Shown: positions 1 through 64,000 of the stretch, in pieces
Numbering within the stretch: position 1 is the first letter of the stretch
Layout of the letters: each line of letters opens with the position of its first letter
DNA from: Candidatus Bathyarchaeota archaeon
GTDB taxonomy: Archaea > Thermoproteota > Bathyarchaeia > Bathyarchaeales > Bathycorpusculaceae
DNA length: 64,000 nucleotides
Assembly: GCA_963707955.1 (NCBI GenBank)
Contig: OY970176.1
Location: forward strand, 736,001 to 800,000
Direction of reading: 5' to 3'
Notes under the pieces: model-generated
Told to the model about the DNA's origin: nothing
Databases searched by the model: none
Seen by the model: only the letters and a program-made list of their open reading frames with translations
Program-made: the position numbers and the translations under genes

Positions 1-288
1 TCCGCTTCAGCTGTCGTTTTTGATGTGTTAATGTTTGCAAACCATCATAAAATCCGGATTACACTAAACAGTTTGGCAATAACAGCGATTGTGACGATGG
101 TGTCCTCATACCTTGCGGGTGTTTTGATTGTATTGTTCGGTTTCGTGGGGGGAGGACTGCAATTTGCGCTCACTTTTTGGGGAGCATGGACTCTAGCTGG
201 TGGAATACTGGCGCTTGCGATAACATTACCTGTAATAATAGCTTTGGAAAAGGCAAATGTGAGGAAGATTAAAGGTGACCGAGATTAA
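1..288 (+). CDS. Membrane protein, 5'-truncated by the window edge (possibly ECF S-component-like)
   Basis: Frame is open from base 1; hydrophobic helices; stop overlaps the next gene. Confidence 0.6.
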   Translation, partial: SASAVVFDVLMFANHHKIRITLNSLAITAIVTMVSSYLAGVLIVLFGFVGGGLQFALTFWGAWTLAGGILALAITLPVIIALEKANVRKIKGDRD

Positions 289-712
289 GGAGACTCCATT
301 GCTGGTTGAAAATGCTGCCAAGCTCCATGGACACTTGGGACCTTTCCTTGTCATAGGAGTCCGCATGGGAGAACTGGCAAAGAGGCATCTGCAAGTTGAT
401 GACAAGACTAACTGTAGACTGAAAGCAAGCATCAAAACGCCTCTCATCACTCCATTCTCCTGCGTTATTGACGGAATACAAGCCTCGACCAGTTGCACAG
501 TTGGAAATCGAAAACTGAAAATTGAAAACTCGACGAAAGAAATAACTGCACACTTCAAACTTCAAGACTCGAAAAAAACAGTCAAGATTTCAGTCAATCC
601 TAAAATAGCTGAGACCTTGATATGCGAGATGTCAAAGGGAGCTAATGCTAAACACCTTGCCGCAAAGATCGCACGTATGAAAGAAGAGCAGCTCTTTGTA
701 TTAGAAGAATAA
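275..712 (+). CDS. FmdE-family protein (formylmethanofuran dehydrogenase subunit E region)
   Basis: LHGHLGP...GVRMG and SCVIDGIQ..T.CTVGN motifs. Confidence 0.85.
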   Translation: MTEIKETPLLVENAAKLHGHLGPFLVIGVRMGELAKRHLQVDDKTNCRLKASIKTPLITPFSCVIDGIQASTSCTVGNRKLKIENSTKEITAHFKLQDSKKTVKISVNPKIAETLICEMSKGANAKHLAAKIARMKEEQLFVLEE

Positions 713-927
713 GGATTGCTTGAAACAGTCGTTAGCGCACACTAAGAAGTTGAACTTGTTCTTGATGCAAAGCGGAATTGAACTTACGGGCGCGTTTCTT
801 TGAGCCTCCACCAGAATAGCCTCTTATAGCGCGCGCTGTGGTTCCACTATTATCGATAAATGTATCGCGCGCCACCAAAGAAATCAGTCTGACTTCAGAG
901 TAGAGCTTAGTCGGCAGAGACCATATC

Positions 928-2115
928 CTAAGATGCGTGTTTCTGTCTTGGAACATTCGAGAAAAGTATAGGAATAATCAACACAAAGGCAAGCACTGCC
1001 ATGAGTAGCCATGCAGGCGAGTATCCGTACTGTACTACCATGTAGGAGTAGATTAACGGAGGGACAAAATCGCCTGAGAGAGAGATGCTGTTCACCCAGC
1101 TTACAGACAGCGTTTCGTATTCCTTATCAAGTCTATTCGAGGCTCTCGCTGAGGAGAAGCCGAAAGTGAACCCGGCCCCAGAGGCGATGCCGACCATGAT
1201 CCCAGATAAGATGGCCGAATAGACTGTACCAAAGAACGCCACGCCTACCCCGATTGCCATTACGACGCCTGAGGCAAAGAGCAGCCGCTTTGTATCGTCA
1301 TACCTGTCAAACAGCCTCCCAGAGTAAGGAGCTGATGCGAACGCAAAGAGCGAGGCCAACGACGCGATTATTCCAGCTTCTCCAACTTTCATATGAGCCA
1401 CGCTCTCAAGGTAGTAGGCCATGAAATTGCTGTAAACCGTTGATCCTAGCTGGAGGCCCAACACTGCAATGGACAACACGATTAGCCATTTGTTCAGCAG
1501 AACGAGTCTCAGGTGGTGGGGTTCCACTTTGAAGTCCGAGCGTTGAGTATCCTTCGGAACCAGAAACCAGAGCAAGACAGACGTGAACAGGCCAAGCAAT
1601 CCGACTGCGGCCAAGCTGTTCCTCCAGCCGATCTCAGCTGCAAGCACTGCCCATCCAGCAAGCCCTAATGCACCTCCAAGACTGAAAGCTGAGTTATAAA
1701 GACCTACACCCAGGCCCTCAGATCCCTCTCGCAGAAACCTCGTCATCAGGATAACGCCTGGAGCGAACACGAAAGCCATGCCTAACCCGACGAAAAAACG
1801 AAGAACCGCTATCTCGGCCAGATTTCCCGCGAAAGCGGTCAACAGAGCAGCCAAGGAAGCGATAGTTGTCCCGTATATTGCTGTCCGTCGTGGACCAATT
1901 TTCGCTGCAAGAATTCCACCTGGCACCTGAAAAACTCCAATGCCGACGAAGAACGTTGCTGTTACCAAACCAAGACCAGAAACGTTCAGTTTCAGTTCAG
2001 ACGCCGTGAAGGAGAACACGGCGGCCAAACTGTACCAGTTCACTGCATAGACGACTCTACCCAAGATTAAGGAAGCGACTGCCGCACGGTTGACACCGCC
2101 TCTACGCGTGCTCAT
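928..2115 (-). CDS. MFS transporter
   Basis: About 12 hydrophobic segments; motif-A-like GILAAKIGPRR and GRLFDRY. Confidence 0.9.
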   Translation of the reverse strand: MSTRRGGVNRAAVASLILGRVVYAVNWYSLAAVFSFTASELKLNVSGLGLVTATFFVGIGVFQVPGGILAAKIGPRRTAIYGTTIASLAALLTAFAGNLAEIAVLRFFVGLGMAFVFAPGVILMTRFLREGSEGLGVGLYNSAFSLGGALGLAGWAVLAAEIGWRNSLAAVGLLGLFTSVLLWFLVPKDTQRSDFKVEPHHLRLVLLNKWLIVLSIAVLGLQLGSTVYSNFMAYYLESVAHMKVGEAGIIASLASLFAFASAPYSGRLFDRYDDTKRLLFASGVVMAIGVGVAFFGTVYSAILSGIMVGIASGAGFTFGFSSARASNRLDKEYETLSVSWVNSISLSGDFVPPLIYSYMVVQYGYSPAWLLMAVLAFVLIIPILFSNVPRQKHAS

Positions 2116-2208
2116 CAGCCTAAGCTCTCCTTGAGACGTCTGCAGACTCGTTCAGATCTGTGGACTCAAGGTCAAAACGGAGACATGTAAATCTTTTCGC
2201 AGCGCGCG

Positions 2209-3228
2209 CTACTCGAAAAGGCTGTTCTTTGGCTGAGCCACTGCAGAGATGCCCAATTGTTTGCGGATTTCTTTCGCTAGAGTTTCGCCGTAGTGGACGC
2301 GGAAGTTGTCGGTTATCACGAGTTTGGGTTTGGATAGGCGTACGTATTCGAGCAGTCCGTCGAAGTCTGAGTGGTCGCTTAGGGCCACTATGTATTCTCT
2401 TTCGTCGACTTGGCGTATTGGGGAGTAGAATTCCCAGCCGCTGACGCAGATGCGGAACTTGTCTAAGCTGGCTTTGTTTTTTGAGTGCATGTGGCTGAAG
2501 GTTATGCAAGGCGAGTTCTTTTCAAGCAGCTCAGTTGCCTCTTTTTCGGTTGACAACATTAGCTTTCCGAGTCGCATTCCGTGTTTTTCGCAGACTTGTG
2601 AGATGCGGAAGACGTTTTCAGGAGTGATGAAGGGGACGTTTACGTTGGCCTTGTGAAGGATCTCCATTACCTCTTGGAGTTTTCCGTGGTAGCCGAAGAT
2701 GCACACCGGTCCATGCCCTAGTGCTTTCTCCACTAGAGAGATTAGCGAGTCATGCACGTCTTTGTGAAATTTGCGTCTGCAGTGTGGGCTTCCGTAGGTG
2801 GCTTCGATGACGAGGATGTCTGAGCTGAGGATCGGGGTTTGGTCGATTCTGAAGTCGCCCGTGAATACAATTCGTTTTCCTTCCAGGTCCTCGACCATCA
2901 CTTGGGCCGCGCCCAGTATGTGGTCTGCCTTATGGAAGGTTATTCGTTCGTCTCCGCAGGTGATCGTTTGGCCGTAGTCTAACGCTTCGACGTGGCCTGC
3001 CATTAGGTAGAATGGTCCGCGCATCGCGTCGATCAGGTCTTTCGTGGCCTTTGTCATCAATACGTTTCTGGACTTCTTGAGGCTCTGTTGCAGGCCAGTC
3101 ATGTGGTCAGCGTGGGCGTGGGTCACGACGCGCACTGGTCGAGTCTCTTCGAAGGCGTCGCACGCAACGTTGTCGCCGAGAAGTACGGCGCCTCTTTCGG
3201 TTATTGATGCTTTTTCTGACACGCCCAT
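2209..3228 (-). CDS. MBL-fold (beta-CASP-like) nuclease
   Basis: THAHADH, HILG, FTGDF, EATYG and SDHSDF motifs. Confidence 0.9.
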   Translation of the reverse strand: MGVSEKASITERGAVLLGDNVACDAFEETRPVRVVTHAHADHMTGLQQSLKKSRNVLMTKATKDLIDAMRGPFYLMAGHVEALDYGQTITCGDERITFHKADHILGAAQVMVEDLEGKRIVFTGDFRIDQTPILSSDILVIEATYGSPHCRRKFHKDVHDSLISLVEKALGHGPVCIFGYHGKLQEVMEILHKANVNVPFITPENVFRISQVCEKHGMRLGKLMLSTEKEATELLEKNSPCITFSHMHSKNKASLDKFRICVSGWEFYSPIRQVDEREYIVALSDHSDFDGLLEYVRLSKPKLVITDNFRVHYGETLAKEIRKQLGISAVAQPKNSLFE

Positions 3229-3243
3229 ATCGCCCCCTTGTCT

Positions 3244-3645
3244 TCATGGATTCATTGCGGTGAGCCAGTCAACGACTTGTCGGGGGTTCTCGGACTTTAT
3301 TTTCACTTTTATCGGTCCTAGCGGAGACTCGGCTACTTCTTGTGAGAAAGAGACGTGGCCTGCGTATGCTACCTGTTTGTTGAGGCAGAAGTTGACGCTT
3401 GTTCTTTCTAATCCTTGGAGGAACACTGCCCGTGCTGCGGCGCGGATGTGTTCTCTTTGCAGTATGTTGTGAAACTTGGCGAGCGCTTCTTGTCCGGCTG
3501 CTTCTGCGAGTAAAAGGTTGCCTTTGTGCAACGTCTTTGTCTGCATGTTCATTGCTCCAAAAATCTTTTCAACTGCCTCTTTCACTTTCTGTTCGGATTC
3601 CGTTGGGTTGACCTCGACCTCGATGTGGACGCTTACTTCCTCCAT
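3244..3645 (-). CDS. DUF54/UPF0201 RNA-binding protein
   Basis: VNPTE..KV..AV, LNKQVAYAG and SPLGPI motifs. Confidence 0.88.
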   Translation of the reverse strand: MEEVSVHIEVEVNPTESEQKVKEAVEKIFGAMNMQTKTLHKGNLLLAEAAGQEALAKFHNILQREHIRAAARAVFLQGLERTSVNFCLNKQVAYAGHVSFSQEVAESPLGPIKVKIKSENPRQVVDWLTAMNP

Positions 3646-4202
3646 TTGTTCTCAACTTTCTCCAAGATTCTTCTAATTCTTCCCTTCACAACGTCGAAAG
3701 GTTCCTCGTTTACAACCATCTCTTCGGCCATGGCTATGGCGCTGCCCAAACCTACGCTCAACTCTCGCGTGTCTCTTTCAATGAAGACCTTCCATTGGCT
3801 TGCGTCGTCGCTTCTGCGGCGGTGGTACAGGCGCTGGAATCGTGTATCGGGAGAAGCATGGATGGCGATCAGGCTGAATATTGGGTAGTGTTTTTTGAAT
3901 TCTTCGATTTCATCTAGGCTTCTTATTCCGTCCACGATCACTTTCTGTCCCTCTATGCTGGCTATTCTTGGAACGCATCTCTTCGCTATGACCGCGCTCC
4001 CTTCTTTCTGTCTCAGCTCAAGCATCACTCTTCCGATGTTTTCAGGCGTCGGTTGCAGATTTCTCTTTTTTGTTTCCTCTCTGACAACGTCACCCATTGC
4101 GACCGCTTCGTAGCCTTTTTCTTTCTGCGCGAGTTCAACAACTAGGGATTTGCCCGACCCAGGCATTCCTGCGACACCTAGGACAAGCTTATCCTCTGTC
4201 AT
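3633..4202 (-). CDS. UPF0200 nucleoside-monophosphate / dephospho-CoA kinase-like P-loop protein
   Basis: GMPGSGKS P-loop; MGDVVRE; VDGIRS; RD.REL; usual neighbour of DUF54. Confidence 0.85.
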   Translation of the reverse strand: MTEDKLVLGVAGMPGSGKSLVVELAQKEKGYEAVAMGDVVREETKKRNLQPTPENIGRVMLELRQKEGSAVIAKRCVPRIASIEGQKVIVDGIRSLDEIEEFKKHYPIFSLIAIHASPDTRFQRLYHRRRSDDASQWKVFIERDTRELSVGLGSAIAMAEEMVVNEEPFDVVKGRIRRILEKVENKWRK

Positions 4203-4301
4203 GTTTTCCTTTCACCGCAGTTTTTCTTTTGACAGATAGTTTTTTACACGTTAAAAGCGTTTATGAAATGAATGAGGCAAAAACGCGCGGGAGTAGTAGG
4301 C

Positions 4302-4871
4302 ATGGTTGAGATGGTTAGATGTTTTGTGGCTTTCGACATTGATAGTGAAGCCGTTAAGAAGAAATTGACTGAAGTTCAGACGTTGCTGGTTAAGACAGGG
4401 GCCGACTTAAAGGTTGTTGAACCTGCAAATATTCACATAACGATGCGGTTCTTAGGCGACGTGAGGTCGGATTCTGTTGAGAAGATTTTTGAGGCTATGA
4501 AGAAGGCGTTGTTTGCTCCTTTCGACGTGAAGATTCAAGGTGTCGGTGCTTTTCCAGACGTGCGCTACCCACGTGTCGTGTGGGCAGGAATAACTCAGGG
4601 GGCCAACGATCTGCGGAGCATTTCGAGTCAGTTGGAGCCTCACTTACAGGCTTTGGGGTTTGCGCCTGACCCTAAGGGTTTCAGTCCGCACTTGACGATT
4701 GCGCGGGTCAGGAGCGCACGGAACAAGGCGGAACTCGCTAAATTCGTGAACGAAAACGTGGGTTTTGAGTTTGGTGTGGTCAGGGCGGCGTGTTTGAGGT
4801 TGAAAAAGAGTGTCTTAACGCCGACAGGACCCATTTATTCGACTCTCAAAGAGGTTTGTCCGCAGGGATGA
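4302..4871 (+). CDS. thpR: RNA 2',3'-cyclic phosphodiesterase (2H family)
   Basis: Two HxT motifs (HITMRFLG, PHLTIAR); start placed at the ATG before RCFVAFD. Confidence 0.92.
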   Translation: MVEMVRCFVAFDIDSEAVKKKLTEVQTLLVKTGADLKVVEPANIHITMRFLGDVRSDSVEKIFEAMKKALFAPFDVKIQGVGAFPDVRYPRVVWAGITQGANDLRSISSQLEPHLQALGFAPDPKGFSPHLTIARVRSARNKAELAKFVNENVGFEFGVVRAACLRLKKSVLTPTGPIYSTLKEVCPQG

Positions 4872-6319
4872 ACAAAAGAGATCTGTCGATGCAGGACGAG
4901 ATGCGAAGAGTCCTTGCAACCGTTTTGAAGCGGGTCACGCCGAAAACGGATGAACGAGCCAAGATAGGGGCCCTAGCTAGGAAGCTTGAAAGGAAAGTTA
5001 CATCAGCCTCGAAACAGTTGGGCGTTAGGGCCAAGGTGCGCGTGGAAGGCTCTGTTGCCAAGGACACGTGGCTGAGCGGTGAGCCGGACGTAGACGTTTT
5101 CATGCGTGTTCCAGCGTCGATTCCCCGCGAGTCTTTAGGCGAGGTTTGCCTGAAAGTAGCCAAGGAGGCAACAAAGGGTTCGGAGCAGATTGAACGGTTC
5201 GCTGAGCATCCGTACCTTGAGGCTTTTGTTGATGGCACAAGAGTGAACGTTGTGCCCTGCTACGCTGCAAAACGCGGGGAATGGTTGAGCGCCACGGATA
5301 GGACGCCCTTTCACTCGGACTACATCAACAAGAATCTGGACGTGAAGATGCGGGGTCAGGTGCGACTGCTGAAGAAGTTCATGAAGGGCATTGGCGTTTA
5401 CGGCGCTGAGATCAAGGTCGGCGGCTTCAGCGGCTACTTGTGCGAGCTCCTAGTCCTACACTACGGGTCCTTCTTGGACGCTGTCGAGGCGTTTGCGAAG
5501 CACAAACAAAGAATGATCATCGACATTGAAGGCTTCTACGGGAACAGGCAGAGGGAGGTTGACCTCTTGTTCGATGATCCTTTGGTGGTTGTTGACCCTG
5601 TTGATAAAGCGAGAAACGTCGCTTCTGCGGTGCGCAAGCAGAACCTTTACACCTTCATAGCCGCCGCGCAGGCGTTCGTGAAAAGGCCGAGCTTGAACTT
5701 CTTCTATCCACCCGCGACGATTCCCTTGAATGCAGGCAAGATGAGGGAGGAGTTGAAGAAGCGTCGTCGGGGGCCAACGACTGTCTTCGTCGCGTTTGGA
5801 AGGGTCGACGCTGTGCCAGACATCCTGTGGGGTCAGCTCTACAAGTCCCTTCGTTCAATGCACAAGCTTGTTGGCCTGAGCGACTTTTCGCTTCTGAGAG
5901 ATTTTGCTTGGAGCGATGAGAAGGATTTGAACGTCTTTGGCTTTGAGCTTGAACACTGCTGCATCCCAGAGGTTAAAAAGCATCTGGGGCCGCCTCTTGA
6001 GAAAGAGAGTGAGTGTGAAAAGTTTCTGTTGAAGCATCAGAACGCGTCAAGAACGGTTTCGGGGCCTTACGTAGAGGACGGCCGCTGGGTCGTGCAGGTT
6101 CGAAGAAACTATACAGACGCTTGTGCGTTGCTTCGTGAAAAACTGAAGGATGGCGGGAAGAATGCCGGAGTAGCCGAGGGGATTTCGTACGTGTTGAAGA
6201 AAGGTTTCAGAGTGTTTGTGAACGAAGAGGTTGTTAAGGTTTATGAGAAGAATAACGAGTTTGCTGAGTTTCTGACTGATTTTCTTTCGGGCAAGCCTAA
6301 GTGGCTGGAAGCCGCTTGA
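4868..6319 (+). CDS. cca: Archaeal class I CCA-adding enzyme
   Basis: GSVAKDTW..DVDVF, AEHPY, DRTPFH and GFSGYLCELL; ATGA overlap with thpR. Confidence 0.95.
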   Translation: MNKRDLSMQDEMRRVLATVLKRVTPKTDERAKIGALARKLERKVTSASKQLGVRAKVRVEGSVAKDTWLSGEPDVDVFMRVPASIPRESLGEVCLKVAKEATKGSEQIERFAEHPYLEAFVDGTRVNVVPCYAAKRGEWLSATDRTPFHSDYINKNLDVKMRGQVRLLKKFMKGIGVYGAEIKVGGFSGYLCELLVLHYGSFLDAVEAFAKHKQRMIIDIEGFYGNRQREVDLLFDDPLVVVDPVDKARNVASAVRKQNLYTFIAAAQAFVKRPSLNFFYPPATIPLNAGKMREELKKRRRGPTTVFVAFGRVDAVPDILWGQLYKSLRSMHKLVGLSDFSLLRDFAWSDEKDLNVFGFELEHCCIPEVKKHLGPPLEKESECEKFLLKHQNASRTVSGPYVEDGRWVVQVRRNYTDACALLREKLKDGGKNAGVAEGISYVLKKGFRVFVNEEVVKVYEKNNEFAEFLTDFLSGKPKWLEAA

Positions 6320-6390
6320 AGATGCTCGTATCAACGAGGCTCCCAGCGGTCAAGTGTAAAATGCGAAGATATAGAACTTTTTTGTTGCCA

Positions 6391-6747
6391 CTACGTTATT
6401 GCTACTTGTCTAGTATAATGCCGAAGAAGCTGCGCCACTTTCACGCCTATCGGAAGCCCGAGAAGCAGACTTTTGAGGCTGACCGCATGGTAATGAGCAG
6501 TAATGGACTCCAGGTTCTTCGTTTCTTCAAGCCAAATACTGAAACCGGCAACTTCCCTCGCGACCTCTGCCTCCAGTTTTCTCTTAGTCTCTGTATCGGC
6601 CATTTCATAGTTGGCCCTGCGCGTTCTGATTGTCTCCATGATTTTTCGTCTGCTATACTCCTCGTAGAGTCCGAAGCTTTCGGGCTGTCTCTTCCAAGTG
6701 TCACGTGTCGCTAGCTCGGCTGTGAGTTCTTCATTCTTCGATTGCAT
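6391..6747 (-). CDS. Hypothetical protein
   Basis: Helical 118-aa ORF filling the gap between cca and uppP. Confidence 0.6.
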   Translation of the reverse strand: MQSKNEELTAELATRDTWKRQPESFGLYEEYSRRKIMETIRTRRANYEMADTETKRKLEAEVAREVAGFSIWLEETKNLESITAHYHAVSLKSLLLGLPIGVKVAQLLRHYTRQVAIT

Positions 6748-6832
6748 GTGGAAAGCTTTCTGGCTGCAGAATATCTTGCTTGTGAAAGCTCTATTCAGAT
6801 TCAGAATTCACACAAGACCCATGAACACTTGG

Positions 6833-7645
6833 TCAGAAGCCGCTCAGTGTGAGAGCTATCAGAGCTATGCCTAGTAGCCATGTGTAGAATGCGAAGTAAT
6901 GGAATCTCTTTGTTCTCACCAAGTTTGAAACGAGTCTTATCGCTATGTAGCCTACTATGGCTGCAAAGACCATTCCGGCTGTAAGCTCAACGGGACCTAT
7001 GGTTGTAAGTGCCAATTGGCCGCGTTGCAGGTAGGCCTCGACTATTAGGTCTCCGATTACGGCTGGGATTGAGAGTATGAAAGAGAACCTGAACGCTTTT
7101 TCCCTTTTCAATCCGAGGAGCAACGCGGTCGAGATGGTCATTCCGCTTCTTGAAAGGCCTGCGAAGGATGCAAGACCTTGAGCCGTGCCCATAAGCAGGG
7201 CTATCGAGACGGTTATGACGTCGGTGTTCTCTTTTCCGATTCTAGAGGTGTAAAGCCAAGTTGCGCCTATTATGAAGGCTATCCCAATGGCCAAGAACAT
7301 GATGAAAGTGTTTGCTTCAAAATACGGTTCGAGGAATTTCGCGTACAATAGACCGATTATTCCTGTAGGAATGGTTGCAACCACTATTAGAGGTATTAGA
7401 TGGCCATATTCTGACTTGAAGTCAAGGCGTGCTAGTGCAGAGAGTATGTTTTTGACGTCCTTTCTGAAGTAGAAGATGACCACGGCGAGTGTTCCAACAT
7501 GCAGTGCAACATCGAAGAGCGGCGTAGCCGGAAACGCAAGCAGTTGTTGAGCTATTTTGAGGTGCGCAGTGCTTGATATGGGAAGCCACTCAGCGAGACC
7601 CTGAATTATTCCCAAGATAATGGTTTTGACCAACTGTTCAAGCAT
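6833..7645 (-). CDS. uppP: Undecaprenyl-diphosphate phosphatase (BacA/UppP)
   Basis: QGLAEWLPISSTAH, LHVGT and GLSRSG motifs. Confidence 0.93.
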   Translation of the reverse strand: MLEQLVKTIILGIIQGLAEWLPISSTAHLKIAQQLLAFPATPLFDVALHVGTLAVVIFYFRKDVKNILSALARLDFKSEYGHLIPLIVVATIPTGIIGLLYAKFLEPYFEANTFIMFLAIGIAFIIGATWLYTSRIGKENTDVITVSIALLMGTAQGLASFAGLSRSGMTISTALLLGLKREKAFRFSFILSIPAVIGDLIVEAYLQRGQLALTTIGPVELTAGMVFAAIVGYIAIRLVSNLVRTKRFHYFAFYTWLLGIALIALTLSGF

Positions 7646-7711
7646 GAGCAGCGTCTCTTCGTTTTAAGTTTGAAAGATTAAATAACGAAGCTTATTAATC
7701 CTTTACCGCGG

Positions 7712-8260
7712 GTGCAACGTGTGAGCGGCTATCCGGCTGGAAGCGCTGAAGACCGAGAAATGCTGAAGAAGATGCCTGCGGAGAAACTCCTAGACTATTT
7801 CTTTCTACAGATACGAAACCTCTGGAGAGTTGACGGATTATACTTCCTAGGCATTGAGAAGAAGTTTGGCACAGAAGCCGCAACCGAGGTTGACGCCGGA
7901 GTCTGGGAGGCCATGGCAGAGATTGAAGCAAAGAGTCTCCAACGCATGTTTGATGTAGGCGAAAACCCTGATGTTACAACGATAATGAACCTATTGCATA
8001 GATCAAGCTGGGCTCTAGACCAGCCGTTCAAAACGATCGAAACGGGCAGCAAACGAGCAGTTTTGGGCATAGGCCGCTGCAGAACGCAGGAAGCACGGTT
8101 GAGCAAGGGCCTCGACGAGTTTCCGTGCAAGAAGGTACGGTTCGGCTACTTGAAGAACTTTGCGACGACGTTAAATCCCAACGTGAAAGTGAACTGTCTG
8201 AGATGCCCGCCTGACAAGCATCCAAAAGACGCATGGTGCAAATGGGAATTTACACTATGA
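7712..8260 (+). CDS. DUF6125-like protein (Cys-containing V4R/ATC-hydrolase-like fold)
   Basis: W.VDGLYF, CRTQEAR..KGL..FPCK and CPPD.HP...WC.WEF; start uncertain. Confidence 0.75.
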   Translation: MQRVSGYPAGSAEDREMLKKMPAEKLLDYFFLQIRNLWRVDGLYFLGIEKKFGTEAATEVDAGVWEAMAEIEAKSLQRMFDVGENPDVTTIMNLLHRSSWALDQPFKTIETGSKRAVLGIGRCRTQEARLSKGLDEFPCKKVRFGYLKNFATTLNPNVKVNCLRCPPDKHPKDAWCKWEFTL

Positions 8261-8369
8261 TTTGGAGCTTACGTAATGTTTTTGTTTTACATCGGTAGCG
8301 TTGATGGAAGCGATTTCCGAGGTTGTAATACTTTTAAAGTTGAACAAAGAGAGTTTAGCATGGGCCGTT

Positions 8370-8639
8370 ATGCTACGGTTAAAATGCAAGAAGTGCGGAA
8401 ACGTCTTCGAACAGGGTCTTTCAGCAGGAGTGGTCTTAGGACCACACCTTGGACCTTATAAGATGGTCAAGTGTCCCGCATGTGGGAAGACCAGTTTCTT
8501 CAACGTGTACTCTTCTGTGAAGGACCCGGTCACGTGGCCTCCACAGGAGAAGAAATTGGAACAGCCCTCTGAATCGCAGTTGACGGAGGAAGAGATGGAG
8601 AGAAAGCGGATTGAAGAGTCAAAATACGAAAGAACCTGA
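8370..8639 (+). CDS. Small zinc-ribbon protein
   Basis: CKKCG and CPACG pairs; directly upstream of the ABC operon. Confidence 0.7.
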   Translation: MLRLKCKKCGNVFEQGLSAGVVLGPHLGPYKMVKCPACGKTSFFNVYSSVKDPVTWPPQEKKLEQPSESQLTEEEMERKRIEESKYERT

Positions 8640-8662
8640 TCCTCTAGGGATGGCGAAACAGT

Positions 8663-9592
8663 ATGATCGACACCGAGAACCTCACCAGAAGATTCGGCAA
8701 TCTGACCGCTGTTGAAGATGTCACTCTGCACGTTGACAAAGGAGAGGTTTTCGGGTTTCTTGGACCAAACGCGGCTGGAAAAACCACGACTGTTAGGATG
8801 CTCTGTTGCCTGATTTCAAAGACGAATGGCAAAGCACGAATAGGCGACTATGAAATTGACAGAGAAGAAGACTGCCTGGCGATAAGAAAGATGGTGGGGT
8901 TGCTGCCTGAGAACGTGGGTCTGTATGACAGCTTAAGCGTCTACAAGAACCTCGATTTCTACGGAAGACTCTACGAAGTTTCTGCTGAAAAGAGGCGTGA
9001 GAACATAGACCGCTTGCTACGGCTTCTAGGTATCTGGGAGAGAAGAGACGACGCTGTCGGAACCTTTTCAAAGGGCATGAAGCAGAAGACCGCGATTGCA
9101 CGAGCTTTAATTCACGATCCTGAAGTGCTGTTCTTAGATGAGCCCACTGCAAACCTGGACCCCGAGGCATCCAAGACCGTGAGGGATTTCATTCTTGAAC
9201 TGAAAAAGGAGAAGCGAACCATCTTCATGAACACGCACAATCTGGACGAGGCGGAAAGACTGTGCGATCGAATAGGCATACTGAAGACGAGATTAATCGC
9301 TGTGGATTCGCCGACGAACCTGGAGAGAAGCATGCATGACCGGAGAACAGTGGTTCACTTGGAAAGCGTTGATGAAACGATTTTAGCTGCCGTCAAAAAG
9401 CTCAGCGCGGTTAAGAACGTGCGAATCAACGATAATAGGTTAATTCTCGATGTGGACAACCCGGAGAAGGACAATCCGCAATTGGTCAGAGCGATCGTTA
9501 AGGCAGGGGGGAACGTGCGATTCGTCACTGAGCTTCGGTCAACACTTGAGGACGTCTACTTAAAGCTCATTCGAGAGGCTGAGACCAAATGA
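8663..9592 (+). CDS. ABC-2 type exporter, ATP-binding subunit
   Basis: GPNAAGKTT, FSKGMKQ and LDEPT. Confidence 0.93.
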   Translation: MIDTENLTRRFGNLTAVEDVTLHVDKGEVFGFLGPNAAGKTTTVRMLCCLISKTNGKARIGDYEIDREEDCLAIRKMVGLLPENVGLYDSLSVYKNLDFYGRLYEVSAEKRRENIDRLLRLLGIWERRDDAVGTFSKGMKQKTAIARALIHDPEVLFLDEPTANLDPEASKTVRDFILELKKEKRTIFMNTHNLDEAERLCDRIGILKTRLIAVDSPTNLERSMHDRRTVVHLESVDETILAAVKKLSAVKNVRINDNRLILDVDNPEKDNPQLVRAIVKAGGNVRFVTELRSTLEDVYLKLIREAETK

Positions 9593-10341
9593 GACTCTGG
9601 AAATCGTGGACCGTTGCCACAAAGGACCTCAGCGTCTTTAGGAAGAATAAGTACATCCTTTACTCCCTGATCGCTCTGCCCTTCTTGCTCGGTCTGTTGA
9701 TCCCCACGATAATCTTGTTCTCATTACAGTCTCAGATTCCCTCAACTAGCCAAACTTCGTTATTGGAAGCATCTACTATTTACATAAACACGGCGTCCGG
9801 ATATTTTGTCCTCGTGGCAGCAATCCTTCCAACGATAATTGCTTCCTACAGCTTTGTGGGCGAAAAAATTGAGAAGAGCCTTGAACCTTTGTTGGCTACA
9901 CCGACGACTGATGGCGAGTTACTGTTCGGCAAGAGTCTCGCTGCGTTCCTTCCCTGCATCGGGGCAACCTACGTTGGGGGAGCGATTTTCGTGACTCTGG
10001 TAGACGTTTGGTCCTTCATCAATTTTAGAAGTTTTCTGCTTCCAAACCCGTACTGGGCAGTAATAACTGGGATCGTGACGCCTCTGGCGTGCATCCTGAG
10101 CGTTGAAGCCAACGTGATAATATCTTCAAGAGTGAACGACGTAAGAGCAGCCCAACAGTTGGGTGGACTCGTCATTCTCCCGTTGATACTCGTAGTGATC
10201 CTTGCTTCGACCAACTCGGCAATCCCGAACAGTTCACTCGCCTTGATTGTCTCAGGCGCATTGGCCGCCGCAGATCTCGCATTGTTCTACTTGAGTAAAG
10301 CAACTTTTCAGAGGGAAGAAATACTCACAAAATGGAAGTGA
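9589..10341 (+). CDS. ABC-2 type exporter, permease
   Basis: SFVGEK..KSLEPLLATP; about six TM helices; ATGA overlap. Confidence 0.9.
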   Translation: MRLWKSWTVATKDLSVFRKNKYILYSLIALPFLLGLLIPTIILFSLQSQIPSTSQTSLLEASTIYINTASGYFVLVAAILPTIIASYSFVGEKIEKSLEPLLATPTTDGELLFGKSLAAFLPCIGATYVGGAIFVTLVDVWSFINFRSFLLPNPYWAVITGIVTPLACILSVEANVIISSRVNDVRAAQQLGGLVILPLILVVILASTNSAIPNSSLALIVSGALAAADLALFYLSKATFQREEILTKWK

Positions 10342-10474
10342 CTGCCAGAATTCTCAAACTATTATTACGCTTTGACCCAATGTTTTTTTGAACTGCCGGT
10401 ATCACTTTCTTTTTCCGAACAGCACGCGCGAAACACTAGCCATTTTGCGTGAGTTGTCAAAGGAAAGGCCCGAG

Positions 10475-11536
10475 CTAGATCGCCTGAACGCTTGATGCTT
10501 TAAAGACGATGAAAACTTCGCTCTCTAAATTGAGCGCCATCTCACCAAAGGACCGTTTGGTTATTTGAACCACGAAAGGTTTTCCAACGTCGATCGTGAG
10601 CTTCACGAGGGAACCTAAATCTGAGATTTGAACGATTCTGCCTTTAAACACGTTTCTGGCGCTTGATGTCAGTGGGTTTTTAGATAGAATTATGTCTTGG
10701 GGGCTTATGAAAATTGAGGTTTCACCTTGTTTTTGAAGTGCTGCTTCGATTTGCACGCCATTGCCCACATCCACAATTGTTGTGCCCGCATCCGTGATTC
10801 TTGCGGTTCCCACGAAAGTGTTGTCGACCGCGGCAAAACTGGCCAGATTCCTAGAAAGCCTGCCGAAAATATCAGCTGATGTTCCAATTTCGGTTATTCT
10901 GCCCTGGTTTATCAGGGCGACACGGTGAGGTATTGCTTTGGCTTGGAACATGTTGTGAGTGGCCATCACAATAGTGGTCTTCAGCTCCCGATTGACAGTT
11001 ACGATGACCTCCTCAATGATCGAAGCGTTCTTGGGATCCAAGTTTGCAGTGGGTTCGTCTAAGAGAAGCAGCCTAGTCTTCAAAACTAAGGCCCTAGCTA
11101 ATGCCACTCTTTGTTGCTCTCCACCTGAGAGTTTCTTAGCCGAACGCTTCTCGAATCCTTCCAACTTCACGAGTTTCAATGCTTTCCTAACTTCTTCCTC
11201 AATCACTGCTTTCGGCATTTTCCGCATTTTCAAACCGTAAGAAACATTATTAAATACAGAAGTGCCAAAGAGCACTGTTCTCTGAAACACCAATGCACTC
11301 TGCAAACGCATTCTTTCTGAATTCTTGTCTGTGACTATTTCGTCTTGAAATTTGATTTCTCCACTTTTAGGTTTTAGAAGGAAGGCGAGAACTTTTAGAA
11401 GAGTGGTTTTTCCAGACCCGTTAGGCCCGAGCAACGCCAGTATTTCACCTTCCTGAATTTGCAGCGTCAGATTTTCCAACACAATCCTACTGCCGAAGCA
11501 CTGCGTTACATTTCTTAACTCTGCGAGCACTGTCAT
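10475..11536 (-). CDS. tupC: Tungstate ABC transporter ATPase with C-terminal TOBE domain
   Basis: GPNGSGKT, LSGGEQQR, LDEPT and SSARN TOBE motif. Confidence 0.85.
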   Translation of the reverse strand: MTVLAELRNVTQCFGSRIVLENLTLQIQEGEILALLGPNGSGKTTLLKVLAFLLKPKSGEIKFQDEIVTDKNSERMRLQSALVFQRTVLFGTSVFNNVSYGLKMRKMPKAVIEEEVRKALKLVKLEGFEKRSAKKLSGGEQQRVALARALVLKTRLLLLDEPTANLDPKNASIIEEVIVTVNRELKTTIVMATHNMFQAKAIPHRVALINQGRITEIGTSADIFGRLSRNLASFAAVDNTFVGTARITDAGTTIVDVGNGVQIEAALQKQGETSIFISPQDIILSKNPLTSSARNVFKGRIVQISDLGSLVKLTIDVGKPFVVQITKRSFGEMALNLESEVFIVFKASSVQAI

Positions 11537-11571
11537 TTCTTGGCCTCTGACTAACATCATTCAACGAGGCT

Positions 11572-12291
11572 TTATTGGGGCATCCTGCCGAGGGCAAGTA
11601 GCACCTGTGGGTTCTTAGCAATAACTATTATCAAATTTATGCCAAACACTATTACGAGCAGAATTATCGCGAGGGCAATGGCCGTGGAGAAGTCAGCACG
11701 TGCAGTGAGAGTCGAAATGTTCGTCGTCAAGACATCAGTGAAACCGGCAAGGTTGCCACCCACCATCAGGGCAACTCCCAACTCTGCAATCGCGCGATTG
11801 AAACCGGCAACATTAGAAAAAATGAGTCCGTTGATCGCTTCCTTCAAAACGGCGATTGAAGCCTGAGACTCGGAAGCCCCCAAAGTTTTTGCTAGATTCA
11901 TCATTTCTGGGTCGACGGCTTCAATCGCATTCGTTGCAATGCTAACAATCAGAGGTGTCACAAGCAAAGCTTCGCCTAAGATAATTGCTCCCGGAGTATA
12001 AAGCAATCCCAGAAATCCCAATGGTCCAGCCTTTGAAAGAATCAACCAGAGAAACAAGCCTAAAGCCACGGTGGGCAGGCCAATTAAAGTCGTGAAAAAA
12101 CCTTTGATTATGGATTTGCCTCGAAAATCCTTTAAGCCCAAGAGCATTGCGATTGGTGTTGCCCAGAGTACAGCGAGAATTGTTGCAACTCCAGAAAAAA
12201 GAAGAGAACGGTAGACAACGCCATAGACGGTTGGATCACCAGACAAGATCAGTTGAAGAGCTCTAACTATGCCATCTAATATCTGGTTCAA
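11572..12291 (-). CDS. tupB: Tungstate ABC transporter permease
   Basis: GLPTVALGL, GPLG.LGLLYTP and FNRAIAELG..LMVGGN motifs. Confidence 0.88.
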   Translation of the reverse strand: MNQILDGIVRALQLILSGDPTVYGVVYRSLLFSGVATILAVLWATPIAMLLGLKDFRGKSIIKGFFTTLIGLPTVALGLFLWLILSKAGPLGFLGLLYTPGAIILGEALLVTPLIVSIATNAIEAVDPEMMNLAKTLGASESQASIAVLKEAINGLIFSNVAGFNRAIAELGVALMVGGNLAGFTDVLTTNISTLTARADFSTAIALAIILLVIVFGINLIIVIAKNPQVLLALGRMPQ

Positions 12292-12302
12292 TCATTTTGC
12301 CT

Positions 12303-13286
12303 CTAAGAATAGAGCTCTGGATGGCCACCTTGATATTGCGTTGGGCATTCTGTACCGTTGAAGAACGCATATTGCTCTATCCAAGAAACGTCAGGCTGTG
12401 GACTACCGTTCTTGAGAGGCTGAACTGCACCATAGAACAGCTGTTGCGAATAATTGCCTGTGCCATAGCTGTTTATCACTTGCTGACCTGCATCTGAAAC
12501 AAGCCATTTTATGAAGGTTATCGCCTGGCTGAAACTGACGTTGCTGACTACTTTTGGGTTTACCGCGTATACGCTGTAGACGTTAAGCAAGGAATAATCA
12601 GGACCTTTTATTAGTGCTGCTAGAGAGATCGTGCCGCTTTGTGAAAACGAAAGGTAGGTACCCATATCTGAAAGCGTATATGCGTTTTTTTGGTCAGCCA
12701 CTTGCAACGTTGCGCCCATGCCTTGTCCTGTGCTCGTAAACCACGATTCTTTTGATATTGTCGTCCAATTGTAGCCTGCTGCTTTCCATAGGCTCACCTC
12801 TTTTGTGTATGTTCCAGAGGCATCATTTCTCGAAACCCAAACTATCGTGCCCGTTTGGTTTCTTCCATATGCCAGTATGCTTTTCAACGCTTCGGTTGCG
12901 TTTTTGCCTGCGATTTTAGCCGGGTCCGAGCTTGGGCCAACTATGGCGAAGTAGTTCCAGGCGATAATTTTTCTGCAGACTAAAGTTCCATTTGCAAGGT
13001 AAGGATATTCAGATGACGGCGCGTGAACTAGAACTACGTCAGCCTCTCCAGCTGCTGCGTTTGCGAGAGCGATACCTGTTCCTTGTGGAGAAAAGTAAAT
13101 GTCAACCTTATGAGTTGCTTCATATTGCGTCTTTATTTGATCAAGTAACCCGGTGTCGTAGAGGCTTGTGGTCGTAGATATTATCAGGCGAGGTGTTGGG
13201 GAGAAATCCAAGTAAGCTATTGTTCCTGCAATCACCACGACCGTCGCTATTACTGCCACAATTAAGATTTTTTGCCATGCTTCCAT
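12303..13286 (-). CDS. tupA: Tungstate-binding protein
   Basis: TTTS.YDTGLL signature, VLVHAP, SRNDASGT; N-terminal membrane anchor. Confidence 0.92.
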   Translation of the reverse strand: MEAWQKILIVAVIATVVVIAGTIAYLDFSPTPRLIISTTTSLYDTGLLDQIKTQYEATHKVDIYFSPQGTGIALANAAAGEADVVLVHAPSSEYPYLANGTLVCRKIIAWNYFAIVGPSSDPAKIAGKNATEALKSILAYGRNQTGTIVWVSRNDASGTYTKEVSLWKAAGYNWTTISKESWFTSTGQGMGATLQVADQKNAYTLSDMGTYLSFSQSGTISLAALIKGPDYSLLNVYSVYAVNPKVVSNVSFSQAITFIKWLVSDAGQQVINSYGTGNYSQQLFYGAVQPLKNGSPQPDVSWIEQYAFFNGTECPTQYQGGHPELYS

Positions 13287-13294
13287 CTCTAATC

Positions 13295-13322
13295 ACCGAT
13301 ATGTTTTCTTATTCATTTCGAT
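13295..13322. promoter_or_regulatory. Putative ModE operator upstream of tupA
   Basis: ACCGATATGTT-TTCTTA-TTCATTTCGAT, an imperfect 11-6-11 palindrome resembling the ModE consensus; lies between the TATA box (TTTATAAA, 13327-13334) and the tupA RBS. Confidence 0.65.
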
Positions 13323-13801
13323 GACCTTTATAAAATTATCGCAGCAGAAGAGACACTGTTGCCCAACGAGAGATACGCAAGTCGTTAGGCGTGCTTTCGA
13401 TCGATCGAAATGAATCGACCGATAACCACAGCCGCCATGTATTAGCACGCATGTGCGTTCCAAATTTGGTCTGAAATGGTTCTTATTCTTCTTTTGCCTG
13501 TTCACGTCCGATACGAGCTTGTTTTGTAGCCAAGTCTTGGCCATGCTGAGGAAGGAAAATCATGAATTTGGGCATCAAACCGATCTAATCATCGCGGAGT
13601 CTTACACCGCAACCTTCGGCTTAACCCTCTACAGCTCGAGAAAGGCGGACACTGCGACAAGACCGAAAGCCGACGCGAGGCCTAGAATTGCATCCAAATT
13701 ACAAAAGACGAATTAAGACCATTTTTAACCATTTTCGGAACAGGCATGCGGCCAACGGCTCTAAACTTTATAAGAAATGCACTACAACAATAACAGCCAG
13801 A

Positions 13802-14359
13802 ATGCTCTCCCGCGGCAAACACAAGCCTTCAGGCAAGATTTGGATAGAGTACAATGGAAAACCGCTACTGGGCAAGGGCGGAGCCAAAATCCTAGAAAGC
13901 ATCAAAGACGAAGAATCAATCTCAAAGGCTGCTAAGAAGCTCGGCATGTCGTATCGTTATGTTTGGGGTTACATACGGAACATGGAGAAAGCCCTTGGCG
14001 AACCAGTCTTGGAAACGTTCAGAGGAGGCAAGTCCGGCGGTGGCGGTGCAAGATTGACCGAGTGCGGTGAAAGTCTACTAGACGAATACGGGCGTCTAGA
14101 GAATTACCTGAATCAGATTCTTGCCAACAAAGGATACTGGGAGGTGAAGAATTTGAAGATCAGTGCAAGAAACCGTTTGAAAGGAAAAGTTGTGTCAGTT
14201 GAAAAAGACGGCGTTACAGCAAAGGTAAAGATCGACGTAACCGGGCCTTCTGTAGTCACGGCAGTGATAACAAAGGAAACCCTTGAAGATCTGAACATAA
14301 AAGTCGGGGACATCGTAGAAGCGATAGTGAAAGCAACTGAAGTCATGATAGCCAAATAA
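13802..14359 (+). CDS. modE: ModE-family regulator (wHTH plus a single TOBE/Mop domain)
   Basis: SISKAAKKLGMSYRYVW, RGGKSGGGARLT and KISARN; divergent from tupABC. Confidence 0.9.
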   Translation: MLSRGKHKPSGKIWIEYNGKPLLGKGGAKILESIKDEESISKAAKKLGMSYRYVWGYIRNMEKALGEPVLETFRGGKSGGGGARLTECGESLLDEYGRLENYLNQILANKGYWEVKNLKISARNRLKGKVVSVEKDGVTAKVKIDVTGPSVVTAVITKETLEDLNIKVGDIVEAIVKATEVMIAK

Positions 14360-14558
14360 GCTTTTGCAAGGCTCGTAGGCACAGTGCAAAAAAGAAGCGC
14401 AAAGACCAATCACTGACCCAATAGACCTGAGGTTCTGTCAAAACATGTTTTTTTCGCAAGCGGAAACAACATCCCTGCGAATCTTGGAATCTAAGCGATG
14501 TTCTTCGAGTTTAAACTAGTTGCTACGACTCCCTGCTCTTAGCTGAAGGCTATTGGAC

Positions 14559-14960
14559 TCATTTTTCAATGATCATCGGATGAACCAGTTGGCGGCAATG
14601 AGGGCAGTGCACCAGTGCCTTGTCTCCGCTTGATTTCCAATCCTTCTTGCAGAAGGGGCATCGATACCACACGACGTTTCCAGGAAGATAAAACCGTTGC
14701 ACGCTCAAGACAAGCAATACTACTCCTGAAATGAGCATAGCATCCCCCAAGACCACGAGGTACACCAGTTTAAATTCAAGACCCGCAATGAAGCCCAGTT
14801 TCTCCGTCCATAGAAGCGTCAGAAAAGTTGAAAAAGGGTCTTTGGCTGACGAAACCTCTGGCCAAGTTTTCCACAGCGTGGTCAAAAGCGCAGCTATCCC
14901 TGCTAAGCATAAGATTAAGCTGAGGGCATACGTGGACCTCTTTCTGCGAAAAATCTTCAT
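14559..14960 (-). CDS. Two-TM membrane protein with C-terminal zinc ribbon
   Basis: Two hydrophobic helices; CPFC and CPHC. Confidence 0.75.
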   Translation of the reverse strand: MKIFRRKRSTYALSLILCLAGIAALLTTLWKTWPEVSSAKDPFSTFLTLLWTEKLGFIAGLEFKLVYLVVLGDAMLISGVVLLVLSVQRFYLPGNVVWYRCPFCKKDWKSSGDKALVHCPHCRQLVHPMIIEK

Positions 14961-15343
14961 TCTGCATTCTCGGCTTCAGATTTGCCACTTTTGTTTTATT
15001 AGATTTATGAAGTCAGTGTTCACAACAATCTACATTTCGCAGTTGGTGTTTAACGCGCGCGACAATAGTCCTAAACGCAACAGCATGGAAGGCCCTGCCA
15101 GCTATACTCATTTATCCTGTCGTAGCGAACAGGCATGGCTTCAAATTCCAAAGGACAACATGGACCATCACGAGAAAGCAAACCTCAACGAGCATAGCGC
15201 GTCGCAGATGAGAGAGCAGATTCTCGCAAACTCATGGAAACCTTTAAGTCTGCCGTGCGGTTTGTAATGGATGATAATTGGAAATCCAATTTTTCAATTA
15301 TGCTCAAGCCCAAGAGAGGTGATTATACACGTCCCAAAAAAGA

Positions 15344-15574
15344 ATGTTCGAAATCAAATGCACCGACTGCGGTCAAACCGCTATGGTGCCCTTCAAGCCT
15401 ACGGCAGGCAAGCCAGTTTACTGTAAAACGTGTTTCTCGAAGCACATGCTCAAGCGACCAGAAAATGGCGGTGCGAACTCCAGTTTTGACCCGAAACAAG
15501 CCTGGGCACGACGAGGAGACAACTGGCATGGAAGAAAGGAGGAAGAACCCACCAGCGTCTTTCAACGGCTCTAG
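15344..15574 (+). CDS. CxxC-x17-CxxC zinc-ribbon protein
   Basis: CTDCG...VPFKP..GKPVYCKTCF. Confidence 0.88.
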   Translation: MFEIKCTDCGQTAMVPFKPTAGKPVYCKTCFSKHMLKRPENGGANSSFDPKQAWARRGDNWHGRKEEEPTSVFQRL

Positions 15575-15653
15575 TGCACACTTAAAATAAGTAATATTCA
15601 GGCAGAAGGCAAGTTGCCGCCTTCGTTACCGCTTTTTGTTACCGCTTTCGTTA

Positions 15654-15968
15654 CTATCGTTTGCCACTGATTGTCTTAGCTGGCTGGAACACTTCACATG
15701 GTTCCTGTCTTCTGCATAACTGTGTGTCATGATTGTAACCTCTTGGACACTTCGGTCTCATATAGTGAACACAGTTGCCGCACTCCATTTCTGGAACGGC
15801 ATTCAGGGTCACAGTAGACGTGGGCAACTCAGCGCTTTTCCGTTCTTTCATCGTCCTCTGCTTCTTAGGCAAATCGCATCTTATGTCACAAGTCCTGCGC
15901 AGACCGCACAGATAACAACAAGCGTCCTTAACCTCGTTACGGCACGCCTCCGCCCTGAGCGCTCCCAT
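15654..15968 (-). CDS. Small Cys-rich hypothetical protein
   Basis: CCYLC, CGNC and CPR; GGGAGAG upstream. Confidence 0.55.
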   Translation of the reverse strand: MGALRAEACRNEVKDACCYLCGLRRTCDIRCDLPKKQRTMKERKSAELPTSTVTLNAVPEMECGNCVHYMRPKCPRGYNHDTQLCRRQEPCEVFQPAKTISGKR

Positions 15969-16126
15969 GTCGCTCTCCCTTATCGCGCTGCAACCATCGT
16001 CTCCAACTAGATACTCACACTCAAAACGTGAACGGCCAGCATTCTTCGTCAGGTCCCCCTCCTACCTTTTCCATAGTACGCAGTGCTTCTACTGATTCTG
16101 ACGCCCTCGAGGATCCGCTAGAATCT

Positions 16127-16408
16127 CTACGGGATCCGGCTGCTTGTCCGTCGAAGAGCGCGCTTCCCGGTTTTTTTTCCTCGCCTTTGATGTTGTGACT
16201 CTTCTGTGGATAGGCGAAGTTGTACATCTTCATGAATCAATTCGAGACTCGTCAGGATATCCGCGTAAGAAGTGCCTGCTGAGAACGCGACGACTGCGGC
16301 CGTGCCAACAATGAGTCTTGTATCAGGACCCAACATTTCCCTCAATTCTTCCGGCACACGCAGTACATCAGACTCGATCTTCGCCACTATCATTTTAAGC
16401 TCACCCAA
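16127..16408 (-). CDS. Hypothetical protein, weakly AbrB/SpoVT-like at the N-terminus
   Basis: AKIESDVLRVPEELREMLG; GGTGA RBS before a TTG start. Confidence 0.5.
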   Translation of the reverse strand: MGELKMIVAKIESDVLRVPEELREMLGPDTRLIVGTAAVVAFSAGTSYADILTSLELIHEDVQLRLSTEESQHQRRGKKTGKRALRRTSSRIP

Positions 16409-16747
16409 CTCGAAATCACCAGTTCTTAGAAAACCCCCTCGAACTATTCAAGCCTTTTCTTTACCTTCTATGCTTGCCTTATATGCTTACACGCGGCGGT
16501 CGGCTGGATTTTGGAAAACGAGCTCTACAGGAAACTCAGATTTTTCCCGCGCGCTAGCATCGTTGAAGGTTATGTACGTATGCTTTCAAAGAATTTATGT
16601 CCCCCACCGAGATACAGTTCGCGCGCGCAGACTGGCCAAAGAGCTGAATGTGTCAGGCTACTCATCTCCAACTGTCAAAGCATCCAGCATGTATTAGTTT
16701 TATTAGCCGTAACGTGTAAACTAGTTAGAAAAGGGTGATCGTTCAGA

Positions 16748-18010
16748 ATGAAGTCTTTTGACGCAAGTTCAGCGTACCGCTTCATGGAAAGACTCGTCAA
16801 AGACATCGGAAACCGAGAATCGGGAACAGACTCAGAGCGCAGAGCAGCACAGCAAATAAAGACTTGGTTCGAAGAGCTCGGACTCGCCAGCGTCACAACG
16901 GAAGAGTTCGAAGTTCAAACAAGCCAGATCCTAAAAGAAGAGGCCTCGCTTCCCGACGGCACGAGAATCGAATGTACAGCTGTCGGAAACTCGCTGTCAA
17001 CCCCGCCTGAAGGCGTCGAAGCAGAAGTCGTTATGTTGGAGTCGACGTCACAGGAAGCGCTGAAAAAAATCGAGAACAAAATCGCCATTCTGAGCATTAT
17101 TCTCTACCAGAAAGACTTCGTCAAAGTCGTGAAAGCAAAACCCATGGCCTTGGTCTATCCTTCCCGCACTCCCTTGGCGCCCACTGTTTATCGTTCCATC
17201 CACGCTGAATTCGTCGAAAAGGAAAACGTCCCGGCCGTGTCAATGGCCCACGACGACGTACTCAACGTGCTAAAAGGCCCGAAAAAGCTGAGAATAGTCA
17301 CTGAAGTAAAGAAAGTGACAGCTAAGAGCCAAAACGTCCTCGGCAAAGTGCCAGGCGTTCTCGAAGACGAAGACATACTCATCGGCGCACACTATGACAC
17401 GGTAAGAAGCGTCATGGGCGCGCACGACAACGCCGCAGGAACCGGCCTAGTGCTCGAACTTGCAAGAATTTTCGCGGGTGAAAAACCGAATCGAACGCTC
17501 AGGGTCGCAGCGTTCGGCTCCGAAGAGCTTGGACTGCGCGGCAGCTTCCATCACGCCGAAAATCCCGAGAACACAAAGAACCTCAAGCTCTGCCTCGACT
17601 TCGACGTTCACGGAATACTGCTCGGAAGCTTAAGCGCCGTCGTTCTGGGACCAGAAGAATTGAAATCATACCTCTCTTTCACAGCCAAGGAGCTTGGAAT
17701 ACGCCTTCAAGCCACGAGTGAATTGGGAATGGGAGGTTCAGACCACATGCCCCTGGCCTTCTACGGTGTTCCTTCTATCATGCTGTCACGAGGTGGAGGA
17801 GCAGCCCAAATCATGCACACAAACCTTGAAGACCTGCGCTGGTGCGGTCCCGAAGCCTTCATCCCCGCAGGCAAGCTAAGCCAAACACTCTTGGAACGCT
17901 TACTGAGAGCCGAGGAGCTACCTTTTGAGAAGAAGATCCCGAACGAAGTCGCCAAGGCGCTTGAAAAGAGATTCGAAGACTCAGGTATCAAGAAAAAAGC
18001 GAAAGAATAA
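16748..18010 (+). CDS. M28 family aminopeptidase with PA domain
   Basis: GAHYD, GAHDNAAG, SEELGL.GS, SDH and MHT..D. Confidence 0.92.
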   Translation: MKSFDASSAYRFMERLVKDIGNRESGTDSERRAAQQIKTWFEELGLASVTTEEFEVQTSQILKEEASLPDGTRIECTAVGNSLSTPPEGVEAEVVMLESTSQEALKKIENKIAILSIILYQKDFVKVVKAKPMALVYPSRTPLAPTVYRSIHAEFVEKENVPAVSMAHDDVLNVLKGPKKLRIVTEVKKVTAKSQNVLGKVPGVLEDEDILIGAHYDTVRSVMGAHDNAAGTGLVLELARIFAGEKPNRTLRVAAFGSEELGLRGSFHHAENPENTKNLKLCLDFDVHGILLGSLSAVVLGPEELKSYLSFTAKELGIRLQATSELGMGGSDHMPLAFYGVPSIMLSRGGGAAQIMHTNLEDLRWCGPEAFIPAGKLSQTLLERLLRAEELPFEKKIPNEVAKALEKRFEDSGIKKKAKE

Positions 18011-18309
18011 GTATAATGACAAGAAGGCATGCGCGTCACGTATTCTAAGATAATTGGAAACGTCTTCCCGTTCATCGCGCAATCTCTTTTTTTGTGTTTG
18101 CTTGAGATGTCTTCATTTGCATATACAAAGCCGAATCCAAACATTAGTTCAGGCAGTTCACATGAATTTTCCTGAGTCTGTACTCTTTTTTTTGACGAAC
18201 AGCGTGGCACCGTTCTAATCACACATGGAGTTTTCTGGTTTCAAGGGCACGTTTGGTAAACGGGAACAGTTATAATGACTTTTATGGTATGCCACTATAG
18301 GTTAGGAAA

Positions 18310-19518
18310 ATGTTCAGCGTTCAAGTTCAATGCAGCAGATGTGGCAAAACCTTCCCTCCTGACATAGTACTAACTGTCTGCACAAAATGCGGCGGAGCAC
18401 TTCTGTTCCGCTACGATTTGCGCGGAGTTGCCGACGTCTTGTCAAAGGGGGCCCTGAAGAAGAGGAGCGACAGCTTCTGGAAGTTCATCGAACTTCTTCC
18501 CCTATCCTCGGCTGAAGGCGTCGTTTCGCTAGGCGAGCCATACACGCCCTTGCTTCGTCTTCCACAAGGCAGTGCGACAGCCCTCAAGAACGTGTACGTT
18601 AAGGATGACGGACGACTTCCAACAGGAACGTTCAAGGCAAGAGGAATGGCGGTTGCTGTCTCAAGACTCAAGGAGCTAGGCATAAAGCGAATCGCAGTTC
18701 CATCCGCTGGAAACGCAACCGCGGCCCTAGCCGCTTATGGGGCGCAGGCGGGACTTGAAGTCTTCGCGTTCATGCCCAAAGACGTGCCTGAAAGCATTCT
18801 CAAAGAGTGCATCTTTCTGGGAGCCAAGGTGTACCTCGTCAATGGACTGATCAACGACGCTGGCGAAATTGTGAAGAGACTCGAACCAAAATACGGTTGG
18901 TTCAACGTTTCCACCAACAAACAACCCTACAGGGTCGAAGGCTACAAGGCGATAGCATTTGAAGTAGCAGAACAGTTCAACTGGAACCCGCCGGACAGCA
19001 TAATCTTCCCAACAGGAGGAGGAGAAGGAGTGATTGGCCTCTGGAAAGGCTTCAAAGAACTAAAGGACTTAGGCTGGACAAAGAAGATCCCACGAATAAT
19101 AATCGTCCAATCCACGGGCTGCGCCCCACTCGTCAAAGCCTTCAACAGCAACCAGTCAGACGTCAAGGAACCATGGCAGAAAGCCCAAACAATCGCCACC
19201 GGCTTGAACGTGCCCTACCCTTACGCAAGCTACCTTATACTCCGGGCATTGAAGGAAACGAACGGCATGGCAACAGCAGTGGAAGACACAAAGATAATCT
19301 CCTCTATGAAAAGCCTGTTCAGAAAGGGCATATACGCGTGTCCAGAAGCAGCCGCCACTCTGGCAGCGCTGGAAAAGTTGAAAAATCAAAACGCCTTTGA
19401 CCCAGAGGAAACCATACTGCTCTACATCACTGGTAACGCAACGAAATATTTCGATGCACTAGAAATAAGAAGAGGGCAAATACCGGTCCTGGAGCGAAAC
19501 ACAAGCTCATTGGACTAA
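18310..19518 (+). CDS. thrC: Threonine synthase (fold type II PLP enzyme)
   Basis: N-terminal CxxC pairs; VSLGE; PTGTFKARG; SAGN; PTGGG. Confidence 0.85.
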   Translation: MFSVQVQCSRCGKTFPPDIVLTVCTKCGGALLFRYDLRGVADVLSKGALKKRSDSFWKFIELLPLSSAEGVVSLGEPYTPLLRLPQGSATALKNVYVKDDGRLPTGTFKARGMAVAVSRLKELGIKRIAVPSAGNATAALAAYGAQAGLEVFAFMPKDVPESILKECIFLGAKVYLVNGLINDAGEIVKRLEPKYGWFNVSTNKQPYRVEGYKAIAFEVAEQFNWNPPDSIIFPTGGGEGVIGLWKGFKELKDLGWTKKIPRIIIVQSTGCAPLVKAFNSNQSDVKEPWQKAQTIATGLNVPYPYASYLILRALKETNGMATAVEDTKIISSMKSLFRKGIYACPEAAATLAALEKLKNQNAFDPEETILLYITGNATKYFDALEIRRGQIPVLERNTSSLD

Positions 19519-19577
19519 ACTTTCCGCAAGAAGAGTACTTATACGTTTCCGGATGTTTATGTCACCGAGGGAAACGT

Positions 19578-19973
19578 ATGATCAAGACTGTTTGGTCAAT
19601 CACCTTCCACGTGTCAGATTTGGAGAAAGCTGCAAGATTCTATGAGGAAACATTGGGCTTGGAGCGAAAGTACGAGTTTCCAAGTTACGTCGGATTCGAA
19701 TGTGGCGGCATAGAAATAGGCTTAATCCCAAAACCGAAAGGCGAAGCGCCGTGCAATGCGTCACCGACCGTGCAGTTGCTCGTGAATGACGTTGACCAGT
19801 TTTGCAGAGAACTAGAGACGAAGGGAATGAAGTTTACAAAAGAAGTGCACGACGAAACGTGGGGCGGGAGACAAGCAACGTTTAAGGACACAGACGGTAA
19901 TGTCCTTGAAGCCACACAGCTAGACTGGAAAAAATATTTTGAAGTATCAGCAAAGGGTGCCCAAAATAGGTAG
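19578..19973 (+). CDS. VOC/glyoxalase family protein
   Basis: VSDLEKAARFY...LG and WGGR.ATFKD.DGN.LE. Confidence 0.9.
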   Translation: MIKTVWSITFHVSDLEKAARFYEETLGLERKYEFPSYVGFECGGIEIGLIPKPKGEAPCNASPTVQLLVNDVDQFCRELETKGMKFTKEVHDETWGGRQATFKDTDGNVLEATQLDWKKYFEVSAKGAQNR

Positions 19974-20017
19974 CCAGCGCTTGAAGAAAAAAGGAAACGA
20001 TGCCAACAGATTGCACG

Positions 20018-20242
20018 CTATTGTTTTCGTCCGCATTCAGGGCAGAAACGCACCGAAACAGGTATTCTGCTTTTGCAGTTGGGGCAGATTTTCAACACAA
20101 GTTCAGGACGCAACAGGGCCCCGCAGAAATTGCAGTAGCTAGAAACTGAGGAGACTTCCCTCCCACATCTTGGGCAAATCAAGCATCTTCCATACAAGGG
20201 AAGCGGAATAAGAACCCAAGCTCCAACGTTCAAATCATCCAC
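20018..20242 (-). CDS. Double zinc-ribbon protein
   Basis: Four CxxC pairs. Confidence 0.75.
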   Translation of the reverse strand: MDDLNVGAWVLIPLPLYGRCLICPRCGREVSSVSSYCNFCGALLRPELVLKICPNCKSRIPVSVRFCPECGRKQ

Positions 20243-20379
20243 TTCGTTCGAACAGGCTTTTTGATCTTCACCATCACAGTCTGCTATTTATACGGTGCCT
20301 CGTCGACGAAGGAGGCATTGCTTCTAACCTGCAAGTAAATGAATCATAGAAAAGAAAATGGGAAGGTGGAAGAAACGCT

Positions 20380-20796
20380 CTACTTCTCTTTTTCTATAGC
20401 ATAAGCGGCTTTAACGGCAATTATCACAGCGGCTGGGGCTGCGAACGCGGCGATGTACTTCAGAATCGCGTATGCCCAGTCATACAGCAGTTCATGAATA
20501 GTTCCTAGTGGTTGCCAGACACCCGACAGACCCGACAACCCCGCCACGACCAGAGCAATTGATGCTATGAGAAAAGGCGTTACATCCTTCGTGCCTACGC
20601 TTATGAGACCAATCACTATTCCAAGAATCACCAAGATCAACGTTACATACGCGTCGGCGTTTGAAACATTGGTGTCACTCCAGTGAAACGTTGCGGCGTA
20701 GGCCATGTAGCCAACAACTAGTCCCATCACGATTGCTATGACCACAAAGGCGATAAAAGCCCACTTTGCAATCTCTCTCATTTCCATTTCTACCAC
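20380..20796 (-). CDS. Four-TM hypothetical membrane protein
   Basis: KWAFI, FLIASIAL and FAAPAAVIIAVK; TATA-like TTATAA upstream. Confidence 0.8.
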   Translation of the reverse strand: MVEMEMREIAKWAFIAFVVIAIVMGLVVGYMAYAATFHWSDTNVSNADAYVTLILVILGIVIGLISVGTKDVTPFLIASIALVVAGLSGLSGVWQPLGTIHELLYDWAYAILKYIAAFAAPAAVIIAVKAAYAIEKEK

Positions 20797-21031
20797 AGAA
20801 TTCCCTATATGTTGAAGAACGTGTTATAAGTTTTTTGCAAATCTTCAACCTTCTCTGCTCGGTGCAACTGGAAAGTGTTCTTCGTCCACAGAGAAAAGTG
20901 GACTTTATTGTCCGCTGGCCATGTTCAAGCTGAGGTTGAGGGGGTTAAGGAGAAAACGGAAGGTTATGGCTGAGTGATTTCAGCAAAGCTTTTCCTCTCG
21001 TAGTGCGCAGGGTTGTCTTCAGAGGGTTCAT

Positions 21032-22135
21032 ATGGGAATCCGACAGGTTGAGGTTTATCAGGTTACTTTGAAGTATAGGGAACCTTTCCGCATTGCTCCG
21101 GGGGTGAGCACCGAGGCTAACAACGTTGTTGTGAAGCTGGTCACAGATTATGGTGTAATCGGTTGGGGTGAGTCTTCTCCGTCGAAGAGGGTGACAGGTG
21201 AAACGGCGGAGACAGTGGCCAGAACCCTGGACAAGATTGGGCCAAAGCTCATTCGATTGTGCCCGTTAAGGATCGAGCAGGATGTTGAATTGATGGACAC
21301 TATTGTTGAGGGAAATCCTGCGGCGAAAGCAGCAGTGGACATGGCGCTGCATGATGTTTTGGGGAAAACGGTTGGGAAAGCATTGTTCATGCTTATTGGG
21401 GGTTATCGGACTGAAGTTGTGACGGACGTAACGTTGGGCATCAAATCCGCGAAGGACATGGCTGTCGATGCTGCCAAGGCTGTTAGGAAAGGTTTCAGGG
21501 CGCTGAAAGTGAAGTTGGGCACCGACCCTGCTGAGGATGTTGAACGTGTGAGGACAGTTCGTGAAGCAGCAGGTGACGATGTGCAGATTAGGGTTGACGC
21601 TAACCAAGGCTGGACAGTTAAACAGGCTGTTGACGTGCTCAACAAGATTGAAAAGTTCAAGATACAGTTTGCAGAGCAGCCGGTTTCTGCGGAGGACGTC
21701 AAGGGCTTGCGTGAAGTCAGGAGGAACTCGCCTGTGCCGATCATGGCTGATGAGAGTGTTCACACGCCCCGAGATGCTCTGCGGCTCATACGCGCGGAAG
21801 CGGTTGACCTGATAAATATCAAATTGATGAAGTGCGGCGGAATTCTCAACGGGAGGAAAATCGCTGAGGTCGCTGAGGCTGCCGGGGTTCCCTGCATGAT
21901 TGGATGCATGAGCGAGTCTGAAATCGGCATAGCCGCGGCTGCCCACTTGGCCGCAGGGGTTAAAAACATTCAGTACGCAGACTTGGATTCGGACCTTCTG
22001 CTTAAAGACAGACTGGTCAAGAAAGGCGGCCTAAGCGTCAAGGATTCTGCGAGAACATTCTCAAAGGGATGCGGCTTAGGCGTGGAAGAAATAGACGCTC
22101 AGCTTCTGGGAAAACCTTTGAAGATATACAAGTAG
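21032..22135 (+). CDS. Dipeptide (L-Ala-D/L-Glu) epimerase, enolase superfamily
   Basis: KVK, DANQGW, EQP, ADES, NIKLMK, GCM and DLD motifs. Confidence 0.92.
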   Translation: MGIRQVEVYQVTLKYREPFRIAPGVSTEANNVVVKLVTDYGVIGWGESSPSKRVTGETAETVARTLDKIGPKLIRLCPLRIEQDVELMDTIVEGNPAAKAAVDMALHDVLGKTVGKALFMLIGGYRTEVVTDVTLGIKSAKDMAVDAAKAVRKGFRALKVKLGTDPAEDVERVRTVREAAGDDVQIRVDANQGWTVKQAVDVLNKIEKFKIQFAEQPVSAEDVKGLREVRRNSPVPIMADESVHTPRDALRLIRAEAVDLINIKLMKCGGILNGRKIAEVAEAAGVPCMIGCMSESEIGIAAAAHLAAGVKNIQYADLDSDLLLKDRLVKKGGLSVKDSARTFSKGCGLGVEEIDAQLLGKPLKIYK

Positions 22136-22154
22136 TACCTGCTTTCGGTTCCGT

Positions 22155-22231
22155 GTCTTGCCCCTGTGCTGCGACTTAAACTTCGCAGTTTTCTCGTCCA
22201 TCGTCATCCCGCAAACAGGATCCGTAACCAT
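22155..22231 (-). pseudogene. Truncated YHS-domain gene
   Basis: MVTDPVCGMTMDEKTAKFKSQHRGKT, then loss of the expected YYFCS..C half. Confidence 0.6.
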
Positions 22232-22527
22232 GCACCGCTTTTTGTGACCCGCGTCAGTTTTCAAAGTCCCCCCCGTTTTTTGGTAACGTGTGTGGTAATG
22301 TTGTGTGGTAACGATTCTTGAAGAAGCAGGCAGGTGTGTGGGTCGATGCGTAGGTCTGGGAAGCTTACCAGGATCTTTGCAGCCGTGAAAAGCTGCGGCC
22401 GTCTAAGCCGATAGAAGAGTATCTTAGGCTTACTCTGCGGAACGGATATGAGAAGCGTGGTCTGAACAATCGGTCGAATCATTTGAGAGAGCAAATCATT
22501 TTAGACTAAGGCTTCTTTGTTGATTGC

Positions 22528-23022
22528 ATGAATCCACGATTCGAGAAGCATGTTGTAGAGACGATGAGGAAAATGGAAGATCCTGGGTTGCTTTTGGTGA
22601 GTGCGAAGAAAGATGGGAAAAACAATGTGATGACGGTTGGTTGGGGGCTCGTGGGCGTTTTCTGGAGGGTGCCAGTTTTTATGGTGGCCGTGAGGCCTTC
22701 GCGGTTCAGTCACGAATTTGTCGAGGAGACCGGCGAGTTTACGGTGAATGTTCCCGGCGAAGGCATGGATAGTGTTGTTGAGTACTGTAGCAAAGTGTCC
22801 GGAAGGAAACACGACAAGTTTGCGGAGCGCAAACTGAGTTTGCTGAAAGGCAAGAAGGTGCGGGTGCCTGTGATCAAGGAGTGCAAGATACATTACGAGT
22901 GTCAAGTCATGCACAAGCTTGAGGTTGTTCCAAGTTTAGTTCCTGCAAACGTCAAGAAGACCCTCTATCCGCGTGGTGACCACCACACGATATACTTTGG
23001 AAAGATCGTTGCAGTCTACTGA
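22528..23022 (+). CDS. Flavin reductase family protein
   Basis: NVMTVGW, VRPSRFS, GEFTVNV, SGRKHDKF and DHHTIYFGKI. Confidence 0.9.
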   Translation: MNPRFEKHVVETMRKMEDPGLLLVSAKKDGKNNVMTVGWGLVGVFWRVPVFMVAVRPSRFSHEFVEETGEFTVNVPGEGMDSVVEYCSKVSGRKHDKFAERKLSLLKGKKVRVPVIKECKIHYECQVMHKLEVVPSLVPANVKKTLYPRGDHHTIYFGKIVAVY

Positions 23023-23177
23023 GCACACGTGTTCAAGACGGATCTGGTTTCTAACCGGCGAAGGGTAGCGCTTACTATACAAGCGTCTGATCTTTGATCT
23101 AAAGGCCGAAGATTTATTACGTATGCTGCTTTATGTGTGCAAAGGAACCATTTGGTTCAATACATGTGTGTGACGGT

Positions 23178-23573
23178 ATGAAGGGCAAGACGATACGGCA
23201 GAAGGTGGTAATTCCTGCCACGCCAAACGAGGTTTATGAGGCCTTTGTTGACCCGAAGAAGCATTCTAAGTTCACCGGCAGCAGGGCAACCTTCGATCCC
23301 GAGGTCGGCGGAGAGTTTACAGCATGGGATGGCTACATATCGGGAAAGAACTTGGAGCTGAAGAAGGGAAAGAGGATAGTGCAGGAGTGGCTGACGACAG
23401 AATGGCCCAAAGGTTTTCCTTCTTCCAGACTGGAGTTAACTCTCAGGAAGACAGAAGAAGGCACTGAGATCTCGATGGTTCATTCTGGGGTTCCTGCTGA
23501 ACAGGTTGAAGACATTCTGCAAGGTTGGAATGAATTTTACTGGGAGCCCTTGAAGGAGTTTTTTAAAAAGTGA
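23178..23573 (+). CDS. SRPBCC/AHSA1-like protein
   Basis: VYEA..D, GGEFTAWDG, IVQEW and GW..FYW. Confidence 0.9.
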   Translation: MKGKTIRQKVVIPATPNEVYEAFVDPKKHSKFTGSRATFDPEVGGEFTAWDGYISGKNLELKKGKRIVQEWLTTEWPKGFPSSRLELTLRKTEEGTEISMVHSGVPAEQVEDILQGWNEFYWEPLKEFFKK

Positions 23574-23692
23574 ATGGCGCATGGGTCTTGCAGTCTGACC
23601 GAAACCGACCTTTGCACAGAAAATTTAAACCGGCTAATTGACACGGCTAATTTGAGCTTGCGGCGTCTAACATCAAGGATAAGTGTTCTTGG

Positions 23693-24562
23693 ATGTCTTC
23701 AAGCTTGTCTCACGTTTGGAAGTCTGAACTCAACTTGCCCCAAGCAGGAATGCACACTTTTCCATTTTCAAGTTCCGCGTCTTTCCGGATCTATTCAAGC
23801 ACGGAGCCGCACAACTGGAAGATACGTGATTTGCAGAAAGGCTTGATCCTCGTCTACAACGGGACAGAGACGGTTGGAGAAGGAACAGGTTTCGGGGTTC
23901 CCGTTCTCGTCTATTCAGACGAAACGTATTTTTCAGGGTCTTCAAAAGTAGACGTTTCTCAGAGTGATGGATCTCGCACAGTTTGTAAAGAGTTTGTGAT
24001 GGACAGGGTTACCAGAAACAGGTTTAGAAATGTAACGCTGGAAAACAGGATAGCCCGCAGGTTTTTCACGCGGCTGGCGGACGTTTACCAAACGCATCCT
24101 AAACTTCGGTCTCTAACGTTGAAAGACCTGACTGGAAAGATGGATGTCGACACGACTTTTTTGAAGGCAATTTCAAGGGGTAAGGTCGTTGTCACTTATA
24201 CGATGGGTGGACCCCGTGTTGTGGTGAAGGCGGATTTCAGGGATTTAGAGAGGAGGGGACTTCAAAAGATTTTCATGCTGAACGAGCAGGGGTCGAAGTT
24301 TTTCAGGGAATACGAAGATTCTGAGGGCGCAGAATTGGTGGACACGCATATAGGTGCTTGGGACGGAATAAGCGCAAAATGGGGTTGTCTGAAAATTCTG
24401 AACGGTGAGTTTGGCTTTCGCCTGTGGAGGGTTGAAGACAGTTTGTTGCGCAGAGGTCGCGAGTTTCTGGAGGGTTCTCTGGATTGGGTTGGCTTGGACT
24501 ACGAGGTTAATCCCCGGATGGATGTTTTCGAGTATGTAATTGAGGTTCTGGACGTGCGATAA
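23693..24562 (+). CDS. Hypothetical protein coupled to the radical SAM gene
   Basis: 289-aa ORF ending 3 nt before the next start; GEGTGFGVP, MLNEQG and RRGRE motifs. Confidence 0.8.
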   Translation: MSSSLSHVWKSELNLPQAGMHTFPFSSSASFRIYSSTEPHNWKIRDLQKGLILVYNGTETVGEGTGFGVPVLVYSDETYFSGSSKVDVSQSDGSRTVCKEFVMDRVTRNRFRNVTLENRIARRFFTRLADVYQTHPKLRSLTLKDLTGKMDVDTTFLKAISRGKVVVTYTMGGPRVVVKADFRDLERRGLQKIFMLNEQGSKFFREYEDSEGAELVDTHIGAWDGISAKWGCLKILNGEFGFRLWRVEDSLLRRGREFLEGSLDWVGLDYEVNPRMDVFEYVIEVLDVR

Positions 24563-24565
24563 ACG

Positions 24566-25924
24566 TTGACGATGGTGACGTTGGTCTATCCGTATTTTCA
24601 ACCTTCGGCGGATAATTCGATTTTCCGATTTCCGCCTTTGGGGTTAGGCTACATAGCTTCATATTTGAAGAGTCACGGCATTTCAGTTGACGTGGTCGAT
24701 TGCACCTTCATGAACCAAGAGGAGGCGTTGGAAAAGATCAGGAGTTCTAACCCGAAGATAATCGGGTTGCAAGCGATGTTTTCGATGAAGGAAAAAGCTC
24801 TTGAAATCGCTGAACTCGCTAAGAAAGACTCTGCACTTCTCGTTGCAGGCGGACCGCTTCCAACAGTTGAACCTGAAGAGTTCCTCTCGACTTTTGACGT
24901 TGTCGTCATTGGCGAAGGCGAACAGACCATGCTTGAACTGGTCCATGCAGTCCAAGGTGGCACTAGTCTGATGAACGTGAGGGGAATTGCGTTTAAGGAA
25001 AAAGGCGAGGTCAAGGTGACTTCACCTCGGAGTTTCATCGAGAACCTTGATGATATTCCGTTCCCGTCCAGAGAACTGTTCGACAACCAAGCCTACAAGA
25101 ATTACTACTCAAGGAACTTCGGTTACACAACAACGTCGATTTTAACCTCTCGAGGCTGCCCGTTCAAATGTGATTTCTGCAGCAGGCCGATATTTGGAAA
25201 CAGGTTCAGGTCAAGAACGCCCGCCAACGTCGCTCAGGAAGTTGAAACAGTCCATGAACTCGGCTACGAGAGAGTATGGTTCGCCGATGACTGCTTCACG
25301 TTAGACCGAAAGAGAATGCTCAACATCTGCGACGAGCTGGTTCGCAGACGCATCACCATCGGCTGGGAATGCCTGTCAAGAGTTGACACTGTAGACTTGG
25401 AAGTTGCTGAGAGGATGAAGCAAGCAGGATGTGTCCGCGTGTTTTTCGGAATAGAATCTGGCAATGAAAAAGTCCTCGAAATCATGAACAAACAAGCGAC
25501 CACAAAACAGGCTATTGACGCGGTATGCATTTTCAAGAAGGTTGGAGTCCAAGTCGGCGCGTTTTTCATAATAGGTTACCCTGGTGAAAACGATGAGACA
25601 GTTCTGGAAACCGTAAATTTTGCGTCCTCTCTTCCCCTAGATTACCTGTCCTTTACATTTCCCTATCCTATTCCAGGAACACCGCTCTTCGAAAGGGTAA
25701 GAGACAGGATGAATTCTGACGATTGGAAGGAGCCTGAAGGGTTTCATCTCATAAAGCACAAAATGCTTTTTCGATCTCCTTTTTCTGAGACCAAACTCAA
25801 GTTTGCAATCTTCAAAGGAATGTCACAGTATTATTTGAGGAAATATATGGGCAAAAGAGCCTACAGGTCAGTGGGCAGCCTTTATGAACGTCTCACGGAT
25901 GCTGTATACAGAATCTTGAATTGA
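24566..25924 (+). CDS. Cobalamin-binding radical SAM enzyme
   Basis: PPLGLGYIAS, GGP.PT, GEGE, SRGCPFKCDFC and GIESG. Confidence 0.93.
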   Translation: MTMVTLVYPYFQPSADNSIFRFPPLGLGYIASYLKSHGISVDVVDCTFMNQEEALEKIRSSNPKIIGLQAMFSMKEKALEIAELAKKDSALLVAGGPLPTVEPEEFLSTFDVVVIGEGEQTMLELVHAVQGGTSLMNVRGIAFKEKGEVKVTSPRSFIENLDDIPFPSRELFDNQAYKNYYSRNFGYTTTSILTSRGCPFKCDFCSRPIFGNRFRSRTPANVAQEVETVHELGYERVWFADDCFTLDRKRMLNICDELVRRRITIGWECLSRVDTVDLEVAERMKQAGCVRVFFGIESGNEKVLEIMNKQATTKQAIDAVCIFKKVGVQVGAFFIIGYPGENDETVLETVNFASSLPLDYLSFTFPYPIPGTPLFERVRDRMNSDDWKEPEGFHLIKHKMLFRSPFSETKLKFAIFKGMSQYYLRKYMGKRAYRSVGSLYERLTDAVYRILN

Positions 25925-26054
25925 GTTATCGCACTCGACCTTCCCAACAGGGTACATTAATAATTCGATTTCTGTTCAGGCGTCCCTTCAGATTCAAGCG
26001 TGCGTCAGTTTGTACGGTGAGAAAGCGATATTACTCGGGCCGCGCTTCCAGGTT

Positions 26055-26291
26055 TCATTCATCTAATTCCGTGTATATCCTGTCCAGCCTCAGGCTTGCT
26101 TTTTTTCCAGCGAGTCTAAGTAGAACGTAGTGCAGAGTCTCATGAACTATTATGTTCTCGATCTCGCCTTCGTACAGTCCACCAAAAATGTAGACGATTC
26201 CATAACCTGCGTCGAAAACCCCGTGAATTGGGGGAAACTGGAAGACAAATTTCAGTGACTTGGCCATTGCTAGTCCCTCGTCATGCGGCAT
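26055..26291 (-). CDS. Small hypothetical protein with HExxH motif
   Basis: IIVHETLHYVL in a 78-aa ORF. Confidence 0.5.
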   Translation of the reverse strand: MPHDEGLAMAKSLKFVFQFPPIHGVFDAGYGIVYIFGGLYEGEIENIIVHETLHYVLLRLAGKKASLRLDRIYTELDE

Positions 26292-26462
26292 TCTTGGTTT
26301 TTCTTCAAAACAACTAAGAGCAGGGTTCAGTATAAGTGGGATATTTCAGTCTGCAAAATATATCGGGTTCCTCAGGAACAATGGTTAAATAGAATGCCCT
26401 TATCATTTGCAGGATTGGTGCTTCGAAAATGGGGTATTTAGAAACACAACCGTAAACGCGTT

Positions 26463-27728
26463 TTGAAGCGCAGTGGACACCCCGTAGAACCCGTGAATGT
26501 TTTAGATAAAAAGCGTAAGGAAAGAGTGATTTCAAGTGCAGACCACCGAGTGCTAGGGCAACAGTTGGATCTGTTTTCGATAAGCGAGGACGTTGGATCT
26601 GGATTGGTGCTGTGGCATCCGAACGGCACCATCGTCCGCAACTTGATCAGAGACTACTGGGAGAGTGAACATCTGCAGAACGGCTATCAGCTCGTGTGCA
26701 CGCCGCACATTGCACGTAGAGAACTGTGGCAAGTCTCGGGACACTTGGATTATTACAAGGACAACATGTACGTGTTTGAAAAGGACATGGAAGGCTACGT
26801 TGTTAAGCCAATGAACTGCCCACTTCACATCGCGATCTACAAGAGCAAGCGAAGAAGCTACAGAGAACTGCCTATTCGCTACGCCGAGTGGGGAACGGTG
26901 TACAGATACGAGCGCTCAGGAACGCTGCAGGGACTGCTACGAGTGAGAGGGTTCACACAGGACGACGCGCACATCTTCTGCACGGCCGAACAGGTCACAC
27001 AGGAAATCCTAAACCTGCTCGACTTCACAAGGCACGTGATGCAAAGGTTTGGCTTCGAGAAACACCGCGTCTACCTTTCGACCCGCGACCCAGAACATCC
27101 CGAGAGGTACATGGGCTCAAGCAAGGAATGGACCGATGCCCAGAATGCTCTCGCAAAAGCACTGGAAAAGAAGCAAATCGCTTACAAGGAGATGCCCGGC
27201 GAAGCCGTGTTCTACGGACCGAAGATAGACATGAACATCGTCGACGCAGCAGACAAGGAGTGGCAGTGCACGACTTTGCAGTTTGATTTCAACCTTCCCA
27301 AGCGGTTCAACGTTACCTACGTCGGCGCAGACAACAAGCAACACGGAGTCATAATGATTCACAGGGTGCTACTTGGTTCTGTTGAAAGGTTCTTCGCGAT
27401 ACTGTTGGAGCACTTTGGCGGCAGCCTGCCAGCTTGGCTTGCACCCGTTCAGGTTGAGGTTATCCCCGTGACAGACGATTGCCTAGAGTATGCTGGCGCA
27501 GTTTGTGCGGAGCTAAGGGCTCGCCAGGTGAGGGCAGAGGTTGACGAAAGTCCTACCACTGTTGGCTACAAGATCAGGACCGCGGAGGTTCGAAAGGTTC
27601 CCTACATGGCCATAGTCGGCAAACGCGAAGTCGAAGAGCAAAAGGTGTCGGTCAGGAAACACGGGACAGGAAAAGTCGGCTCAATGACTGCTGGCGAACT
27701 GGCCACACACATCAGAAGAATCGAGTGA
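26463..27728 (+). CDS. thrS: Threonyl-tRNA synthetase, catalytic and anticodon domains only
   Basis: DHRVLG, KPMNCP.H, YRYE.SG.L.GL.RVRGFTQDDAH, FYGPKID and IHR..LGS.ERF; no N-terminal editing domain; start uncertain. Confidence 0.93.
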   Translation: MKRSGHPVEPVNVLDKKRKERVISSADHRVLGQQLDLFSISEDVGSGLVLWHPNGTIVRNLIRDYWESEHLQNGYQLVCTPHIARRELWQVSGHLDYYKDNMYVFEKDMEGYVVKPMNCPLHIAIYKSKRRSYRELPIRYAEWGTVYRYERSGTLQGLLRVRGFTQDDAHIFCTAEQVTQEILNLLDFTRHVMQRFGFEKHRVYLSTRDPEHPERYMGSSKEWTDAQNALAKALEKKQIAYKEMPGEAVFYGPKIDMNIVDAADKEWQCTTLQFDFNLPKRFNVTYVGADNKQHGVIMIHRVLLGSVERFFAILLEHFGGSLPAWLAPVQVEVIPVTDDCLEYAGAVCAELRARQVRAEVDESPTTVGYKIRTAEVRKVPYMAIVGKREVEEQKVSVRKHGTGKVGSMTAGELATHIRRIE

Positions 27729-27754
27729 CGGCCCTGAGGGCCCTTGATGATTGG

Positions 27755-28219
27755 TCAAAGCCTATTGATCTCTTCGATCGCCCTCAGAACTTCTTCGGAG
27801 TGTTGCTTCACGTCGACCTTGGGGAAAATGCGAGCGATCTTTCCCTCTTTGTTTATTATGAAGGTGACCCTTTTTGCTATGAACCCTCCGAATCCGAGGA
27901 CGCCGTAGGCTTTGGCAACTTCCTTTTTGCTGTCGCTCAGTATGTCAAAGGGAAGGTTGTATTTTTGTGAGAACCTCTCATGCGATTCTACGCTGTCAAC
28001 GCTGACCCCGATCACGATGGCGCCCTTTTCTTCGAAAGGCTTGTAGTTATCCCTGAAGGTGCATGCTTCAGTCGTGCAACCGGGCGTAAAGTCTTTTGGA
28101 TAGAAGTACAGAACCACGACGTTTTTTCCGAGGAAGTCTTTTAGACTCACCGGTCGACCCTTTTCGTCCAACAGAGAGAAGTCTGGGGCTGTGTCGCCAA
28201 CTTTCAGCTCAGTCAACAA
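27755..28219 (-). CDS. bcp: Peroxiredoxin, BCP/PrxQ type
   Basis: YFYPKDFTPGCTTEAC. Confidence 0.93.
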   Translation of the reverse strand: MLTELKVGDTAPDFSLLDEKGRPVSLKDFLGKNVVVLYFYPKDFTPGCTTEACTFRDNYKPFEEKGAIVIGVSVDSVESHERFSQKYNLPFDILSDSKKEVAKAYGVLGFGGFIAKRVTFIINKEGKIARIFPKVDVKQHSEEVLRAIEEINRL

Positions 28220-28419
28220 GTTCTACCTCAGTGAAACAGTGTCTCGTTTACAGATTTAGGTTTTCTGGCTTCCCGTTGGTGAATTCTTGTCGATTTGTCC
28301 TTCCTTCTGTGATCGACCTTCCTTTAGCGCGCGCAGGTTTTTGGGTGGGTATTTTGGTGGTTGCTGTGTAATTCTAATATAGCAATTCGTTCCAAGGTAT
28401 GTGCGGGTTGTGAATTCGT

Positions 28420-28893
28420 ATGGTGACGTTGACTGATTGGGCTGCGATTCTTTCAGCCTTGGCCGGTGTGTCTGCAACGGTGTTTATTCTTCTTCAGCTT
28501 AGGCACATGGAGCAGCATAGAAACCTTGAGGTTTCTATGAAGTTGTTCGAGTGGGCGGAGAGCGAGAGACTTCGTAAAGCTTTCAGGTGGATCGAGGAGG
28601 AGTTTCAGTTTGAGAATTACGAGAAGTACAAGGCTGAAGAAGCCAAGAGTTTCGAAGTGAGCGACTATCCCTATGAGGTTGAAGCCTATTTTGAGGAGGT
28701 TGGTTTTCTCGTCGTCAAAAAGTTCGTTGACCTTGACATAATCGTTGACCGCCTCGGCTCTTACATCATCGCGGTCTGGAAGAAGCTGGAACCATGGATT
28801 TTGGCCCTTAGAAAAGAGAGGGGGGACCAAACGTTCGGTGAACACTTCCAGAAACTGTATCAAAAAACAGTCGAATCCATGGAAGAGGGTTGA
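28420..28893 (+). CDS. DUF4760-like membrane-anchored protein
   Basis: N-terminal TM helix; YFEEVG.LV and W.KL.PWI...R....F.LY pattern. Confidence 0.75.
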   Translation: MVTLTDWAAILSALAGVSATVFILLQLRHMEQHRNLEVSMKLFEWAESERLRKAFRWIEEEFQFENYEKYKAEEAKSFEVSDYPYEVEAYFEEVGFLVVKKFVDLDIIVDRLGSYIIAVWKKLEPWILALRKERGDQTFGEHFQKLYQKTVESMEEG

Positions 28894-28977
28894 AAAGGAG
28901 AAGACGCGCGTGCTGAAACATATATATTTCTGTTTGCATACGCTAGAAAACTAGCCGGCTATATGGGGATTACTCAA

Positions 28978-29520
28978 ATGGGCGAAGAGCAGGAAGAACA
29001 ACCAAAGAGCGATGAACAAATCGAATCGCTCAAAGAGGCGCTGGAAACGGAGAAAAAGCGTTCAGAAGAGTACCTTACGCAACTGAAGTATGCCCAAGCA
29101 GACATCGAGAATCTCAAGAAGAGGTTCGACCGACAAGTAGCTGAAGTGAAGGAGTACGCTAATGAACGCATAGTAATTGAACTGTTGGATGTCGTTGATG
29201 AGTTGGAGTTGGCCATCAAATCTGGCCGCTCTTCAGGCTCAACGGAAGCGCTCATCCAAGGCGTTGAGATGACCCTCAAGAAGCTCCGAAAAATCTTGGA
29301 AAACGAGGGCGTCGCGCCGATAAAGTGCATAGGTGAACCTTTCGACCCTTCAAAACACAACGCTGTTGCCAAAATTGAAAAGGAAGGCGTCGATGGGTGT
29401 AAGATAGTTGAAGAAGTGAGGAAGGGCTATACGATGAGAGAAAAGGTGATTAGACCGAGCATAGTTAAGGTTGTGGTGAAACCTTCAAAGTCACAAGAGG
29501 AGATGAATTCAAATGAGTAG
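28978..29520 (+). CDS. grpE: Nucleotide exchange factor GrpE
   Basis: ADIEN.KKR, LL.VVDELE, FDP..HNA and KGY.M..KVIRP. Confidence 0.95.
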
Positions 29521-31402
29521 TGTGAAACCCGGGGAAAGAATTCTGGGCATAGACTTGGGAACAACAAACTCTGCGGCCGCCATCTATGAGGGCGGAAGGG
29601 CCACTGTGATCCCTAGTGCTGAAGGGCCTACAATGGCCGGCAAGATGTTTCCTTCAGTCGTCGCGTTCACCAAGGACGGCACGCTTCTAATCGGAGAATC
29701 AGCTAAGAGGCAGGCGACGGCGAATCCTGAAGGCACGATATATGAAATAAAAAGGAAAATGGGAACTGACTACAAAGTAACCATAGCGGGGAAGGAATAC
29801 ACTCCTCAACAGATCTCTGCCTTCATACTGCAGAAGATAAAGAAAGACGCTGAAACGTACTTGGCCACAACGCTAAGGAAGGCCGTTATAACGGTCCCCG
29901 CTCACTTCAATGATAACCAACGTCAAGCCACGAAAGATGCAGGAGAGATAGCTGGCTTCGAAGTCGCGAGGATAATAAACGAGCCGACCGCAGCCTGCTT
30001 GGCCTACGGGATCGACAAGCTGGAAAAAGAGATGAAGATTCTTGTTTTCAGCTTCGGCGGCGGCACACACGACGTTACGGTTATGGATTTCGGCAAAGGA
30101 GTCTTCCAAGTGCTCTCAACAAGCGGAGACACACAGATCGGCGGCACAGACTTGGACAAAGCAGTGATGGACTTCCTTATAGAAGAGTTCCAAAGACAAA
30201 CAGGCATAGACCTCCGAGGCGACAAGATGGCAATCTCTAGGCTGAAGGAGGCTGCTGAGAAAGCAAAGATAGAGTTGTCAACTCTGATGACCACAGACAT
30301 TGACCTGCCATTCTTACACACTGATTCCTCAGGACCCAAACACCTTCACCTCACGTTGTCCAGAGCCAAACTTGAAGCCCTAGCTCAACCGATAGTCCAG
30401 AAGACGGAGCGCACAATGGTGAAAGCCCTTGAAGACGCGAAGCTTAGTCCGAAAGACGTAGACAAGATAATTCTGATCGGCGGAATGACGAGGATGCCCT
30501 ACGTTCAGCGGTTTGTAGAGCAGATAATGGGGAAACCAGCAGAAAGAGGCGTAGACCCGATGGAATGCGTTGCAATCGGCGCAGCAATACAGGGAGCCGT
30601 GCTAACAGGAGAGGTTAAAGACCTTTTGCTTCTTGACGTTACCCCACTCTCACTCGGCGTCGAAACGCTTGGCCATGTGTTCACAAGAATCATGGAGAAA
30701 AACACCACGATCCCGACGAGGCGAAGCCAAGTATTCACGACGGCAGCAGACTTCCAAACAGCTGTTACAATTCATGTTCTTCAAGGTGAACGCCAAATGG
30801 CACCTGACAACGTTTCTCTCGGCATGTTCAATTTAGAAGGCATCCCACCATCTCCAAGAGGCGTACCGCAGATCGAGGTAACGTTCGACATCGACGCGAA
30901 CGGAATACTGAACGTGACAGCAAAGGATTTGGGCACAGGCAAGGAAGCGAAAATAACGATAACAGCCTCAACGAAGCTGTCTAAAGAAGAAAAGGAGCGG
31001 CTGATCAAAGACGCGGAGCAATTTGCCGAGCAAGACAAGAGGAAACGTGAAGAAGCTGAAGCCAGAAACAACGCTGACAACATGATCTACACAGCGGAGA
31101 AAACCAAGAAAGACCTAGGAGAGAAACTCAATCAGGAGCAAAAGAACAAGATAGACGCTGCAGTTTCGGCCCTGAAAGACGCACTGGCCGGAACAGACAC
31201 GGACAAGATCAAAGCAAAATCTGAAGAACTGATGAAAGTACTCCAAGAAGTCGGAACGGTGATATATCAGCAGGCAGCTGCTGAACAGGCAAAGCAGCAG
31301 GGACAGCAAGGACAACCTGGACAACCCGGCGGAGAAGCAACTCAAGAGCCTGGCCCAAGCGGAGACAAAGTGGTCGACTCAGAGGATTACAAGGTGAAAT
31401 AG
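29513..31402 (+). CDS. dnaK: Hsp70 chaperone DnaK
   Basis: [29 protein letters not shown] and [11 protein letters not shown]. Confidence 0.98.
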
Positions 31403-31455
31403 AGTTCTAGGCCGACCTGATCTAGAACCTGCATCACTAGTCTGATGGTAAGGAG

Positions 31456-32577
31456 ATGGCCAGTAAAAGAGATTACTACGAGGTTCTCGGCGTTCCCAGA
31501 ACCGCTTCTAAAGACGAAATTAAAGATGCCTACAGAAAGCTGGCGATGCAATACCACCCAGACAGAAACAAAGCCGCCGACGCAGAGGAGAAGTTCAAGG
31601 AAATATCCGAAGCCTACGCGGTCTTATCAGACGACGAAAAGCGTACGCAGTATGATCAACTAGGCCACGCAGGTTTTGACCAACGCTACACCAGAGAGGA
31701 CATATTCAGGGGAGCAGATTTCGAGTCGATATTCAGGGACATGGGCTTCGGCTTCGGTCTGGGAGACGTTTTCCGAGTCTTCTTCGGCGGAGGAGACTTC
31801 GAGGAAAGGGTCACAAGAGGCAGAGACCTAGCATACGACCTTGACGTCACACTGGAAGAGGCAGCAAGAGGCGCCGAGAAGGAAATAGAGATCTCAAGAG
31901 CAGAAAGATGCGATGTCTGCGGTGGCAGTGGAGCGGCACCTAACACCCCGCCAAGAACCTGCCCCAGATGTAACGGGGCTGGAAGAGTACAAAGTACAAC
32001 GAGAAACGCCTTCGGCACGTTTGTACGAGTCATACCATGCCCCACATGCGGCGGAAGAGGAAGAATCATAGACAAATCGTGCCCGAAGTGTAGAGGAAAC
32101 GGTTTGATAGAGAGAGAACGAAGAATCACCGTGAAGGTGCCTTCAGGCATAGATGAAGGATACCAGCTCAGGCTCTCAGGAGAGGGAGAAATGTCTGCAG
32201 GAGCAAGCTCTCCTGGGGACCTTTACGCTGTGATTCACATAGCCCCCCACCCGTACTTCAAGAGAGACGAAGACGATCTCCTCTACAGTCTAATAATAGG
32301 CTTCCCTCAAGCGGCCTTAGGCACAGATGTTTCGATTCCGACCCTTGAAGGAAACACGAGCTTCACAATTCATCCTGGAACACAGCCAGGTGAAATAGTC
32401 AGACTGAGAGGAAAAGGCATGCCGAGGTTCAGAGGATACGGCAGGGGCGACATGCTGGTACGAATCGAGATAGAAGTCCCTGAGAAGTTGACTCAGCAAC
32501 AGAGAACCCTACTTGAACAGTTGGCCAAAGAATTCGAGCAGAGTGTGAAACCGAAGGGTCACAGGCTAAGGCTCTGA
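31456..32577 (+). CDS. dnaJ: Co-chaperone DnaJ
   Basis: J domain with HPD; four CxxCxGxG repeats. Confidence 0.98.
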
Positions 32578-32608
32578 CGGTTTTAGCAACGGATTTTCCT
32601 TTGCTTGT

Positions 32609-33181
32609 TCAGTAGTTTTCGCACCAAACCTCATAGAAGCTTCTCGGATGGTCGCAGACTGGGCACTTCTCTGGCGCTTCGGGTCCTTCGTGAACGTAGC
32701 CGCAGTTTCTGCACTTCCATTTTATCGGAGTGTCTCTCTTGAAGACCTTTCCTTGCTCGACGTTTGCGAGCAGCTTCAAGTATCGTCGCTCATGGTAAGC
32801 TTCGACTTTAGCTACTTGACGGAAAGTTCTGGCCGCATCCTTGAAACCTTCTTTTTCTGCGACTTCAGCAAACCCAGGGTACAGCGTTCCCCATTCGAGT
32901 TTTTCTCCTTCTGCCGCAGCTTTGAGATTCTGTACAGTTGATCCGATGATGCCTGCAGGATACGTAGCCTTGATCTCAACAGGTCCACCCTTTAGCAGCC
33001 TGAAGAACAGCTGCGCGTGCTCCTTCTCGTTGTCAGACGTTTCTTGGAAGATGCTGGATATCTGTTCGAATCCTTCTTTTCTGGCAACGCTCGAGAAGAA
33101 GGTGTACCTAGTTCTGGCCTGACATTCGCCGGCAAAGGCTGCCAGCAGATTCTTTTCAGTTTGACTTTCTTTGAACTCCAT
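32609..33181 (-). CDS. rbr: Rubrerythrin
   Basis: NLLAAFAGE, EKEHA and EAYHE; C-terminal CRNCG and CPVC; start placed at MEFKES. Confidence 0.95.
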   Translation of the reverse strand: MEFKESQTEKNLLAAFAGECQARTRYTFFSSVARKEGFEQISSIFQETSDNEKEHAQLFFRLLKGGPVEIKATYPAGIIGSTVQNLKAAAEGEKLEWGTLYPGFAEVAEKEGFKDAARTFRQVAKVEAYHERRYLKLLANVEQGKVFKRDTPIKWKCRNCGYVHEGPEAPEKCPVCDHPRSFYEVWCENY

Positions 33182-33400
33182 CTTGTTTGACCTTCCTTTT
33201 GGAAGGCATTTATTGGAGGAAGTGGATAATAAACGTTTGAAGCTGCTCAGGCTATGATTGTTATTTCCTGATTTTCCATCTGATCCGCCTGCGCCCCACC
33301 TCTTTGGATCAATACTTCGCCTAGGTAGTCGTGTGGGACTTTCTGAAGACGGATAGAAGACCACCTGAGCCGATGAACGCGCGCATATTCAGCGATGATT

Positions 33401-34157
33401 CTAATGAGAAGCCCGTTGAATCCTTCTCTGCACTTTTTTCCAAGAATCCGTCACCAAGAAACTCTTCCATATCCTCGACCATCCTCACAAACTTGCTCAT
33501 GGGCACCGAAAACGAGAGCACGTTCTCCTGAACAAAGGGGCGTGCAGAAACATCAAACAATCCTATGACGGCTCTCGGACGACTGGAATCTTTCTCAAGA
33601 TATGGATATTGCACAATCGAAGAACACCCCGAACCGCTCGGAGTAAAAACGACGTTCGGCTCAGCCTCGTCGAAATTGGCAAGTGTAAAGAGCCCTGAAA
33701 AGGTATCAGGCCGAGCAAAGAAGATCACAACGTCTGGCTCATCAGACTGGTCATGCAGATCCCATCTCTTGAACACTATAAACCGAGCAGGAGCCCTGAA
33801 CAATGGCGTGTACTTGATCGCCTCAGCTACAACTTGAGGCGCCTTTTTGTAACGTTCACCTTTAACCTTCCCAAGAATTCCGCATGACAGAAAATACTCA
33901 AAATCGTCCCTGATTTTTTCACGAAAACCTAAGTACCTTTTGCCGCCGCAGCAGCCAATCGACTCTGAGACGAAACACAAAGCTTTTCCTTTCCTCACTA
34001 AGGACAGGGCTGCGATTATGCACATAGGAACCGAACCATGCTTGACCAGTTCCGCGTGTCCTTCTTCATCTGTGTAATAGAAAACGATAGGAAGCTCCGC
34101 ATCATCGGAATATCTTTTCCAGAGGTCAATAAAGTCTTCTTTGAACTTTATGTCCAT
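33401..34157 (-). CDS. DUF169 family protein with a frameshift near the 3' end
   Basis: GCCGGKRYLG, GERYKK, SGL.TLANF, SGCS and FDVSARP; expected tail FLVTDSWKKVQRRI is in another frame after ~33462. Confidence 0.75.
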
Positions 34158-34338
34158 AAACAGATCCTGCGCCTCCAGTGATGAGTTTCATGTCAGCAAT
34201 ACAACTTTCTGTAATGCATGGGCGCCTCGAATTTAAGCAAAATAGGCGGCAGCAACGGGATCGTTTTTTTGGGGTTACGCATGAATTCCTAAGCATACAG
34301 GGTTGCAGAAGTAAGCCTGCGCGCGCTCGCCGAGCCAG

Positions 34339-34383
34339 AATATGCAGTTCGGTACTATAGCTATCAATCCATATCCATTTAAT
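34339..34383 (+). promoter_or_regulatory. Conserved promoter element, copy 1 (upstream of GT2 gene)
   Basis: AATATGCAGTTCG-GTACTATAGCTA-TCAA-TCCATAT-CCAT-TTAAT; TTAA starts 52 nt before ATG 34431. Confidence 0.75.
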
Positions 34384-34430
34384 TAGTACTCGAGGTCCAT
34401 TTTCTACGCTGAAGGAGAAAGGAGAGAGAG

Positions 34431-35126
34431 ATGCTTCGATCATCCGTGTCAGTAGTCATTCCCGCGTACAACGAACAGAAAACCATAGGACACGTGATCG
34501 AAGAAACCATGTCAGTAATGGACAGCCTAGGAGTCCCCTACGAGATCATCATTGTGAACGACGGGTCCACGGACAGAACAGGACAGATAGCTACGACGTA
34601 CAAAGCAACCGTCTTAACGAACGAAAGAAACCGAGGAAAAGGCCACGCCATCAGAAAGGGCTTCCAACAAGCACAGGGCGACATCGTGGTAACCTTAGAC
34701 GCTGACGGAGCGCACAGCCCCAAGGAGATACCAGACCTACTCAGTCCGCTGTCCAACGGCATGGACATCGTTGGAGGTTCAAGGTTCATGGGCAACAGCG
34801 GCGACTCAACGACCAGACTCAACCGTCTCGGCAACTTCGTCTTCAACATGGCCATCACAACGTTAACAGGAAAACGCGTAACAGACAGCCAAACAGGCTT
34901 CAGAGCCTTCAAAAAAGAAGCTCTCCAGAAGCTCAAATTAGCCTCTTTAGGCTACGAAATAGAAACCGAGATCACGGTCAAAGGGTTGAAGAACGGCTTC
35001 GCATTCGAAGAAAGACCGATAACCTGTAAGCAGAGACAATACAGCGTCTCAAAGCTGAGATTGCTCTCAGACGGAACCAAAATCCTCCAAGCAATCCTAA
35101 AAGCCAACATTGCAAAGATCGACTAG
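34431..35126 (+). CDS. GT2 glycosyltransferase (dolichol-phosphate sugar synthase-like)
   Basis: VVIPAYNE, NDGSTD, N.GKG, DADG, GSRF and DSQTGFRAF. Confidence 0.93.
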   Translation: MLRSSVSVVIPAYNEQKTIGHVIEETMSVMDSLGVPYEIIIVNDGSTDRTGQIATTYKATVLTNERNRGKGHAIRKGFQQAQGDIVVTLDADGAHSPKEIPDLLSPLSNGMDIVGGSRFMGNSGDSTTRLNRLGNFVFNMAITTLTGKRVTDSQTGFRAFKKEALQKLKLASLGYEIETEITVKGLKNGFAFEERPITCKQRQYSVSKLRLLSDGTKILQAILKANIAKID

Positions 35127-35394
35127 TGTTCGCCCAGACCCCGTACGTTTTGTTAAACCGCATTTGAATCATATGTTTGACCGGCGGGAGGGGCTGTCAG
35201 ATCACTCGCACAACGAAAAGCGCGGTACCGCCACACTCAACCCGCAGATCACATTTGGCTCCAAATAGAGGGGCCTACGCCATTGCACGCACACGCGCAC
35301 TGAAAGCGCGGGCGAGAACACCCTTCTCTCATCACCACATGTGCTTAAGTGAGCACGCTTCCGCTATAAGCAAGTTTAGGGGGTGAAGCTGTTT

Positions 35395-35733
35395 ATGCCT
35401 GATATCAGCAACTTCAGGGTGAAAGAAGGCAAATTCAAGGAATTTCAAGAATGGATTAAGGCAAACGAGAAAACAATGGCCGAACACGCACAAAAAGCAG
35501 GATGAAAATATCTGGGCACATTCCTCTACGTCCTAGGGAGCGGAGGCCCAGCTCACGGCTGCATAATGTGGGAGATTTCCAAGTATGCCGACATGGACAC
35601 TATCCGCAGCCTCTTTGATGACCCAGTCTGGGAAAAGATAGGCAAAGAGCTAACAGTCCTTCTAACGTATGACCCACTGCCCGAACAGATACTGCGGCCA
35701 ATTGGAGAAGCAAAAATCTACAAGTTCGAGTAA
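35395..35733 (+). pseudogene. 112-codon gene interrupted by one in-frame TGA (35503-35505)
   Basis: GGGGTGA RBS; FRVKEGKFKEFQEW...AG*KYLGTF...WEISKYADMD...; frame otherwise open; absent from the ORF track. Confidence 0.75.
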
Positions 35734-36219
35734 GTCCCTCGATTCCAAATGCAGGCGAAATTGGTTGCTGTTGTCCTAAGAAAGACTGCGTCAAAGAAGC
35801 GCAAAAGCTCATTGATGGCAAGCAACAAAACCTAACCAGAGCCCAACAGCATTCCATCTTCTCCGTTTTTCAGCGTGAGCGTTGACTTACCTCTTATAGT
35901 CGACTAGTTAATAGCGGACAGATGAAACGTGTTAACCTCGAGTTCTGCCCTATTTTATAGAACTCCAAAAAGGGAATTGCGTAGGAATTCGCCACTTGGG
36001 GTTGGGCTGAAGTCCCAGCGACCCCAACTCAATGGACTTTTAGCATTGGTCCAAGACACTTCTAATTCCTCTTTTGTAAGAGCTTGACGTCTTCAAGTCA
36101 CAAATGTCACGTGTGTGTGCGTAGTTTATTTTCTAAAAAATTCCATGCGATTTATATCATTGAATGTGTCTTAGAAAGGAATAACAAGAACTGAAGACAC
36201 TGCGCCAAGCAAGACTGAG

Positions 36220-36966
36220 ATGTACGGAATGCAGCTCAAACCCATGTTCACCAGCGTGGCGGATACATACGACTTGGCCAACAGAATTTTGACTCTCGGA
36301 TTCGATGAACGTTGGCGCGAAGCTTGCGCCAGAGAATCTGGTTCTGGGCGGTTTGTTGTTGACCTTTGCTGTGGAACAGGCGCTCTTTCTCTCAGGCTTT
36401 TGCCGAATCTTGGCTCGGAATCATATCTGATGGGGCTTGACTTCAACAAACAGATGCTGGACAGAGCAGCCAAGAAGAAATCTAAGTACCGACAGAAGAG
36501 ACAGCACAGGAATGTTCAAGATGCCAGCAACGGGACGGGCGTAGTTGATCTTGTATTCATGGTTACGGATGCTGCCCATCTTCCCTTGAAGGATGAGTGC
36601 ATTGACGGCATTAGTATCTCGTTCTCTTTCCGCAACCTCATATACAAGAATCCGAAAGCCTTAACGTACCTGAGAGAAGCGATCAGAACCCTGAAGAACA
36701 ATGGAAGGTTTGTGTGTGTCGAAACCAGCCAACCGAACAGCAACCTCGTCAGAGCCTTCTTCCGTTTCTACTGTTTAAGAATCGTGCCTCTCGTCGGCGG
36801 ACTCATATCCGGCCGAAAAGCCGCCTACAAGTATCTCGGAAAGTCTGCGGCAAACTTTCCGTTTCCGCAAGAAATTGTGGCGATGTTGAAAAAGGCAGGT
36901 TTTAGAAAAGCCACGTTCAAACCTCTTTACCTTGGAATAATCGCATTGTACGTCGCCGCAAAATAG
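36220..36966 (+). CDS. menG: UbiE/MenG demethylmenaquinone methyltransferase
   Basis: MF.SVA.TYDLANRILTLG.D.RWR, DLCCGTG, SFSFRN and AYKYL..S...FP. Confidence 0.88.
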   Translation: MYGMQLKPMFTSVADTYDLANRILTLGFDERWREACARESGSGRFVVDLCCGTGALSLRLLPNLGSESYLMGLDFNKQMLDRAAKKKSKYRQKRQHRNVQDASNGTGVVDLVFMVTDAAHLPLKDECIDGISISFSFRNLIYKNPKALTYLREAIRTLKNNGRFVCVETSQPNSNLVRAFFRFYCLRIVPLVGGLISGRKAAYKYLGKSAANFPFPQEIVAMLKKAGFRKATFKPLYLGIIALYVAAK

Positions 36967-37297
36967 ACCAAGCTGAGCATCTACCATGGCGCGATCCAGA
37001 TACGGATAAGAATGTTGGAGCATGCGCCATAGAAAAAAGAGAGGTTTTGTGGGTGACATCTCCATTTGTCCCACGTTCAAATCCCAGTTACCCGTGCCCT
37101 CATAGGCTATAGTGTGAGTTCGCGTATAGATGCGAGCGCGCGCAAGTCGATTTTCAGGGCTTGCAGATTTCGTTCCTGGTGAGACTTGAACCCTTTTGGT
37201 TATCTGCCTACCGAATGTGGTTTTTTTACCGGAAAAGTTGGGTTGGGTTCCATTCAGATGTTTTCAGCGTTCTCTTGTTGAGTTCAAGTCGAAGCTT

Positions 37298-37612
37298 CTA
37301 CAGGACTTCAAGTTGCCCTACAGTGTGATGCCCTACCTCGTAACCCTCTTTTTCGCAGAATTCCAGAATTCTCGCAACAGCTCTCAAATCAATTGCTTTT
37401 ATCCTCTCTTCTTCAGGTCCCACGATTTCGATGATTATCCCGACGCCTGCAACTCCGCAGCATGTGTGTACGTTTTTGTAGACTCTTATGTCATAGTCCT
37501 TTGGAACTCCTATTTCCTTTACAGATTTTTTTATTTCCCTCACTAAGAAGTCGATCTGGTATGGGTGGTTCGCATTGACGAAATAGATTTCCCTGCAGCT
37601 TACTTTGGACAT
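37298..37612 (-). CDS. Hypothetical protein with HTCCG motif
   Basis: Abuts the upstream Lrp-domain gene with no gap. Confidence 0.75.
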   Translation of the reverse strand: MSKVSCREIYFVNANHPYQIDFLVREIKKSVKEIGVPKDYDIRVYKNVHTCCGVAGVGIIIEIVGPEEERIKAIDLRAVARILEFCEKEGYEVGHHTVGQLEVL

Positions 37613-37849
37613 TCATCTCCCCTTGAAAGTGATCAAAGTAATTGTCTCCTTTATCCCTTCAATAGTGCGCAGTTTGGCGAAGACGAACTCGTCTAGGTCT
37701 TCAATCGTGGCAAAAGAAACTTCAACGTGTAAATCATAGAGTCCATACGTGGGAACCGCACTGCAAATCCCAAGCAACTTCTTCACTTCTTTGAGTACTC
37801 TTTCATCCTTTCCGGCTTCGACTTTTGCCAACACGTATGCGGTAACCAA
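37613..37849 (-). CDS. Stand-alone Lrp/AsnC ligand-binding (RAM) domain
   Basis: AYVL.KV..GK, TYG.YDL and LR.I.GI.ET.TLI. Confidence 0.88.
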   Translation of the reverse strand: MVTAYVLAKVEAGKDERVLKEVKKLLGICSAVPTYGLYDLHVEVSFATIEDLDEFVFAKLRTIEGIKETITLITFKGR

Positions 37850-37913
37850 CTCTTACTCCCTTCCCACAACTACCTATGCTCACGTAGGGCTAAGATGGCG
37901 CGCTATGGTTCTA

Positions 37914-38492
37914 CTAACCGAGATGTGTTGGTGTCGTAGTACTTGCAAAGTAAAACCAAGCGCCTGCAAAAAGGAATGCAAAGATTGCAAAGACATACCT
38001 CGCCCACTTGTTCTGAATGTGCACTGCTGGAACCGAAAGTATCAGCGCGGTTGCGGGTGCCAAGTAGAGCAAAGTGCTTTTGGTGGCGTCACTCGTGAGG
38101 CTGTATTTGAATATTGAATAGGCGTCGGAGATCAGGTATAGGCCCAAGACAAAGGCGAAGTAGGAACATGCTTGTAGTCCTCTCCTGAGGAACAACGCCG
38201 CAGCGACCGACAGCAACACTAGACCCCCGAGTGAACTAACGCCTCCGAACAGAATGTTATATCCACCGCTGTAGGGATGGATAAACTGTATGGTTATGCC
38301 AGTGAGGAAGAGGTAGAACCCGGTGGCTCCCAAAGCAACCCCCAATCCAGACGCGATATTCTTCTGTTCTTCTTCAATGGAGTCTGAAGACGCCTTGTAA
38401 TGAAGTCTGAGCGCTGCGATCCCAAGCAGTACTCCGCTTGCAACGATGCTCCACATCATAGCATCCAGATAATCGTAACTCGGTGCGGTCAA
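37914..38492 (-). CDS. DUF981-like membrane protein
   Basis: About six TM helices; P..GGYNILFG motif. Confidence 0.7.
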   Translation of the reverse strand: MTAPSYDYLDAMMWSIVASGVLLGIAALRLHYKASSDSIEEEQKNIASGLGVALGATGFYLFLTGITIQFIHPYSGGYNILFGGVSSLGGLVLLSVAAALFLRRGLQACSYFAFVLGLYLISDAYSIFKYSLTSDATKSTLLYLAPATALILSVPAVHIQNKWARYVFAIFAFLFAGAWFYFASTTTPTHLG

Positions 38493-38572
38493 AATTCATC
38501 TCTCCACATTATTTCTTGCCTTTTCTATCATGTATATCTCATATATATAATTTAGCCAACGCGTTACTCAAG

Positions 38573-39517
38573 CTATCGGGAGAAAGGCCAAAGGTACTGC
38601 AAAATGTAGCCCACTATCAACAAAGCGCCGAAACTCAAGTGCATCTGTATTGTTGCCAAGTTGGCAGCTATCATCGCGTGTGAGTCATCGTAATGTCTCC
38701 GAGCCACGCTGATTGCCTTTATCGCCAAAGGCAAGGTAGCAAGAACGATTACTGAGCTGAGTGGCATTTGCTTCAGAGCAATCATAAAAGCGGTCCAGAT
38801 GTAAGCAACCACGACGATAGCGGCGTAAAAGTCAGCTGCACCTTTTCTGCCAACTCTAACCACAAGAGTCTTTTTGCCAACGGCTTTGTCTGCAGCGTAG
38901 TCGGGAACCTCATTTATCCACAATATTGCCGTTATAAGCAAACCCACCGGTATGGAAGCGACAAGAGCATCAAAAGTGAATCTTTGGGTTTGAACGTAGT
39001 TACTGCCCAAGACCATCAGCGGCCCGAAGTTCAGCCCCACGATTAGCTCGCCCACTCCTCGTGTTGCCAATTGTGACACGTAGAAATATCCAGAAATAAC
39101 GCCTACTACGCCCAGCAAAAGCACTCCCCACCCTGCCACAACAGACAGAGCAATTCCTATGATACTGGCTATTCCGAAAAAAGAAAGAGCGACGAAATAA
39201 GCGCTCTTCGGCTTAATCAAGTTCTCCAACAAGACCTGGCTACCGCCGCTTATCGGTGAGATGCCCTCAACGTTTATTGCGTCACAGCCACTCTTGAAAT
39301 CAAAGTAGTCGTTGATTATGTTTGTCCCTAAGTGAAGGCACATAGCGCCGAGAAGAGTTAGAATGAAAAGAATCGGGTTGAACGCTCTTACCGAAAACCA
39401 CGCTACAACGGCGCCCAGCGCGACCGGCACTATTGTTCCCGTCAAAAAGGGTATTCTTGCCAGCCTTATCCATGCCTTTAGCGAACGTGCGAATCCTGGG
39501 CCCTCAGTAGAATTCAA
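38573..39517 (-). CDS. menA: MenA-like UbiA prenyltransferase
   Basis: NIINDYFDF.SG.D, GVGEL and NEVPDY.AD...GKKTL. Confidence 0.88.
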   Translation of the reverse strand: MNSTEGPGFARSLKAWIRLARIPFLTGTIVPVALGAVVAWFSVRAFNPILFILTLLGAMCLHLGTNIINDYFDFKSGCDAINVEGISPISGGSQVLLENLIKPKSAYFVALSFFGIASIIGIALSVVAGWGVLLLGVVGVISGYFYVSQLATRGVGELIVGLNFGPLMVLGSNYVQTQRFTFDALVASIPVGLLITAILWINEVPDYAADKAVGKKTLVVRVGRKGAADFYAAIVVVAYIWTAFMIALKQMPLSSVIVLATLPLAIKAISVARRHYDDSHAMIAANLATIQMHLSFGALLIVGYILQYLWPFSR

Positions 39518-40506
39518 CGCGACTGAGCCTCAGACTCGTCACTACACATGGAAAATCGCATCAGAAAATTTTTGAACGCCGAGTCTCTGATACCTTTCAG
39601 ACTCTCCTGCGATTTCCTTGAATAGTCGATTATCCTCCGTTGACAGTACGTGAAGGCTCCAATTTCTTCCATCCTATCCCTTATTTCCTGCGCGACTGAT
39701 AGCGTGACATGTTTGTTTCCAAAATTCTCTCTAAGCAACTTTCTCGAGAGGCTGTCTCCATGCTGATGCATGTAAAGAAATGGAAGCGTGACGTTTCCGT
39801 TCTTGAGATCTTGCGAGATTTGTTCTCCGTGGATTAGATCCTCTAAGTCATCCTTGAGTTGATACGCCATTCCGAAACACTGACCATAGTTCCCCAAGGC
39901 TTCAAGTTCTGATGATTCAGCTCCAGCTACCAATGCCCCGCAGAAGGTTGCCCCACGAAAAAGAGAAGCTGATTTTTTTCCTATTTTTACATAACAATCC
40001 TGCTCTGTTGCATTCTCCAAAGAAAGAGTCACATCAATGTACTCACCGTTACAAAGCTCTAGCCCAATGGAGGACAGATTTTTCACAATTCTGGACCCGT
40101 AGCCTGCGGCCAAGTTGACTGATAAGGCTATCAACGCGTCCCCTAACAGTATGGCTCCATTAGTCGACCATTTTGAGTGGACAGCTTCTCTCCCGCGCCG
40201 GAAAGTATCTTGATCTATAATGTCATCATGTACAAGCGTTGCAGTGTGCAGGAGCTCGAAGGACAAAGCGAGTTGTACTACTTTTTCCCGTACTCCTCCG
40301 ACACTTTGTGCACTCAAAATGGCAAGAACTGGTCGTAACCTCTTTCCCCTAAATAGGAGTGCATACTCTAGCAGAGGTAGAAGATCAGAGTCGGATACGT
40401 TTGAGAGAAGATTTTCAAGCTCGGTTTCTACAAGTTGCTTTGTATCGAGCACGTATGCTTGGAAGTCTTCGTTTGTGCAACCTGAAAAGGAGCTGACAGT
40501 TTTCAT
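39514..40506 (-). CDS. Polyprenyl diphosphate synthase
   Basis: GKRLRP, LVHDDIID...RRG, KSA.LF and YQL.DD..D. Confidence 0.92.
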   Translation of the reverse strand: MKTVSSFSGCTNEDFQAYVLDTKQLVETELENLLSNVSDSDLLPLLEYALLFRGKRLRPVLAILSAQSVGGVREKVVQLALSFELLHTATLVHDDIIDQDTFRRGREAVHSKWSTNGAILLGDALIALSVNLAAGYGSRIVKNLSSIGLELCNGEYIDVTLSLENATEQDCYVKIGKKSASLFRGATFCGALVAGAESSELEALGNYGQCFGMAYQLKDDLEDLIHGEQISQDLKNGNVTLPFLYMHQHGDSLSRKLLRENFGNKHVTLSVAQEIRDRMEEIGAFTYCQRRIIDYSRKSQESLKGIRDSAFKNFLMRFSMCSDESEAQSR

Positions 40507-40646
40507 CTGTTAGTCTTTTTCCCCGTTGTTCTGAAACAGAGGGAGATGCGGATACATATATCCTTTTTTCTTAGAAGTTATTGGATTGATAAGAATAACA
40601 AATTCCATAAATAACGCATAAATAATAGGTCAGAGAACACGTTTCG

Positions 40647-41363
40647 ATGTGTGCAACATTGAATGAATCGACACTCTATCGAACTCTGGCAAGCTCGTCC
40701 AGAATTGAGATACTCAAGCTACTCCAGAGAGGGCCTCTAAGCGTTGAAGAGATGTCTCAGAAACTCAACCTCCAAGCCATAACGATTCGTCATCATCTGC
40801 AAGCTTTGACAGAATCCGGGATCGTGGAATACCATGAGGAGCGGTCAGGAACTGCTGGTAGACCGCGGGCTTATTATAGCTTAGTTAAGACATTTCCATC
40901 AACAAGTTTCCCAAAGCGACTGTACCAGTCTCTCTCGGAATATCTGATAAGCGGTATGGTTGAAGAGTTCGGCGTAGACAAGGCAAGGATTTTTCTAAGG
41001 AAGATAGGGATAGCTTCAGGAGAAGCTGCAATACGAGAATTGAAATCGAAACACAACATAAAATCCTGGTCGCTGGATGATTATGAGAGATACGTGATCG
41101 GAGAATTTCTCGAACGAGAGGGAAACGAACCAGAAATAGTCGAAACTACAAACAACAAAATTGTCTACAGACTGCATAACTGCCTCTTCCGAGAACTATC
41201 AGCTAAAATGCCTGAGATGATGTGCGACATTCTTCACGAAAGTTTCCACGAGGGAGTATCAAAGGCAATGGGAAAAGACGTGAAGATAACGCGATCCACA
41301 TGCATGGGACATGGCGACCAATACTGTGAGCATGTCTGCGTCTGGGGTCGACAAAAACGTTAG
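40647..41363 (+). CDS. ArsR-type wHTH plus Cys-rich V4R-like sensor domain regulator
   Basis: SRIEIL, IRHHL..L...G.V and GRPR; HNCLF, MCD.LH and CMGHGD.YC. Confidence 0.88.
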   Translation: MCATLNESTLYRTLASSSRIEILKLLQRGPLSVEEMSQKLNLQAITIRHHLQALTESGIVEYHEERSGTAGRPRAYYSLVKTFPSTSFPKRLYQSLSEYLISGMVEEFGVDKARIFLRKIGIASGEAAIRELKSKHNIKSWSLDDYERYVIGEFLEREGNEPEIVETTNNKIVYRLHNCLFRELSAKMPEMMCDILHESFHEGVSKAMGKDVKITRSTCMGHGDQYCEHVCVWGRQKR

Positions 41364-41511
41364 CACTTCCAACCCTTTAAGCGTCGAACATAGGCATCTG
41401 AGATAGCGAAATCGATCCCAACCCAATTTGAAGAAGTCAAATAGACTGTACGAAAGCCCGGGATGATTCCGAACCGAGCTAATGAACGCATAGTGTGTCT
41501 TCTCTACTCAC

Positions 41512-41698
41512 TTATAGTGATTGGCATGCAACTTGAATTACAGATCCGAGCTTTCAAGCGATTCTCGCTGAGGACGCCATTTCTGCCTAATCCAACTTCT
41601 GTTGGGCTAAGCCCAAAGACCACCATGCGTCGCGTGAAATAGAGGAACGTTAGGGCATTTTTCAGGCCAAAATGAGTTCCAATTGTCTTTTGTTCGCG
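41512..41698 (-). pseudogene. Decayed duplicate of the hdrB 3' end
   Basis: Translates to EQKTIGTHFGLKNALTFLYFTRRMVVFGLSPTEVGLGRNGV then, in a shifted frame, KLGSVIQVA; compare HdrB KQKAVENRFDLKIDMPILYFTQLMGIAFGLNPKELGLGRNIV...KLETPIQVT. Confidence 0.8.
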
Positions 41699-41846
41699 CG
41701 CCTGAAGCTACACGAGTGGATTGACAGACTCTAAGCCTCAAACCTAGGGACGTCATTCAGACACCCAATCGGCGGGCTAAGAACGGGGCATTATGTGGGC
41801 GGATGACATTCCGTTGAGAAACTCTTAGCTATAAAGAAGTCGTCGA

Positions 41847-42749
41847 CTATGCCTTGGCTGTAACCTGAATTGGCGTTTCGAGCTTGTCAAGAATTTTTTT
41901 CAGTGACACTATGTTTCTGCCTAGGCCTAGCTCTTTTGGGTTCAGTCCGAAGGCGATCCCCATGAGTTGAGTGAAGTAGAGGATTGGCATATCAATCTTT
42001 AGGTCAAAACGGTTTTCTACCGCTTTTTGTTTAGCATCAAGATTGAAGTGACACATTGGACAAGGAGTGACTACGCAGTCAGCCCCTATCGCTTTCGCGC
42101 TCAACAGCAAGTCTTTGGTCATTTCAAGCATGACGCTTTCATCTGTCAGAACCAATGAAGCACCGCAACATCGCGTCTTGTCACGATAATCTAGGCTTTG
42201 AGCTCCAACGGCTTCAATAATTCTATCCATGGATTTAGGGTGTTCAGGGTCATCGAAACTTCTTACCTGCGGAGGTCTTACGAGCAGACAGCCATAGTAA
42301 GGTGCAACCTTCAAACCTTTCAAGGGTACTTTAACCTTTTCAGCTATCTTCAACGGTCCCACGTCGTTGATTAGCACGTCGAGATAGTGTCTAATTTTGA
42401 CGTCGCCTGTGAACTTCAACCCTGCGTCGTTGATTATTTTGTCAACTGCCCCTTTGAGGTTAGGATCTTCGTGAAGCATTTTGCTCGCTCTTGACAAAGT
42501 AAAAAAACAGGCGCTGCATAGGGTTACTATGTCCATGTTCATGGTTTCTGCGAGCGAAAAGTTTCTGGCAGATAGAGACAGAGACAGTTCTGGGTTGTAG
42601 GCGTGAACAGCGTCAATGGACCCGCAACAGTTCCAATCTGGTATTTCGATAAGTTCTATTCCGAGGACTTTGTTCACAGCCATGCATGACATTCCATATT
42701 CGTGTGCAGATGCCTCTACCGAGCATCCTGGAAAATACGCGTACTTCAT
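41847..42749 (-). CDS. hdrB: Heterodisulfide reductase subunit B
   Basis: Two CCG domains: YFPGC / WNCCG / CSAC and YYGC / RCCG / CPMC. Confidence 0.95.
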   Translation of the reverse strand: MKYAYFPGCSVEASAHEYGMSCMAVNKVLGIELIEIPDWNCCGSIDAVHAYNPELSLSLSARNFSLAETMNMDIVTLCSACFFTLSRASKMLHEDPNLKGAVDKIINDAGLKFTGDVKIRHYLDVLINDVGPLKIAEKVKVPLKGLKVAPYYGCLLVRPPQVRSFDDPEHPKSMDRIIEAVGAQSLDYRDKTRCCGASLVLTDESVMLEMTKDLLLSAKAIGADCVVTPCPMCHFNLDAKQKAVENRFDLKIDMPILYFTQLMGIAFGLNPKELGLGRNIVSLKKILDKLETPIQVTAKA

Positions 42750-43337
42750 TTCTTTTTCTCCTCCTTTCTTAGAGCACTTCTAAAAATGGTCTTGATTTCT
42801 GTCTTTCCTCGCATCCTTGGAGGCCTCATCTTGACTTTGCCTTTTCGCCACATTTTTAAACCTAAACTGGCATTGTTGAAAAAGGCTTTTGGACTCGTTT
42901 TGTTCATTAGTCTAACCTGCAACTGAGGCTCGTGCATTCTACCGTATTTTCCAACGATTTCCGTGAAAGCCTTGTGAAACTTGGGTTTGGCCGGAATCTT
43001 GGCAGGCACATCATTTTCAATTGCCATATTCTTCAGTGAAGACATCAGAAGCGGAATGTCTATTCCTCTTGGACAGCGTGACGTGCAAGTGTAACAAGAA
43101 GCACAGATCCATATGGTTGAGCTTGAAAGCACATCTTCTTTCAGACCTAACTGCGCCATCTTGATGATCTGCATTGGACCGTAATCCATGGCAAATCTGG
43201 CGTGGCAAGAGACCTGCGCAGACTCCACACTGGATGCAGTCTAGTATTTTCTTGCCAGCTACAGTTTTCTTTACTTCCTCCAGAAAGGAGGGATCTACAT
43301 TCTTATTCATTACTACGTTTGCATGTGTGTGTTCCAT
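42746..43337 (-). pseudogene. hdrC: Heterodisulfide reductase subunit C with a +1 frameshift (real lesion or assembly error)
   Basis: CIQCGVCAG and SCHARF join if one base near 43211 is removed; second motif CASCYTCTSRCP is intact. Confidence 0.85.
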
Positions 43338-43338
43338 G

Positions 43339-45726
43339 TTAATCGCATCCGAGGTTTTCGGCGATTTTCTTCCTTTTTTCTTCGGGCAAGCGTCCTAGAG
43401 TGGATAGTCTCTGGTTTAGAGTTTCGAAAAGGTTAACTATTTTGTCATACTGGGGCAGAGTCGTTGTTGTTGAAGCTAGCCTAAGCGATTCAACCCCGTA
43501 CTTGCCTAATTCCTTCTTCAAATTGATTACGTGATCTCTGATGAGGTCTTCTCGGAAGGGACTATCATCGCCCTCTATGAAAATTACCCCGTCGGCTCCT
43601 GCCGCAAAGGCTTGCATTACGTGTCGGGTGCCTACTCGTCCTGCACTCGGCACGGTTATGATTCTGACATTCGGTGTGTAGTTCACTCTTGTTTGCCCAG
43701 CTAGGTCGGCTGAACCGTATGCGGTAGTCTTTTCAAGGAAAGCTAGAACTCTCGGCTCATCTCCCTCTCCTTGGCAAGTGGCTTGAATCTGAGCTGTCAA
43801 TTGCTCGTTCGTCAAGTTTTTGAGATCTATTGCCTCAGTGGGACACTTTGGCACACATATGCCGCAGCCATTGCAAAGGATCGAGTCAATTACGATGCCT
43901 TTGCGTTTGGCACTTATTGCCTTCGTCGGACAAGCTTGTATGCACACACCGCATGCGTCACATTTCTCGAGATTTACGTACGCTTTTTCCGGTGAAACAG
44001 CGATTTCACCTTTGCCCAAAAACGTAGCCACCTTGGATGCGCATGCCATAGATTCGATCGTGGTCTCTCTGATGTCTTTGGGTCCAACAGCACATCCGGC
44101 TAAGTATATGCCCTCCATCTTCGTGTCCACTGGTCTCAATTTATGATGTCTTTCCAGAAGGAAACCGTCTGGTCCAACGTCTATTCCGAGCTTTTTAGCC
44201 AGTTCATGGGAACCATAGTTGGGAAGCAGTGCTGGGCTAAGAACGACCATGTCGAATGTTTCCTCAATCTGCCTCCCCAGAACAGTGTCTTCAGCTCTCA
44301 CGGTCAAGTTTTCGCCGTTCGGAAAGACTTCGGCTGCCCGGCCTCGAATAAACTTGACACCAAGTTCTCTTGCATGCGAGTAAAATTCTTCATACCCTTT
44401 GCCATGCGCCCTTAGGTCCGTGTAGAATATCCAAGGCTCGGCTTCTGGGTTCGTCTTCAGAAGCAACAGAGAATGCTTAATGGCGTTCATACAGCCTATT
44501 TTACAGCAATAGTTTATCCCTTTGTCCATTCGGCTGCCGACGCAGAGTATGAAGGCGACTTTCTTCGGCATCTTCCCGTTTGAAGGTTGATGCAGACCTT
44601 GCAACATAAGACGCTCAAACTGCAGATTCGTCACAATGTCAGGGTGTAACCCGTAACTGTATGGACCGAAAACGTCGTGCCCATCAAAAACCTCTTTTGA
44701 GAGCTTCGGATCAAGCTGTTGATAGCCCGTGCACGCAATAATGGCTCCAACGTTCAACTCAATCATCTCCTCTTTTTGATCAAATGCTATGGCTCTGCCC
44801 TTGCAAAACCGTTCACAAACCCTGCAGACACCCTTGTTGAAAAAGAGACACGCATCTTTGTCTATCAAGTAAGTGTTAGGCACTGCTTGCTTGAAAGGCA
44901 CATAAATCGCCTTCTCCTGTTGCAGCCCTTCTTCGAACTTGCTCGTCTTTTTGGATGGACAAACTCTCGCGCATTCGCCGCACGATATGCACTTTTCTGC
45001 GTCAACGAATCGGGGCTCAACGCGCACTTGGACTTTGTAGTTACCAGGAGAACCTTCAATCGAGACGGGTTCCGCCATCGTGATAACGTCGATGTTTGGA
45101 TGTTGAGACACATAGACCATTTTTGGGGTCAAAATGCATTGGGAGCAGTCCAACGTTGGAAAGGTCTTGCTCAGTTGGGACATATGGCCGCCGATGCTGG
45201 GATTTCTTTCGACCAAGTGTACCTTGTATCCCTTGTCGGCTAATTCAATAGAAGTTAATATGCCAGCGATGCCACCTCCAATAACAAGAACATCGCCTGT
45301 AAGTGGAAGGCTTTTTGTTTCCAAAGGCTCCAGAAAACGAGCCCGTGCCACTAACCCGCTGATGAGAGCAATCGCCTTGTCTGTTGCCGATGCCTTCGTA
45401 TCATGAACCCAACTACATTGTTCACGAATATTTGCCATGTCCAGCAAGTAAGGATTAAGCCCGGCTGATTTGGCTGCTTCCCTAAAAGTCTCAAGATGCA
45501 TGCGTGGTGAGCATGAAGCTACGATAACTCGGTCGAGTTTGAGTTCCTTGATGTCTTTTTTTATCATGTCTTGTCCAGGTTTACTGCACATGTAATCATA
45601 ATTCTCGACGATTTTGACCCCGTCTAGTTTGGAAATAGCGTCCTTGACCTTTGTCACTGTCACGGTATCGCTTATGTTCCCCCCGCAGTGGCAAATGAAC
45701 ACTCCAATCGATGCATTCTTCGGCAT
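43339..45726 (-). CDS. hdrA: HdrA fused to a Cys-less MvhD-like domain
   Basis: CHCG, GGGIAG, FPTLDC, ferredoxin inserts and CVGSR; C-terminal AYGSADLAG and SAGRV; start placed at MPKN after a GGTG RBS. Confidence 0.92.
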   Translation of the reverse strand: MPKNASIGVFICHCGGNISDTVTVTKVKDAISKLDGVKIVENYDYMCSKPGQDMIKKDIKELKLDRVIVASCSPRMHLETFREAAKSAGLNPYLLDMANIREQCSWVHDTKASATDKAIALISGLVARARFLEPLETKSLPLTGDVLVIGGGIAGILTSIELADKGYKVHLVERNPSIGGHMSQLSKTFPTLDCSQCILTPKMVYVSQHPNIDVITMAEPVSIEGSPGNYKVQVRVEPRFVDAEKCISCGECARVCPSKKTSKFEEGLQQEKAIYVPFKQAVPNTYLIDKDACLFFNKGVCRVCERFCKGRAIAFDQKEEMIELNVGAIIACTGYQQLDPKLSKEVFDGHDVFGPYSYGLHPDIVTNLQFERLMLQGLHQPSNGKMPKKVAFILCVGSRMDKGINYCCKIGCMNAIKHSLLLLKTNPEAEPWIFYTDLRAHGKGYEEFYSHARELGVKFIRGRAAEVFPNGENLTVRAEDTVLGRQIEETFDMVVLSPALLPNYGSHELAKKLGIDVGPDGFLLERHHKLRPVDTKMEGIYLAGCAVGPKDIRETTIESMACASKVATFLGKGEIAVSPEKAYVNLEKCDACGVCIQACPTKAISAKRKGIVIDSILCNGCGICVPKCPTEAIDLKNLTNEQLTAQIQATCQGEGDEPRVLAFLEKTTAYGSADLAGQTRVNYTPNVRIITVPSAGRVGTRHVMQAFAAGADGVIFIEGDDSPFREDLIRDHVINLKKELGKYGVESLRLASTTTTLPQYDKIVNLFETLNQRLSTLGRLPEEKRKKIAENLGCD

Positions 45727-45738
45727 AAATACACCAGC

Positions 45739-45766
45739 CATGTCGATAAGAGATTCTATCGACATG
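45739..45766. promoter_or_regulatory. Perfect inverted repeat in the hdrA leader
   Basis: CATGTCGATA-N8-TATCGACATG between the TATA box (45790-45797) and the RBS. Confidence 0.65.
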
Positions 45767-45807
45767 CAACAACAACTGCCGAACTGAGGTTTATAAAGAT
45801 TTCATTT

Positions 45808-45825
45808 CTATAATATAATTCATAA
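45808..45825. promoter_or_regulatory. Putative operator upstream of the hdrA-hdrC-hdrB operon
   Basis: Minus strand reads TTATGAATTATATTATAG, similar to the palindrome at 49985-50002. Confidence 0.5.
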
Positions 45826-45882
45826 CATTCAGCTCAACCTTTCGGCACCCCTCGGCACCGCTCACAAGGAGAGCATGAAGCT

Positions 45883-46791
45883 TTACTTACTTAACAACGA
45901 TCTAGCTAAGAGGAGGAAATTGCTTGGTTTCTCTCTCAGTCTTCTGATACTATAGGGCATCCAGTTTTGGCCGTAAGGTATATACTCAGTGACTCTGTAC
46001 CCCTTGTTCACAAGCTCAAGCTTAAGATTGTTTCTGATCCCCTTCAGAAAAGCAAACTCAAAGTTCTTTGCGTGCTCCTTGCTCATTCTCATTGCCTCGT
46101 AGATCAGTCTGTCGTCGTGAGTTGCAACAGAAAATAGGCTCTCGCTGTCTTTGAATAGATGCGCCATTAATTTCGCATAGCTCTTGTCTATCTCTTTTCT
46201 TGATTTGTACGCTATGGTTGCTGGTTCATCGTAGGCTCCTTTGACCAACCTGATTTTTCCGCCGATTCTTATCAATTCCCCAATGTCCTCTTCGCTTCTT
46301 CTCAGGTAGGATTGGATACATATTCCAACGTTTTTGCTCGTGGAAAACACGGTCCTATAAATGCTCATAGTGTCGTCGGTAAACTTCGAACTCTCCATGT
46401 CAATCCAAACGAACCTTCCCAGTCTGCTGGCGTAATCGACTATTTCCACAAGATTTTTTCTACAGTAATCTTTGCCTATTTTGAGGCCAAGCTGGGTGAG
46501 CTTTGCAGATACACACCCTTCAATTCTGTTTGGTTGTAATAAGTCGAGAAGATGCTCATACTCTGTTAGTGACTCTTGTACTTCTCTCGCAGTGTTGACT
46601 TCCTCTCCCAAGTAGTTCAAAATAACGCTAAACCCTCTGGCATTTGCAAGCTCGGAATAGTTTATTGCTTCTGAGATACTCTTGCCGGCTATCCAGTTCT
46701 TTGCTACTGGATAGACTAGAAGAGAGACTAAGGGCACATTCGTCATTCTGAAATGCTTCTTTCCTAGCCTGTTCAAGGCTGACTTTGACAT
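45883..46791 (-). CDS. Monofunctional proline dehydrogenase
   Basis: WIAG, YLGE, SAKLTQLG, IDME, QSYL.R, RLVKGAY, ATHD and YIPYG..W.PY..RRL.E. Confidence 0.93.
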   Translation of the reverse strand: MSKSALNRLGKKHFRMTNVPLVSLLVYPVAKNWIAGKSISEAINYSELANARGFSVILNYLGEEVNTAREVQESLTEYEHLLDLLQPNRIEGCVSAKLTQLGLKIGKDYCRKNLVEIVDYASRLGRFVWIDMESSKFTDDTMSIYRTVFSTSKNVGICIQSYLRRSEEDIGELIRIGGKIRLVKGAYDEPATIAYKSRKEIDKSYAKLMAHLFKDSESLFSVATHDDRLIYEAMRMSKEHAKNFEFAFLKGIRNNLKLELVNKGYRVTEYIPYGQNWMPYSIRRLREKPSNFLLLARSLLSK

Positions 46792-46913
46792 TCAATTGCA
46801 GAAGTCCAGCTTAAGATTTTTGCACGTGCACGGTCTAATTCCGGACCAATCTTAATAAGCCAAAAGCGTGAGATTTTTTGCCTTTTTATAGGGCGTGCTA
46901 ATCTGTTTTGATC

Positions 46914-47447
46914 TTAAAAAGGATGCATGGTTTGTTCGTCCAGCTTGGCTTTTTCGTCTTTTGCGGCCATCTTCCTTACAAGCTCTCGCAGTTGCTCGCC
47001 CTCGCCGTGAACAAGTAAAAAACCTCCATTTTGAATGATGCACGAGAGATGCAATTCATCAGCAAACTTTTTGGAATCTTCGATTGAATGAGTCGAAGGG
47101 CTAATACGAATCCATTTTGCGCCTCGTGGAATGTTTGGGAGCAACTTTGGTTCCTCTTTCATTTCTTCGAAGGCCTCTTTCGCTTGGTCGAGCCGTGTCA
47201 ACCACTTGTTAACGTACTCAATTCCAAACATGATTTGCCCCTCAGAAGCAACGTAGGATTCCACGTTGAAAAGACATTTGTCAATCTCTTGACTAGTGTC
47301 GGCTCGACTGGGATCGGCTTCTAGAACGTGTATCAGGGTCTTTGCGGACTGCAATTCTGTCATAGTTTCAGATGGAATGATTATTCCTTTCCCCCGCAGA
47401 ACAGTAATCATTTCTTCAACAACTTTCCATTCATCTAGATGTCCCAT
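46914..47447 (-). CDS. DUF2096-like protein
   Basis: W.V.EEM...LR, L.SAKTLI and IPRG.KWIR; begins 3 nt after the hdrA stop. Confidence 0.75.
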   Translation of the reverse strand: MGHLDEWKVVEEMITVLRGKGIIIPSETMTELQSAKTLIHVLEADPSRADTSQEIDKCLFNVESYVASEGQIMFGIEYVNKWLTRLDQAKEAFEEMKEEPKLLPNIPRGAKWIRISPSTHSIEDSKKFADELHLSCIIQNGGFLLVHGEGEQLRELVRKMAAKDEKAKLDEQTMHPF

Positions 47448-47450
47448 GGC

Positions 47451-49964
47451 CTATTCCTCGCTGCTTGAAGCCACAAGCATCGTGGACGCAATCTTGGGTG
47501 TCTCTCGCACGATTGGCTCTGCTTTTTTCTTCAACATGTTCTCCAATATTGGACGCAGTTTCTCGTTTTCTGCTTTGATCTTGTCCTTGCCTAATGCGTT
47601 CATCTGTGCGTTGACTTCTTTGACGAGTTCAGCAAACTTTACGCCTTCTGCAGCAGAAACGTACTCTACGCGAAGCCTCTCTGGACTCAGTCCAAGCTTC
47701 TCCAGCATCTTCGCCAAAGCCTCCATTCTGGCTTTCATCCTTCCGTTTCCGCTTATGTAGTGGCAATCGTAGGGTAGGTGGCATGCTCCAATCAAGACCA
47801 TTCCGACTCCCTGTCTGAAAGCTTCAAGAACGAAGTCTCGATCAACTCTTCCCGAGCACATGACGCGAACAGGTCTTATCGTTGGAGGATACTCAAACCT
47901 GCTCGTCCCCGCTAGGTCTGCGCCCGCGTAACTGCACCAGTTACACAAGAACGCCAAGATCTTTTCTTCCGGATTTGTCTCCAGGGCTGCTCCTATCTGA
48001 GCGAGTATTTGATCGTCTGTGAAGTGCATTTGTGTTATTGCGTTTGCTGGACATTCCGCAACGCATGTTCCACATCCATGGCACATGGCTGTTATTACTT
48101 GAGCTGGCTGTTTGTCATCGATTTTTATTGATTTGTGGGGGCATCTTTCCGCGCAAATGCCACATTTGGCTGTCAGGTTTCTGCACTTCAGTGGGTCCAC
48201 GACGGAAACTATGGGTTCGATCTTCCAAGTGGGCTTTGAGATTACGGTTGCTGCCCTTGACGCTGCACCACTGCCCTGCGAAACGCTGTATGGAATGTCC
48301 TTTAATCCTTGACATGCGCCTGCTAGGAATATTCCATCGGTAGGTGCATCCATCGGTTTGAGCTTAGGGTGGCTTTCCATGAAAAAGCCGTCAGCCCCAC
48401 GTGTTAAGCCTAATATTCGCGCAATTTCCTCTGTGCCTTTCTTAGGTGTGGCCGCTGATGCGAGAACAACCATCTCAGACTCAATTTCTATGGGTTGCCC
48501 CAGCATCATGTCCTCGGCGTGCAGAATCAAGTTCTTTGTCTCTGGAACCTCTACGATTCGGCTTACGCGTCCGTGAACAAAGGTTACGCCAAGTTCTCTT
48601 GCACGTTGATAGAATTCTTCATAACCTTTAGAGTTGCTCCGCATGTCCATGTAGAAAATGTAGACTTCAATGTCTTCCTTGTACTTCTCTTTAAGCTGAA
48701 TCGCATGTTTCAAAGTGTACATGCAACAGAAGTTTGAACAGTACGGATATTTCTTTACATCACGCGAACCGACGCATTGAATGAACGACACGGTGTGTGG
48801 TTTTTTTCCATCTGACGCCCTGATGACCTTCCCGCCTGTTGGACCAGCAGCCAGTATGAGCCTCTCAAACTCTAGCGACGTGATCACATTCGGGTATTTA
48901 CCATAGCCATAAAGCGGATTGTCGTACGGGAGGTACAAATCGTAGCCAGTCGCTACGATTATCGCACCTGCTTCGATCTCGATTTCTTCTGGTTTCTGCT
49001 CAAAATTTATGGCCTGCCTTGCTCCGCAAGCGTCAACGCACTTGTAGCATTCGATGCAGTAATCCCTGTTTATCGTGTAGACCAGCGGAACCGCTTGATC
49101 GAAAGGAGCGGATATTGCCTTTCTAACACCCAAGTTCATGTCCCACTCATTTGGATATTCAATGGGACAGGTTTCTTTGCACTCACCACATCCGGTGCAG
49201 TTGTGAGCGATCACGTATCGCGGGTTTTTCCGAATTTTGACTCTAAAATTACCAACGTAACCTTCTACGCTCAGCAAATCGGCATAATCTATTATTTCAA
49301 TGTTAGGATGTCTTTTTACGTCAACCATTTTGGGGCCTTCGATGCATATGCTGCAGTCAAGAGTTGGAAACGTCTTGTCCAGTTGCGCCATGTGACCCCC
49401 AATGCTTTCACTTTTCTCGAGCAAATACACTTTGAAGCCCATTTCAGCTAGGTCGAGCGAAGCATTCATTCCAGCTATGCCGCCGCCTATGACTAAGGCC
49501 TTGTGCGTTACAGGGACCTCTATCTTCTGCAGAGGCGATAGCAGTCTCACCTTCGCCACGGCCATTTTTATCAAGTCTTTGGCTTTCTCAGTTGCAGCTT
49601 CTGGAGTACTTGAGTGACACCAAGATGCGAATTCACGAATGTTTGCCATTTCAAAGAGAAACGGATTCAAGCCGGCATCTGAGACCGTCCTGCGAAATGT
49701 AGGTTCGTGCATTCGCGGTGAGCATGCTGCAACCACGACACGATTGAGCCTATGCTCCTTCACGGCCTTTTTGATCTCTTCTTGTCCGGGGTCAGCGCAT
49801 GTGTAGCGGTTGTCCTTCACATAAACAACGTCTGGTAGAGTCCCTGCAAATTGGACAAGTTCCTTTATGTTTAGAACTCCAGCTATGTTTAGACCGCAGT
49901 GGCAAACGAAAACCCCTATCTTCAGGTGTTCAAATTTCTTTTCGATGAGTTGGATACAAATCAC
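47451..49964 (-). CDS. hdrA: HdrA-MvhD fusion with intact [2Fe-2S] ligands
   Basis: CHCG, GGGIAG, FPTLDC and YCSNFCC; CNWC, MCSGR and CHLPYDCHY; true start uncertain (GTG 49964, ATC 49955 or ATG 50000). Confidence 0.93.
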   Translation of the reverse strand: MICIQLIEKKFEHLKIGVFVCHCGLNIAGVLNIKELVQFAGTLPDVVYVKDNRYTCADPGQEEIKKAVKEHRLNRVVVAACSPRMHEPTFRRTVSDAGLNPFLFEMANIREFASWCHSSTPEAATEKAKDLIKMAVAKVRLLSPLQKIEVPVTHKALVIGGGIAGMNASLDLAEMGFKVYLLEKSESIGGHMAQLDKTFPTLDCSICIEGPKMVDVKRHPNIEIIDYADLLSVEGYVGNFRVKIRKNPRYVIAHNCTGCGECKETCPIEYPNEWDMNLGVRKAISAPFDQAVPLVYTINRDYCIECYKCVDACGARQAINFEQKPEEIEIEAGAIIVATGYDLYLPYDNPLYGYGKYPNVITSLEFERLILAAGPTGGKVIRASDGKKPHTVSFIQCVGSRDVKKYPYCSNFCCMYTLKHAIQLKEKYKEDIEVYIFYMDMRSNSKGYEEFYQRARELGVTFVHGRVSRIVEVPETKNLILHAEDMMLGQPIEIESEMVVLASAATPKKGTEEIARILGLTRGADGFFMESHPKLKPMDAPTDGIFLAGACQGLKDIPYSVSQGSGAASRAATVISKPTWKIEPIVSVVDPLKCRNLTAKCGICAERCPHKSIKIDDKQPAQVITAMCHGCGTCVAECPANAITQMHFTDDQILAQIGAALETNPEEKILAFLCNWCSYAGADLAGTSRFEYPPTIRPVRVMCSGRVDRDFVLEAFRQGVGMVLIGACHLPYDCHYISGNGRMKARMEALAKMLEKLGLSPERLRVEYVSAAEGVKFAELVKEVNAQMNALGKDKIKAENEKLRPILENMLKKKAEPIVRETPKIASTMLVASSSEE

Positions 49965-49984
49965 CTGCGTTCTAGAGTGTGATG

Positions 49985-50002
49985 TTATGATAAATATCAT
50001 AA
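49985..50002. promoter_or_regulatory. Palindromic operator upstream of hdrA-mvhD
   Basis: TTATGATA-AA-TATCATAA with perfect 8-bp arms. Confidence 0.6.
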
Positions 50003-50276
50003 AAAGTATATTAACGTTTACCCTAGCTTGGCTTAATTTAATGATTCTCCCGGTTCTCAAATGCCCCATACAATTGGTCACGGCGACGCAACAAAAACGC
50101 TCAAAAGAAACGCAAAAGCGGATTAATAACGTGCCAATTAAGCTTATGGTTAATCGCGGCCGTGCCAGTTCGCACGTAGGTGCGGACACCCTTGGAGGGT
50201 CAGGCATTTGCCCGCAAGACTTTCAAGGTGTGAAGGGTTAGCCATACTTTGAAAGGCATTTGGAGAACTGAAGGCT

Positions 50277-51146
50277 ATGAGGACAGAGGATCTTAAGAAG
50301 GTTGTACTGAAGATGTATGGAAGCAGGGAGTTTTATGGCTATGAGGTTCACAAGGAGCTTGCTTCTGAAAAGGTTGATGTTGGTATCAGTCGTTTGTACA
50401 GAGTTCTCACTGAGATGCTACGGGAAGGATTGCTTGAGGGTCGATGGGAGAAGGGTCAGCTTGGGCCTCGGAGAAGAGTGTACAGGATCGGCAGGAAAGG
50501 GAAGGAGGAGCGTAAGAAGCTTCTTTTAGAGGCGATTGACACTGTTCACGGGTTTTACAGCGAGTACCTGCTCAACCTACCTGCCGAGACCAATGTTCTC
50601 AATAGCGCGGTCAAACTACTGTCCAGCAACGTGGATAGAAAAGGAGAGATCGCATTCATTTCTCCTGCGTATTCGGTGATGCACGAGAAAATATTGCACA
50701 AACTGCACAACGAAATGCCCCAAGCGAAGATATACTTCGTGAAGCCCGCCTCATTAACCGTTGACTTGAACTTTGACAACCTATGGTTTTTGAATGGGAC
50801 TTGCGATAATATTCCGCTAAAAGATGGTTACGTTGATCTCGCGATCATAGCCGAAGCTCCAAAGAAGGATTGTCTGGAGGAATCCTTGACTGAAGTGCAC
50901 AGAGTGCTAAAGCAAGATGGCACGCTGACAATAGTAATACCAACAATTCTAGTGTGCAAAAACGAAGACCCTCTGTCAATAGGCAACTTCATCGAAAAAT
51001 ATGAGCATGAAGCGTCAGAAAAGCGTGATTACGTAGAGGCTGAGACTCTTAAGGCGCTAATGCAGAAACTATTCAACAATGTCGAAGAAAAAAGAATTGT
51101 CCACATGACATATTTCTTAGCCTCTCAACCGCGTCTTCTCCATTAA
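50277..51146 (+). CDS. PadR-wHTH / class I methyltransferase-fold fusion, copy 1
   Basis: FYGYEV, SRLYRVL.EM...GLL..RW and GPRRRVYRI; IPLKDGYVDL and EVHRVLK.DG. Confidence 0.88.
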   Translation: MRTEDLKKVVLKMYGSREFYGYEVHKELASEKVDVGISRLYRVLTEMLREGLLEGRWEKGQLGPRRRVYRIGRKGKEERKKLLLEAIDTVHGFYSEYLLNLPAETNVLNSAVKLLSSNVDRKGEIAFISPAYSVMHEKILHKLHNEMPQAKIYFVKPASLTVDLNFDNLWFLNGTCDNIPLKDGYVDLAIIAEAPKKDCLEESLTEVHRVLKQDGTLTIVIPTILVCKNEDPLSIGNFIEKYEHEASEKRDYVEAETLKALMQKLFNNVEEKRIVHMTYFLASQPRLLH

Positions 51147-51200
51147 TGATCAGGAAGGCCAAGGCGACTTTTGTTACTTGCGAATCTCAAACCGGCGGAC

Positions 51201-51245
51201 TATATGCCATTCAGTACTATAGCTATTATTCAATAGTTGCTTAAG
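51201..51245 (+). promoter_or_regulatory. Conserved promoter element, copy 2 (upstream of the 47-aa ORF)
   Basis: TATATGCCATTCA-GTACTATAGCTA-TTAT-TCAATAG-TTGC-TTAAG; TTAA starts 50 nt before ATG 51291. Confidence 0.75.
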
Positions 51246-51290
51246 AGTGCGTTTTGCTTTCTTGAATACAAAACTTGGAGTTGAAAAAGA

Positions 51291-51434
51291 ATGAACAAGC
51301 GCGCGCGCAAACAGAAGCCAAAAGTGGACACAAGCGGGTTGAGAGAGAGATCTGCTGGAAGAGATGCCGAGGGGCCGTTAAAATTCTTCTTGGATTGGCT
51401 GCACAGCCAAGAGCTAAGCTCGGAACAGCTTTGA
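51291..51434 (+). CDS. Unannotated 47-aa basic protein
   Basis: MNKRARKQKPKVDTSGLRERSAGRDAEGPLKFFLDWLHSQELSSEQL; GGAGTTGA RBS; expected distance from the conserved element. Confidence 0.55.
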   Translation: MNKRARKQKPKVDTSGLRERSAGRDAEGPLKFFLDWLHSQELSSEQL

Positions 51435-51598
51435 CTATGGCCCAGCAGCCGTAACTGTGAACATTCACTATGCCGCTGTGTGTTTGGCTGCGCGGCTTTC
51501 GCCAAATCAAGCAATGACTTTACTGCCTTTGAGATTTCCTACTTGAATAAGAATCACAACTTTCCTTAAGGCAAGGCTTGATCGATCGAGAGTCTTCA

Positions 51599-52219
51599 TC
51601 ACATGACGGCCAAGTAGGCCATTACGAATATCATTATGATTTGAAATATTGTCTGACTTCCGGCATAGTAGATGTTTCTCATGCCAAGTTTCACAACCTT
51701 CTCCGTGTTCGGGTTTGCCTTTCTCAGCTCCAATAGGACGCGAACTTCATTAGGCAATATAAGGGCAAAGCCTTGGACCGACAAGATAATGACGATGATG
51801 ATGGCAGCGATTATTGGTGTGGTGTAGAAACTTATCCCCATACGATTGGCCAGGGAGATTCCAGCGGTTATGCCCACCGCGGCCAACCCTGGCATGAAGA
51901 ACAGCATCATAGGCACAAGTTTCTTTATGACCTCAACGCGGCTTTGCGGCGAGAGACCACGCATCACCCTACTCATCACAAGACCCATGAACAGGTCTAT
52001 GCCCGTCCACGTTCCAGCGATAAGCACATGAACATAATTCAACAAAAGGAGACTTCCACTCAACAATGCCGCGATCAACGCGATTATGGGGACGGCCAAA
52101 GTCAGATAGCTACTCAGCCCCACGATTGCGCTGTCTTTGCTAGCTAAAGTTGTTGTATTCGGAGGTTTTGTCACGTATCCTTCCTCGTGCTGAGCTACCG
52201 ATATCTTGTTCCATCGCAA
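51599..52219 (-). CDS. Hypothetical membrane protein (CopD/DUF2269-like four-helix bundle)
   Basis: LNYVHV..AGTWTG.DLFMG and LPNE motifs; about five TM helices; start uncertain. Confidence 0.75.
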   Translation of the reverse strand: MRWNKISVAQHEEGYVTKPPNTTTLASKDSAIVGLSSYLTLAVPIIALIAALLSGSLLLLNYVHVLIAGTWTGIDLFMGLVMSRVMRGLSPQSRVEVIKKLVPMMLFFMPGLAAVGITAGISLANRMGISFYTTPIIAAIIIVIILSVQGFALILPNEVRVLLELRKANPNTEKVVKLGMRNIYYAGSQTIFQIIMIFVMAYLAVM

Positions 52220-52275
52220 CCCATATTTGGAATTTTCGATACCGACATATGGAGGAAAGTCTCATCCCTTGCTCG

Positions 52276-52821
52276 CTACCCCAACCAACCAAGAGATTGT
52301 GGGTGTGGTAGTTTTCGTTCTTTCCAGTAATATGTGTGATTGCAGTAGCCGTCTCCTTGCATCACAGTCTTTGTCCTTTTCAGTCTTATTTTTGGGTTGT
52401 AGGCTCTTGCCGTCGCAAAGTCACGGCGGCAGCATATGACGTAGCCAAGCTTTGTTGCATTCATTTCCTTGAAGGTCTTAGCCCATAAACACTCCGTTAT
52501 GTGGGCGCTCAATTTCACGGGCGTTTCTTCGGGATAGGTCACTGTCAACGCATGCGTCCAAAAGGGAGATTCGTTTTCCTCCTTTACGAAGCGTTTAAAG
52601 TCTTCAAACTTCTTAATTGGCTTCTTGGAGAGCTGGTTCTTGACAGATTCTACCCCAGACTTTTCAGCCCACTTTTTGATTATTCCGAAAGCTCTTTTTC
52701 TGCCCAGAGCATGCTCGAAAACCTCAGCCAATCCCACCGTGTCCCTGTATCGGTCCTGAAAAAACTGCTCATAAGTCAGCACCATTTTTCCTTGAAACTT
52801 GTGCGGAGTCTTCTTATTCAT
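52276..52821 (-). CDS. L-2-amino-thiazoline-4-carboxylic acid hydrolase family protein
   Basis: ITECLWA..F, LGY..CC..DF and L.RTKT.MQG..YCNH.Y. Confidence 0.88.
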   Translation of the reverse strand: MNKKTPHKFQGKMVLTYEQFFQDRYRDTVGLAEVFEHALGRKRAFGIIKKWAEKSGVESVKNQLSKKPIKKFEDFKRFVKEENESPFWTHALTVTYPEETPVKLSAHITECLWAKTFKEMNATKLGYVICCRRDFATARAYNPKIRLKRTKTVMQGDGYCNHTYYWKERKLPHPQSLGWLG

Positions 52822-52991
52822 GCCCCCTCAACAACCACATACTGGTTCTGATCTAGGGGATAAAACTTTACATCAACCGCGCGCGCCAAATTCTATCCTC
52901 TCTCTATCGTTCATGTTCTTGAACGCGCGATCACGATCATTTTATACGGCCACCGATGATACAGTATTAGCCAGAAAACGGGTGATATGGA

Positions 52992-53490
52992 TTGACGGAT
53001 CTTTGGCAGCTGGTGGGTCTGTCTATCTTGAATTTTCTGCATCTTTTGGCGACGGTTGTATGGGTTGGTGGAATGGCAACTAACATTCTGGTTACACTAC
53101 CATCTACTAGGGAAGTACTGGAGCCAGCAGTTTTTGGCAGGTTTATCGGAGCGATAATGAAAAGGTTTCGCCTTATCGCATACGTAAGTATCATAACTCT
53201 CCTTGTTTGCGGCGTTCTTTTGACACTGGTGAATGAGAATTTTGTAGGTGGGCCATTTGATAACGCTTGGAGTCAACTTATCTTAGCCAAACACTTATTT
53301 GTGGCCGCTTTGGTTCTGCTCACTGTCTACTCCTTCGAGGTGTTAGCTCCTAAAGTAGCCAAGTTAGCTGCGAAAGGACCTTCGCCCGAGACTGCTGAAG
53401 ACTCAAAAGCTTCAATTAAGACTGGCTTCCACTGGATTCGTGCTAGGCCTTGTCATTCTAATGCTGATAGCAATAGTGCTTTCTCTTTGA
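52992..53490 (+). CDS. CopD/DUF4149-like membrane protein with a +1 frameshift near 53391
   Basis: FLHLLATVVWVGG and L.AKH; the last TM helix LLKTQKLQLRLASTGFVLGLVILMLIAIVLSL is in the shifted frame. Confidence 0.78.
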
Positions 53491-53849
53491 GCGCGCGCAG
53501 ATATTTGCTCAAAACCAGGAACGCGAATAATCATAAGTATGAAGAGCTAGTCGTCTTGCAGTTTGCCCGCGCTTGAACCTTTCCTGTGATTGGAACCAAC
53601 ATTCCTTGTTCAACTAGAAAGGCATGATTTGCATCTGGAAAAACTCATTTGTTATGAAGCCATATGTTTCACACTCAAGGACTATGAAGACTTTCTTGCT
53701 TCCTGAGTTTGGGCAGCTAAACTTGTTCAGTCTTCTCACCCATTTTCATTATCGTTGGTTTTCGCGGGCGTTAGTTTGCGATGGTTAATATGAGAGCAAA
53801 GCTTAATCTAGCGCCTTGTTCTAAGGCGATTAGGTTGGAGGTGGATTCT

Positions 53850-54335
53850 TTGAGTCTTTTTGGGCATAAGGCAGTACCTAAGGTTCAGTTGACTTATGAT
53901 GTGATGATGAAATGCAACTGCGGAATGTGTCCGGTCCAAGCCAATAGTGCGTGTGCCAAACCTAAGATAATGGCTAGAGACGAGATGATGAAGAACCCGA
54001 GCTCTGAAATAAAGAAGATCATGACCCCTGGAATGATGCAGAACCTGGAAATGATAAAGAACATGAGCCCTGAAACGATGAGGAGCATGTCAAGAGAACA
54101 GATGAAGAAAATGAGCGATGAAATGATGAAGAACACGCCAAAAGAACAGATTTCGGCGATGATGCTTAAAGTGGAAGATATGCCTGGGCCTTACTGTGCT
54201 AACGGCGTTGCAGTCTGTAAAGACCTAGATTTCAGCAAGATGTGCGTTTGCAGCGGATGCCAAGTTTTCAAGGACTTTAGTCTCATGAAAGGTAAACCAA
54301 TGAGCTACTATTGTAAAGACGGCAAGGCTACGTAG
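53850..54335 (+). CDS. DUF2769-like Cys-rich protein with a Met-rich insert
   Basis: CNCGMCP...C, YC..G...C and CVCSGC.V...YYC..G; GGAGGTG RBS before TTG 53850. Confidence 0.82.
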   Translation: MSLFGHKAVPKVQLTYDVMMKCNCGMCPVQANSACAKPKIMARDEMMKNPSSEIKKIMTPGMMQNLEMIKNMSPETMRSMSREQMKKMSDEMMKNTPKEQISAMMLKVEDMPGPYCANGVAVCKDLDFSKMCVCSGCQVFKDFSLMKGKPMSYYCKDGKAT

Positions 54336-54393
54336 TTTTCTTAGCGCTCTTCACTTTGATTGCATATACTGCATTCCTGATTTTTATGTTTCG

Positions 54394-55317
54394 TCAACGA
54401 GCGCGCGCGCCATTGCTGGAGAAATGTGGTTCCGATGCCGAGAAGATGGTCATGTTAACAATCTCCGTTTCTTCAACCTTTCGGAAAAAATTCTCCAGCA
54501 ACGCCCGAAAGGCTTTCTTATTCGCACGTTTACCCAGTTCCAGTGCTTCATATTCATGTTTCTCTATAAAGTCGCTTATCGTCAACGGGTCCTCGTATTC
54601 GCGGACGAAAACTGTGGGCATCAAGATCACGAGCCTTCCACTTTCTTTTAGTACTCTGCCCCACTCTCTCAGTGCTGTCTGCACAAGATCGTTTTCGGGA
54701 ATGTTGGCGACCACTATCAGGTCGGCATAACCATCTTTTAATGGAACTTTCACGTAGTTGCCATCCAAGAAAAACAAGTTGTCCAGACGCCGGTACATCT
54801 CCACTAATCTTGGCTTCACCAGATAAATCTTTCCCCTACGTACTTTACTAATAAGACAGCATATCATTCTCTCGTGCATTGCGGAGTATTCAGGGACAAT
54901 GTACACGATGATGTGTTGGTCCATTAATTCCTCTCCAAGTAGCCTGCAGACGTTATCAAAAACGTTGATCTTTGAGGGAAGACCCAACAAGTATTCACCA
55001 TAGAAGGCGTCGATGGTCTCGATAGCGTCTAAGAAAATCCTGTTAAGCTCCTCCCTCCCCTTCCCGCTAAGCCTGTAAACCCTCTTCTCGGGTCCAAACT
55101 GGCTCTTCTGCCAACGACTCTGAAGCAAGTGCTCTCGCAGCATCTCGTTTAGAATCCTGTACAAACGGCTGATCTCAACTGTAACGCCTTCAGACGCAAG
55201 TTTCTTGTGAATTTCGTACCCGTAGAATTCTTTACCTCTAAACATCTTCAGGATATTCCTTTTAAGATCCTGAGCTCTCACGGCTGAAGTCTCCATACTA
55301 GAATTCGGGCTCTCCAT
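54394..55317 (-). CDS. PadR-wHTH / class I methyltransferase-fold fusion, copy 2
   Basis: EFYGYEIHKKL, SRLYRILNEM and GPEKRVYRL; VPLKDGYADL and EWGRVLK.SG. Confidence 0.88.
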   Translation of the reverse strand: MESPNSSMETSAVRAQDLKRNILKMFRGKEFYGYEIHKKLASEGVTVEISRLYRILNEMLREHLLQSRWQKSQFGPEKRVYRLSGKGREELNRIFLDAIETIDAFYGEYLLGLPSKINVFDNVCRLLGEELMDQHIIVYIVPEYSAMHERMICCLISKVRRGKIYLVKPRLVEMYRRLDNLFFLDGNYVKVPLKDGYADLIVVANIPENDLVQTALREWGRVLKESGRLVILMPTVFVREYEDPLTISDFIEKHEYEALELGKRANKKAFRALLENFFRKVEETEIVNMTIFSASEPHFSSNGARAR

Positions 55318-55360
55318 CCGACGTCACCTAGATTCTACATTTTCAATGTTAAAGCCGCCG

Positions 55361-55405
55361 TTTAAGGACCTATGGAATCGCAACTATAGTACTAATTAGC
55401 ACATA
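55361..55405 (-). promoter_or_regulatory. Conserved promoter element, copy 3 (upstream of regulator copy 2)
   Basis: Minus strand TATGTGCTAATTA-GTACTATAGTTG-CGAT-TCCATAG-GTCC-TTAAA; TTAA starts 48 nt before ATG 55317. Confidence 0.75.
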
Positions 55406-55499
55406 GGCTAAAATTACAGCGCGCGCTTGAAAAAATGGGTGAACTATTTGCGGGCCGTCCGCTTAGAAGCCTTAACGTTAGAACCTGAAGCACCTTTTT

Positions 55500-55940
55500 G
55501 CTTGGCGGCTCCTGCTAGTATACAAGTAAACATAATTCACGCTCTTCCACGATTTTGTAAACACTTGCATCTAATAGATCAGTGCGGGACGTTTGACATG
55601 CACACGCGCTATTACTAGACCGTGATTTGCACATGCTACTGAGAACATTGGTCTTGGAAGAGTATAGTGAGAAAGTACTCACTGTAGAACCTGCGGGCTG
55701 TCACAATCGCGTCCAAAAGAATCGTTTCACGTCCCTTCTTTCCTTTCTCGCCGACCCTGCACATCCTTTTTCGAGGCTCTTCTCCAACCAGCCTCAAGCA
55801 GGCAACATCTCAATAAGAACTTTAAGAACTCTACAAGTGACCGATGTCAACCTTAATCCTTTCTGAAGCAAGCTCCTTCTGAGCCGCATAACCACAAACT
55901 CTGCTTCCAAACATCCTCGCGCTAACCTCAGTGGTTCGAT
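55500..55940 (-). pseudogene. Decayed fourth copy of the PadR-methyltransferase-fold gene
   Basis: Minus strand 55915-55861 aligns by eye with 50312-50369, and 55691-55635 with 50551-50606; many indels and a large internal deletion. Confidence 0.85.
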
Positions 55941-55947
55941 TTCGATT

Positions 55948-56826
55948 TCATAGTGATAAACGGGGAGAGCGAGGTTCTGATGCTAAGAAGAGCACCATGT
56001 GAACAATCTTTGTTTTTTCAATCTTTTGGAAAAAATTTTTCAACGATGACTGAAGATATTTCCCATCGGCGTGCTCATTTATCTTCATAGTGTCATGTTC
56101 ATACTTCTCAATGAAGTTGCCGATTGTCAAAGGGTCTTTGTACTCCTCTACGAAAATCGCCGGAATCAAGATTGCCAATTTCCCATCTGCCCGTAACACC
56201 CTGCACCACTCTGTTAACGCTGTCTCCAGAAAATCCTTTTTGGGGATGTCTATAACCACCAAGAGATCGACAAAAGAGTCCTTTAATGGGATGTTTTCGT
56301 AGGTGCCGTCCATTAAGGTCAGGTTGTCAGGACACGGGTCAACGAGCACCGATCTCGGCTTCACGAAATAGATCTTCCCTTGAGAATCTCTTCTTTGAAG
56401 ATTGCAGATCATCCTCGCGTGCATCACGGAATAACTTGGGGTAACGAAGGCGATGTTGCCCCGTCCCCTGAGTTGACGGGCAAAGTGCCGCCGGACACTT
56501 TCGAAAACGCTGCGCTCAGCTGGAAGATTCAGCAGATACTCTTCGTAAGAGGCATGGATAGTCCTGATGGCGTCTTGAAGAATTCCGTCGAGCTTCTTCC
56601 TTCCCTTTTCACCAAGCCTGTACACTCTCTTCTTTGGTCCGAGTTGGCTTTTCTCCCAACGACTCTCAAGCAGTTTCTCTTTAAGCATCTCGTTCAGGAT
56701 CCTATAGAGGCGGCTGATTTCAACCTTGATGTCTTGAGACGCGAGCTTTTTGTGAACCTCATACCCGTAGAACTCTCTGCCTCTAAACATCTTCAAGATA
56801 TTCTTCTTAAGATCGTCCGTTTTCAT
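55948..56826 (-). CDS. PadR-wHTH / class I methyltransferase-fold fusion, copy 3
   Basis: Start placed at MKTDDLKK by homology to copy 1; same motif set. Confidence 0.88.
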   Translation of the reverse strand: MKTDDLKKNILKMFRGREFYGYEVHKKLASQDIKVEISRLYRILNEMLKEKLLESRWEKSQLGPKKRVYRLGEKGRKKLDGILQDAIRTIHASYEEYLLNLPAERSVFESVRRHFARQLRGRGNIAFVTPSYSVMHARMICNLQRRDSQGKIYFVKPRSVLVDPCPDNLTLMDGTYENIPLKDSFVDLLVVIDIPKKDFLETALTEWCRVLRADGKLAILIPAIFVEEYKDPLTIGNFIEKYEHDTMKINEHADGKYLQSSLKNFFQKIEKTKIVHMVLFLASEPRSPRLSL

Positions 56827-56842
56827 AGACTTTAAGCCTCGG

Positions 56843-56887
56843 TATATGTATTCGGGTACTATAGCTAAAAGTCCATATATGCTTAAT
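56843..56887 (+). promoter_or_regulatory. Conserved promoter element, copy 4 (divergent region between regulator copy 3 and the surface protein)
   Basis: TATATGTATTCGG-GTACTATAGCTA-AAAG-TCCATAT-ATGC-TTAAT; TTAA starts 45 nt before ATG 56928. Confidence 0.75.
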
Positions 56888-56927
56888 ACCGTCGCAGCAA
56901 TTATAAAAGAGTTACGGAGATAAAATA

Positions 56928-57998
56928 ATGAACAAACGAAATAATGCTGCAGTCTTACTTGTCTTCCTTGCAACCATCTTAGTATTGTCTATCGCCAATT
57001 TCAACGTCACAACCGTAAAGGCAGCGGCGCCGCCAAGCATCACGCTCCTCCCACCTGCTGGACCTGTCGGAATACCCATTACAGTTAACGGCAACGGTTT
57101 CGCGCCTGGAGCCGATATAAGCCTGACTTGGTTCGGAAACACTGTTGATGTTCCAGGCATCGCGGGCCACGTAGCCACGTACACTATAAAGAGCGGAATC
57201 ACAACTGATCAAAATGGCAACTTTACCACAACCATCATTTCACCAAGCGACTTCTCCGATATCCCACACCAAGTCAACGCCACCCAAAACGGCATCGGAA
57301 CAGGAATAATTAATGCAACTTTCACTACTGTGTCAACTATGCATCTAAGTCCCCAACCCGCCACTTACGCAAACGGACAGCAGATTTTCCTCAACATCAC
57401 TGGAGGACCACTTGGAGCGGCTGCTCTCCCGATAACTGGTGCGAGCGAGGCAGAAGTCTTAAAGTTCACTTATGACAACGTGATGTGGGGTTTCGACACT
57501 TCTCACTTGAGTACAGAAGGACCAGTTGCAACTGGCGGATTCATCGGATGGGACGTTGGAGGCAACATATCGATACGATTCACAGCAACCGGAGAAGTAG
57601 GCATACACACTATTAGAGCTTATGTAGGTAGGGAAACCGTGCCGATATGGTTATCTTGTGAAATCGGAGGCGAAGTAAGCTTCAACATAACGGGTCCCAG
57701 CTCGGACACACAGACAATCCTAAACGATTTGAGCAACATAGACGCCAAAATAGTCAGCATCCAAGGTGACGTAGCCACGATCACGACCAACGTAGGAACT
57801 ATAAGCGGTAATGTTACCAGCATAAGCAATGGCATGGCAACTGTTAATACAAGTCTCGGAACTCTAACTCTGTCAGTTGACGGAGTAAAAAGCTCAACGG
57901 ACAACAGTGTCAACTACGGCCTAGGCGCATTGATACTTTCTGTCATCGACCTTGTAATCCTGCTTGCCGTCGCTGCCCTTGTGCTAAGAAAGCATTAA
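56928..57998 (+). CDS. Membrane-anchored cell-surface glycoprotein
   Basis: Signal peptide; Ig/IPT-like start (ITLLP.AGPVG..ITVNG.GF); Thr/Gly-rich; repetitive stalk; C-terminal TM followed by RKH; about nine N-x-S/T sequons. Confidence 0.85.
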   Translation: MNKRNNAAVLLVFLATILVLSIANFNVTTVKAAAPPSITLLPPAGPVGIPITVNGNGFAPGADISLTWFGNTVDVPGIAGHVATYTIKSGITTDQNGNFTTTIISPSDFSDIPHQVNATQNGIGTGIINATFTTVSTMHLSPQPATYANGQQIFLNITGGPLGAAALPITGASEAEVLKFTYDNVMWGFDTSHLSTEGPVATGGFIGWDVGGNISIRFTATGEVGIHTIRAYVGRETVPIWLSCEIGGEVSFNITGPSSDTQTILNDLSNIDAKIVSIQGDVATITTNVGTISGNVTSISNGMATVNTSLGTLTLSVDGVKSSTDNSVNYGLGALILSVIDLVILLAVAALVLRKH

Positions 57999-58531
57999 AC
58001 CCCAAGAATCCCTTTTTTTATCATTCTGTCCTGTTTAACGCATTATGTGCTGAAACTGCTACCACTAATACGTCAGAAACTGGAGGCGCCTAGCGGGTTC
58101 CTAAATTCCTTCGGGAAGCAGCTTGCGCTTACGCATTCTGCTCTTCAATCATGTTTGGATCATGTAGGATACCGGAGGGAGTGTGTGAGCAAGCGAGAAC
58201 CCAGCCGAACCGTGACAGTAACCATCGAGAAAAGACATGCCTCCCTCTTGAACGGAATCTGGGAATTCAGGAACAAGCATGCGCTCTAAACCACTGCGGA
58301 GGCAGTCCTGATTTCTGCTGTCTCCAGGACAAGCAGCAAATGATTGATTCATGGGGATTTGATGTGGAAGCCCATCATTAATCGTTCCAACCGTCTCGTC
58401 TTTCACAGCAGGATTCTTGTCATTCTTTATTTCCCTCTTGCTATCGGCACAAAAATCAGCACTACGCAGAAAGACAGACTATATTAAATACTTCCGCGGT
58501 CCATAAGGCTGCAAACTAGGTGAGGAGCAAA

Positions 58532-58735
58532 ATGATTAAAGGGCCTTTCTACGTTGGCATTGTTTTGATAGTTATCGCATTAATACTGGGTGGAGTGCAA
58601 GATCTCCATGTCCACAGCATTTACGGTAGTGGAGCAAACAAATGGTATTTCTACAGTTTTATCGGAATCGTTTTCTTGATTGGCATTGCATTCGTAGTAT
58701 GGTCTTACATGAAAAGGCAAAAGCCTCAAAAGTGA
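58532..58735 (+). CDS. Small two-TM membrane protein
   Basis: Two hydrophobic helices, basic tail, GGTGAGGAG upstream. Confidence 0.7.
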   Translation: MIKGPFYVGIVLIVIALILGGVQDLHVHSIYGSGANKWYFYSFIGIVFLIGIAFVVWSYMKRQKPQK

Positions 58736-58897
58736 CTATTATTCTGTAATCTCACGGGCACCGATTTCAATTGACCAGCTGTTGGGTACATCAATTAGAA
58801 TTGCGTACATTGCGCGCGTCGGCTCTAGAAATTGCAAATGGATTCTTGGAGTTGAGATTATCAGCTATGAGAAGAAAGAGAAGGAAGAATCTTGCAA

Positions 58898-60187
58898 ATG
58901 GATGAGTATACTTCAAAAACTCGGACTTCGAGGACTCTTTATGACCGTGCAAAGAAAGTTCTTCCCGCTGGTGTTTCCTACGGGATACGTTATTTTGAGC
59001 CATACCCTTTTTACACTGTCAAAGCGCACGGAAGTAAGCTTTGGGACGTTGACGGAAACGAGTACATCGATTTTTGGCTCGGACATGCTGCGCTTATCCT
59101 GGGACACAGCCCGAGGGAAGTTGTGAAAGTCGTCAAGAAACAACTGGAAAACGGAACTCACTACGGAACATCACACGAACTGGAAATTGCTCTAGCTGAA
59201 CAGGTTGTCAAAATGATTCCGAGCGCCGAAATGGTTCGCTTCACCAATTCTGGAACAGAAGCAAACATGTATGCCACCAGACTGGCACGTACGTTCACGG
59301 GCAAAGACGTGATTGCCAAATTTGAAGGCGGATGGCATGGAGGTTACGATGCACTCCACGTAGGGGTCAAACAGCCCTTCGACCTTCCCGAATCGGCAGG
59401 CCTAACGCATGGAGCTCTTCAAGACACTGTTCTATTGCCTTTCAACGACCTCGAAGGGGTTGAGAAGAGACTGAAAAACAAGCAGCCTGCCTCCATCGTT
59501 ATCGAACCCGTATTAGGAGCAGGAGGAGCAGTGCCAGCTGAAAAGGAGTTCCTGAAAGGCTTGAGAGAATTCTGTGACCGAAAGAATATCCTGCTGATCT
59601 TTGACGAAGTGATCACAGGGTTCCGATTGGCCCCCGGAGGGGGACAACAGTTCTACGGCGTAAACGCTGACATAACCGTTCTAGGAAAGATTCTGGGAGG
59701 AGGTTTCCCTGTTGGTGCTTTCTGCGGGTCGAAGAAGATAATGGAGAGGATAGACAACGTCGCCTACGAGCGTCCGCACTACTCTTTTCACGGAGGAACT
59801 TTCGCTGGAAACCCGATGACAATGACTGCGGGACTGACGACGCTGAAAATCCTAGAAGATGGCAGGGTAATAAGCCGTCTCAACAGGCAGGGCGACGAAA
59901 TCAGGGAGAGACTGCGACGAATCTTTGAGAAGCGTAATGTAGACGCGCAAGTTGTCGGCTTAGGGTCCTTGTTTAATGTTCACTTTACAAAGGAGCCGAT
60001 AAGAGATGCCCTCGCCGTCTTCAGAGCCGACAAAAAGAGGCTTCTCGAATACAACTTGACGCTGATGACAAATGGAATCTTCTTCCTACCAACGCACTGC
60101 GGAGCATTGAGCACTGCCCACTCAGAGGCAGACCTGCAGAAACTATTCAAAGAAACGGAGGACTATTTAGAACATTATGAAAAGTAG
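58898..60187 (+). CDS. hemL: Glutamate-1-semialdehyde 2,1-aminomutase-like class III aminotransferase
   Basis: DVDGNEYID, SGTEA.M, KFEGGWHG, FDEVITGFR, LGKILGGGFP and HGGTFAGNP. Confidence 0.85.
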   Translation: MDEYTSKTRTSRTLYDRAKKVLPAGVSYGIRYFEPYPFYTVKAHGSKLWDVDGNEYIDFWLGHAALILGHSPREVVKVVKKQLENGTHYGTSHELEIALAEQVVKMIPSAEMVRFTNSGTEANMYATRLARTFTGKDVIAKFEGGWHGGYDALHVGVKQPFDLPESAGLTHGALQDTVLLPFNDLEGVEKRLKNKQPASIVIEPVLGAGGAVPAEKEFLKGLREFCDRKNILLIFDEVITGFRLAPGGGQQFYGVNADITVLGKILGGGFPVGAFCGSKKIMERIDNVAYERPHYSFHGGTFAGNPMTMTAGLTTLKILEDGRVISRLNRQGDEIRERLRRIFEKRNVDAQVVGLGSLFNVHFTKEPIRDALAVFRADKKRLLEYNLTLMTNGIFFLPTHCGALSTAHSEADLQKLFKETEDYLEHYEK

Positions 60188-60305
60188 CACGAATGCGCGC
60201 AGCCTCCGCGCAGCCAGCCTCCACTTGTTGATATTCAATAATTGGGGGCGTTCTGAAAATCTTTATATTGATTTGAGGCGTTTGGGCTAACCTAAGAAGA
60301 TCACA

Positions 60306-62150
60306 ATGAGCATAGCAAAGCCTCTTCTCGATTATGCTAAGTCGCTTAAACCGCAGAAGGGTTTCGCGCAGTCCTATTCGGCTTTCAAAAGACTCTTGCA
60401 GTATCACAGGAAATACCCTTGGTACATCTCGGCAATAGTTGTTCTTGCACTGATAAGATCCATTCTGTTCTCGATCGAACCATTGTACACCTCCTATATC
60501 ATCATCTACGTCATAGGACCCGGACCCCCCATTAACACCAGTCTGTTGTTGTTCGATTTACTCGTTATCGTACTGGCCGGAATAGGCTACGCCATAACAA
60601 ACTTCATTCTGACTTACGTGCACGGGGTAATGTCCCAGTACATATTGCGAGACATAAGATCCGACTATTACCGTTCGCTTCAGACCAAATCCTTCAGTTT
60701 TTACGATTCTGTAGGCGTTGGAGATTTAACGTCAAGAGCCACAGTGGACCTTCAATTGGTCGACATGTTTCTGAGAACGTGGCTGGGCACCGTTCTCAAC
60801 GCCGTCTTCACAACAATTATCATCATTGTGATAATCCTCCCAATAAGCCCAATCATGACCCTGATCTCCATGGCCACGATGCCGCTCATCTTCTATTTCA
60901 CAATGCGCCTATGGGTAGACACGATGCCCCTGTTCAGAAACATGCAGCTAATCATGGGGAGATTAACTTCATACATACAGCAAAACATCGTCGGAATGAA
61001 AACAATCAGGATATTCCGCCGAGAAAGAGACGTCGTTGACGGATTCAAAGGGGTAGAAGACATATACGTCAACACCGCAATCACCGCGGGCAAAATTCAG
61101 TCAATCTACATGCCACTCGGTCCAGCAATACTCACGCTTGGAGCAGCCTTGGTCTACGTGTACGCAGGAATTACGCTGGGTGTCCCCGCCTTGGCGGTTG
61201 TCCAAATTGGCTACTTGATTCTCTTTGTCAGATACATGTTGAGAATGACCTTTCCCATAAGGGACGCGAGCCAGACGTTGGGCACGTGGGTTGCGGCTTC
61301 CGCTGGACTGGAAAGAGTCCAAGAAATGATTGATGCTCCAAGAAACGTTGAAGACTTGCCTAACGCCAGAGACGTTAGGATAGAAAAAGGAAAACTTGAG
61401 CTGGAAAACGTCACGTTTGGGTATGTGAAAGACAAGCCTGTGCTAAATAACGTCACTTTTACGGTGCAGCCAGGTGAAAAAATAGCGATACTGGGCGCAA
61501 CAGGGTCCGGAAAGAGTTCTTTGATATACCTAATCCCAAGGTTTTACGACATTCAGGCGGGCAGCATAAGGATAGATGGCAAGGACATCCGCGAATTCAA
61601 GCTGACTTCCCTTAGGCGGCAGATAGGCGTAGTGCTGCAGGACGTTTTCCTGTTTTCTGGAACGATGAGGGAGAATATTGCCTTCGGTAAGCCTGACGCC
61701 TCGATGGATGAAATAGTGCAAGCTGCTAAGTCAGCCAAAATACACGATTTCATTGAATCCCTTCCATCTGGTTACGACACACCTGTTGGGGAAAGGGGGG
61801 TCACGCTTTCGGGGGGCCAGAAGCAGAGGATAACCATAGCGAGAGCACTCGTGGGCAACCCGAGGATGCTGATAATGGACGATTCGCTCTCCTTTGTGGA
61901 CGCAAAGACTGAGCAAGAAATTCAATCTGCAATAGAAGAAGCAACAAAGACAAGGACAACCCTCATAATAGCGCAGAGATTCTCAACGATAAAAACGGCT
62001 AAGAAGATACTGGTCCTTGAGAACGGTTCAGTAGCGGAATTTGGCACACATGAGGAGCTGATGGCAAGAGATGGCGTTTACAAGAAGGTCTATGAAACCC
62101 AGTTTGTCCAAAAAGCTTCACCCATCCTACGGGAAGCAGGTGGTTCCTAG
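60306..62150 (+). CDS. Heterodimeric ABC exporter half-transporter (TMD-NBD) with degenerate catalytic residues
   Basis: GATGSGKS and LSGGQKQR; Walker B IMDD and AQR instead of DE and HR. Confidence 0.93.
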   Translation: MSIAKPLLDYAKSLKPQKGFAQSYSAFKRLLQYHRKYPWYISAIVVLALIRSILFSIEPLYTSYIIIYVIGPGPPINTSLLLFDLLVIVLAGIGYAITNFILTYVHGVMSQYILRDIRSDYYRSLQTKSFSFYDSVGVGDLTSRATVDLQLVDMFLRTWLGTVLNAVFTTIIIIVIILPISPIMTLISMATMPLIFYFTMRLWVDTMPLFRNMQLIMGRLTSYIQQNIVGMKTIRIFRRERDVVDGFKGVEDIYVNTAITAGKIQSIYMPLGPAILTLGAALVYVYAGITLGVPALAVVQIGYLILFVRYMLRMTFPIRDASQTLGTWVAASAGLERVQEMIDAPRNVEDLPNARDVRIEKGKLELENVTFGYVKDKPVLNNVTFTVQPGEKIAILGATGSGKSSLIYLIPRFYDIQAGSIRIDGKDIREFKLTSLRRQIGVVLQDVFLFSGTMRENIAFGKPDASMDEIVQAAKSAKIHDFIESLPSGYDTPVGERGVTLSGGQKQRITIARALVGNPRMLIMDDSLSFVDAKTEQEIQSAIEEATKTRTTLIIAQRFSTIKTAKKILVLENGSVAEFGTHEELMARDGVYKKVYETQFVQKASPILREAGGS

Positions 62151-63211
62151 TGTCAGGTTCGTACGGAACTTTCTCGACGAAAGAGGAAGAGAGAAGAAAA
62201 AGAACTGTCCCTGATCGGGTGTTGATCAGAAGAGTGTACGAGTACGCTCAAGCCAACAAACGAAACCTGCGAATCGGCGTTGCCGCTACGATAGCCGGCG
62301 CCTTCACCGGCCTAGCTGCCCCCTACATGCACGCGATAGCCATCGACAATATAATAACGCTGAAGAACCTTTCGGCCTTCATATGGTGGATCCCCCTGTT
62401 CGCCGCTATCATTCTAGGCAACTATCTGTTCCAGTACATCCAAACCTATCAAATGCGTGTAGTGGGAGAAAAAGTGGTTGCAAAGATGCGGGACGACATG
62501 ATGGAAAAACTGCAGGTCATCTCCCTCAAGTATTTTTCAGAAGGCGAAGCTGGAAGAATCATCTCCCGCCCGACCAACGACGCCAACACCGTCAGAATAT
62601 TCATCAGAGTTGGATTAACGAGCATTCTGGTAGACATCTCCTCGATACTAGGCGCCTTCGCAATTATGTTTTATCTTGACCTTCGACTGTCACTTCTGGC
62701 CATCTCGGTTCTGCCCGTGGCCATAGTGCTGGTCTGGTACCTCGGAAAATACTCAAGAGCTGCTTACAGGAGAACGTTAATCACGACTTCAGGGTTGACG
62801 GCAAGGTTACAGGAAGACTTGGCAGGCATGAAAGTCACCCAAGCTTACGCGCAGGAGAAAGAGACAGAAAAGAAGTTCCTAAGAAGTCAAGACGAAAACG
62901 TCAAGGCTACGATTAGAGCCATCCTCATAGGCTCGTCGTACACGCCGTTTGTGATGGCACTGAGGCTGGCTGGAACTATGATAATCCTGTTCTTCGGCGT
63001 CTACGCTTTGTTGGCCGGAACGATCTCGTTGGGAATTCTTGTAGCCTTTATCGAGTATCAGTTCTCATATTTCATGCCGCTGGTTGACCTTGTGACCATG
63101 TACGACCAGTACCAGTCGACGATGTCTGCGATTGAAAGAATGTTCGATGTGATAGATACGAAAGTCGAAGTCGTGGACGCACCGCCTGAAAGGAGTATCG
63201 CATTGCAATGA
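62150..63211 (+). CDS. ABC exporter partner subunit, transmembrane domain
   Basis: Six-TM exporter TMD; ends in the TMD-NBD linker. Confidence 0.85.
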   Translation: MSGSYGTFSTKEEERRKRTVPDRVLIRRVYEYAQANKRNLRIGVAATIAGAFTGLAAPYMHAIAIDNIITLKNLSAFIWWIPLFAAIILGNYLFQYIQTYQMRVVGEKVVAKMRDDMMEKLQVISLKYFSEGEAGRIISRPTNDANTVRIFIRVGLTSILVDISSILGAFAIMFYLDLRLSLLAISVLPVAIVLVWYLGKYSRAAYRRTLITTSGLTARLQEDLAGMKVTQAYAQEKETEKKFLRSQDENVKATIRAILIGSSYTPFVMALRLAGTMIILFFGVYALLAGTISLGILVAFIEYQFSYFMPLVDLVTMYDQYQSTMSAIERMFDVIDTKVEVVDAPPERSIALQ

Positions 63212-63963
63212 TAGAAGAAGTGGTATTTGAAAACGTCAATTTCGCGTACGATGTCGATGTCCCAGTTTTAAAGAACATCAACTTCACCCTGAAACGCAAC
63301 ATGAAACTCGCGATCGTCGGCCAGACAGGCGCGGGAAAAAGCACGATAATCAACCTGCTCGCCAGATTCTACGACCCAGGCGAAGGCAGAATCCTCATCA
63401 ATGGGCATGACATAAGAGACATCCCGCTTGCTTCGTTGAGAAGCCACATTAGCATAGTGCTGCAGGACTCGTTTCTCTTTTCACTTTCCATAAAGGAAAA
63501 CATAAGGTTCGGGAAACTTGAAGCGTCAGACCAAGAAGTCGTAGAAGCAGCAAAATCCATCGGTGCCCACGATTTCATAATGAAACTTCCCAACGACTAC
63601 GACTACGTCATACAGGAAGGGTCTTCAAACATATCCATAGGTCAAAGACAACTAATAAGCTTCGCCAGAACACTACTCGCAAATCCCGAAATCCTAGTGC
63701 TGGACGAGGCAACATCTTCAGTTGACGCCTACACCGAACTGGTGATCCAGAGAGCCTTAAAGAGACTGATGCAAAACAGAATGACGATAATAATCGCGCA
63801 TCGACTCTCAACAATCAGACTGTGCGACGAAATCCTAACGATCGATCACGGCGAAATCGTGGAAAGAGGCACGCATGAACAGCTCATGCACCAGAAAGGA
63901 TTGTACAGCTCATTCTACAGACTGCAATTCAGAGAAGAAACAGGAGCCGCCACACCACAATAG
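63208..63963 (+). CDS. ABC exporter partner subunit, ATP-binding domain
   Basis: GQTGAGKS, ISIGQRQ, LDEATS and IAHRLST; ATGA overlap with the TMD ORF. Confidence 0.85.
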   Translation: MIEEVVFENVNFAYDVDVPVLKNINFTLKRNMKLAIVGQTGAGKSTIINLLARFYDPGEGRILINGHDIRDIPLASLRSHISIVLQDSFLFSLSIKENIRFGKLEASDQEVVEAAKSIGAHDFIMKLPNDYDYVIQEGSSNISIGQRQLISFARTLLANPEILVLDEATSSVDAYTELVIQRALKRLMQNRMTIIIAHRLSTIRLCDEILTIDHGEIVERGTHEQLMHQKGLYSSFYRLQFREETGAATPQ

Positions 63964-64000
63964 TCTATGCGGGCAATTGAAGAGATAAGCGTGAGGCCAT

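Follow-up and report, generated by a model that had tools for sequence, protein, structure and literature searches.

A 48-base promoter-linked element occurs in five copies in this Bathyarchaeia genome and is very probably the operator of the PadR-fusion proteins, which are a small, hitherto undescribed family of archaeal PadR-type regulators. Four copies lie in the window, the whole 64,000-nucleotide stretch that was analysed (Table 1). The initial annotation had described these four by the pattern WATRTGY-N6-GTACTATAGYTR-N4-TCMATAK-N4-TTAA, and reading of the sequence at 34339(+), 51201(+), 55405(-) and 56843(+) confirmed that their internal spacing is identical. Its placement of the terminal TTAA 52, 50, 48 and 45 nt before an ATG was also correct (the first base of the core lies at 79, 77, 75 and 72 nt), as was its account of three copies around the PadR-fusion genes and one 17 kb away. 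It had missed the fifth copy, at genome position 1162733(-), 370 kb past the window's end, and a decayed fourth PadR copy with three in-frame stops (one TGA, one TAG and one TAA).

The four-copy observation is real and far beyond chance. The 9-mer GTACTATAG is present four times in the window against 0.09 expected, a count reached in none of 100 shuffles, and six times in the whole genome of 2,346,764 bases. A genome scan with a 52-nt matrix built from the four window sites scored these at 60.7-69.2 bits and the fifth site at 30.2, the next best position being at 9.4. With a foreign matrix, built from 27 instances from other genomes and none from this genome, the same five sites were recovered at 28.0-48.5 bits, followed by a next best of 8.0; five positions on both strands of the 2.35 Mb genome exceed 10 bits.

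Table 1. Element copies, regulator genes and neighbouring genes in the window
Feature	Position	Strand	Remarks
Motif copy 1 (R1, R2, R3, TTAA)	34339..34382	+	Foreign-matrix score 41.8 bits
Target 1, GT2 glycosyltransferase, AglJ-like / dolichyl-phosphate hexose transferase-like	34431..35126	+	Pfam PF00535, E 4.6e-36
PadR-fusion paralogue A	50277..51146	+	Pfam PadR E 9.7e-12; weak Methyltransf_11 match
Motif copy 2	51201..51244	+	Foreign-matrix score 48.5 bits; 55 nt past the paralogue A stop
47-codon ORF, 3' of copy 2	51291..51434	+	Coding status doubtful; points into the convergent membrane-protein gene
Membrane protein	51599..52219	-	85% identical to G009 L044:6110-6679
PadR-fusion paralogue B	54394..55317	-	Pfam PadR E 3.2e-13; Methyltransf_11 22.0 bits (cutoff 21.2)
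Motif copy 3	55362..55405	-	Foreign-matrix score 48.4 bits
Decayed fourth PadR copy, N-terminal part	55663..55917	-	41% identity to residues 12-101
PadR-fusion paralogue C	55948..56826	-	Pfam PadR E 3.9e-13
Motif copy 4	56843..56886	+	Foreign-matrix score 43.8 bits; common to divergent paralogue C and the surface protein
Target 4, 356-aa protein	56928..57998	+	N-terminal hydrophobic signal, C-terminal membrane anchor, 9 N-X-S/T sequons

Numbered with the G of GTACTATAG as +1, the element comprises box R1 (aCTATrTG, -15..-8), box R2 (GTACTATAG, +1..+9), box R3 (YCWTAK, +18..+23) and a TATA-like TTA(A/T) at +28..+31. Across 34 instances the R2-to-TTA spacing shows no insertion or deletion, and a start codon is found at +71..+95 in 19 of them. 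An imperfect inverted repeat centred near -3, TATGYA-N6-TACTAT, is made up of R1 and R2, and a second dyad, with its centre near +13/14, of the outer part of R2 together with R3; in a ranking of symmetry centres the -3 dyad came second, behind the CTATAG palindrome itself, with a further centre at +13/14. The dyad CTATAG-N8-CMATAK, initially put forward as the core, exists but is one of two in the element. TATA-like hexamers ahead of 329 Shine-Dalgarno-led ORFs of this genome peak at -54..-43 from the ATG, and the TTAA, at -52..-45, lies inside this peak, in keeping with its earlier description as TATA-like.

Conservation is confined to the element: over the 48-nt block the sites have a mean pairwise identity of 0.65, which falls to 0.26 and 0.29 in the flanks of 60 nt. 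Flanks at random identity argue against the copies being inert leftovers of a recent duplication of the regulator locus, or the ends of a small mobile element, a reading we consider highly improbable. The three paralogues and the decayed fourth copy do show locus duplication, and copy 2 is followed by only a 47-codon ORF; sites 1 and 5, however, are far from the cluster, the fixed distance to start codons is kept, and the element is conserved in MAGs with different phylum labels. A second species, G041, retains remote sites ahead of another GT2 gene and of the CMD orthologue, and its GT2 copy is 88% identical to copy 1 over a 43-nt stretch while the rest of the GT2 locus is unalignable, flanks included.

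The distribution of the element was compared with that of the regulator. In the set of G000 plus 40 relatives, five of 41 genomes encode a full-length regulator (E <= 2e-57), and the pattern GTACTATAG-N8-YNWTAK was found in exactly these five; a reversed-pattern control gave two hits in the 41 genomes. No regulator was detected at E <= 1e-20 in 300 further genomes of the phylum, in which the pattern gave 13 hits in 11 genomes versus about 41 control hits (table count). Thus the element is not common where the regulator is missing, but stays at background level in the 336 regulator-negative genomes (36 and 300). In five additional regulator-bearing genomes, seven of nine pattern matches adjoin the regulator gene. 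Co-occurrence and adjacency together cover 10 regulator-bearing genomes and 26 loci, counts that overstate the number of independent events because kin genomes are not independent.

At 23 of the 26 archaeal loci a copy scoring above zero lies no more than about 115 nt upstream of the regulator start; two of the others have degenerate copies recognized by eye only and one has a copy just downstream. The core is 25-37 nt from the regulator ATG, in divergent orientation, at 17 of the 26, and the divergently facing gene in such loci usually encodes a secreted or anchored protein. The placement of copy 2, just 3' of the regulator and co-directional with it, recurs in L047, L062 and L064. The regulator is the sole gene family common to all 21 non-redundant loci (five have the next most frequent real family), and the regulator loci span MAGs labelled Bathyarchaeia, Asgard groups and Thermoplasmatota (three archaeal phyla by the labels of the MAG records). 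These data set the element apart from general promoter types, the PadR-fusion gene being its only constant partner, and they uphold the earlier claim of a promoter-linked cis-element tied to these regulators.

The same data bear on a caveat already raised in the initial annotation, that the element is read by another factor, such as an alternative TBP/TFB pair, or is merely a conserved bidirectional core promoter. In the latter version the regulator gene would use R2 or R3 as its TATA box and the target would use TTAA, with no dedicated operator. Consistent with this, CTATAG, ATATG and TTAA are all TATA-like, and R3 and TTAA are possibly back-to-back TATA boxes, 8 bp apart. We nevertheless regard this explanation as unlikely: only the PadR fusion travels with the element, which is at background level in genomes with no regulator found; an invariant 9-mer with only six occurrences in this genome is not something that general factors require; and R1 and R2 are retained at sites that have no divergent gene.

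The regulators begin with a PadR winged helix, which scores 45-50 bits with PF03551 (cutoff 27) and is matched by PDB PadR chains over residues 6-81. Behind it comes a class-I methyltransferase-like domain without the glycine-rich SAM loop (GxGxG), which is probably a sensor or dimerization domain. The DNA-binding signature of the PadR family, Tyr, Tyr and a basic residue according to the portion of the source cited here (PMC5728393), is represented by Y22, Y41 and R67, all invariant or nearly so. Both the recognition helix, SRLYRvLnEM, and box R2 are almost invariant across these MAGs, and since the helix is near-identical in the three paralogues, all three probably read the same operator. 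Paralogue A is 53% identical to paralogue C and groups with the G009 orthologue in a protein tree whose backbone is poorly resolved; neither matrix scan of the genome revealed a site upstream of it. Paralogue B is a target-type promoter client of copy 3, its ATG lying 75 nt past the core, and copy 3 is kept ahead of the paralogue B orthologue in L045, L046 and L047. Paralogue C is divergent from copy 4, with 29 nt between ATG and core, as in most other loci.

Among the genes facing the element, target 1 (ATG 79 nt past the first base of the core) scored 170 bits against the NCBIfam AglJ model, under its cutoff of 325. Target 4 has a counterpart with 57% identity in G009, which is there the gene divergent from the regulator, and itself matched no Pfam family above cutoff. 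An envelope regulon had been proposed, and the anchored, nine-sequon signal-peptide protein, the AglJ-like GT2 and the mostly secreted proteins in relatives agree with it, but it lacked its fifth member, a CMD/AhpD-family gene at the fifth site, outside the window. The 'small protein' proposed as a further target corresponds to the 47-codon ORF, whose coding status is doubtful. This ORF may be a relic, since it opens with 9-10 bases similar to those that begin the 356-aa target gene. The membrane protein beyond this ORF has no Pfam match and recurs next to the regulator in congeners (5 of 21 non-redundant loci).

We tentatively propose that the element is an operator-plus-core-promoter module that combines autorepression with target activation. 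One or two regulator dimers would bind the two dyads, and the module would drive five promoters, those of the AglJ-like GT2, the 47-codon ORF, paralogue B, the surface protein (shared with divergent paralogue C) and the CMD/AhpD-family gene. The divergent regulator would be the ancestral arrangement. There, as at paralogue C, R1 and R2 are 15-38 nt from the regulator ATG, directly upstream of and adjoining its Shine-Dalgarno-like run, so that bound protein should block its own promoter or transcription start. This geometry predicts self-repression rather than the self-activation initially suggested, and because paralogue A has no upstream copy, it does not hold that all the regulators are autoregulated. 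On the co-directional gene, bound regulator would stimulate TBP/TFB recruitment. If the element is an operator, activation of the targets seems somewhat more probable than repression, given that about 34 bp separate the main dyad from the TATA centre downstream of it, that the R2-to-TTA spacing is free of indels, that the usual A-rich stretch 3-5 nt ahead of the TATA is absent from the element, and that PadR-family activators exist (AphA, RosR).

A less probable but serious alternative retains the same operator and regulator but makes the latter a classical, ligand-released PadR repressor. Ligand-free dimers on R1-R2 and R2-R3 would cover the DNA as far as the BRE/TATA of the co-directional gene, as well as the region where the divergent regulator gene starts, and binding of a small molecule to the methyltransferase-like domain would release the protein, derepressing all five promoters. 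Such repression is the family norm, most characterized PadR proteins being ligand-released repressors in the cited part of PMC5728393, and a single mechanism would serve both directions of the divergent promoter. R3 abuts the TATA-like element, and with the second dyad reaches the expected BRE position, so that bound protein could equally block TFB. Strong TATA boxes in several relatives (TTTATAGG, TTATATAA) should need no activator and count against activation; so does the unremarkable, not clearly low core-promoter score of the five sites (percentiles 76, 15, 48, 25 and 13 of ordinary promoters, in a comparison biased against the sites). On the other hand, conservation is best in R1 and R2, which are placed 36-70 nt ahead of the predicted target start, and archaeal repressors usually act nearer to it than this. 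The TATA-like element is also outside both dyads, and R1 and R2 are intact in the absence of a divergent gene (sites 1, 3, 5 and G041), which is unexpected if only R3 mattered. We therefore slightly favour autorepression at the divergent regulator with activation of co-directional targets over plain ligand-released repression.

Several known systems resemble parts of this arrangement. The AF2 model of paralogue C has a pLDDT of 82.6, and at the level of predicted structure the top Foldseek matches are plant-type O-methyltransferases (COMT, IOMT; E 8e-11 to 1e-8), which likewise join a class-I methyltransferase fold to a winged helix at the N-terminus; TM-scores of 0.41-0.48 and an rmsd of 12-16 A indicate a likeness of architecture, not of detail. 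The winged helix of COMTs dimerizes and does not bind DNA, and the PadR-fusion proteins, unlike these enzymes, have no GxGxG SAM loop. Bacterial LysR-type regulators follow the same logic: the regulator is divergent from its target, and one shared operator serves autorepression and target control. The analogy is one of wiring only, as protein family and transcription machinery are unrelated. Vibrio AphA (PDB 1yg2, among the PadR chain matches) was deposited as 'gene activator AphA', which places activation within the range of the PadR family, contrary to the earlier view that a PadR activator would be unusual. AphA is bacterial, with another C-terminal domain and another promoter logic than the PadR fusions.

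The Bacillus subtilis PadR operator, as given in the cited part of PMC5728393, consists of two inverted half-sites of 6 bp that are 6 bp apart (CATGTA-N6-TACATG). Compared with that system, the regulators here share the winged helix and its conserved signature of Tyr, Tyr and a basic residue, the R1-R2 dyad shares the 6-6-6 layout and GTA-N6-TAC core of the padC operator, and the regulator gene likewise adjoins its target. The match to the operator is partial (5 of 8 specified consensus positions, with TG.A at -9..-6 in 15 of 34 instances): the outer half-site bases differ, and the element here is longer, with three boxes at a fixed distance from an archaeal TATA-like element. In the C-terminal part, the two-helix dimerization domain is also replaced by a methyltransferase-like Rossmann domain of 200 residues. 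RosR, a haloarchaeal PadR-family regulator, is both activator and repressor in the cited portion of its report, which again speaks against activation being unusual, and in Haloferax mediterranei one gene that it activates, with binding upstream, encodes a cell-surface protein with a PGF domain (bioRxiv 10.1101/2024.11.20.624553). By that account its targets vary strongly between related species, as they do here. RosR is described there as a single-domain protein with a TGACA-N6-TGACA direct repeat, whereas the PadR fusions carry a fused sensor-like domain and an operator that is almost invariant across different phylum labels.

The pattern described in the initial annotation was found, on direct reading of the sequence, to be present with identical internal spacing at all four named places, and its terminal TTAA lies 52, 50, 48 and 45 nt before an ATG, as had been noted. 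With the G of the core nonamer GTACTATAG numbered +1, the TTAA stands at +28 and the ATG at +79, +77, +75 and +72. Chance alone would give 0.09 occurrences of the nonamer in the window; there are four, a number that none of 100 shuffles reached. The whole genome, a single contig of 2,346,764 bases (47.9% G+C) in which the window spans positions 736001-800000, has six. The matrix scan of the whole genome proposed in that annotation, performed with a matrix made from the four copies, returned these at 60.7-69.2 bits and one extra site, the fifth copy, at 30.2 bits. An independent matrix derived from 27 instances, all from other genomes, recovered the same five sites from both strands of the genome at 28.0-48.5 bits. 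No more regulon members were detected genome-wide, the next best site scoring 9.4 bits with the four-copy matrix and 8.0 bits with the foreign matrix. At the orthologous site of the fifth copy in G041, another genome carrying the regulator, the core is perfect. Pairwise identity is 0.65 within a 48-nt block versus 0.26 and 0.29 in the flanks; because the likeness ends at the edges of this block, we are dealing with a discrete element, and a long repeat or mobile element is ruled out by flanks at random identity. Alternating GC runs of the GCGCGCG type (at least 7 bases) near sites 1, 3 and 5 were considered as part of the element and rejected as a genome-wide intergenic feature: of 641 runs in the genome, 493 fall outside ORFs of at least 120 aa, a strong intergenic enrichment given that these ORFs make up 81% of the sequence.

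Coordinates of element copies, PadR-fusion genes and neighbouring features (window numbering unless marked)
Feature	Coordinates	Strand	Remarks
Element copy 1	34339	+	
HdrA-like protein	43339-45765	-	large flavoprotein/ferredoxin protein, terminal MvhD/FlpD domain
HdrA-like protein	47451-50207	-	large flavoprotein/ferredoxin protein, terminal MvhD/FlpD domain
PadR-fusion paralogue A	50277-51146	+	
Element copy 2	51201	+	
Convergent membrane-protein gene	51599-52219	-	copy 2 aims into its 3' end (region 51291-52219)
ATC-hydrolase-like, CopD/DUF2269-like membrane and Cys-rich DUF2769-like genes	52276-54335		between paralogues A and B
PadR-fusion paralogue B	54394-55317	-	preceded by copy 3
Element copy 3	55405	-	
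Decayed fourth PadR-fusion copy	55663-55917	-	N-terminal part, three in-frame stops; between paralogue C and copy 3
PadR-fusion paralogue C	55948-56826	-	divergent; copy 4 between C and the 356-residue protein
Element copy 4	56843	+	
Element copy 5	1162733 (genome)	-	outside the window; slightly degenerate, core GTATTATAC; a CMD/AhpD-family gene with CPYC motif begins 77 nt further on
Alternating GC runs (window examples)	34319-34326, 51299-51308, 55419-55426		

Alignment of 34 instances gave the consensus aCTATaTG-N7-GTACTATAG-N8-cctTAg-N4-cTTAa, comprising boxes R1, R2 (with the nonamer) and R3 and the TATA-like sequence. No insertion or deletion separates R2 from the TTA in any of the 34, and the TTA at +28 to +30 is among the best-conserved columns. 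In a symmetry analysis the CTATAG palindrome was the strongest dyad centre, followed by -3 (R1 versus R2), with a further centre at +13/14 (R2 versus R3). Written as TATGYA-N6-TACTAT, R1-R2 has a 6-6-6 layout, resembling operators in which a PadR dimer binds inverted 6-bp half-sites set 6 bp apart; it agrees with the Bacillus subtilis operator at only five of the eight specified positions, and TG.A is found in only 15 of the 34 instances. Genome-wide, TATA-like hexamers ahead of 329 Shine-Dalgarno-led ORFs peak at -54 to -43 from the ATG, and the element's TTAA, at -52 to -45, is positioned as the TATA box of an archaeal core promoter. A BRE-like stretch is missing: ordinary promoters here show aAa 3-5 nt before TATA, whereas the five sites carry CCAT, TTGC, GTCC, ATGC and GTGG in its place. 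In 19 of the 34 instances, 71-95 nt separate the first core base from the start of an ORF of 60 or more codons. On the regulator side, a G-rich Shine-Dalgarno-like run lies between R1 and the ATG, so that the regulator transcript must start within or beyond R1; this puts R1 and R2 either over the start region or between the regulator's TATA box and the start.

Copy 1 precedes the gene of a GT2 enzyme whose nearest models are AglJ and dolichyl-phosphate hexose transferases, with scores under their cutoffs. Copy 2 lies 55 nt past the stop of paralogue A and has only a 47-codon ORF downstream; given its orientation into the convergent gene, its transcript could be antisense to the membrane-protein gene. 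The 356-residue protein served by copy 4 carries a hydrophobic signal at its N terminus, an anchor at its C terminus and nine N-X-S/T sequons, and the CMD/AhpD-family gene behind the fifth copy starts at the same distance, +77. Paralogues A, B and C share 48-55% pairwise identity, and neither matrix scans nor a check of its upstream region revealed a motif copy upstream of paralogue A. A proline dehydrogenase gene and a DUF2096 gene sit between the genes for the two HdrA-like proteins.

Association of the element with the fusion family was examined in the genome and 40 relatives, as the initial annotation had suggested. A full-length fusion homologue (E <= 2e-57) was present in five genomes of one genus, the remainder of the 41 having a PadR-domain match only, and GTACTATAG-N8-YNWTAK was found in exactly the same five genomes, while a reversed-pattern control gave 2 hits. 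In the four relatives, all six pattern matches are no more than about 1 kb from a regulator gene. In 300 more genomes of the phylum, sampled evenly, the regulator was absent at E <= 1e-20, and there the pattern gave 13 hits in 11 genomes, rarer than its reversed control (about 41 hits, counted from the table). Where regulators are lacking the motif is at background level only; its being common there would have spoken against the proposed link. This exclusive co-occurrence makes it unlikely that the element belongs to other factors or is a plain bidirectional core promoter. A scan with the family alignment, one genome per species, returned 26 archaeal loci from MAG records labelled Bathyarchaeia/Bathyarchaeota, Heimdall-, Hermod-, Thor- and Promethearchaeota and Thermoplasmatota. 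In 23 of these a copy scoring above zero lies upstream of the regulator start, at most about 115 nt away, and in 17 of the 26 the core is 25-37 nt from the regulator ATG, facing away; of the other loci, two have degenerate copies only (by eye) and one has a copy 41 nt past the regulator stop. When all ORFs were clustered, the regulator was the sole family present in all 21 non-redundant loci, the next real family, a membrane protein, occurring in 5. Five more regulator-bearing genomes yielded nine pattern matches, seven adjoining a regulator gene and two, both in G041, in front of another GT2 gene and of an orthologue of the CMD gene. When the site-1 GT2 locus is compared with its G041 counterpart, the 43-nt element alone aligns, with no further DNA or translated homology outside it. 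Such conservation excludes inert duplicates. Together, the co-occurrence, the adjacency at the loci and the conservation in G041 argue strongly, on comparative grounds, for the element as a cis-site belonging to the family itself, and they are evidence that all boxes are under selection even where there is no divergent gene; at the level of sequence, the module is a real, specific and evolutionarily conserved candidate regulator-operator pair.

At other loci the gene served by the element usually encodes a signal-peptide or anchored protein, and the families are unrelated: homologues of the 356-residue protein, a beta-helix/NosD-like protein, a Tat-signal multicopper oxidase (locus L054), an EB_dh-domain protein, a DUF7901 protein, dockerin/InlB-repeat proteins, a Kelch propeller with a C-terminal anchor, and small Cys-rich secreted proteins. 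Taken with the genes that lie between paralogues A and B, the multicopper oxidase may point to a metal or redox theme. In two congeners (L042 of genome G007, 7549-7770; L070, 2974) the beta-helix target behind an intact motif is reduced to a 43-codon ORF, and the regulator gene of L070 (3001-3853) is in two overlapping frames.

Membership of the PadR family is clear from PF03551 scores of 45.2, 49.9 and 49.6 bits for A, B and C (cutoff 27) and from PadR chains in the PDB, which align with residues 6-81 (best E 1.3e-12). Proteins of PadR subfamily 1 have a C-terminal two-helix dimerization domain, and those of subfamily 2 are single domains with a terminal helix. The AF2 model of paralogue C (pLDDT 82.6, pTM 0.70) has a winged helix, a long helix and then a Rossmann-type domain; in this model residues from about 120 to 290 adopt a methyltransferase fold that fits neither subfamily, so the fusion is, as modelled, a third PadR architecture. 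Methyltransf_11 scored 19.3-22.0 bits (cutoff 21.2) over the second half of the domain only, and the best Foldseek matches were plant O-methyltransferases, with the same winged helix plus methyltransferase architecture, and small SAM methyltransferases (1vlm, target TM 0.53; 3l8d, target TM 0.59). In class I enzymes, SAM is bound by the glycine-rich motif I (GxGxG) that follows strand 1 and by an acidic residue that follows strand 2. Both features are absent from all 20 aligned members, judged by eye against the model strands; the alignment reads I-x-[FY]-[IV]-x-P-x-Y-S-x-M-H at the first of these places and K-P at the second. As the SAM-binding motifs are missing, catalysis is doubtful, and we infer from sequence and model that the domain is a sensor or dimerization module and not an enzyme.

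The family is small: of 1.84 billion cluster representatives, 73 match at E <= 1e-30. Alignment, model and tree were built from 20 sequences, taken from the 26 loci and the window paralogues, with L070 (frameshifted) and L062 left out. In the tree, Asgard-labelled sequences are mixed among those of Bathyarchaeia, the backbone is weakly supported, and paralogues A, B and C do not form a group. Equivalents of the DNA-binding signature given for B. subtilis PadR (Tyr20, Tyr42 and Lys67; PMC5728393) are Y22 and Y41, invariant in the 20 sequences, and R67, nearly so, the correspondence being drawn from a HMMER alignment and by eye. In the clade of G004, G007 and G008 (L041, L042, L043 and L070), recognition-helix residue 39 is Tyr in place of a nearly invariant Arg, and box R1 reads GCTATTMG versus the usual aCTATRTG with box R2 unchanged, a possible case of protein-DNA covariation confined to one clade.

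The regulon put forward in the initial annotation, with the fusion proteins as activators, stands in outline, as an element at five promoters tied to PadR fusions; the activation and self-activation that it postulates are hypothetical. We propose that dimers of the fusion protein would bind R1-R2, and probably R2-R3. Bound at a divergent regulator gene, the protein would repress its own transcription; at the co-directional gene, held in fixed phase just upstream of a TATA-like sequence that has no A-rich BRE-like stretch, it would help to recruit TBP/TFB. Nearly as likely is a ligand-released repressor, with the R3-proximal dimer blocking the BRE. A test of core-promoter strength on the sites, tried because a weak core promoter might argue for activation, did not separate activation from ligand-released repression.

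To our knowledge, almost nothing is known of gene regulation in Bathyarchaeia and Asgard archaea, as few have been cultured. Here a candidate regulator-operator pair can be defined precisely by sequence (a protein family, a 48-bp three-box site and fixed spacing to a TATA-like sequence and a start codon), the full five-promoter regulon can be named in one complete genome, and the proposal is open to testing with recombinant protein and synthetic DNA, no culture of the organism being needed. Recognition helix and core nonamer are near-invariant across MAGs labelled as different phyla, which is unusual for a local regulator whose controlled genes differ by lineage; this near-invariance despite differing targets is a hint that a self-contained cassette has spread horizontally. 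One joint reading, which we regard as improbable, is that a portable cassette of regulator, invariant operator and swappable extracellular-protein gene is exchanged among Bathyarchaeia, Asgard archaea and Thermoplasmatota, and that its pseudo-methyltransferase, in modelled overall architecture most like plant caffeic-acid and monolignol O-methyltransferases, would sense lignin- or peat-derived aromatics, phenolic or methoxylated, and activate lineage-specific secreted proteins, in an LTTR-like dual mode of autorepression and activation. The targets cited for this reading are the Tat-signal multicopper oxidase, the EB_dh-type domain protein, the surface glycoproteins with their glycosyltransferase and the CMD-family enzyme. 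If true, these uncultured archaeal lineages would have their first defined transcription factor-operator pair, which would also be a ready-made orthogonal switch.

No description of a PadR-methyltransferase-like fusion family, its domain architecture or its motif was found by full-text searches of the literature. Among known systems, PadR/padC is closest in operator layout: the B. subtilis operator is CATGTA-N6-TACATG (PMC5728393), and the element has the same 6-6-6 spacing and GTA-N6-TAC core, the match being partial. RosR, as described in bioRxiv 10.1101/2024.11.20.624553, is an archaeal PadR-family factor that both activates and represses, with cell-surface gene targets that vary between species; its site there, TGACA-N6-TGACA, is clearly unlike the present motif. 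AphA is a PadR-family activator (PDB listing), and HAAS-PadR pairs are tied to bacterial envelope stress (PMC11237479). In contrast to known PadR proteins, the present family has a fused domain outside both subfamilies and an operator that is nearly unchanged across MAGs of different phylum labels.

Follow-up and report, generated by a model that had tools for sequence, protein, structure and literature searches.

Paralogous regulator genes in the window

The window analysed here is a 64,000-nucleotide stretch of a Candidatus Bathyarchaeota contig, and three paralogous genes, named A, B and C, are clustered in 6.5 kb of this stretch. The genes and gene remnants in and around this cluster were as follows.

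50277-51146, + strand: paralogue A, open reading frame of 289 aa; PadR winged helix-turn-helix (wHTH) and predicted degenerate methyltransferase-fold domain
51285-51435, + strand: relic of a secreted-protein gene, 5' end only; open reading frame of 47 codons starting with MNKR
51599-52219, - strand: membrane protein of 206 aa, conserved neighbour of A-type regulators
54394-55317, - strand: paralogue B, open reading frame of 307 aa; PadR wHTH and predicted degenerate methyltransferase-fold domain
about 55610-55930, - strand: decayed fourth copy, remnant of an A-type PadR domain with 3 in-frame stops (own-genome search and translation)
55948-56826, - strand: paralogue C, open reading frame of 292 aa; protein used for structure modelling
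56928-57998, + strand: open reading frame of 356 aa; candidate target, a secreted protein anchored to the membrane at its C-terminus

An earlier note on this DNA had reported three paralogues of about 290-310 aa, and the open reading frames bore this out, with pairwise identities of 47-54%. The identity was 60-71% in the N-terminal 99 residues and 41-47% in the C-terminal domain. The recognition helix ISRLYR(I/V)L(N/T)EML was near-identical across A, B and C, and its R39 and Y41 were invariant in 40 sequences. Regarding the start codons, orthologues of B begin at a GTG 12 codons further in, and the reading frame of C extends to 56973, its homologues starting with MKTDDL.

A search of the own genome returned A, B and C as the only full copies together with the decayed one, a result beyond chance. 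The decayed copy matched residues 12-101 with 41% identity (E 3.9e-8) and was closest to A in DNA comparison (repeats I1, I2, I9 and I11); the same remnant was also found in loci L007 and L008. A, B and C fall in three old subclades, every one with orthologues elsewhere (A-type, L009:4949 and L010-L012; B-type, L007:7556 and L009:6001), and are thus old paralogues and not a recent expansion. The term "expanded family" used in the earlier note is therefore misleading: the family is rare, and the copy-number survey found it in 9 of 300 further genomes from the class, each with one copy, and in 0 of 400 from the phylum.

The architecture defines a distinct family, mostly of Bathyarchaeia, whose members bear automatic names only. 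Annotation pipelines label them "PadR family regulator" and in most cases overlook the second domain; a precomputed PF08241 match was present for a minority of the 120 homologues listed. Domain statistics were taken from 157 near-full-length domains out of a set of 269 proteins (158 aligned rows). The methyltransferase-like domain begins at residue 100-119 in 140 of the 157 proteins and is thus always fused. A more distant subfamily contains PadR in 9 of 10 members, with the same half-match to the methyltransferase model. As the earlier note had supposed, no characterised example of a PadR plus degenerate methyltransferase-fold architecture was found in the literature, nor was a disabled-enzyme regulator found there for uncultured Bathyarchaeia. 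The joining of a DNA-binding head to a disabled enzyme is a common cellular route to new sensors, and to our knowledge few such regulators are known in archaea.

PadR winged helix and methyltransferase-like domain

The N-terminal PadR-like wHTH read from the letters alone was recovered by Pfam in all three proteins, with scores of 45.2, 49.9 and 49.6 bits (cut-off 27) and E-values of 9.7e-12, 3.2e-13 and 3.9e-13 for A, B and C, respectively. The best PDB sequence match was the PadR protein 4esb_A (E 6.7e-8). At E up to 1, the wHTH models returned by Pfam were PadR, F-93_WHD and FUR, and neither of the ArsR-type models HTH_5 and HTH_20 matched. Positions 372-439 of the NCBIfam threonine-synthase model PRK05638 also matched the PadR domain. 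In the C model, a long helix (residues 73-99) comes after the wing.

In the C-terminal domain, Methyltransf_11 matched with positions 44-95 of 95 only, which is the second half of the model (44-94 in A). The Pfam E-values were 6.8e-4, 2.5e-4 and 1.9e-3 for A, B and C, respectively, and the cut-off of 21.2 bits was passed by B only (22.0 bits); the first half of the domain matched no Pfam model. The PDB profile search gave five matches, all of them methyltransferases, at profile positions 60-128, and hhalign against a canonical methyltransferase aligned columns 65-120 only. The AlphaFold (AF2) model of C had a pLDDT of 81.2, falling to 55-56 in the lid (residues 230-250), and its residues 87-286 matched 1ve3_B with Z 16.4 (VIA) and rmsd 3.8 over 177 residues; SAM methyltransferases dominate the 50 fold matches listed for it. 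A domain-only model (pLDDT 79.9) matched 3l8d by Foldseek (E 1.2e-8, TMq 0.60), and the nearest named Atlas clusters of the domain were all of Methyltransf_11/UbiE type. The strand order in both models fits the seven-stranded Rossmann-like class I arrangement. As modelled, the C-terminal domain has the Rossmann fold of class I methyltransferases, in agreement with the earlier reading.

Two of the motifs quoted in that reading, I(A/V)(F/Y)xxPxYS(V/A)MH and DPL(S/T)I.(N/D)FIEK.E, fit A, B and C alike, but the other two do not extend to all three: IPLKDG.VDL is exact in A only (VPLKDGYADL in B, IPLKDSFVDL in C), and E..RVLK..G fits A and B and not C, which has RVLR. The replacement of motif I proved family-wide. 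GxGxG was found in the strand-1 loop of 0 of the 157 near-full-length domains, and this loop reads (T/S)P.YS.MH, with Y in 106, S in 133 and H in 102 of the 158 rows. The acid of strand 2 is gone as well. In class I methyltransferases an acidic residue ending strand 2 binds ribose; here the strand ends with K in 129 of the 158 rows and P comes next in 140; in 2 rows D stands in the place of P. The position of the acid was assigned from the strand order of the model and not from a residue-level structural alignment. Family-specific conservation is found at the old cofactor site (P-x-Y-S-x-M-H and K-P) and in a lid after strand 5 (DPLTIGNFIEKYEHE), in which D231, P232, F238 and E240 were invariant in 40 sequences. 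In the distant relatives P0247 and P0245, a G-S-G loop and/or a G-D closing strand 2 have been retained. Judged from these residues, SAM binding by a domain without GxGxG and the acid is unlikely. The family is a clean example of a methyltransferase fold with the second half kept and the cofactor site rewritten, and may be useful for understanding specificity change in Rossmann-type pockets.

A 23-bp element and the neighbouring genes

The element CTATAGTAC-N7-CAYATAG is 23 bp long and quasi-palindromic, with inverted CTATA/TATAG arms 13 bp apart. In 14 of the 25 upstream regions listed, the distance from its beginning to the start codon is 36-41 nt: those of C, the C-type gene of L007, L013, L014, L015, L017, L018, L019, L023, L025 and L026, those of L010 and L012, as truncated A-type variants in which the second arm is missing, and that of L020, in which the first arm is degenerate (the other 13 of the 14 were counted as intact-armed, including the L010 and L012 variants). 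At some other loci it lies further upstream or is inverted, and no upstream element was found at L027, L024 or the A-type gene of L009. An SD-like TGAGG was seen after the element.

A matrix was built from 13 element instances, all in other genomes, and gave five sites in the 2.35-Mb genome with scores of 21.4-29.5 (next best 15.6). The reversed genome gave 0 sites of at least 20, and three shuffles gave 0 each (maximum 17.9). Four of the five sites lie within the window, and three of them flank A, B and C.

56842-56864, - strand: site 1, CTATAGTAC-N7-CATATAC (matrix 27.0)
55384-55406, + strand: site 2, exact pattern match (matrix 24.5)
51200-51222, - strand: site 3, exact pattern match (matrix 29.5, the highest in the genome)
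34338-34360, - strand: site 4, with 1 mismatch (matrix 21.4)

Site 1 begins 38 nt ahead of the C start; with respect to the divergent secreted-protein gene, it is 64-86 nt upstream. Site 2 lies 67-89 nt upstream of the B ATG, inverted relative to B, and the same placement was found in L007, L008 and L009. A has no strong upstream site in its own genome; the nearest, site 3, is about 54 bp beyond its stop codon and belongs to a relic duplicate of the promoter region from which C and the secreted-protein gene diverge, with a 44-nt similarity to 56843-56886 (repeat D3). Over 17 nt, the relic open reading frame at 51285-51435 matches the beginning of the 56928 gene at 88% (repeat D8). Site 4 lies between a DUF169-rubrerythrin gene pair (- strand) and a GT2 glycosyltransferase gene (+ strand; Pfam). 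Extra sites outside the matrix set precede adjacent secreted-protein genes (L009:6912-6944, L024:6789-6821 and L015:8268-8300).

In the class sample, the pattern with at most 1 mismatch was found in 9 of 10 regulator-positive and 9 of 291 regulator-negative genomes, several of the positive genomes being the same records as the motif-discovery loci, so that this part of the count is not independent. The reversed control pattern matched in 22 of 301 genomes. Among the regulator-negative genomes there were three exact matches, and the flanks examined contained no family gene. Since the element is inherited along with the gene, its co-occurrence and conservation could reflect a promoter of the family or the site of another factor. 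It is probably the binding site of A, B and C. An RNA stem was ruled out as the identity of the element, since the changes seen from locus to locus do not compensate one another.

The genes adjoining the regulators mostly encode secreted or membrane-anchored proteins. The gene at 56928-57998 is divergent from C across 101 bp, and its homologues adjoin the regulator in L009, L011, L012 and L013. Its product has a signal-like N-terminus and a hydrophobic C-terminus (read by eye) and no convincing Pfam family, and its Atlas matches were hypothetical archaeal proteins only. Homologues of the gene at 51599-52219, whose product had no Pfam match, adjoin the regulator in L009, L010, L011 and L012. 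No methionine/SAM-cycle gene was found beside the five genome sites or among 62 neighbour proteins of 17 loci, which argues against a SahR-like regulator. In some genomes a multicopper oxidase or haem-type EB_dh proteins were among the neighbours. Between A and B there is a CopD-like gene together with one that is Met-rich and Cys-rich, and sites in the own genome also adjoin a rubrerythrin operon and an AhpD-like gene.

Proposed regulation and comparison with known systems

We consider it rather probable that A, B and C are autoregulated PadR-type one-component regulators with a non-catalytic sensor domain. We infer that the proteins would dimerise in the usual PadR manner, by the winged helix and the long helix after it (residues 73-99 of the model), and that this dimer would bind the 23-bp element. 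Because the element overlaps the promoter of the regulator itself or lies shortly downstream of it, the regulators would probably repress their own genes, and the divergent or adjacent gene, where present, would probably be under the control of the same regulator. The C-terminal domain probably descends from a small Methyltransf_11/UbiE-type class I methyltransferase. Since the glycine loop and the SAM-holding acid are lost, it would be no enzyme and is unlikely to sense SAM or SAH; it is most likely a signal-receiving module. With a near-identical recognition helix and differing sensor domains, the paralogues could bring different signals to the same sites.

It is possible, although doubtful, that the SAM pocket was rebuilt for another ligand and that the three paralogues, sharing few operators, form an envelope/redox-stress switch of Bathyarchaeia. 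K-P for the acid and P-x-Y-S-x-M-H for the glycine loop would hint at an anionic metabolite or a metal. If so, one DNA specificity would be combined with different sensors in the control of secreted and membrane-anchored proteins. The family offers a concrete and testable set for in-vitro study, namely three proteins, one candidate 23-bp site and a very small, five-site candidate regulon, and thus a good entry point to gene regulation in this lineage.

There is a small chance that the C-terminal domain has no small-molecule ligand and serves as a dimerisation/oligomerisation or protein-docking module, like the C-terminal helical part of long PadR proteins. The loss of the cofactor motifs would fit this, as would the L024 protein, which lacks strand 1 and helix A and still has an open frame of 255 aa, and the COMT-type enzymes as best whole-chain fold matches, in which both domains cooperate in forming the dimer. 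However, the family conserves exactly the old cofactor loop and the lid residues, and the sensor domains diverge faster than the DNA-binding domains, as expected with different inputs. That the domain binds SAM or SAH non-canonically, so that the proteins report methylation status as SahR-like regulators, is improbable: all seven strands are intact in the models, the typical Methyltransf_11 motifs from strand 3 to strand 5 are retained and P0247 and P0245 keep parts of the site, but K-P stands in place of the ribose-binding acid, GxGxG is absent from the family, the first half of the domain is without any Pfam match, and SAM-cycle genes are absent from the five genome sites and the 17 annotated loci.

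It is very improbable that these proteins are active methyltransferases of the COMT/Rv2258c type, with the winged helix used for dimerisation and substrate binding and not for DNA. Two-domain O-methyltransferases were the best whole-chain Foldseek matches (3p9i_A, E 2.7e-11; Rv2258c 5f8e_A, E 2.7e-10), but the whole-chain TM-scores (TMq) were only 0.41-0.49 with rmsd of 12-18 Å, the N-terminal domain is a bona fide PadR by sequence, the SAM motifs are absent, Pfam gave no Methyltransf_2 or dimerisation-domain match at E up to 1, and a rare palindromic element accompanies the genes. A further reading of low probability takes the element not as the operator of the regulators but as a promoter element specific to the lineage, or as a site bound by a different factor, carried with the gene cassette. 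It would account for the fixed distance to the start codon, the SD-like TGAGG after the element, the lack of an upstream copy at A and the three exact copies in genomes that yielded no family gene. Against it, the number of sites, only five in 2.35 Mb, rules out a general promoter signal; there are also inverted copies, copies at other distances and copies before neighbouring genes, and the element has the two-fold symmetry expected of the site of a dimeric wHTH protein.

Compared with the PadR family (PF03551; 4esb, 4esf and 6abt; LmrR 3f8b), residues 1-99 are alike, and short PadR proteins have the wing followed by the long helix, as in the model here. Typical PadR proteins stop after this helix or bear a small helical domain, whereas a methyltransferase fold of 190 residues follows it here. 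Bacterial PadR and LmrR operators are ATGT-N8-ACAT, whereas the arms of the candidate element are 13 bp apart, a different half-site spacing. The Methyltransf_11/UbiE enzymes (1ve3 PH0226, 3l8d, 1vlm and 3dlc) are closest in fold to the C-terminal domain, but sequence similarity to them is limited to strands 3-5 including E..RVLK..G; strand 1, the glycine loop, helix A and the acid-bearing strand 2 are without detectable similarity, and the first third of the family's domain holds other conserved residues. COMT-type enzymes and Rv2258c (3p9i, 4pgh, 1zg3 and 5f8e) have the same domain order, an N-terminal winged helix and then a class I methyltransferase, but their SAM site is intact and that of A, B and C is not.

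The effector domain of SahR has a methyltransferase fold, and a winged helix and such an effector are joined in one polypeptide, as in A, B and C. In this architecture the analogy to SahR/SamR drawn in the earlier note stands, but it does not extend to the ArsR wHTH (PadR here), the SAM/SAH-binding motifs (lost in this family) or the SAM-cycle targets. According to PMC4239095, SahR and SamR are SAH-responsive ArsR-family regulators of Proteobacteria, autoregulated via a palindromic site, as A, B and C would be on the predicted element. Their targets are ahcY, metK, metH and metF, whereas the candidate targets here are secreted and membrane proteins and a few redox-defence genes, and their hosts are bacteria, whereas those of the present family are archaea.

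Three paralogues and their relatives

The three paralogues claimed by the earlier note were present as open reading frames with pairwise identities of 47-54%, and a decayed fourth copy was located between C and B:

50277-51146 (+): paralogue A, open reading frame of 289 aa
54394-55317 (-): paralogue B, open reading frame of 307 aa
55948-56826 (-): paralogue C, open reading frame of 292 aa
about 55610-55930 (-): remnant, PadR domain of a fourth copy with three in-frame stops

Identity among A, B and C was 60-71% over the first 99 residues and 41-47% over the remainder. The PadR-like winged helix proposed for each protein was recognized by Pfam in all three (45-50 bits, cut-off 27). Methyltransf_11 was matched weakly (E 2.5e-4 to 1.9e-3) at model positions 44-95 of 95 only, and among the three its cut-off was passed by B only. 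All four motifs read by the earlier note were present, two of them with small deviations. The PadR domain of the paralogues was also matched by the C-terminal positions of an NCBIfam threonine-synthase model, and PadR heads joined to enzyme-derived sensors may recur in archaea.

A word-indexed search returned 275 homologues at E ≤ 0.001, which were named in their sources as PadR or HTH regulators or hypothetical proteins and nothing more specific. An exhaustive profile search with the C-terminal domain alone gave 285 cluster representatives at E ≤ 0.001, 100 at ≤ 1e-10 and 46 at ≤ 1e-30. The full-length matches were about 280-315 aa long with the domain beginning near residue 100 (at residue 100-119 in 140 of 157 proteins), therefore the domain is essentially always fused. 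Full-text literature searches, with relevance judged by title or abstract, found no paper on a PadR-methyltransferase fusion.

The genome carrying A, B and C is one contig of 2,346,764 bases (97.2% complete, 5.8% contaminated), in which a search of the genome itself found three full regulator copies only. Of 301 genomes sampled from the class, this one included, 10 contained the family at E ≤ 1e-20 (9/300 without it), each with one match except this genome with three. It was absent from 48 other genomes of the same taxonomic family and from 400 other genomes sampled over the phylum. Three peptide patterns, scanned over 185,579 species representatives, picked out 21 loci, mostly labelled Bathyarchaeia, with single records labelled Heimdallarchaeota, Thorarchaeota and Thermoplasmatota; the nearest named records were Bathyarchaeia MAGs.

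The history of the copies was examined using a quick maximum-likelihood IQ-TREE tree of 56 rows with SH-aLRT support, containing every fourth homologue of fitting length among P0001-P0120, together with 20 locus proteins, A, B, C and three outgroup rows, the rest being omitted. A, B and C fell in three separately supported subclades, each with orthologues elsewhere, and B and C were sisters (SH-aLRT 94%). The remnant is nearest to A at the DNA level, and together with B it parallels the related locus L009, where an A-type and a B-type gene form a tandem with a secreted-protein gene after it. Loci L007 and L008 (96-97% identical) retain C, the remnant and B. The separate subclades, the tandem of L009 and the shared remnant thus indicate old paralogues with local decay instead of a recent burst of copies, and the term 'expanded family' in the earlier note is misleading.

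Fold and cofactor site of the C-terminal domain

The AlphaFold2 model of C, built from a 40-sequence alignment (pLDDT 81.2, pTM 0.66), contained the winged helix, a long helix (residues 73-99) and a seven-stranded α/β domain. Compared with 48,161 PDB representatives, residues 87-286 matched PH0226 (1ve3_B) with Z 16.4 and an rmsd of 3.8 Å over 177 residues, and the matches listed were mostly SAM-dependent methyltransferases. When the domain was modelled alone (pLDDT 79.9, pTM 0.79), it matched 3l8d with a Foldseek E of 1.2e-8 and TMq 0.60, and the matches were again methyltransferases. In the ESM Atlas, every one of the nearest named clusters was of the Methyltransf_11/UbiE type. The Rossmann methyltransferase fold proposed for this domain thus stands; by its head the family belongs to PadR, and its tail derives from small Methyltransf_11-type enzymes.

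At the sequence level, only strands 3-5 show a likeness to methyltransferases. With a profile built from 22 C-terminal domains, five PDB chains, all methyltransferases, were matched at profile positions 60-128 only, and hhalign of the domain profile with a single canonical methyltransferase, taken from locus L016, aligned columns 65-120 only and left the first half of the domain unaligned. Since hhalign gave no first-half alignment, the lost motifs were mapped by strand order in the models, not by residue-level superposition. By this order, strand 1 (NIAFV) is followed by a loop TPSYS and helix A at the place of GxGxG in canonical enzymes, and strand 2 (KIYFV) ends with K-P at the place of the canonical ribose-binding acid.

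The domain profile was run over 269 proteins and gave 157 near-complete domains in 158 aligned rows. None of the 157 domains carried GxGxG in the strand-1 loop, which bears out the replacement of the glycine-rich motif I described earlier for the three paralogues. G-x-G occurred in 21 aligned rows, in 20 of them before strand 1; G-S-G inside the loop was found in the distant protein P0247 only. The loop had Y in 106, S in 133 and H in 102 of 158 rows, and the end of strand 2 had K in 129 and P in 140. In the lid, D231, P232, F238 and E240 were invariant across 40 sequences. Such conservation, specific to the family and placed in the old cofactor loop and the lid, argues for a retained, putative binding function of the domain.

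A distant subfamily (P0189-P0218) has P-x-Y-D-P-L-x-C-Y-P and Y-V-V-K-P-P at the equivalent places, with PadR in 9 of 10 tested proteins. The still more distant P0245 and P0247 keep G-D after strand 2, one also with the G-S-G loop; together with P0248, they are very distant PadR-plus-methyltransferase-like proteins with G-D ending strand 2, and may be nearer to a SAM-binding ancestor. One family member of 255 aa (L024:6001-6765) is without the segment of strand 1 and helix A, its frame still being open, and a motif site lies after its stop.

A 23-bp element near the regulator genes

An element CTATAGTAC-N7-CAYATAG, with CTATA and TATAG arms as inverted repeats 13 bp apart, recurred among the 25 upstream regions of the regulators that were read by eye. 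It came out by eye only; a blind tally of short perfect palindromes in these regions gave nothing common to more than three loci. The element is followed by TGAGG and, 8-10 nt on, the start codon. The distance from its beginning to the start codon is 36-41 nt for C, the C-type gene of L007, L013, L014 (with a 6-nt spacer), L015, L017, L018, L019, L023, L025 and L026, and a degenerate element lies in the same distance range in L020. The A-type genes of L010-L012 have a shortened variant at 36-41 nt and the full element at -120 to -122, and in B-type genes the element is inverted and further upstream.

Searching the whole genome with the exact pattern gave five matches at ≤ 2 mismatches, and the reversed control pattern gave none. 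A weight matrix of 13 instances, all from other genomes, recovered the same five sites with scores of 29.5, 27.0, 24.5, 21.4 and 21.4, the next best being 15.6. No site reached 20 in the reversed genome or in three mononucleotide shuffles (maximum 17.9). A site at 37103-37135 (score 12.8) was under the shuffle maximum and was disregarded. The five sites were:

51200-51222: some 54 bp beyond the stop codon of A
55384-55406: upstream of B, at a distance of 67-89 nt
56842-56864: upstream of C, beginning 38 nt ahead of its start
34338-34360: flanked by a DUF169-rubrerythrin pair and a GT2 gene
genome 1162725-1162747: 15 nt ahead of a CMD/AhpD-like gene, taken at its longest open reading frame

The site past A lies within a duplicate, 44 nt long, of the promoter region of C; after it comes what remains of the beginning of the secreted-protein gene. 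The region 51200-51435 as a whole is a relic copy of the divergent C/secreted-protein promoter, with the element and a 47-codon open reading frame (MNKR...) whose first codons resemble those of the secreted-protein gene.

An RNA hairpin was considered as another reading of the element. By inspection, changes in one arm were uncompensated in the other (CACCTAG in L026, CTATCGCAC in L020, CATATAT in L022 and CATATAC in C), and this reading was rejected. Rfam at gathering thresholds gave no match in the whole window.

At ≤ 1 mismatch the pattern was present in 18 of 301 class-sample genomes, namely 9 of the 10 regulator-positive genomes (the exception being G081) and 9 of 291 regulator-negative ones; the reversed control pattern occurred in 22/301. 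Among the nine other positives, G218, G117, G089 and G112 have a site that begins 37-40 nt ahead of the regulator; in three more it lies within 1 kb on the same contig, and in G222 it is on a different contig. In these counts kin are not independent, and for several positive genomes the record had itself served to read the element; what the comparison adds is therefore chiefly the low rate among the negatives. Exact matches occurred in three incomplete regulator-negative genomes (G109, G113 and G276; 88, 65 and 83% complete). In ten flanks of motif sites of regulator-negative genomes no family gene was found, the sole match being a weak one (27-30%, residues 222-294) at L036. The sites of L038 and L039, inside open reading frames, are probably chance matches. 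At L036, a threonine-synthase-like gene of 419 aa (1006-2265, +) has a near-exact copy of the element about 600 nt upstream.

Neighbouring genes and comparison with known regulators

In 217,605 bp of related loci, no matrix hit of 14 or more lay farther than about 2.3 kb from a regulator gene. Three sites outside those used for the matrix preceded adjacent genes: the gene 28 nt after L009:6912-6944 encodes a homologue of the window's secreted protein, the one 63 nt after L024:6789-6821 a Flg_new_2/dockerin protein, and the one 63-95 nt after L015:8268-8300 an EB_dh protein whose start is signal-like and which has an anchor at the C-terminus. Two neighbour families recurred, a membrane protein without Pfam family adjoining A-type genes (window 51599-52219; L009-L012) and a secreted, anchored protein whose gene adjoins the regulator or diverges from it (window 56928-57998, +; L009, L011-L013). 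An adjacent gene with a signal-peptide-like N-terminus, judged by eye, was present in 13 of 18 contexts, one of them being the gene of a Tat-type multicopper oxidase divergent from the regulator in L018. No SAM-cycle or methionine genes were among the neighbours examined, and the ESM Atlas returned for the secreted neighbour only hypothetical proteins, all below score 0.9.

Other genes around the regulators and the motif sites were:

52992-53576 (+): CopD-like membrane protein, between A and B
53781-54335 (+): 184-aa Cys-rich protein (weak DUF2769), between A and B, with a Met-rich repeat run of four copies of a 48-nt unit
47451-50207 (-): large HdrA-like flavoprotein fused to an MvhD/FlpD domain, divergent from A; the true start probably lies downstream of the listed one at 50207
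43339-45765 (-): second such HdrA-like fusion
41847-42749 (-): CCG-domain (HdrB-like) protein
40647-41363 (+): ArsR-type (HTH_5/HTH_20) regulator, 238 aa, whose long C-terminal part has no Pfam match, adjoining polyprenyl synthase, UbiA and UbiE-type methyltransferase genes
32609-34157 (-): DUF169-rubrerythrin pair, downstream of a non-regulator motif site
genome 1162040-1162711 (L032:1040-1486, -): CMD/AhpD-like gene, downstream of the other non-regulator motif site

The CopD-like and Cys-rich pair looks metal-handling, possibly copper-handling. The DUF169-rubrerythrin pair and the CMD/AhpD-like gene are each linked to peroxide defence, and at some other loci the regulator has genes for rubrerythrin, FMN reductase and DJ-1/PfpI no more than a few kb away.

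The most economical reading is an autoregulated PadR-type regulator, a dimer of which would bind the 23-bp element and which would act on the adjacent gene too; its methyltransferase-derived domain would take the role of a non-catalytic input module. Between A, B and C the recognition helices are nearly identical, which fits the single element type found and suggests that the paralogues have targets in common. DNA binding, repression, dimerization and ligand binding are properties that we infer for A, B and C. With its candidate operator and a candidate regulon of small size, the family offers a one-component regulator open to direct testing.

For the whole chain of C, Foldseek favoured COMT-type O-methyltransferases and Rv2258c (TMq 0.41-0.49, rmsd 12-18 Å), which share the layout of a winged helix plus methyltransferase, the likeness of A, B and C to them being one of domain order only. 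The effector domain of SahR and SamR, to which the earlier note likened the paralogues, also has a methyltransferase fold. The interpretation given in that note was largely right. SahR and SamR are described in PMC4239095 as SAH-responsive ArsR-family regulators with palindromic sites before SAM-cycle genes; with them the family of A, B and C has the design principle in common, and nothing else.
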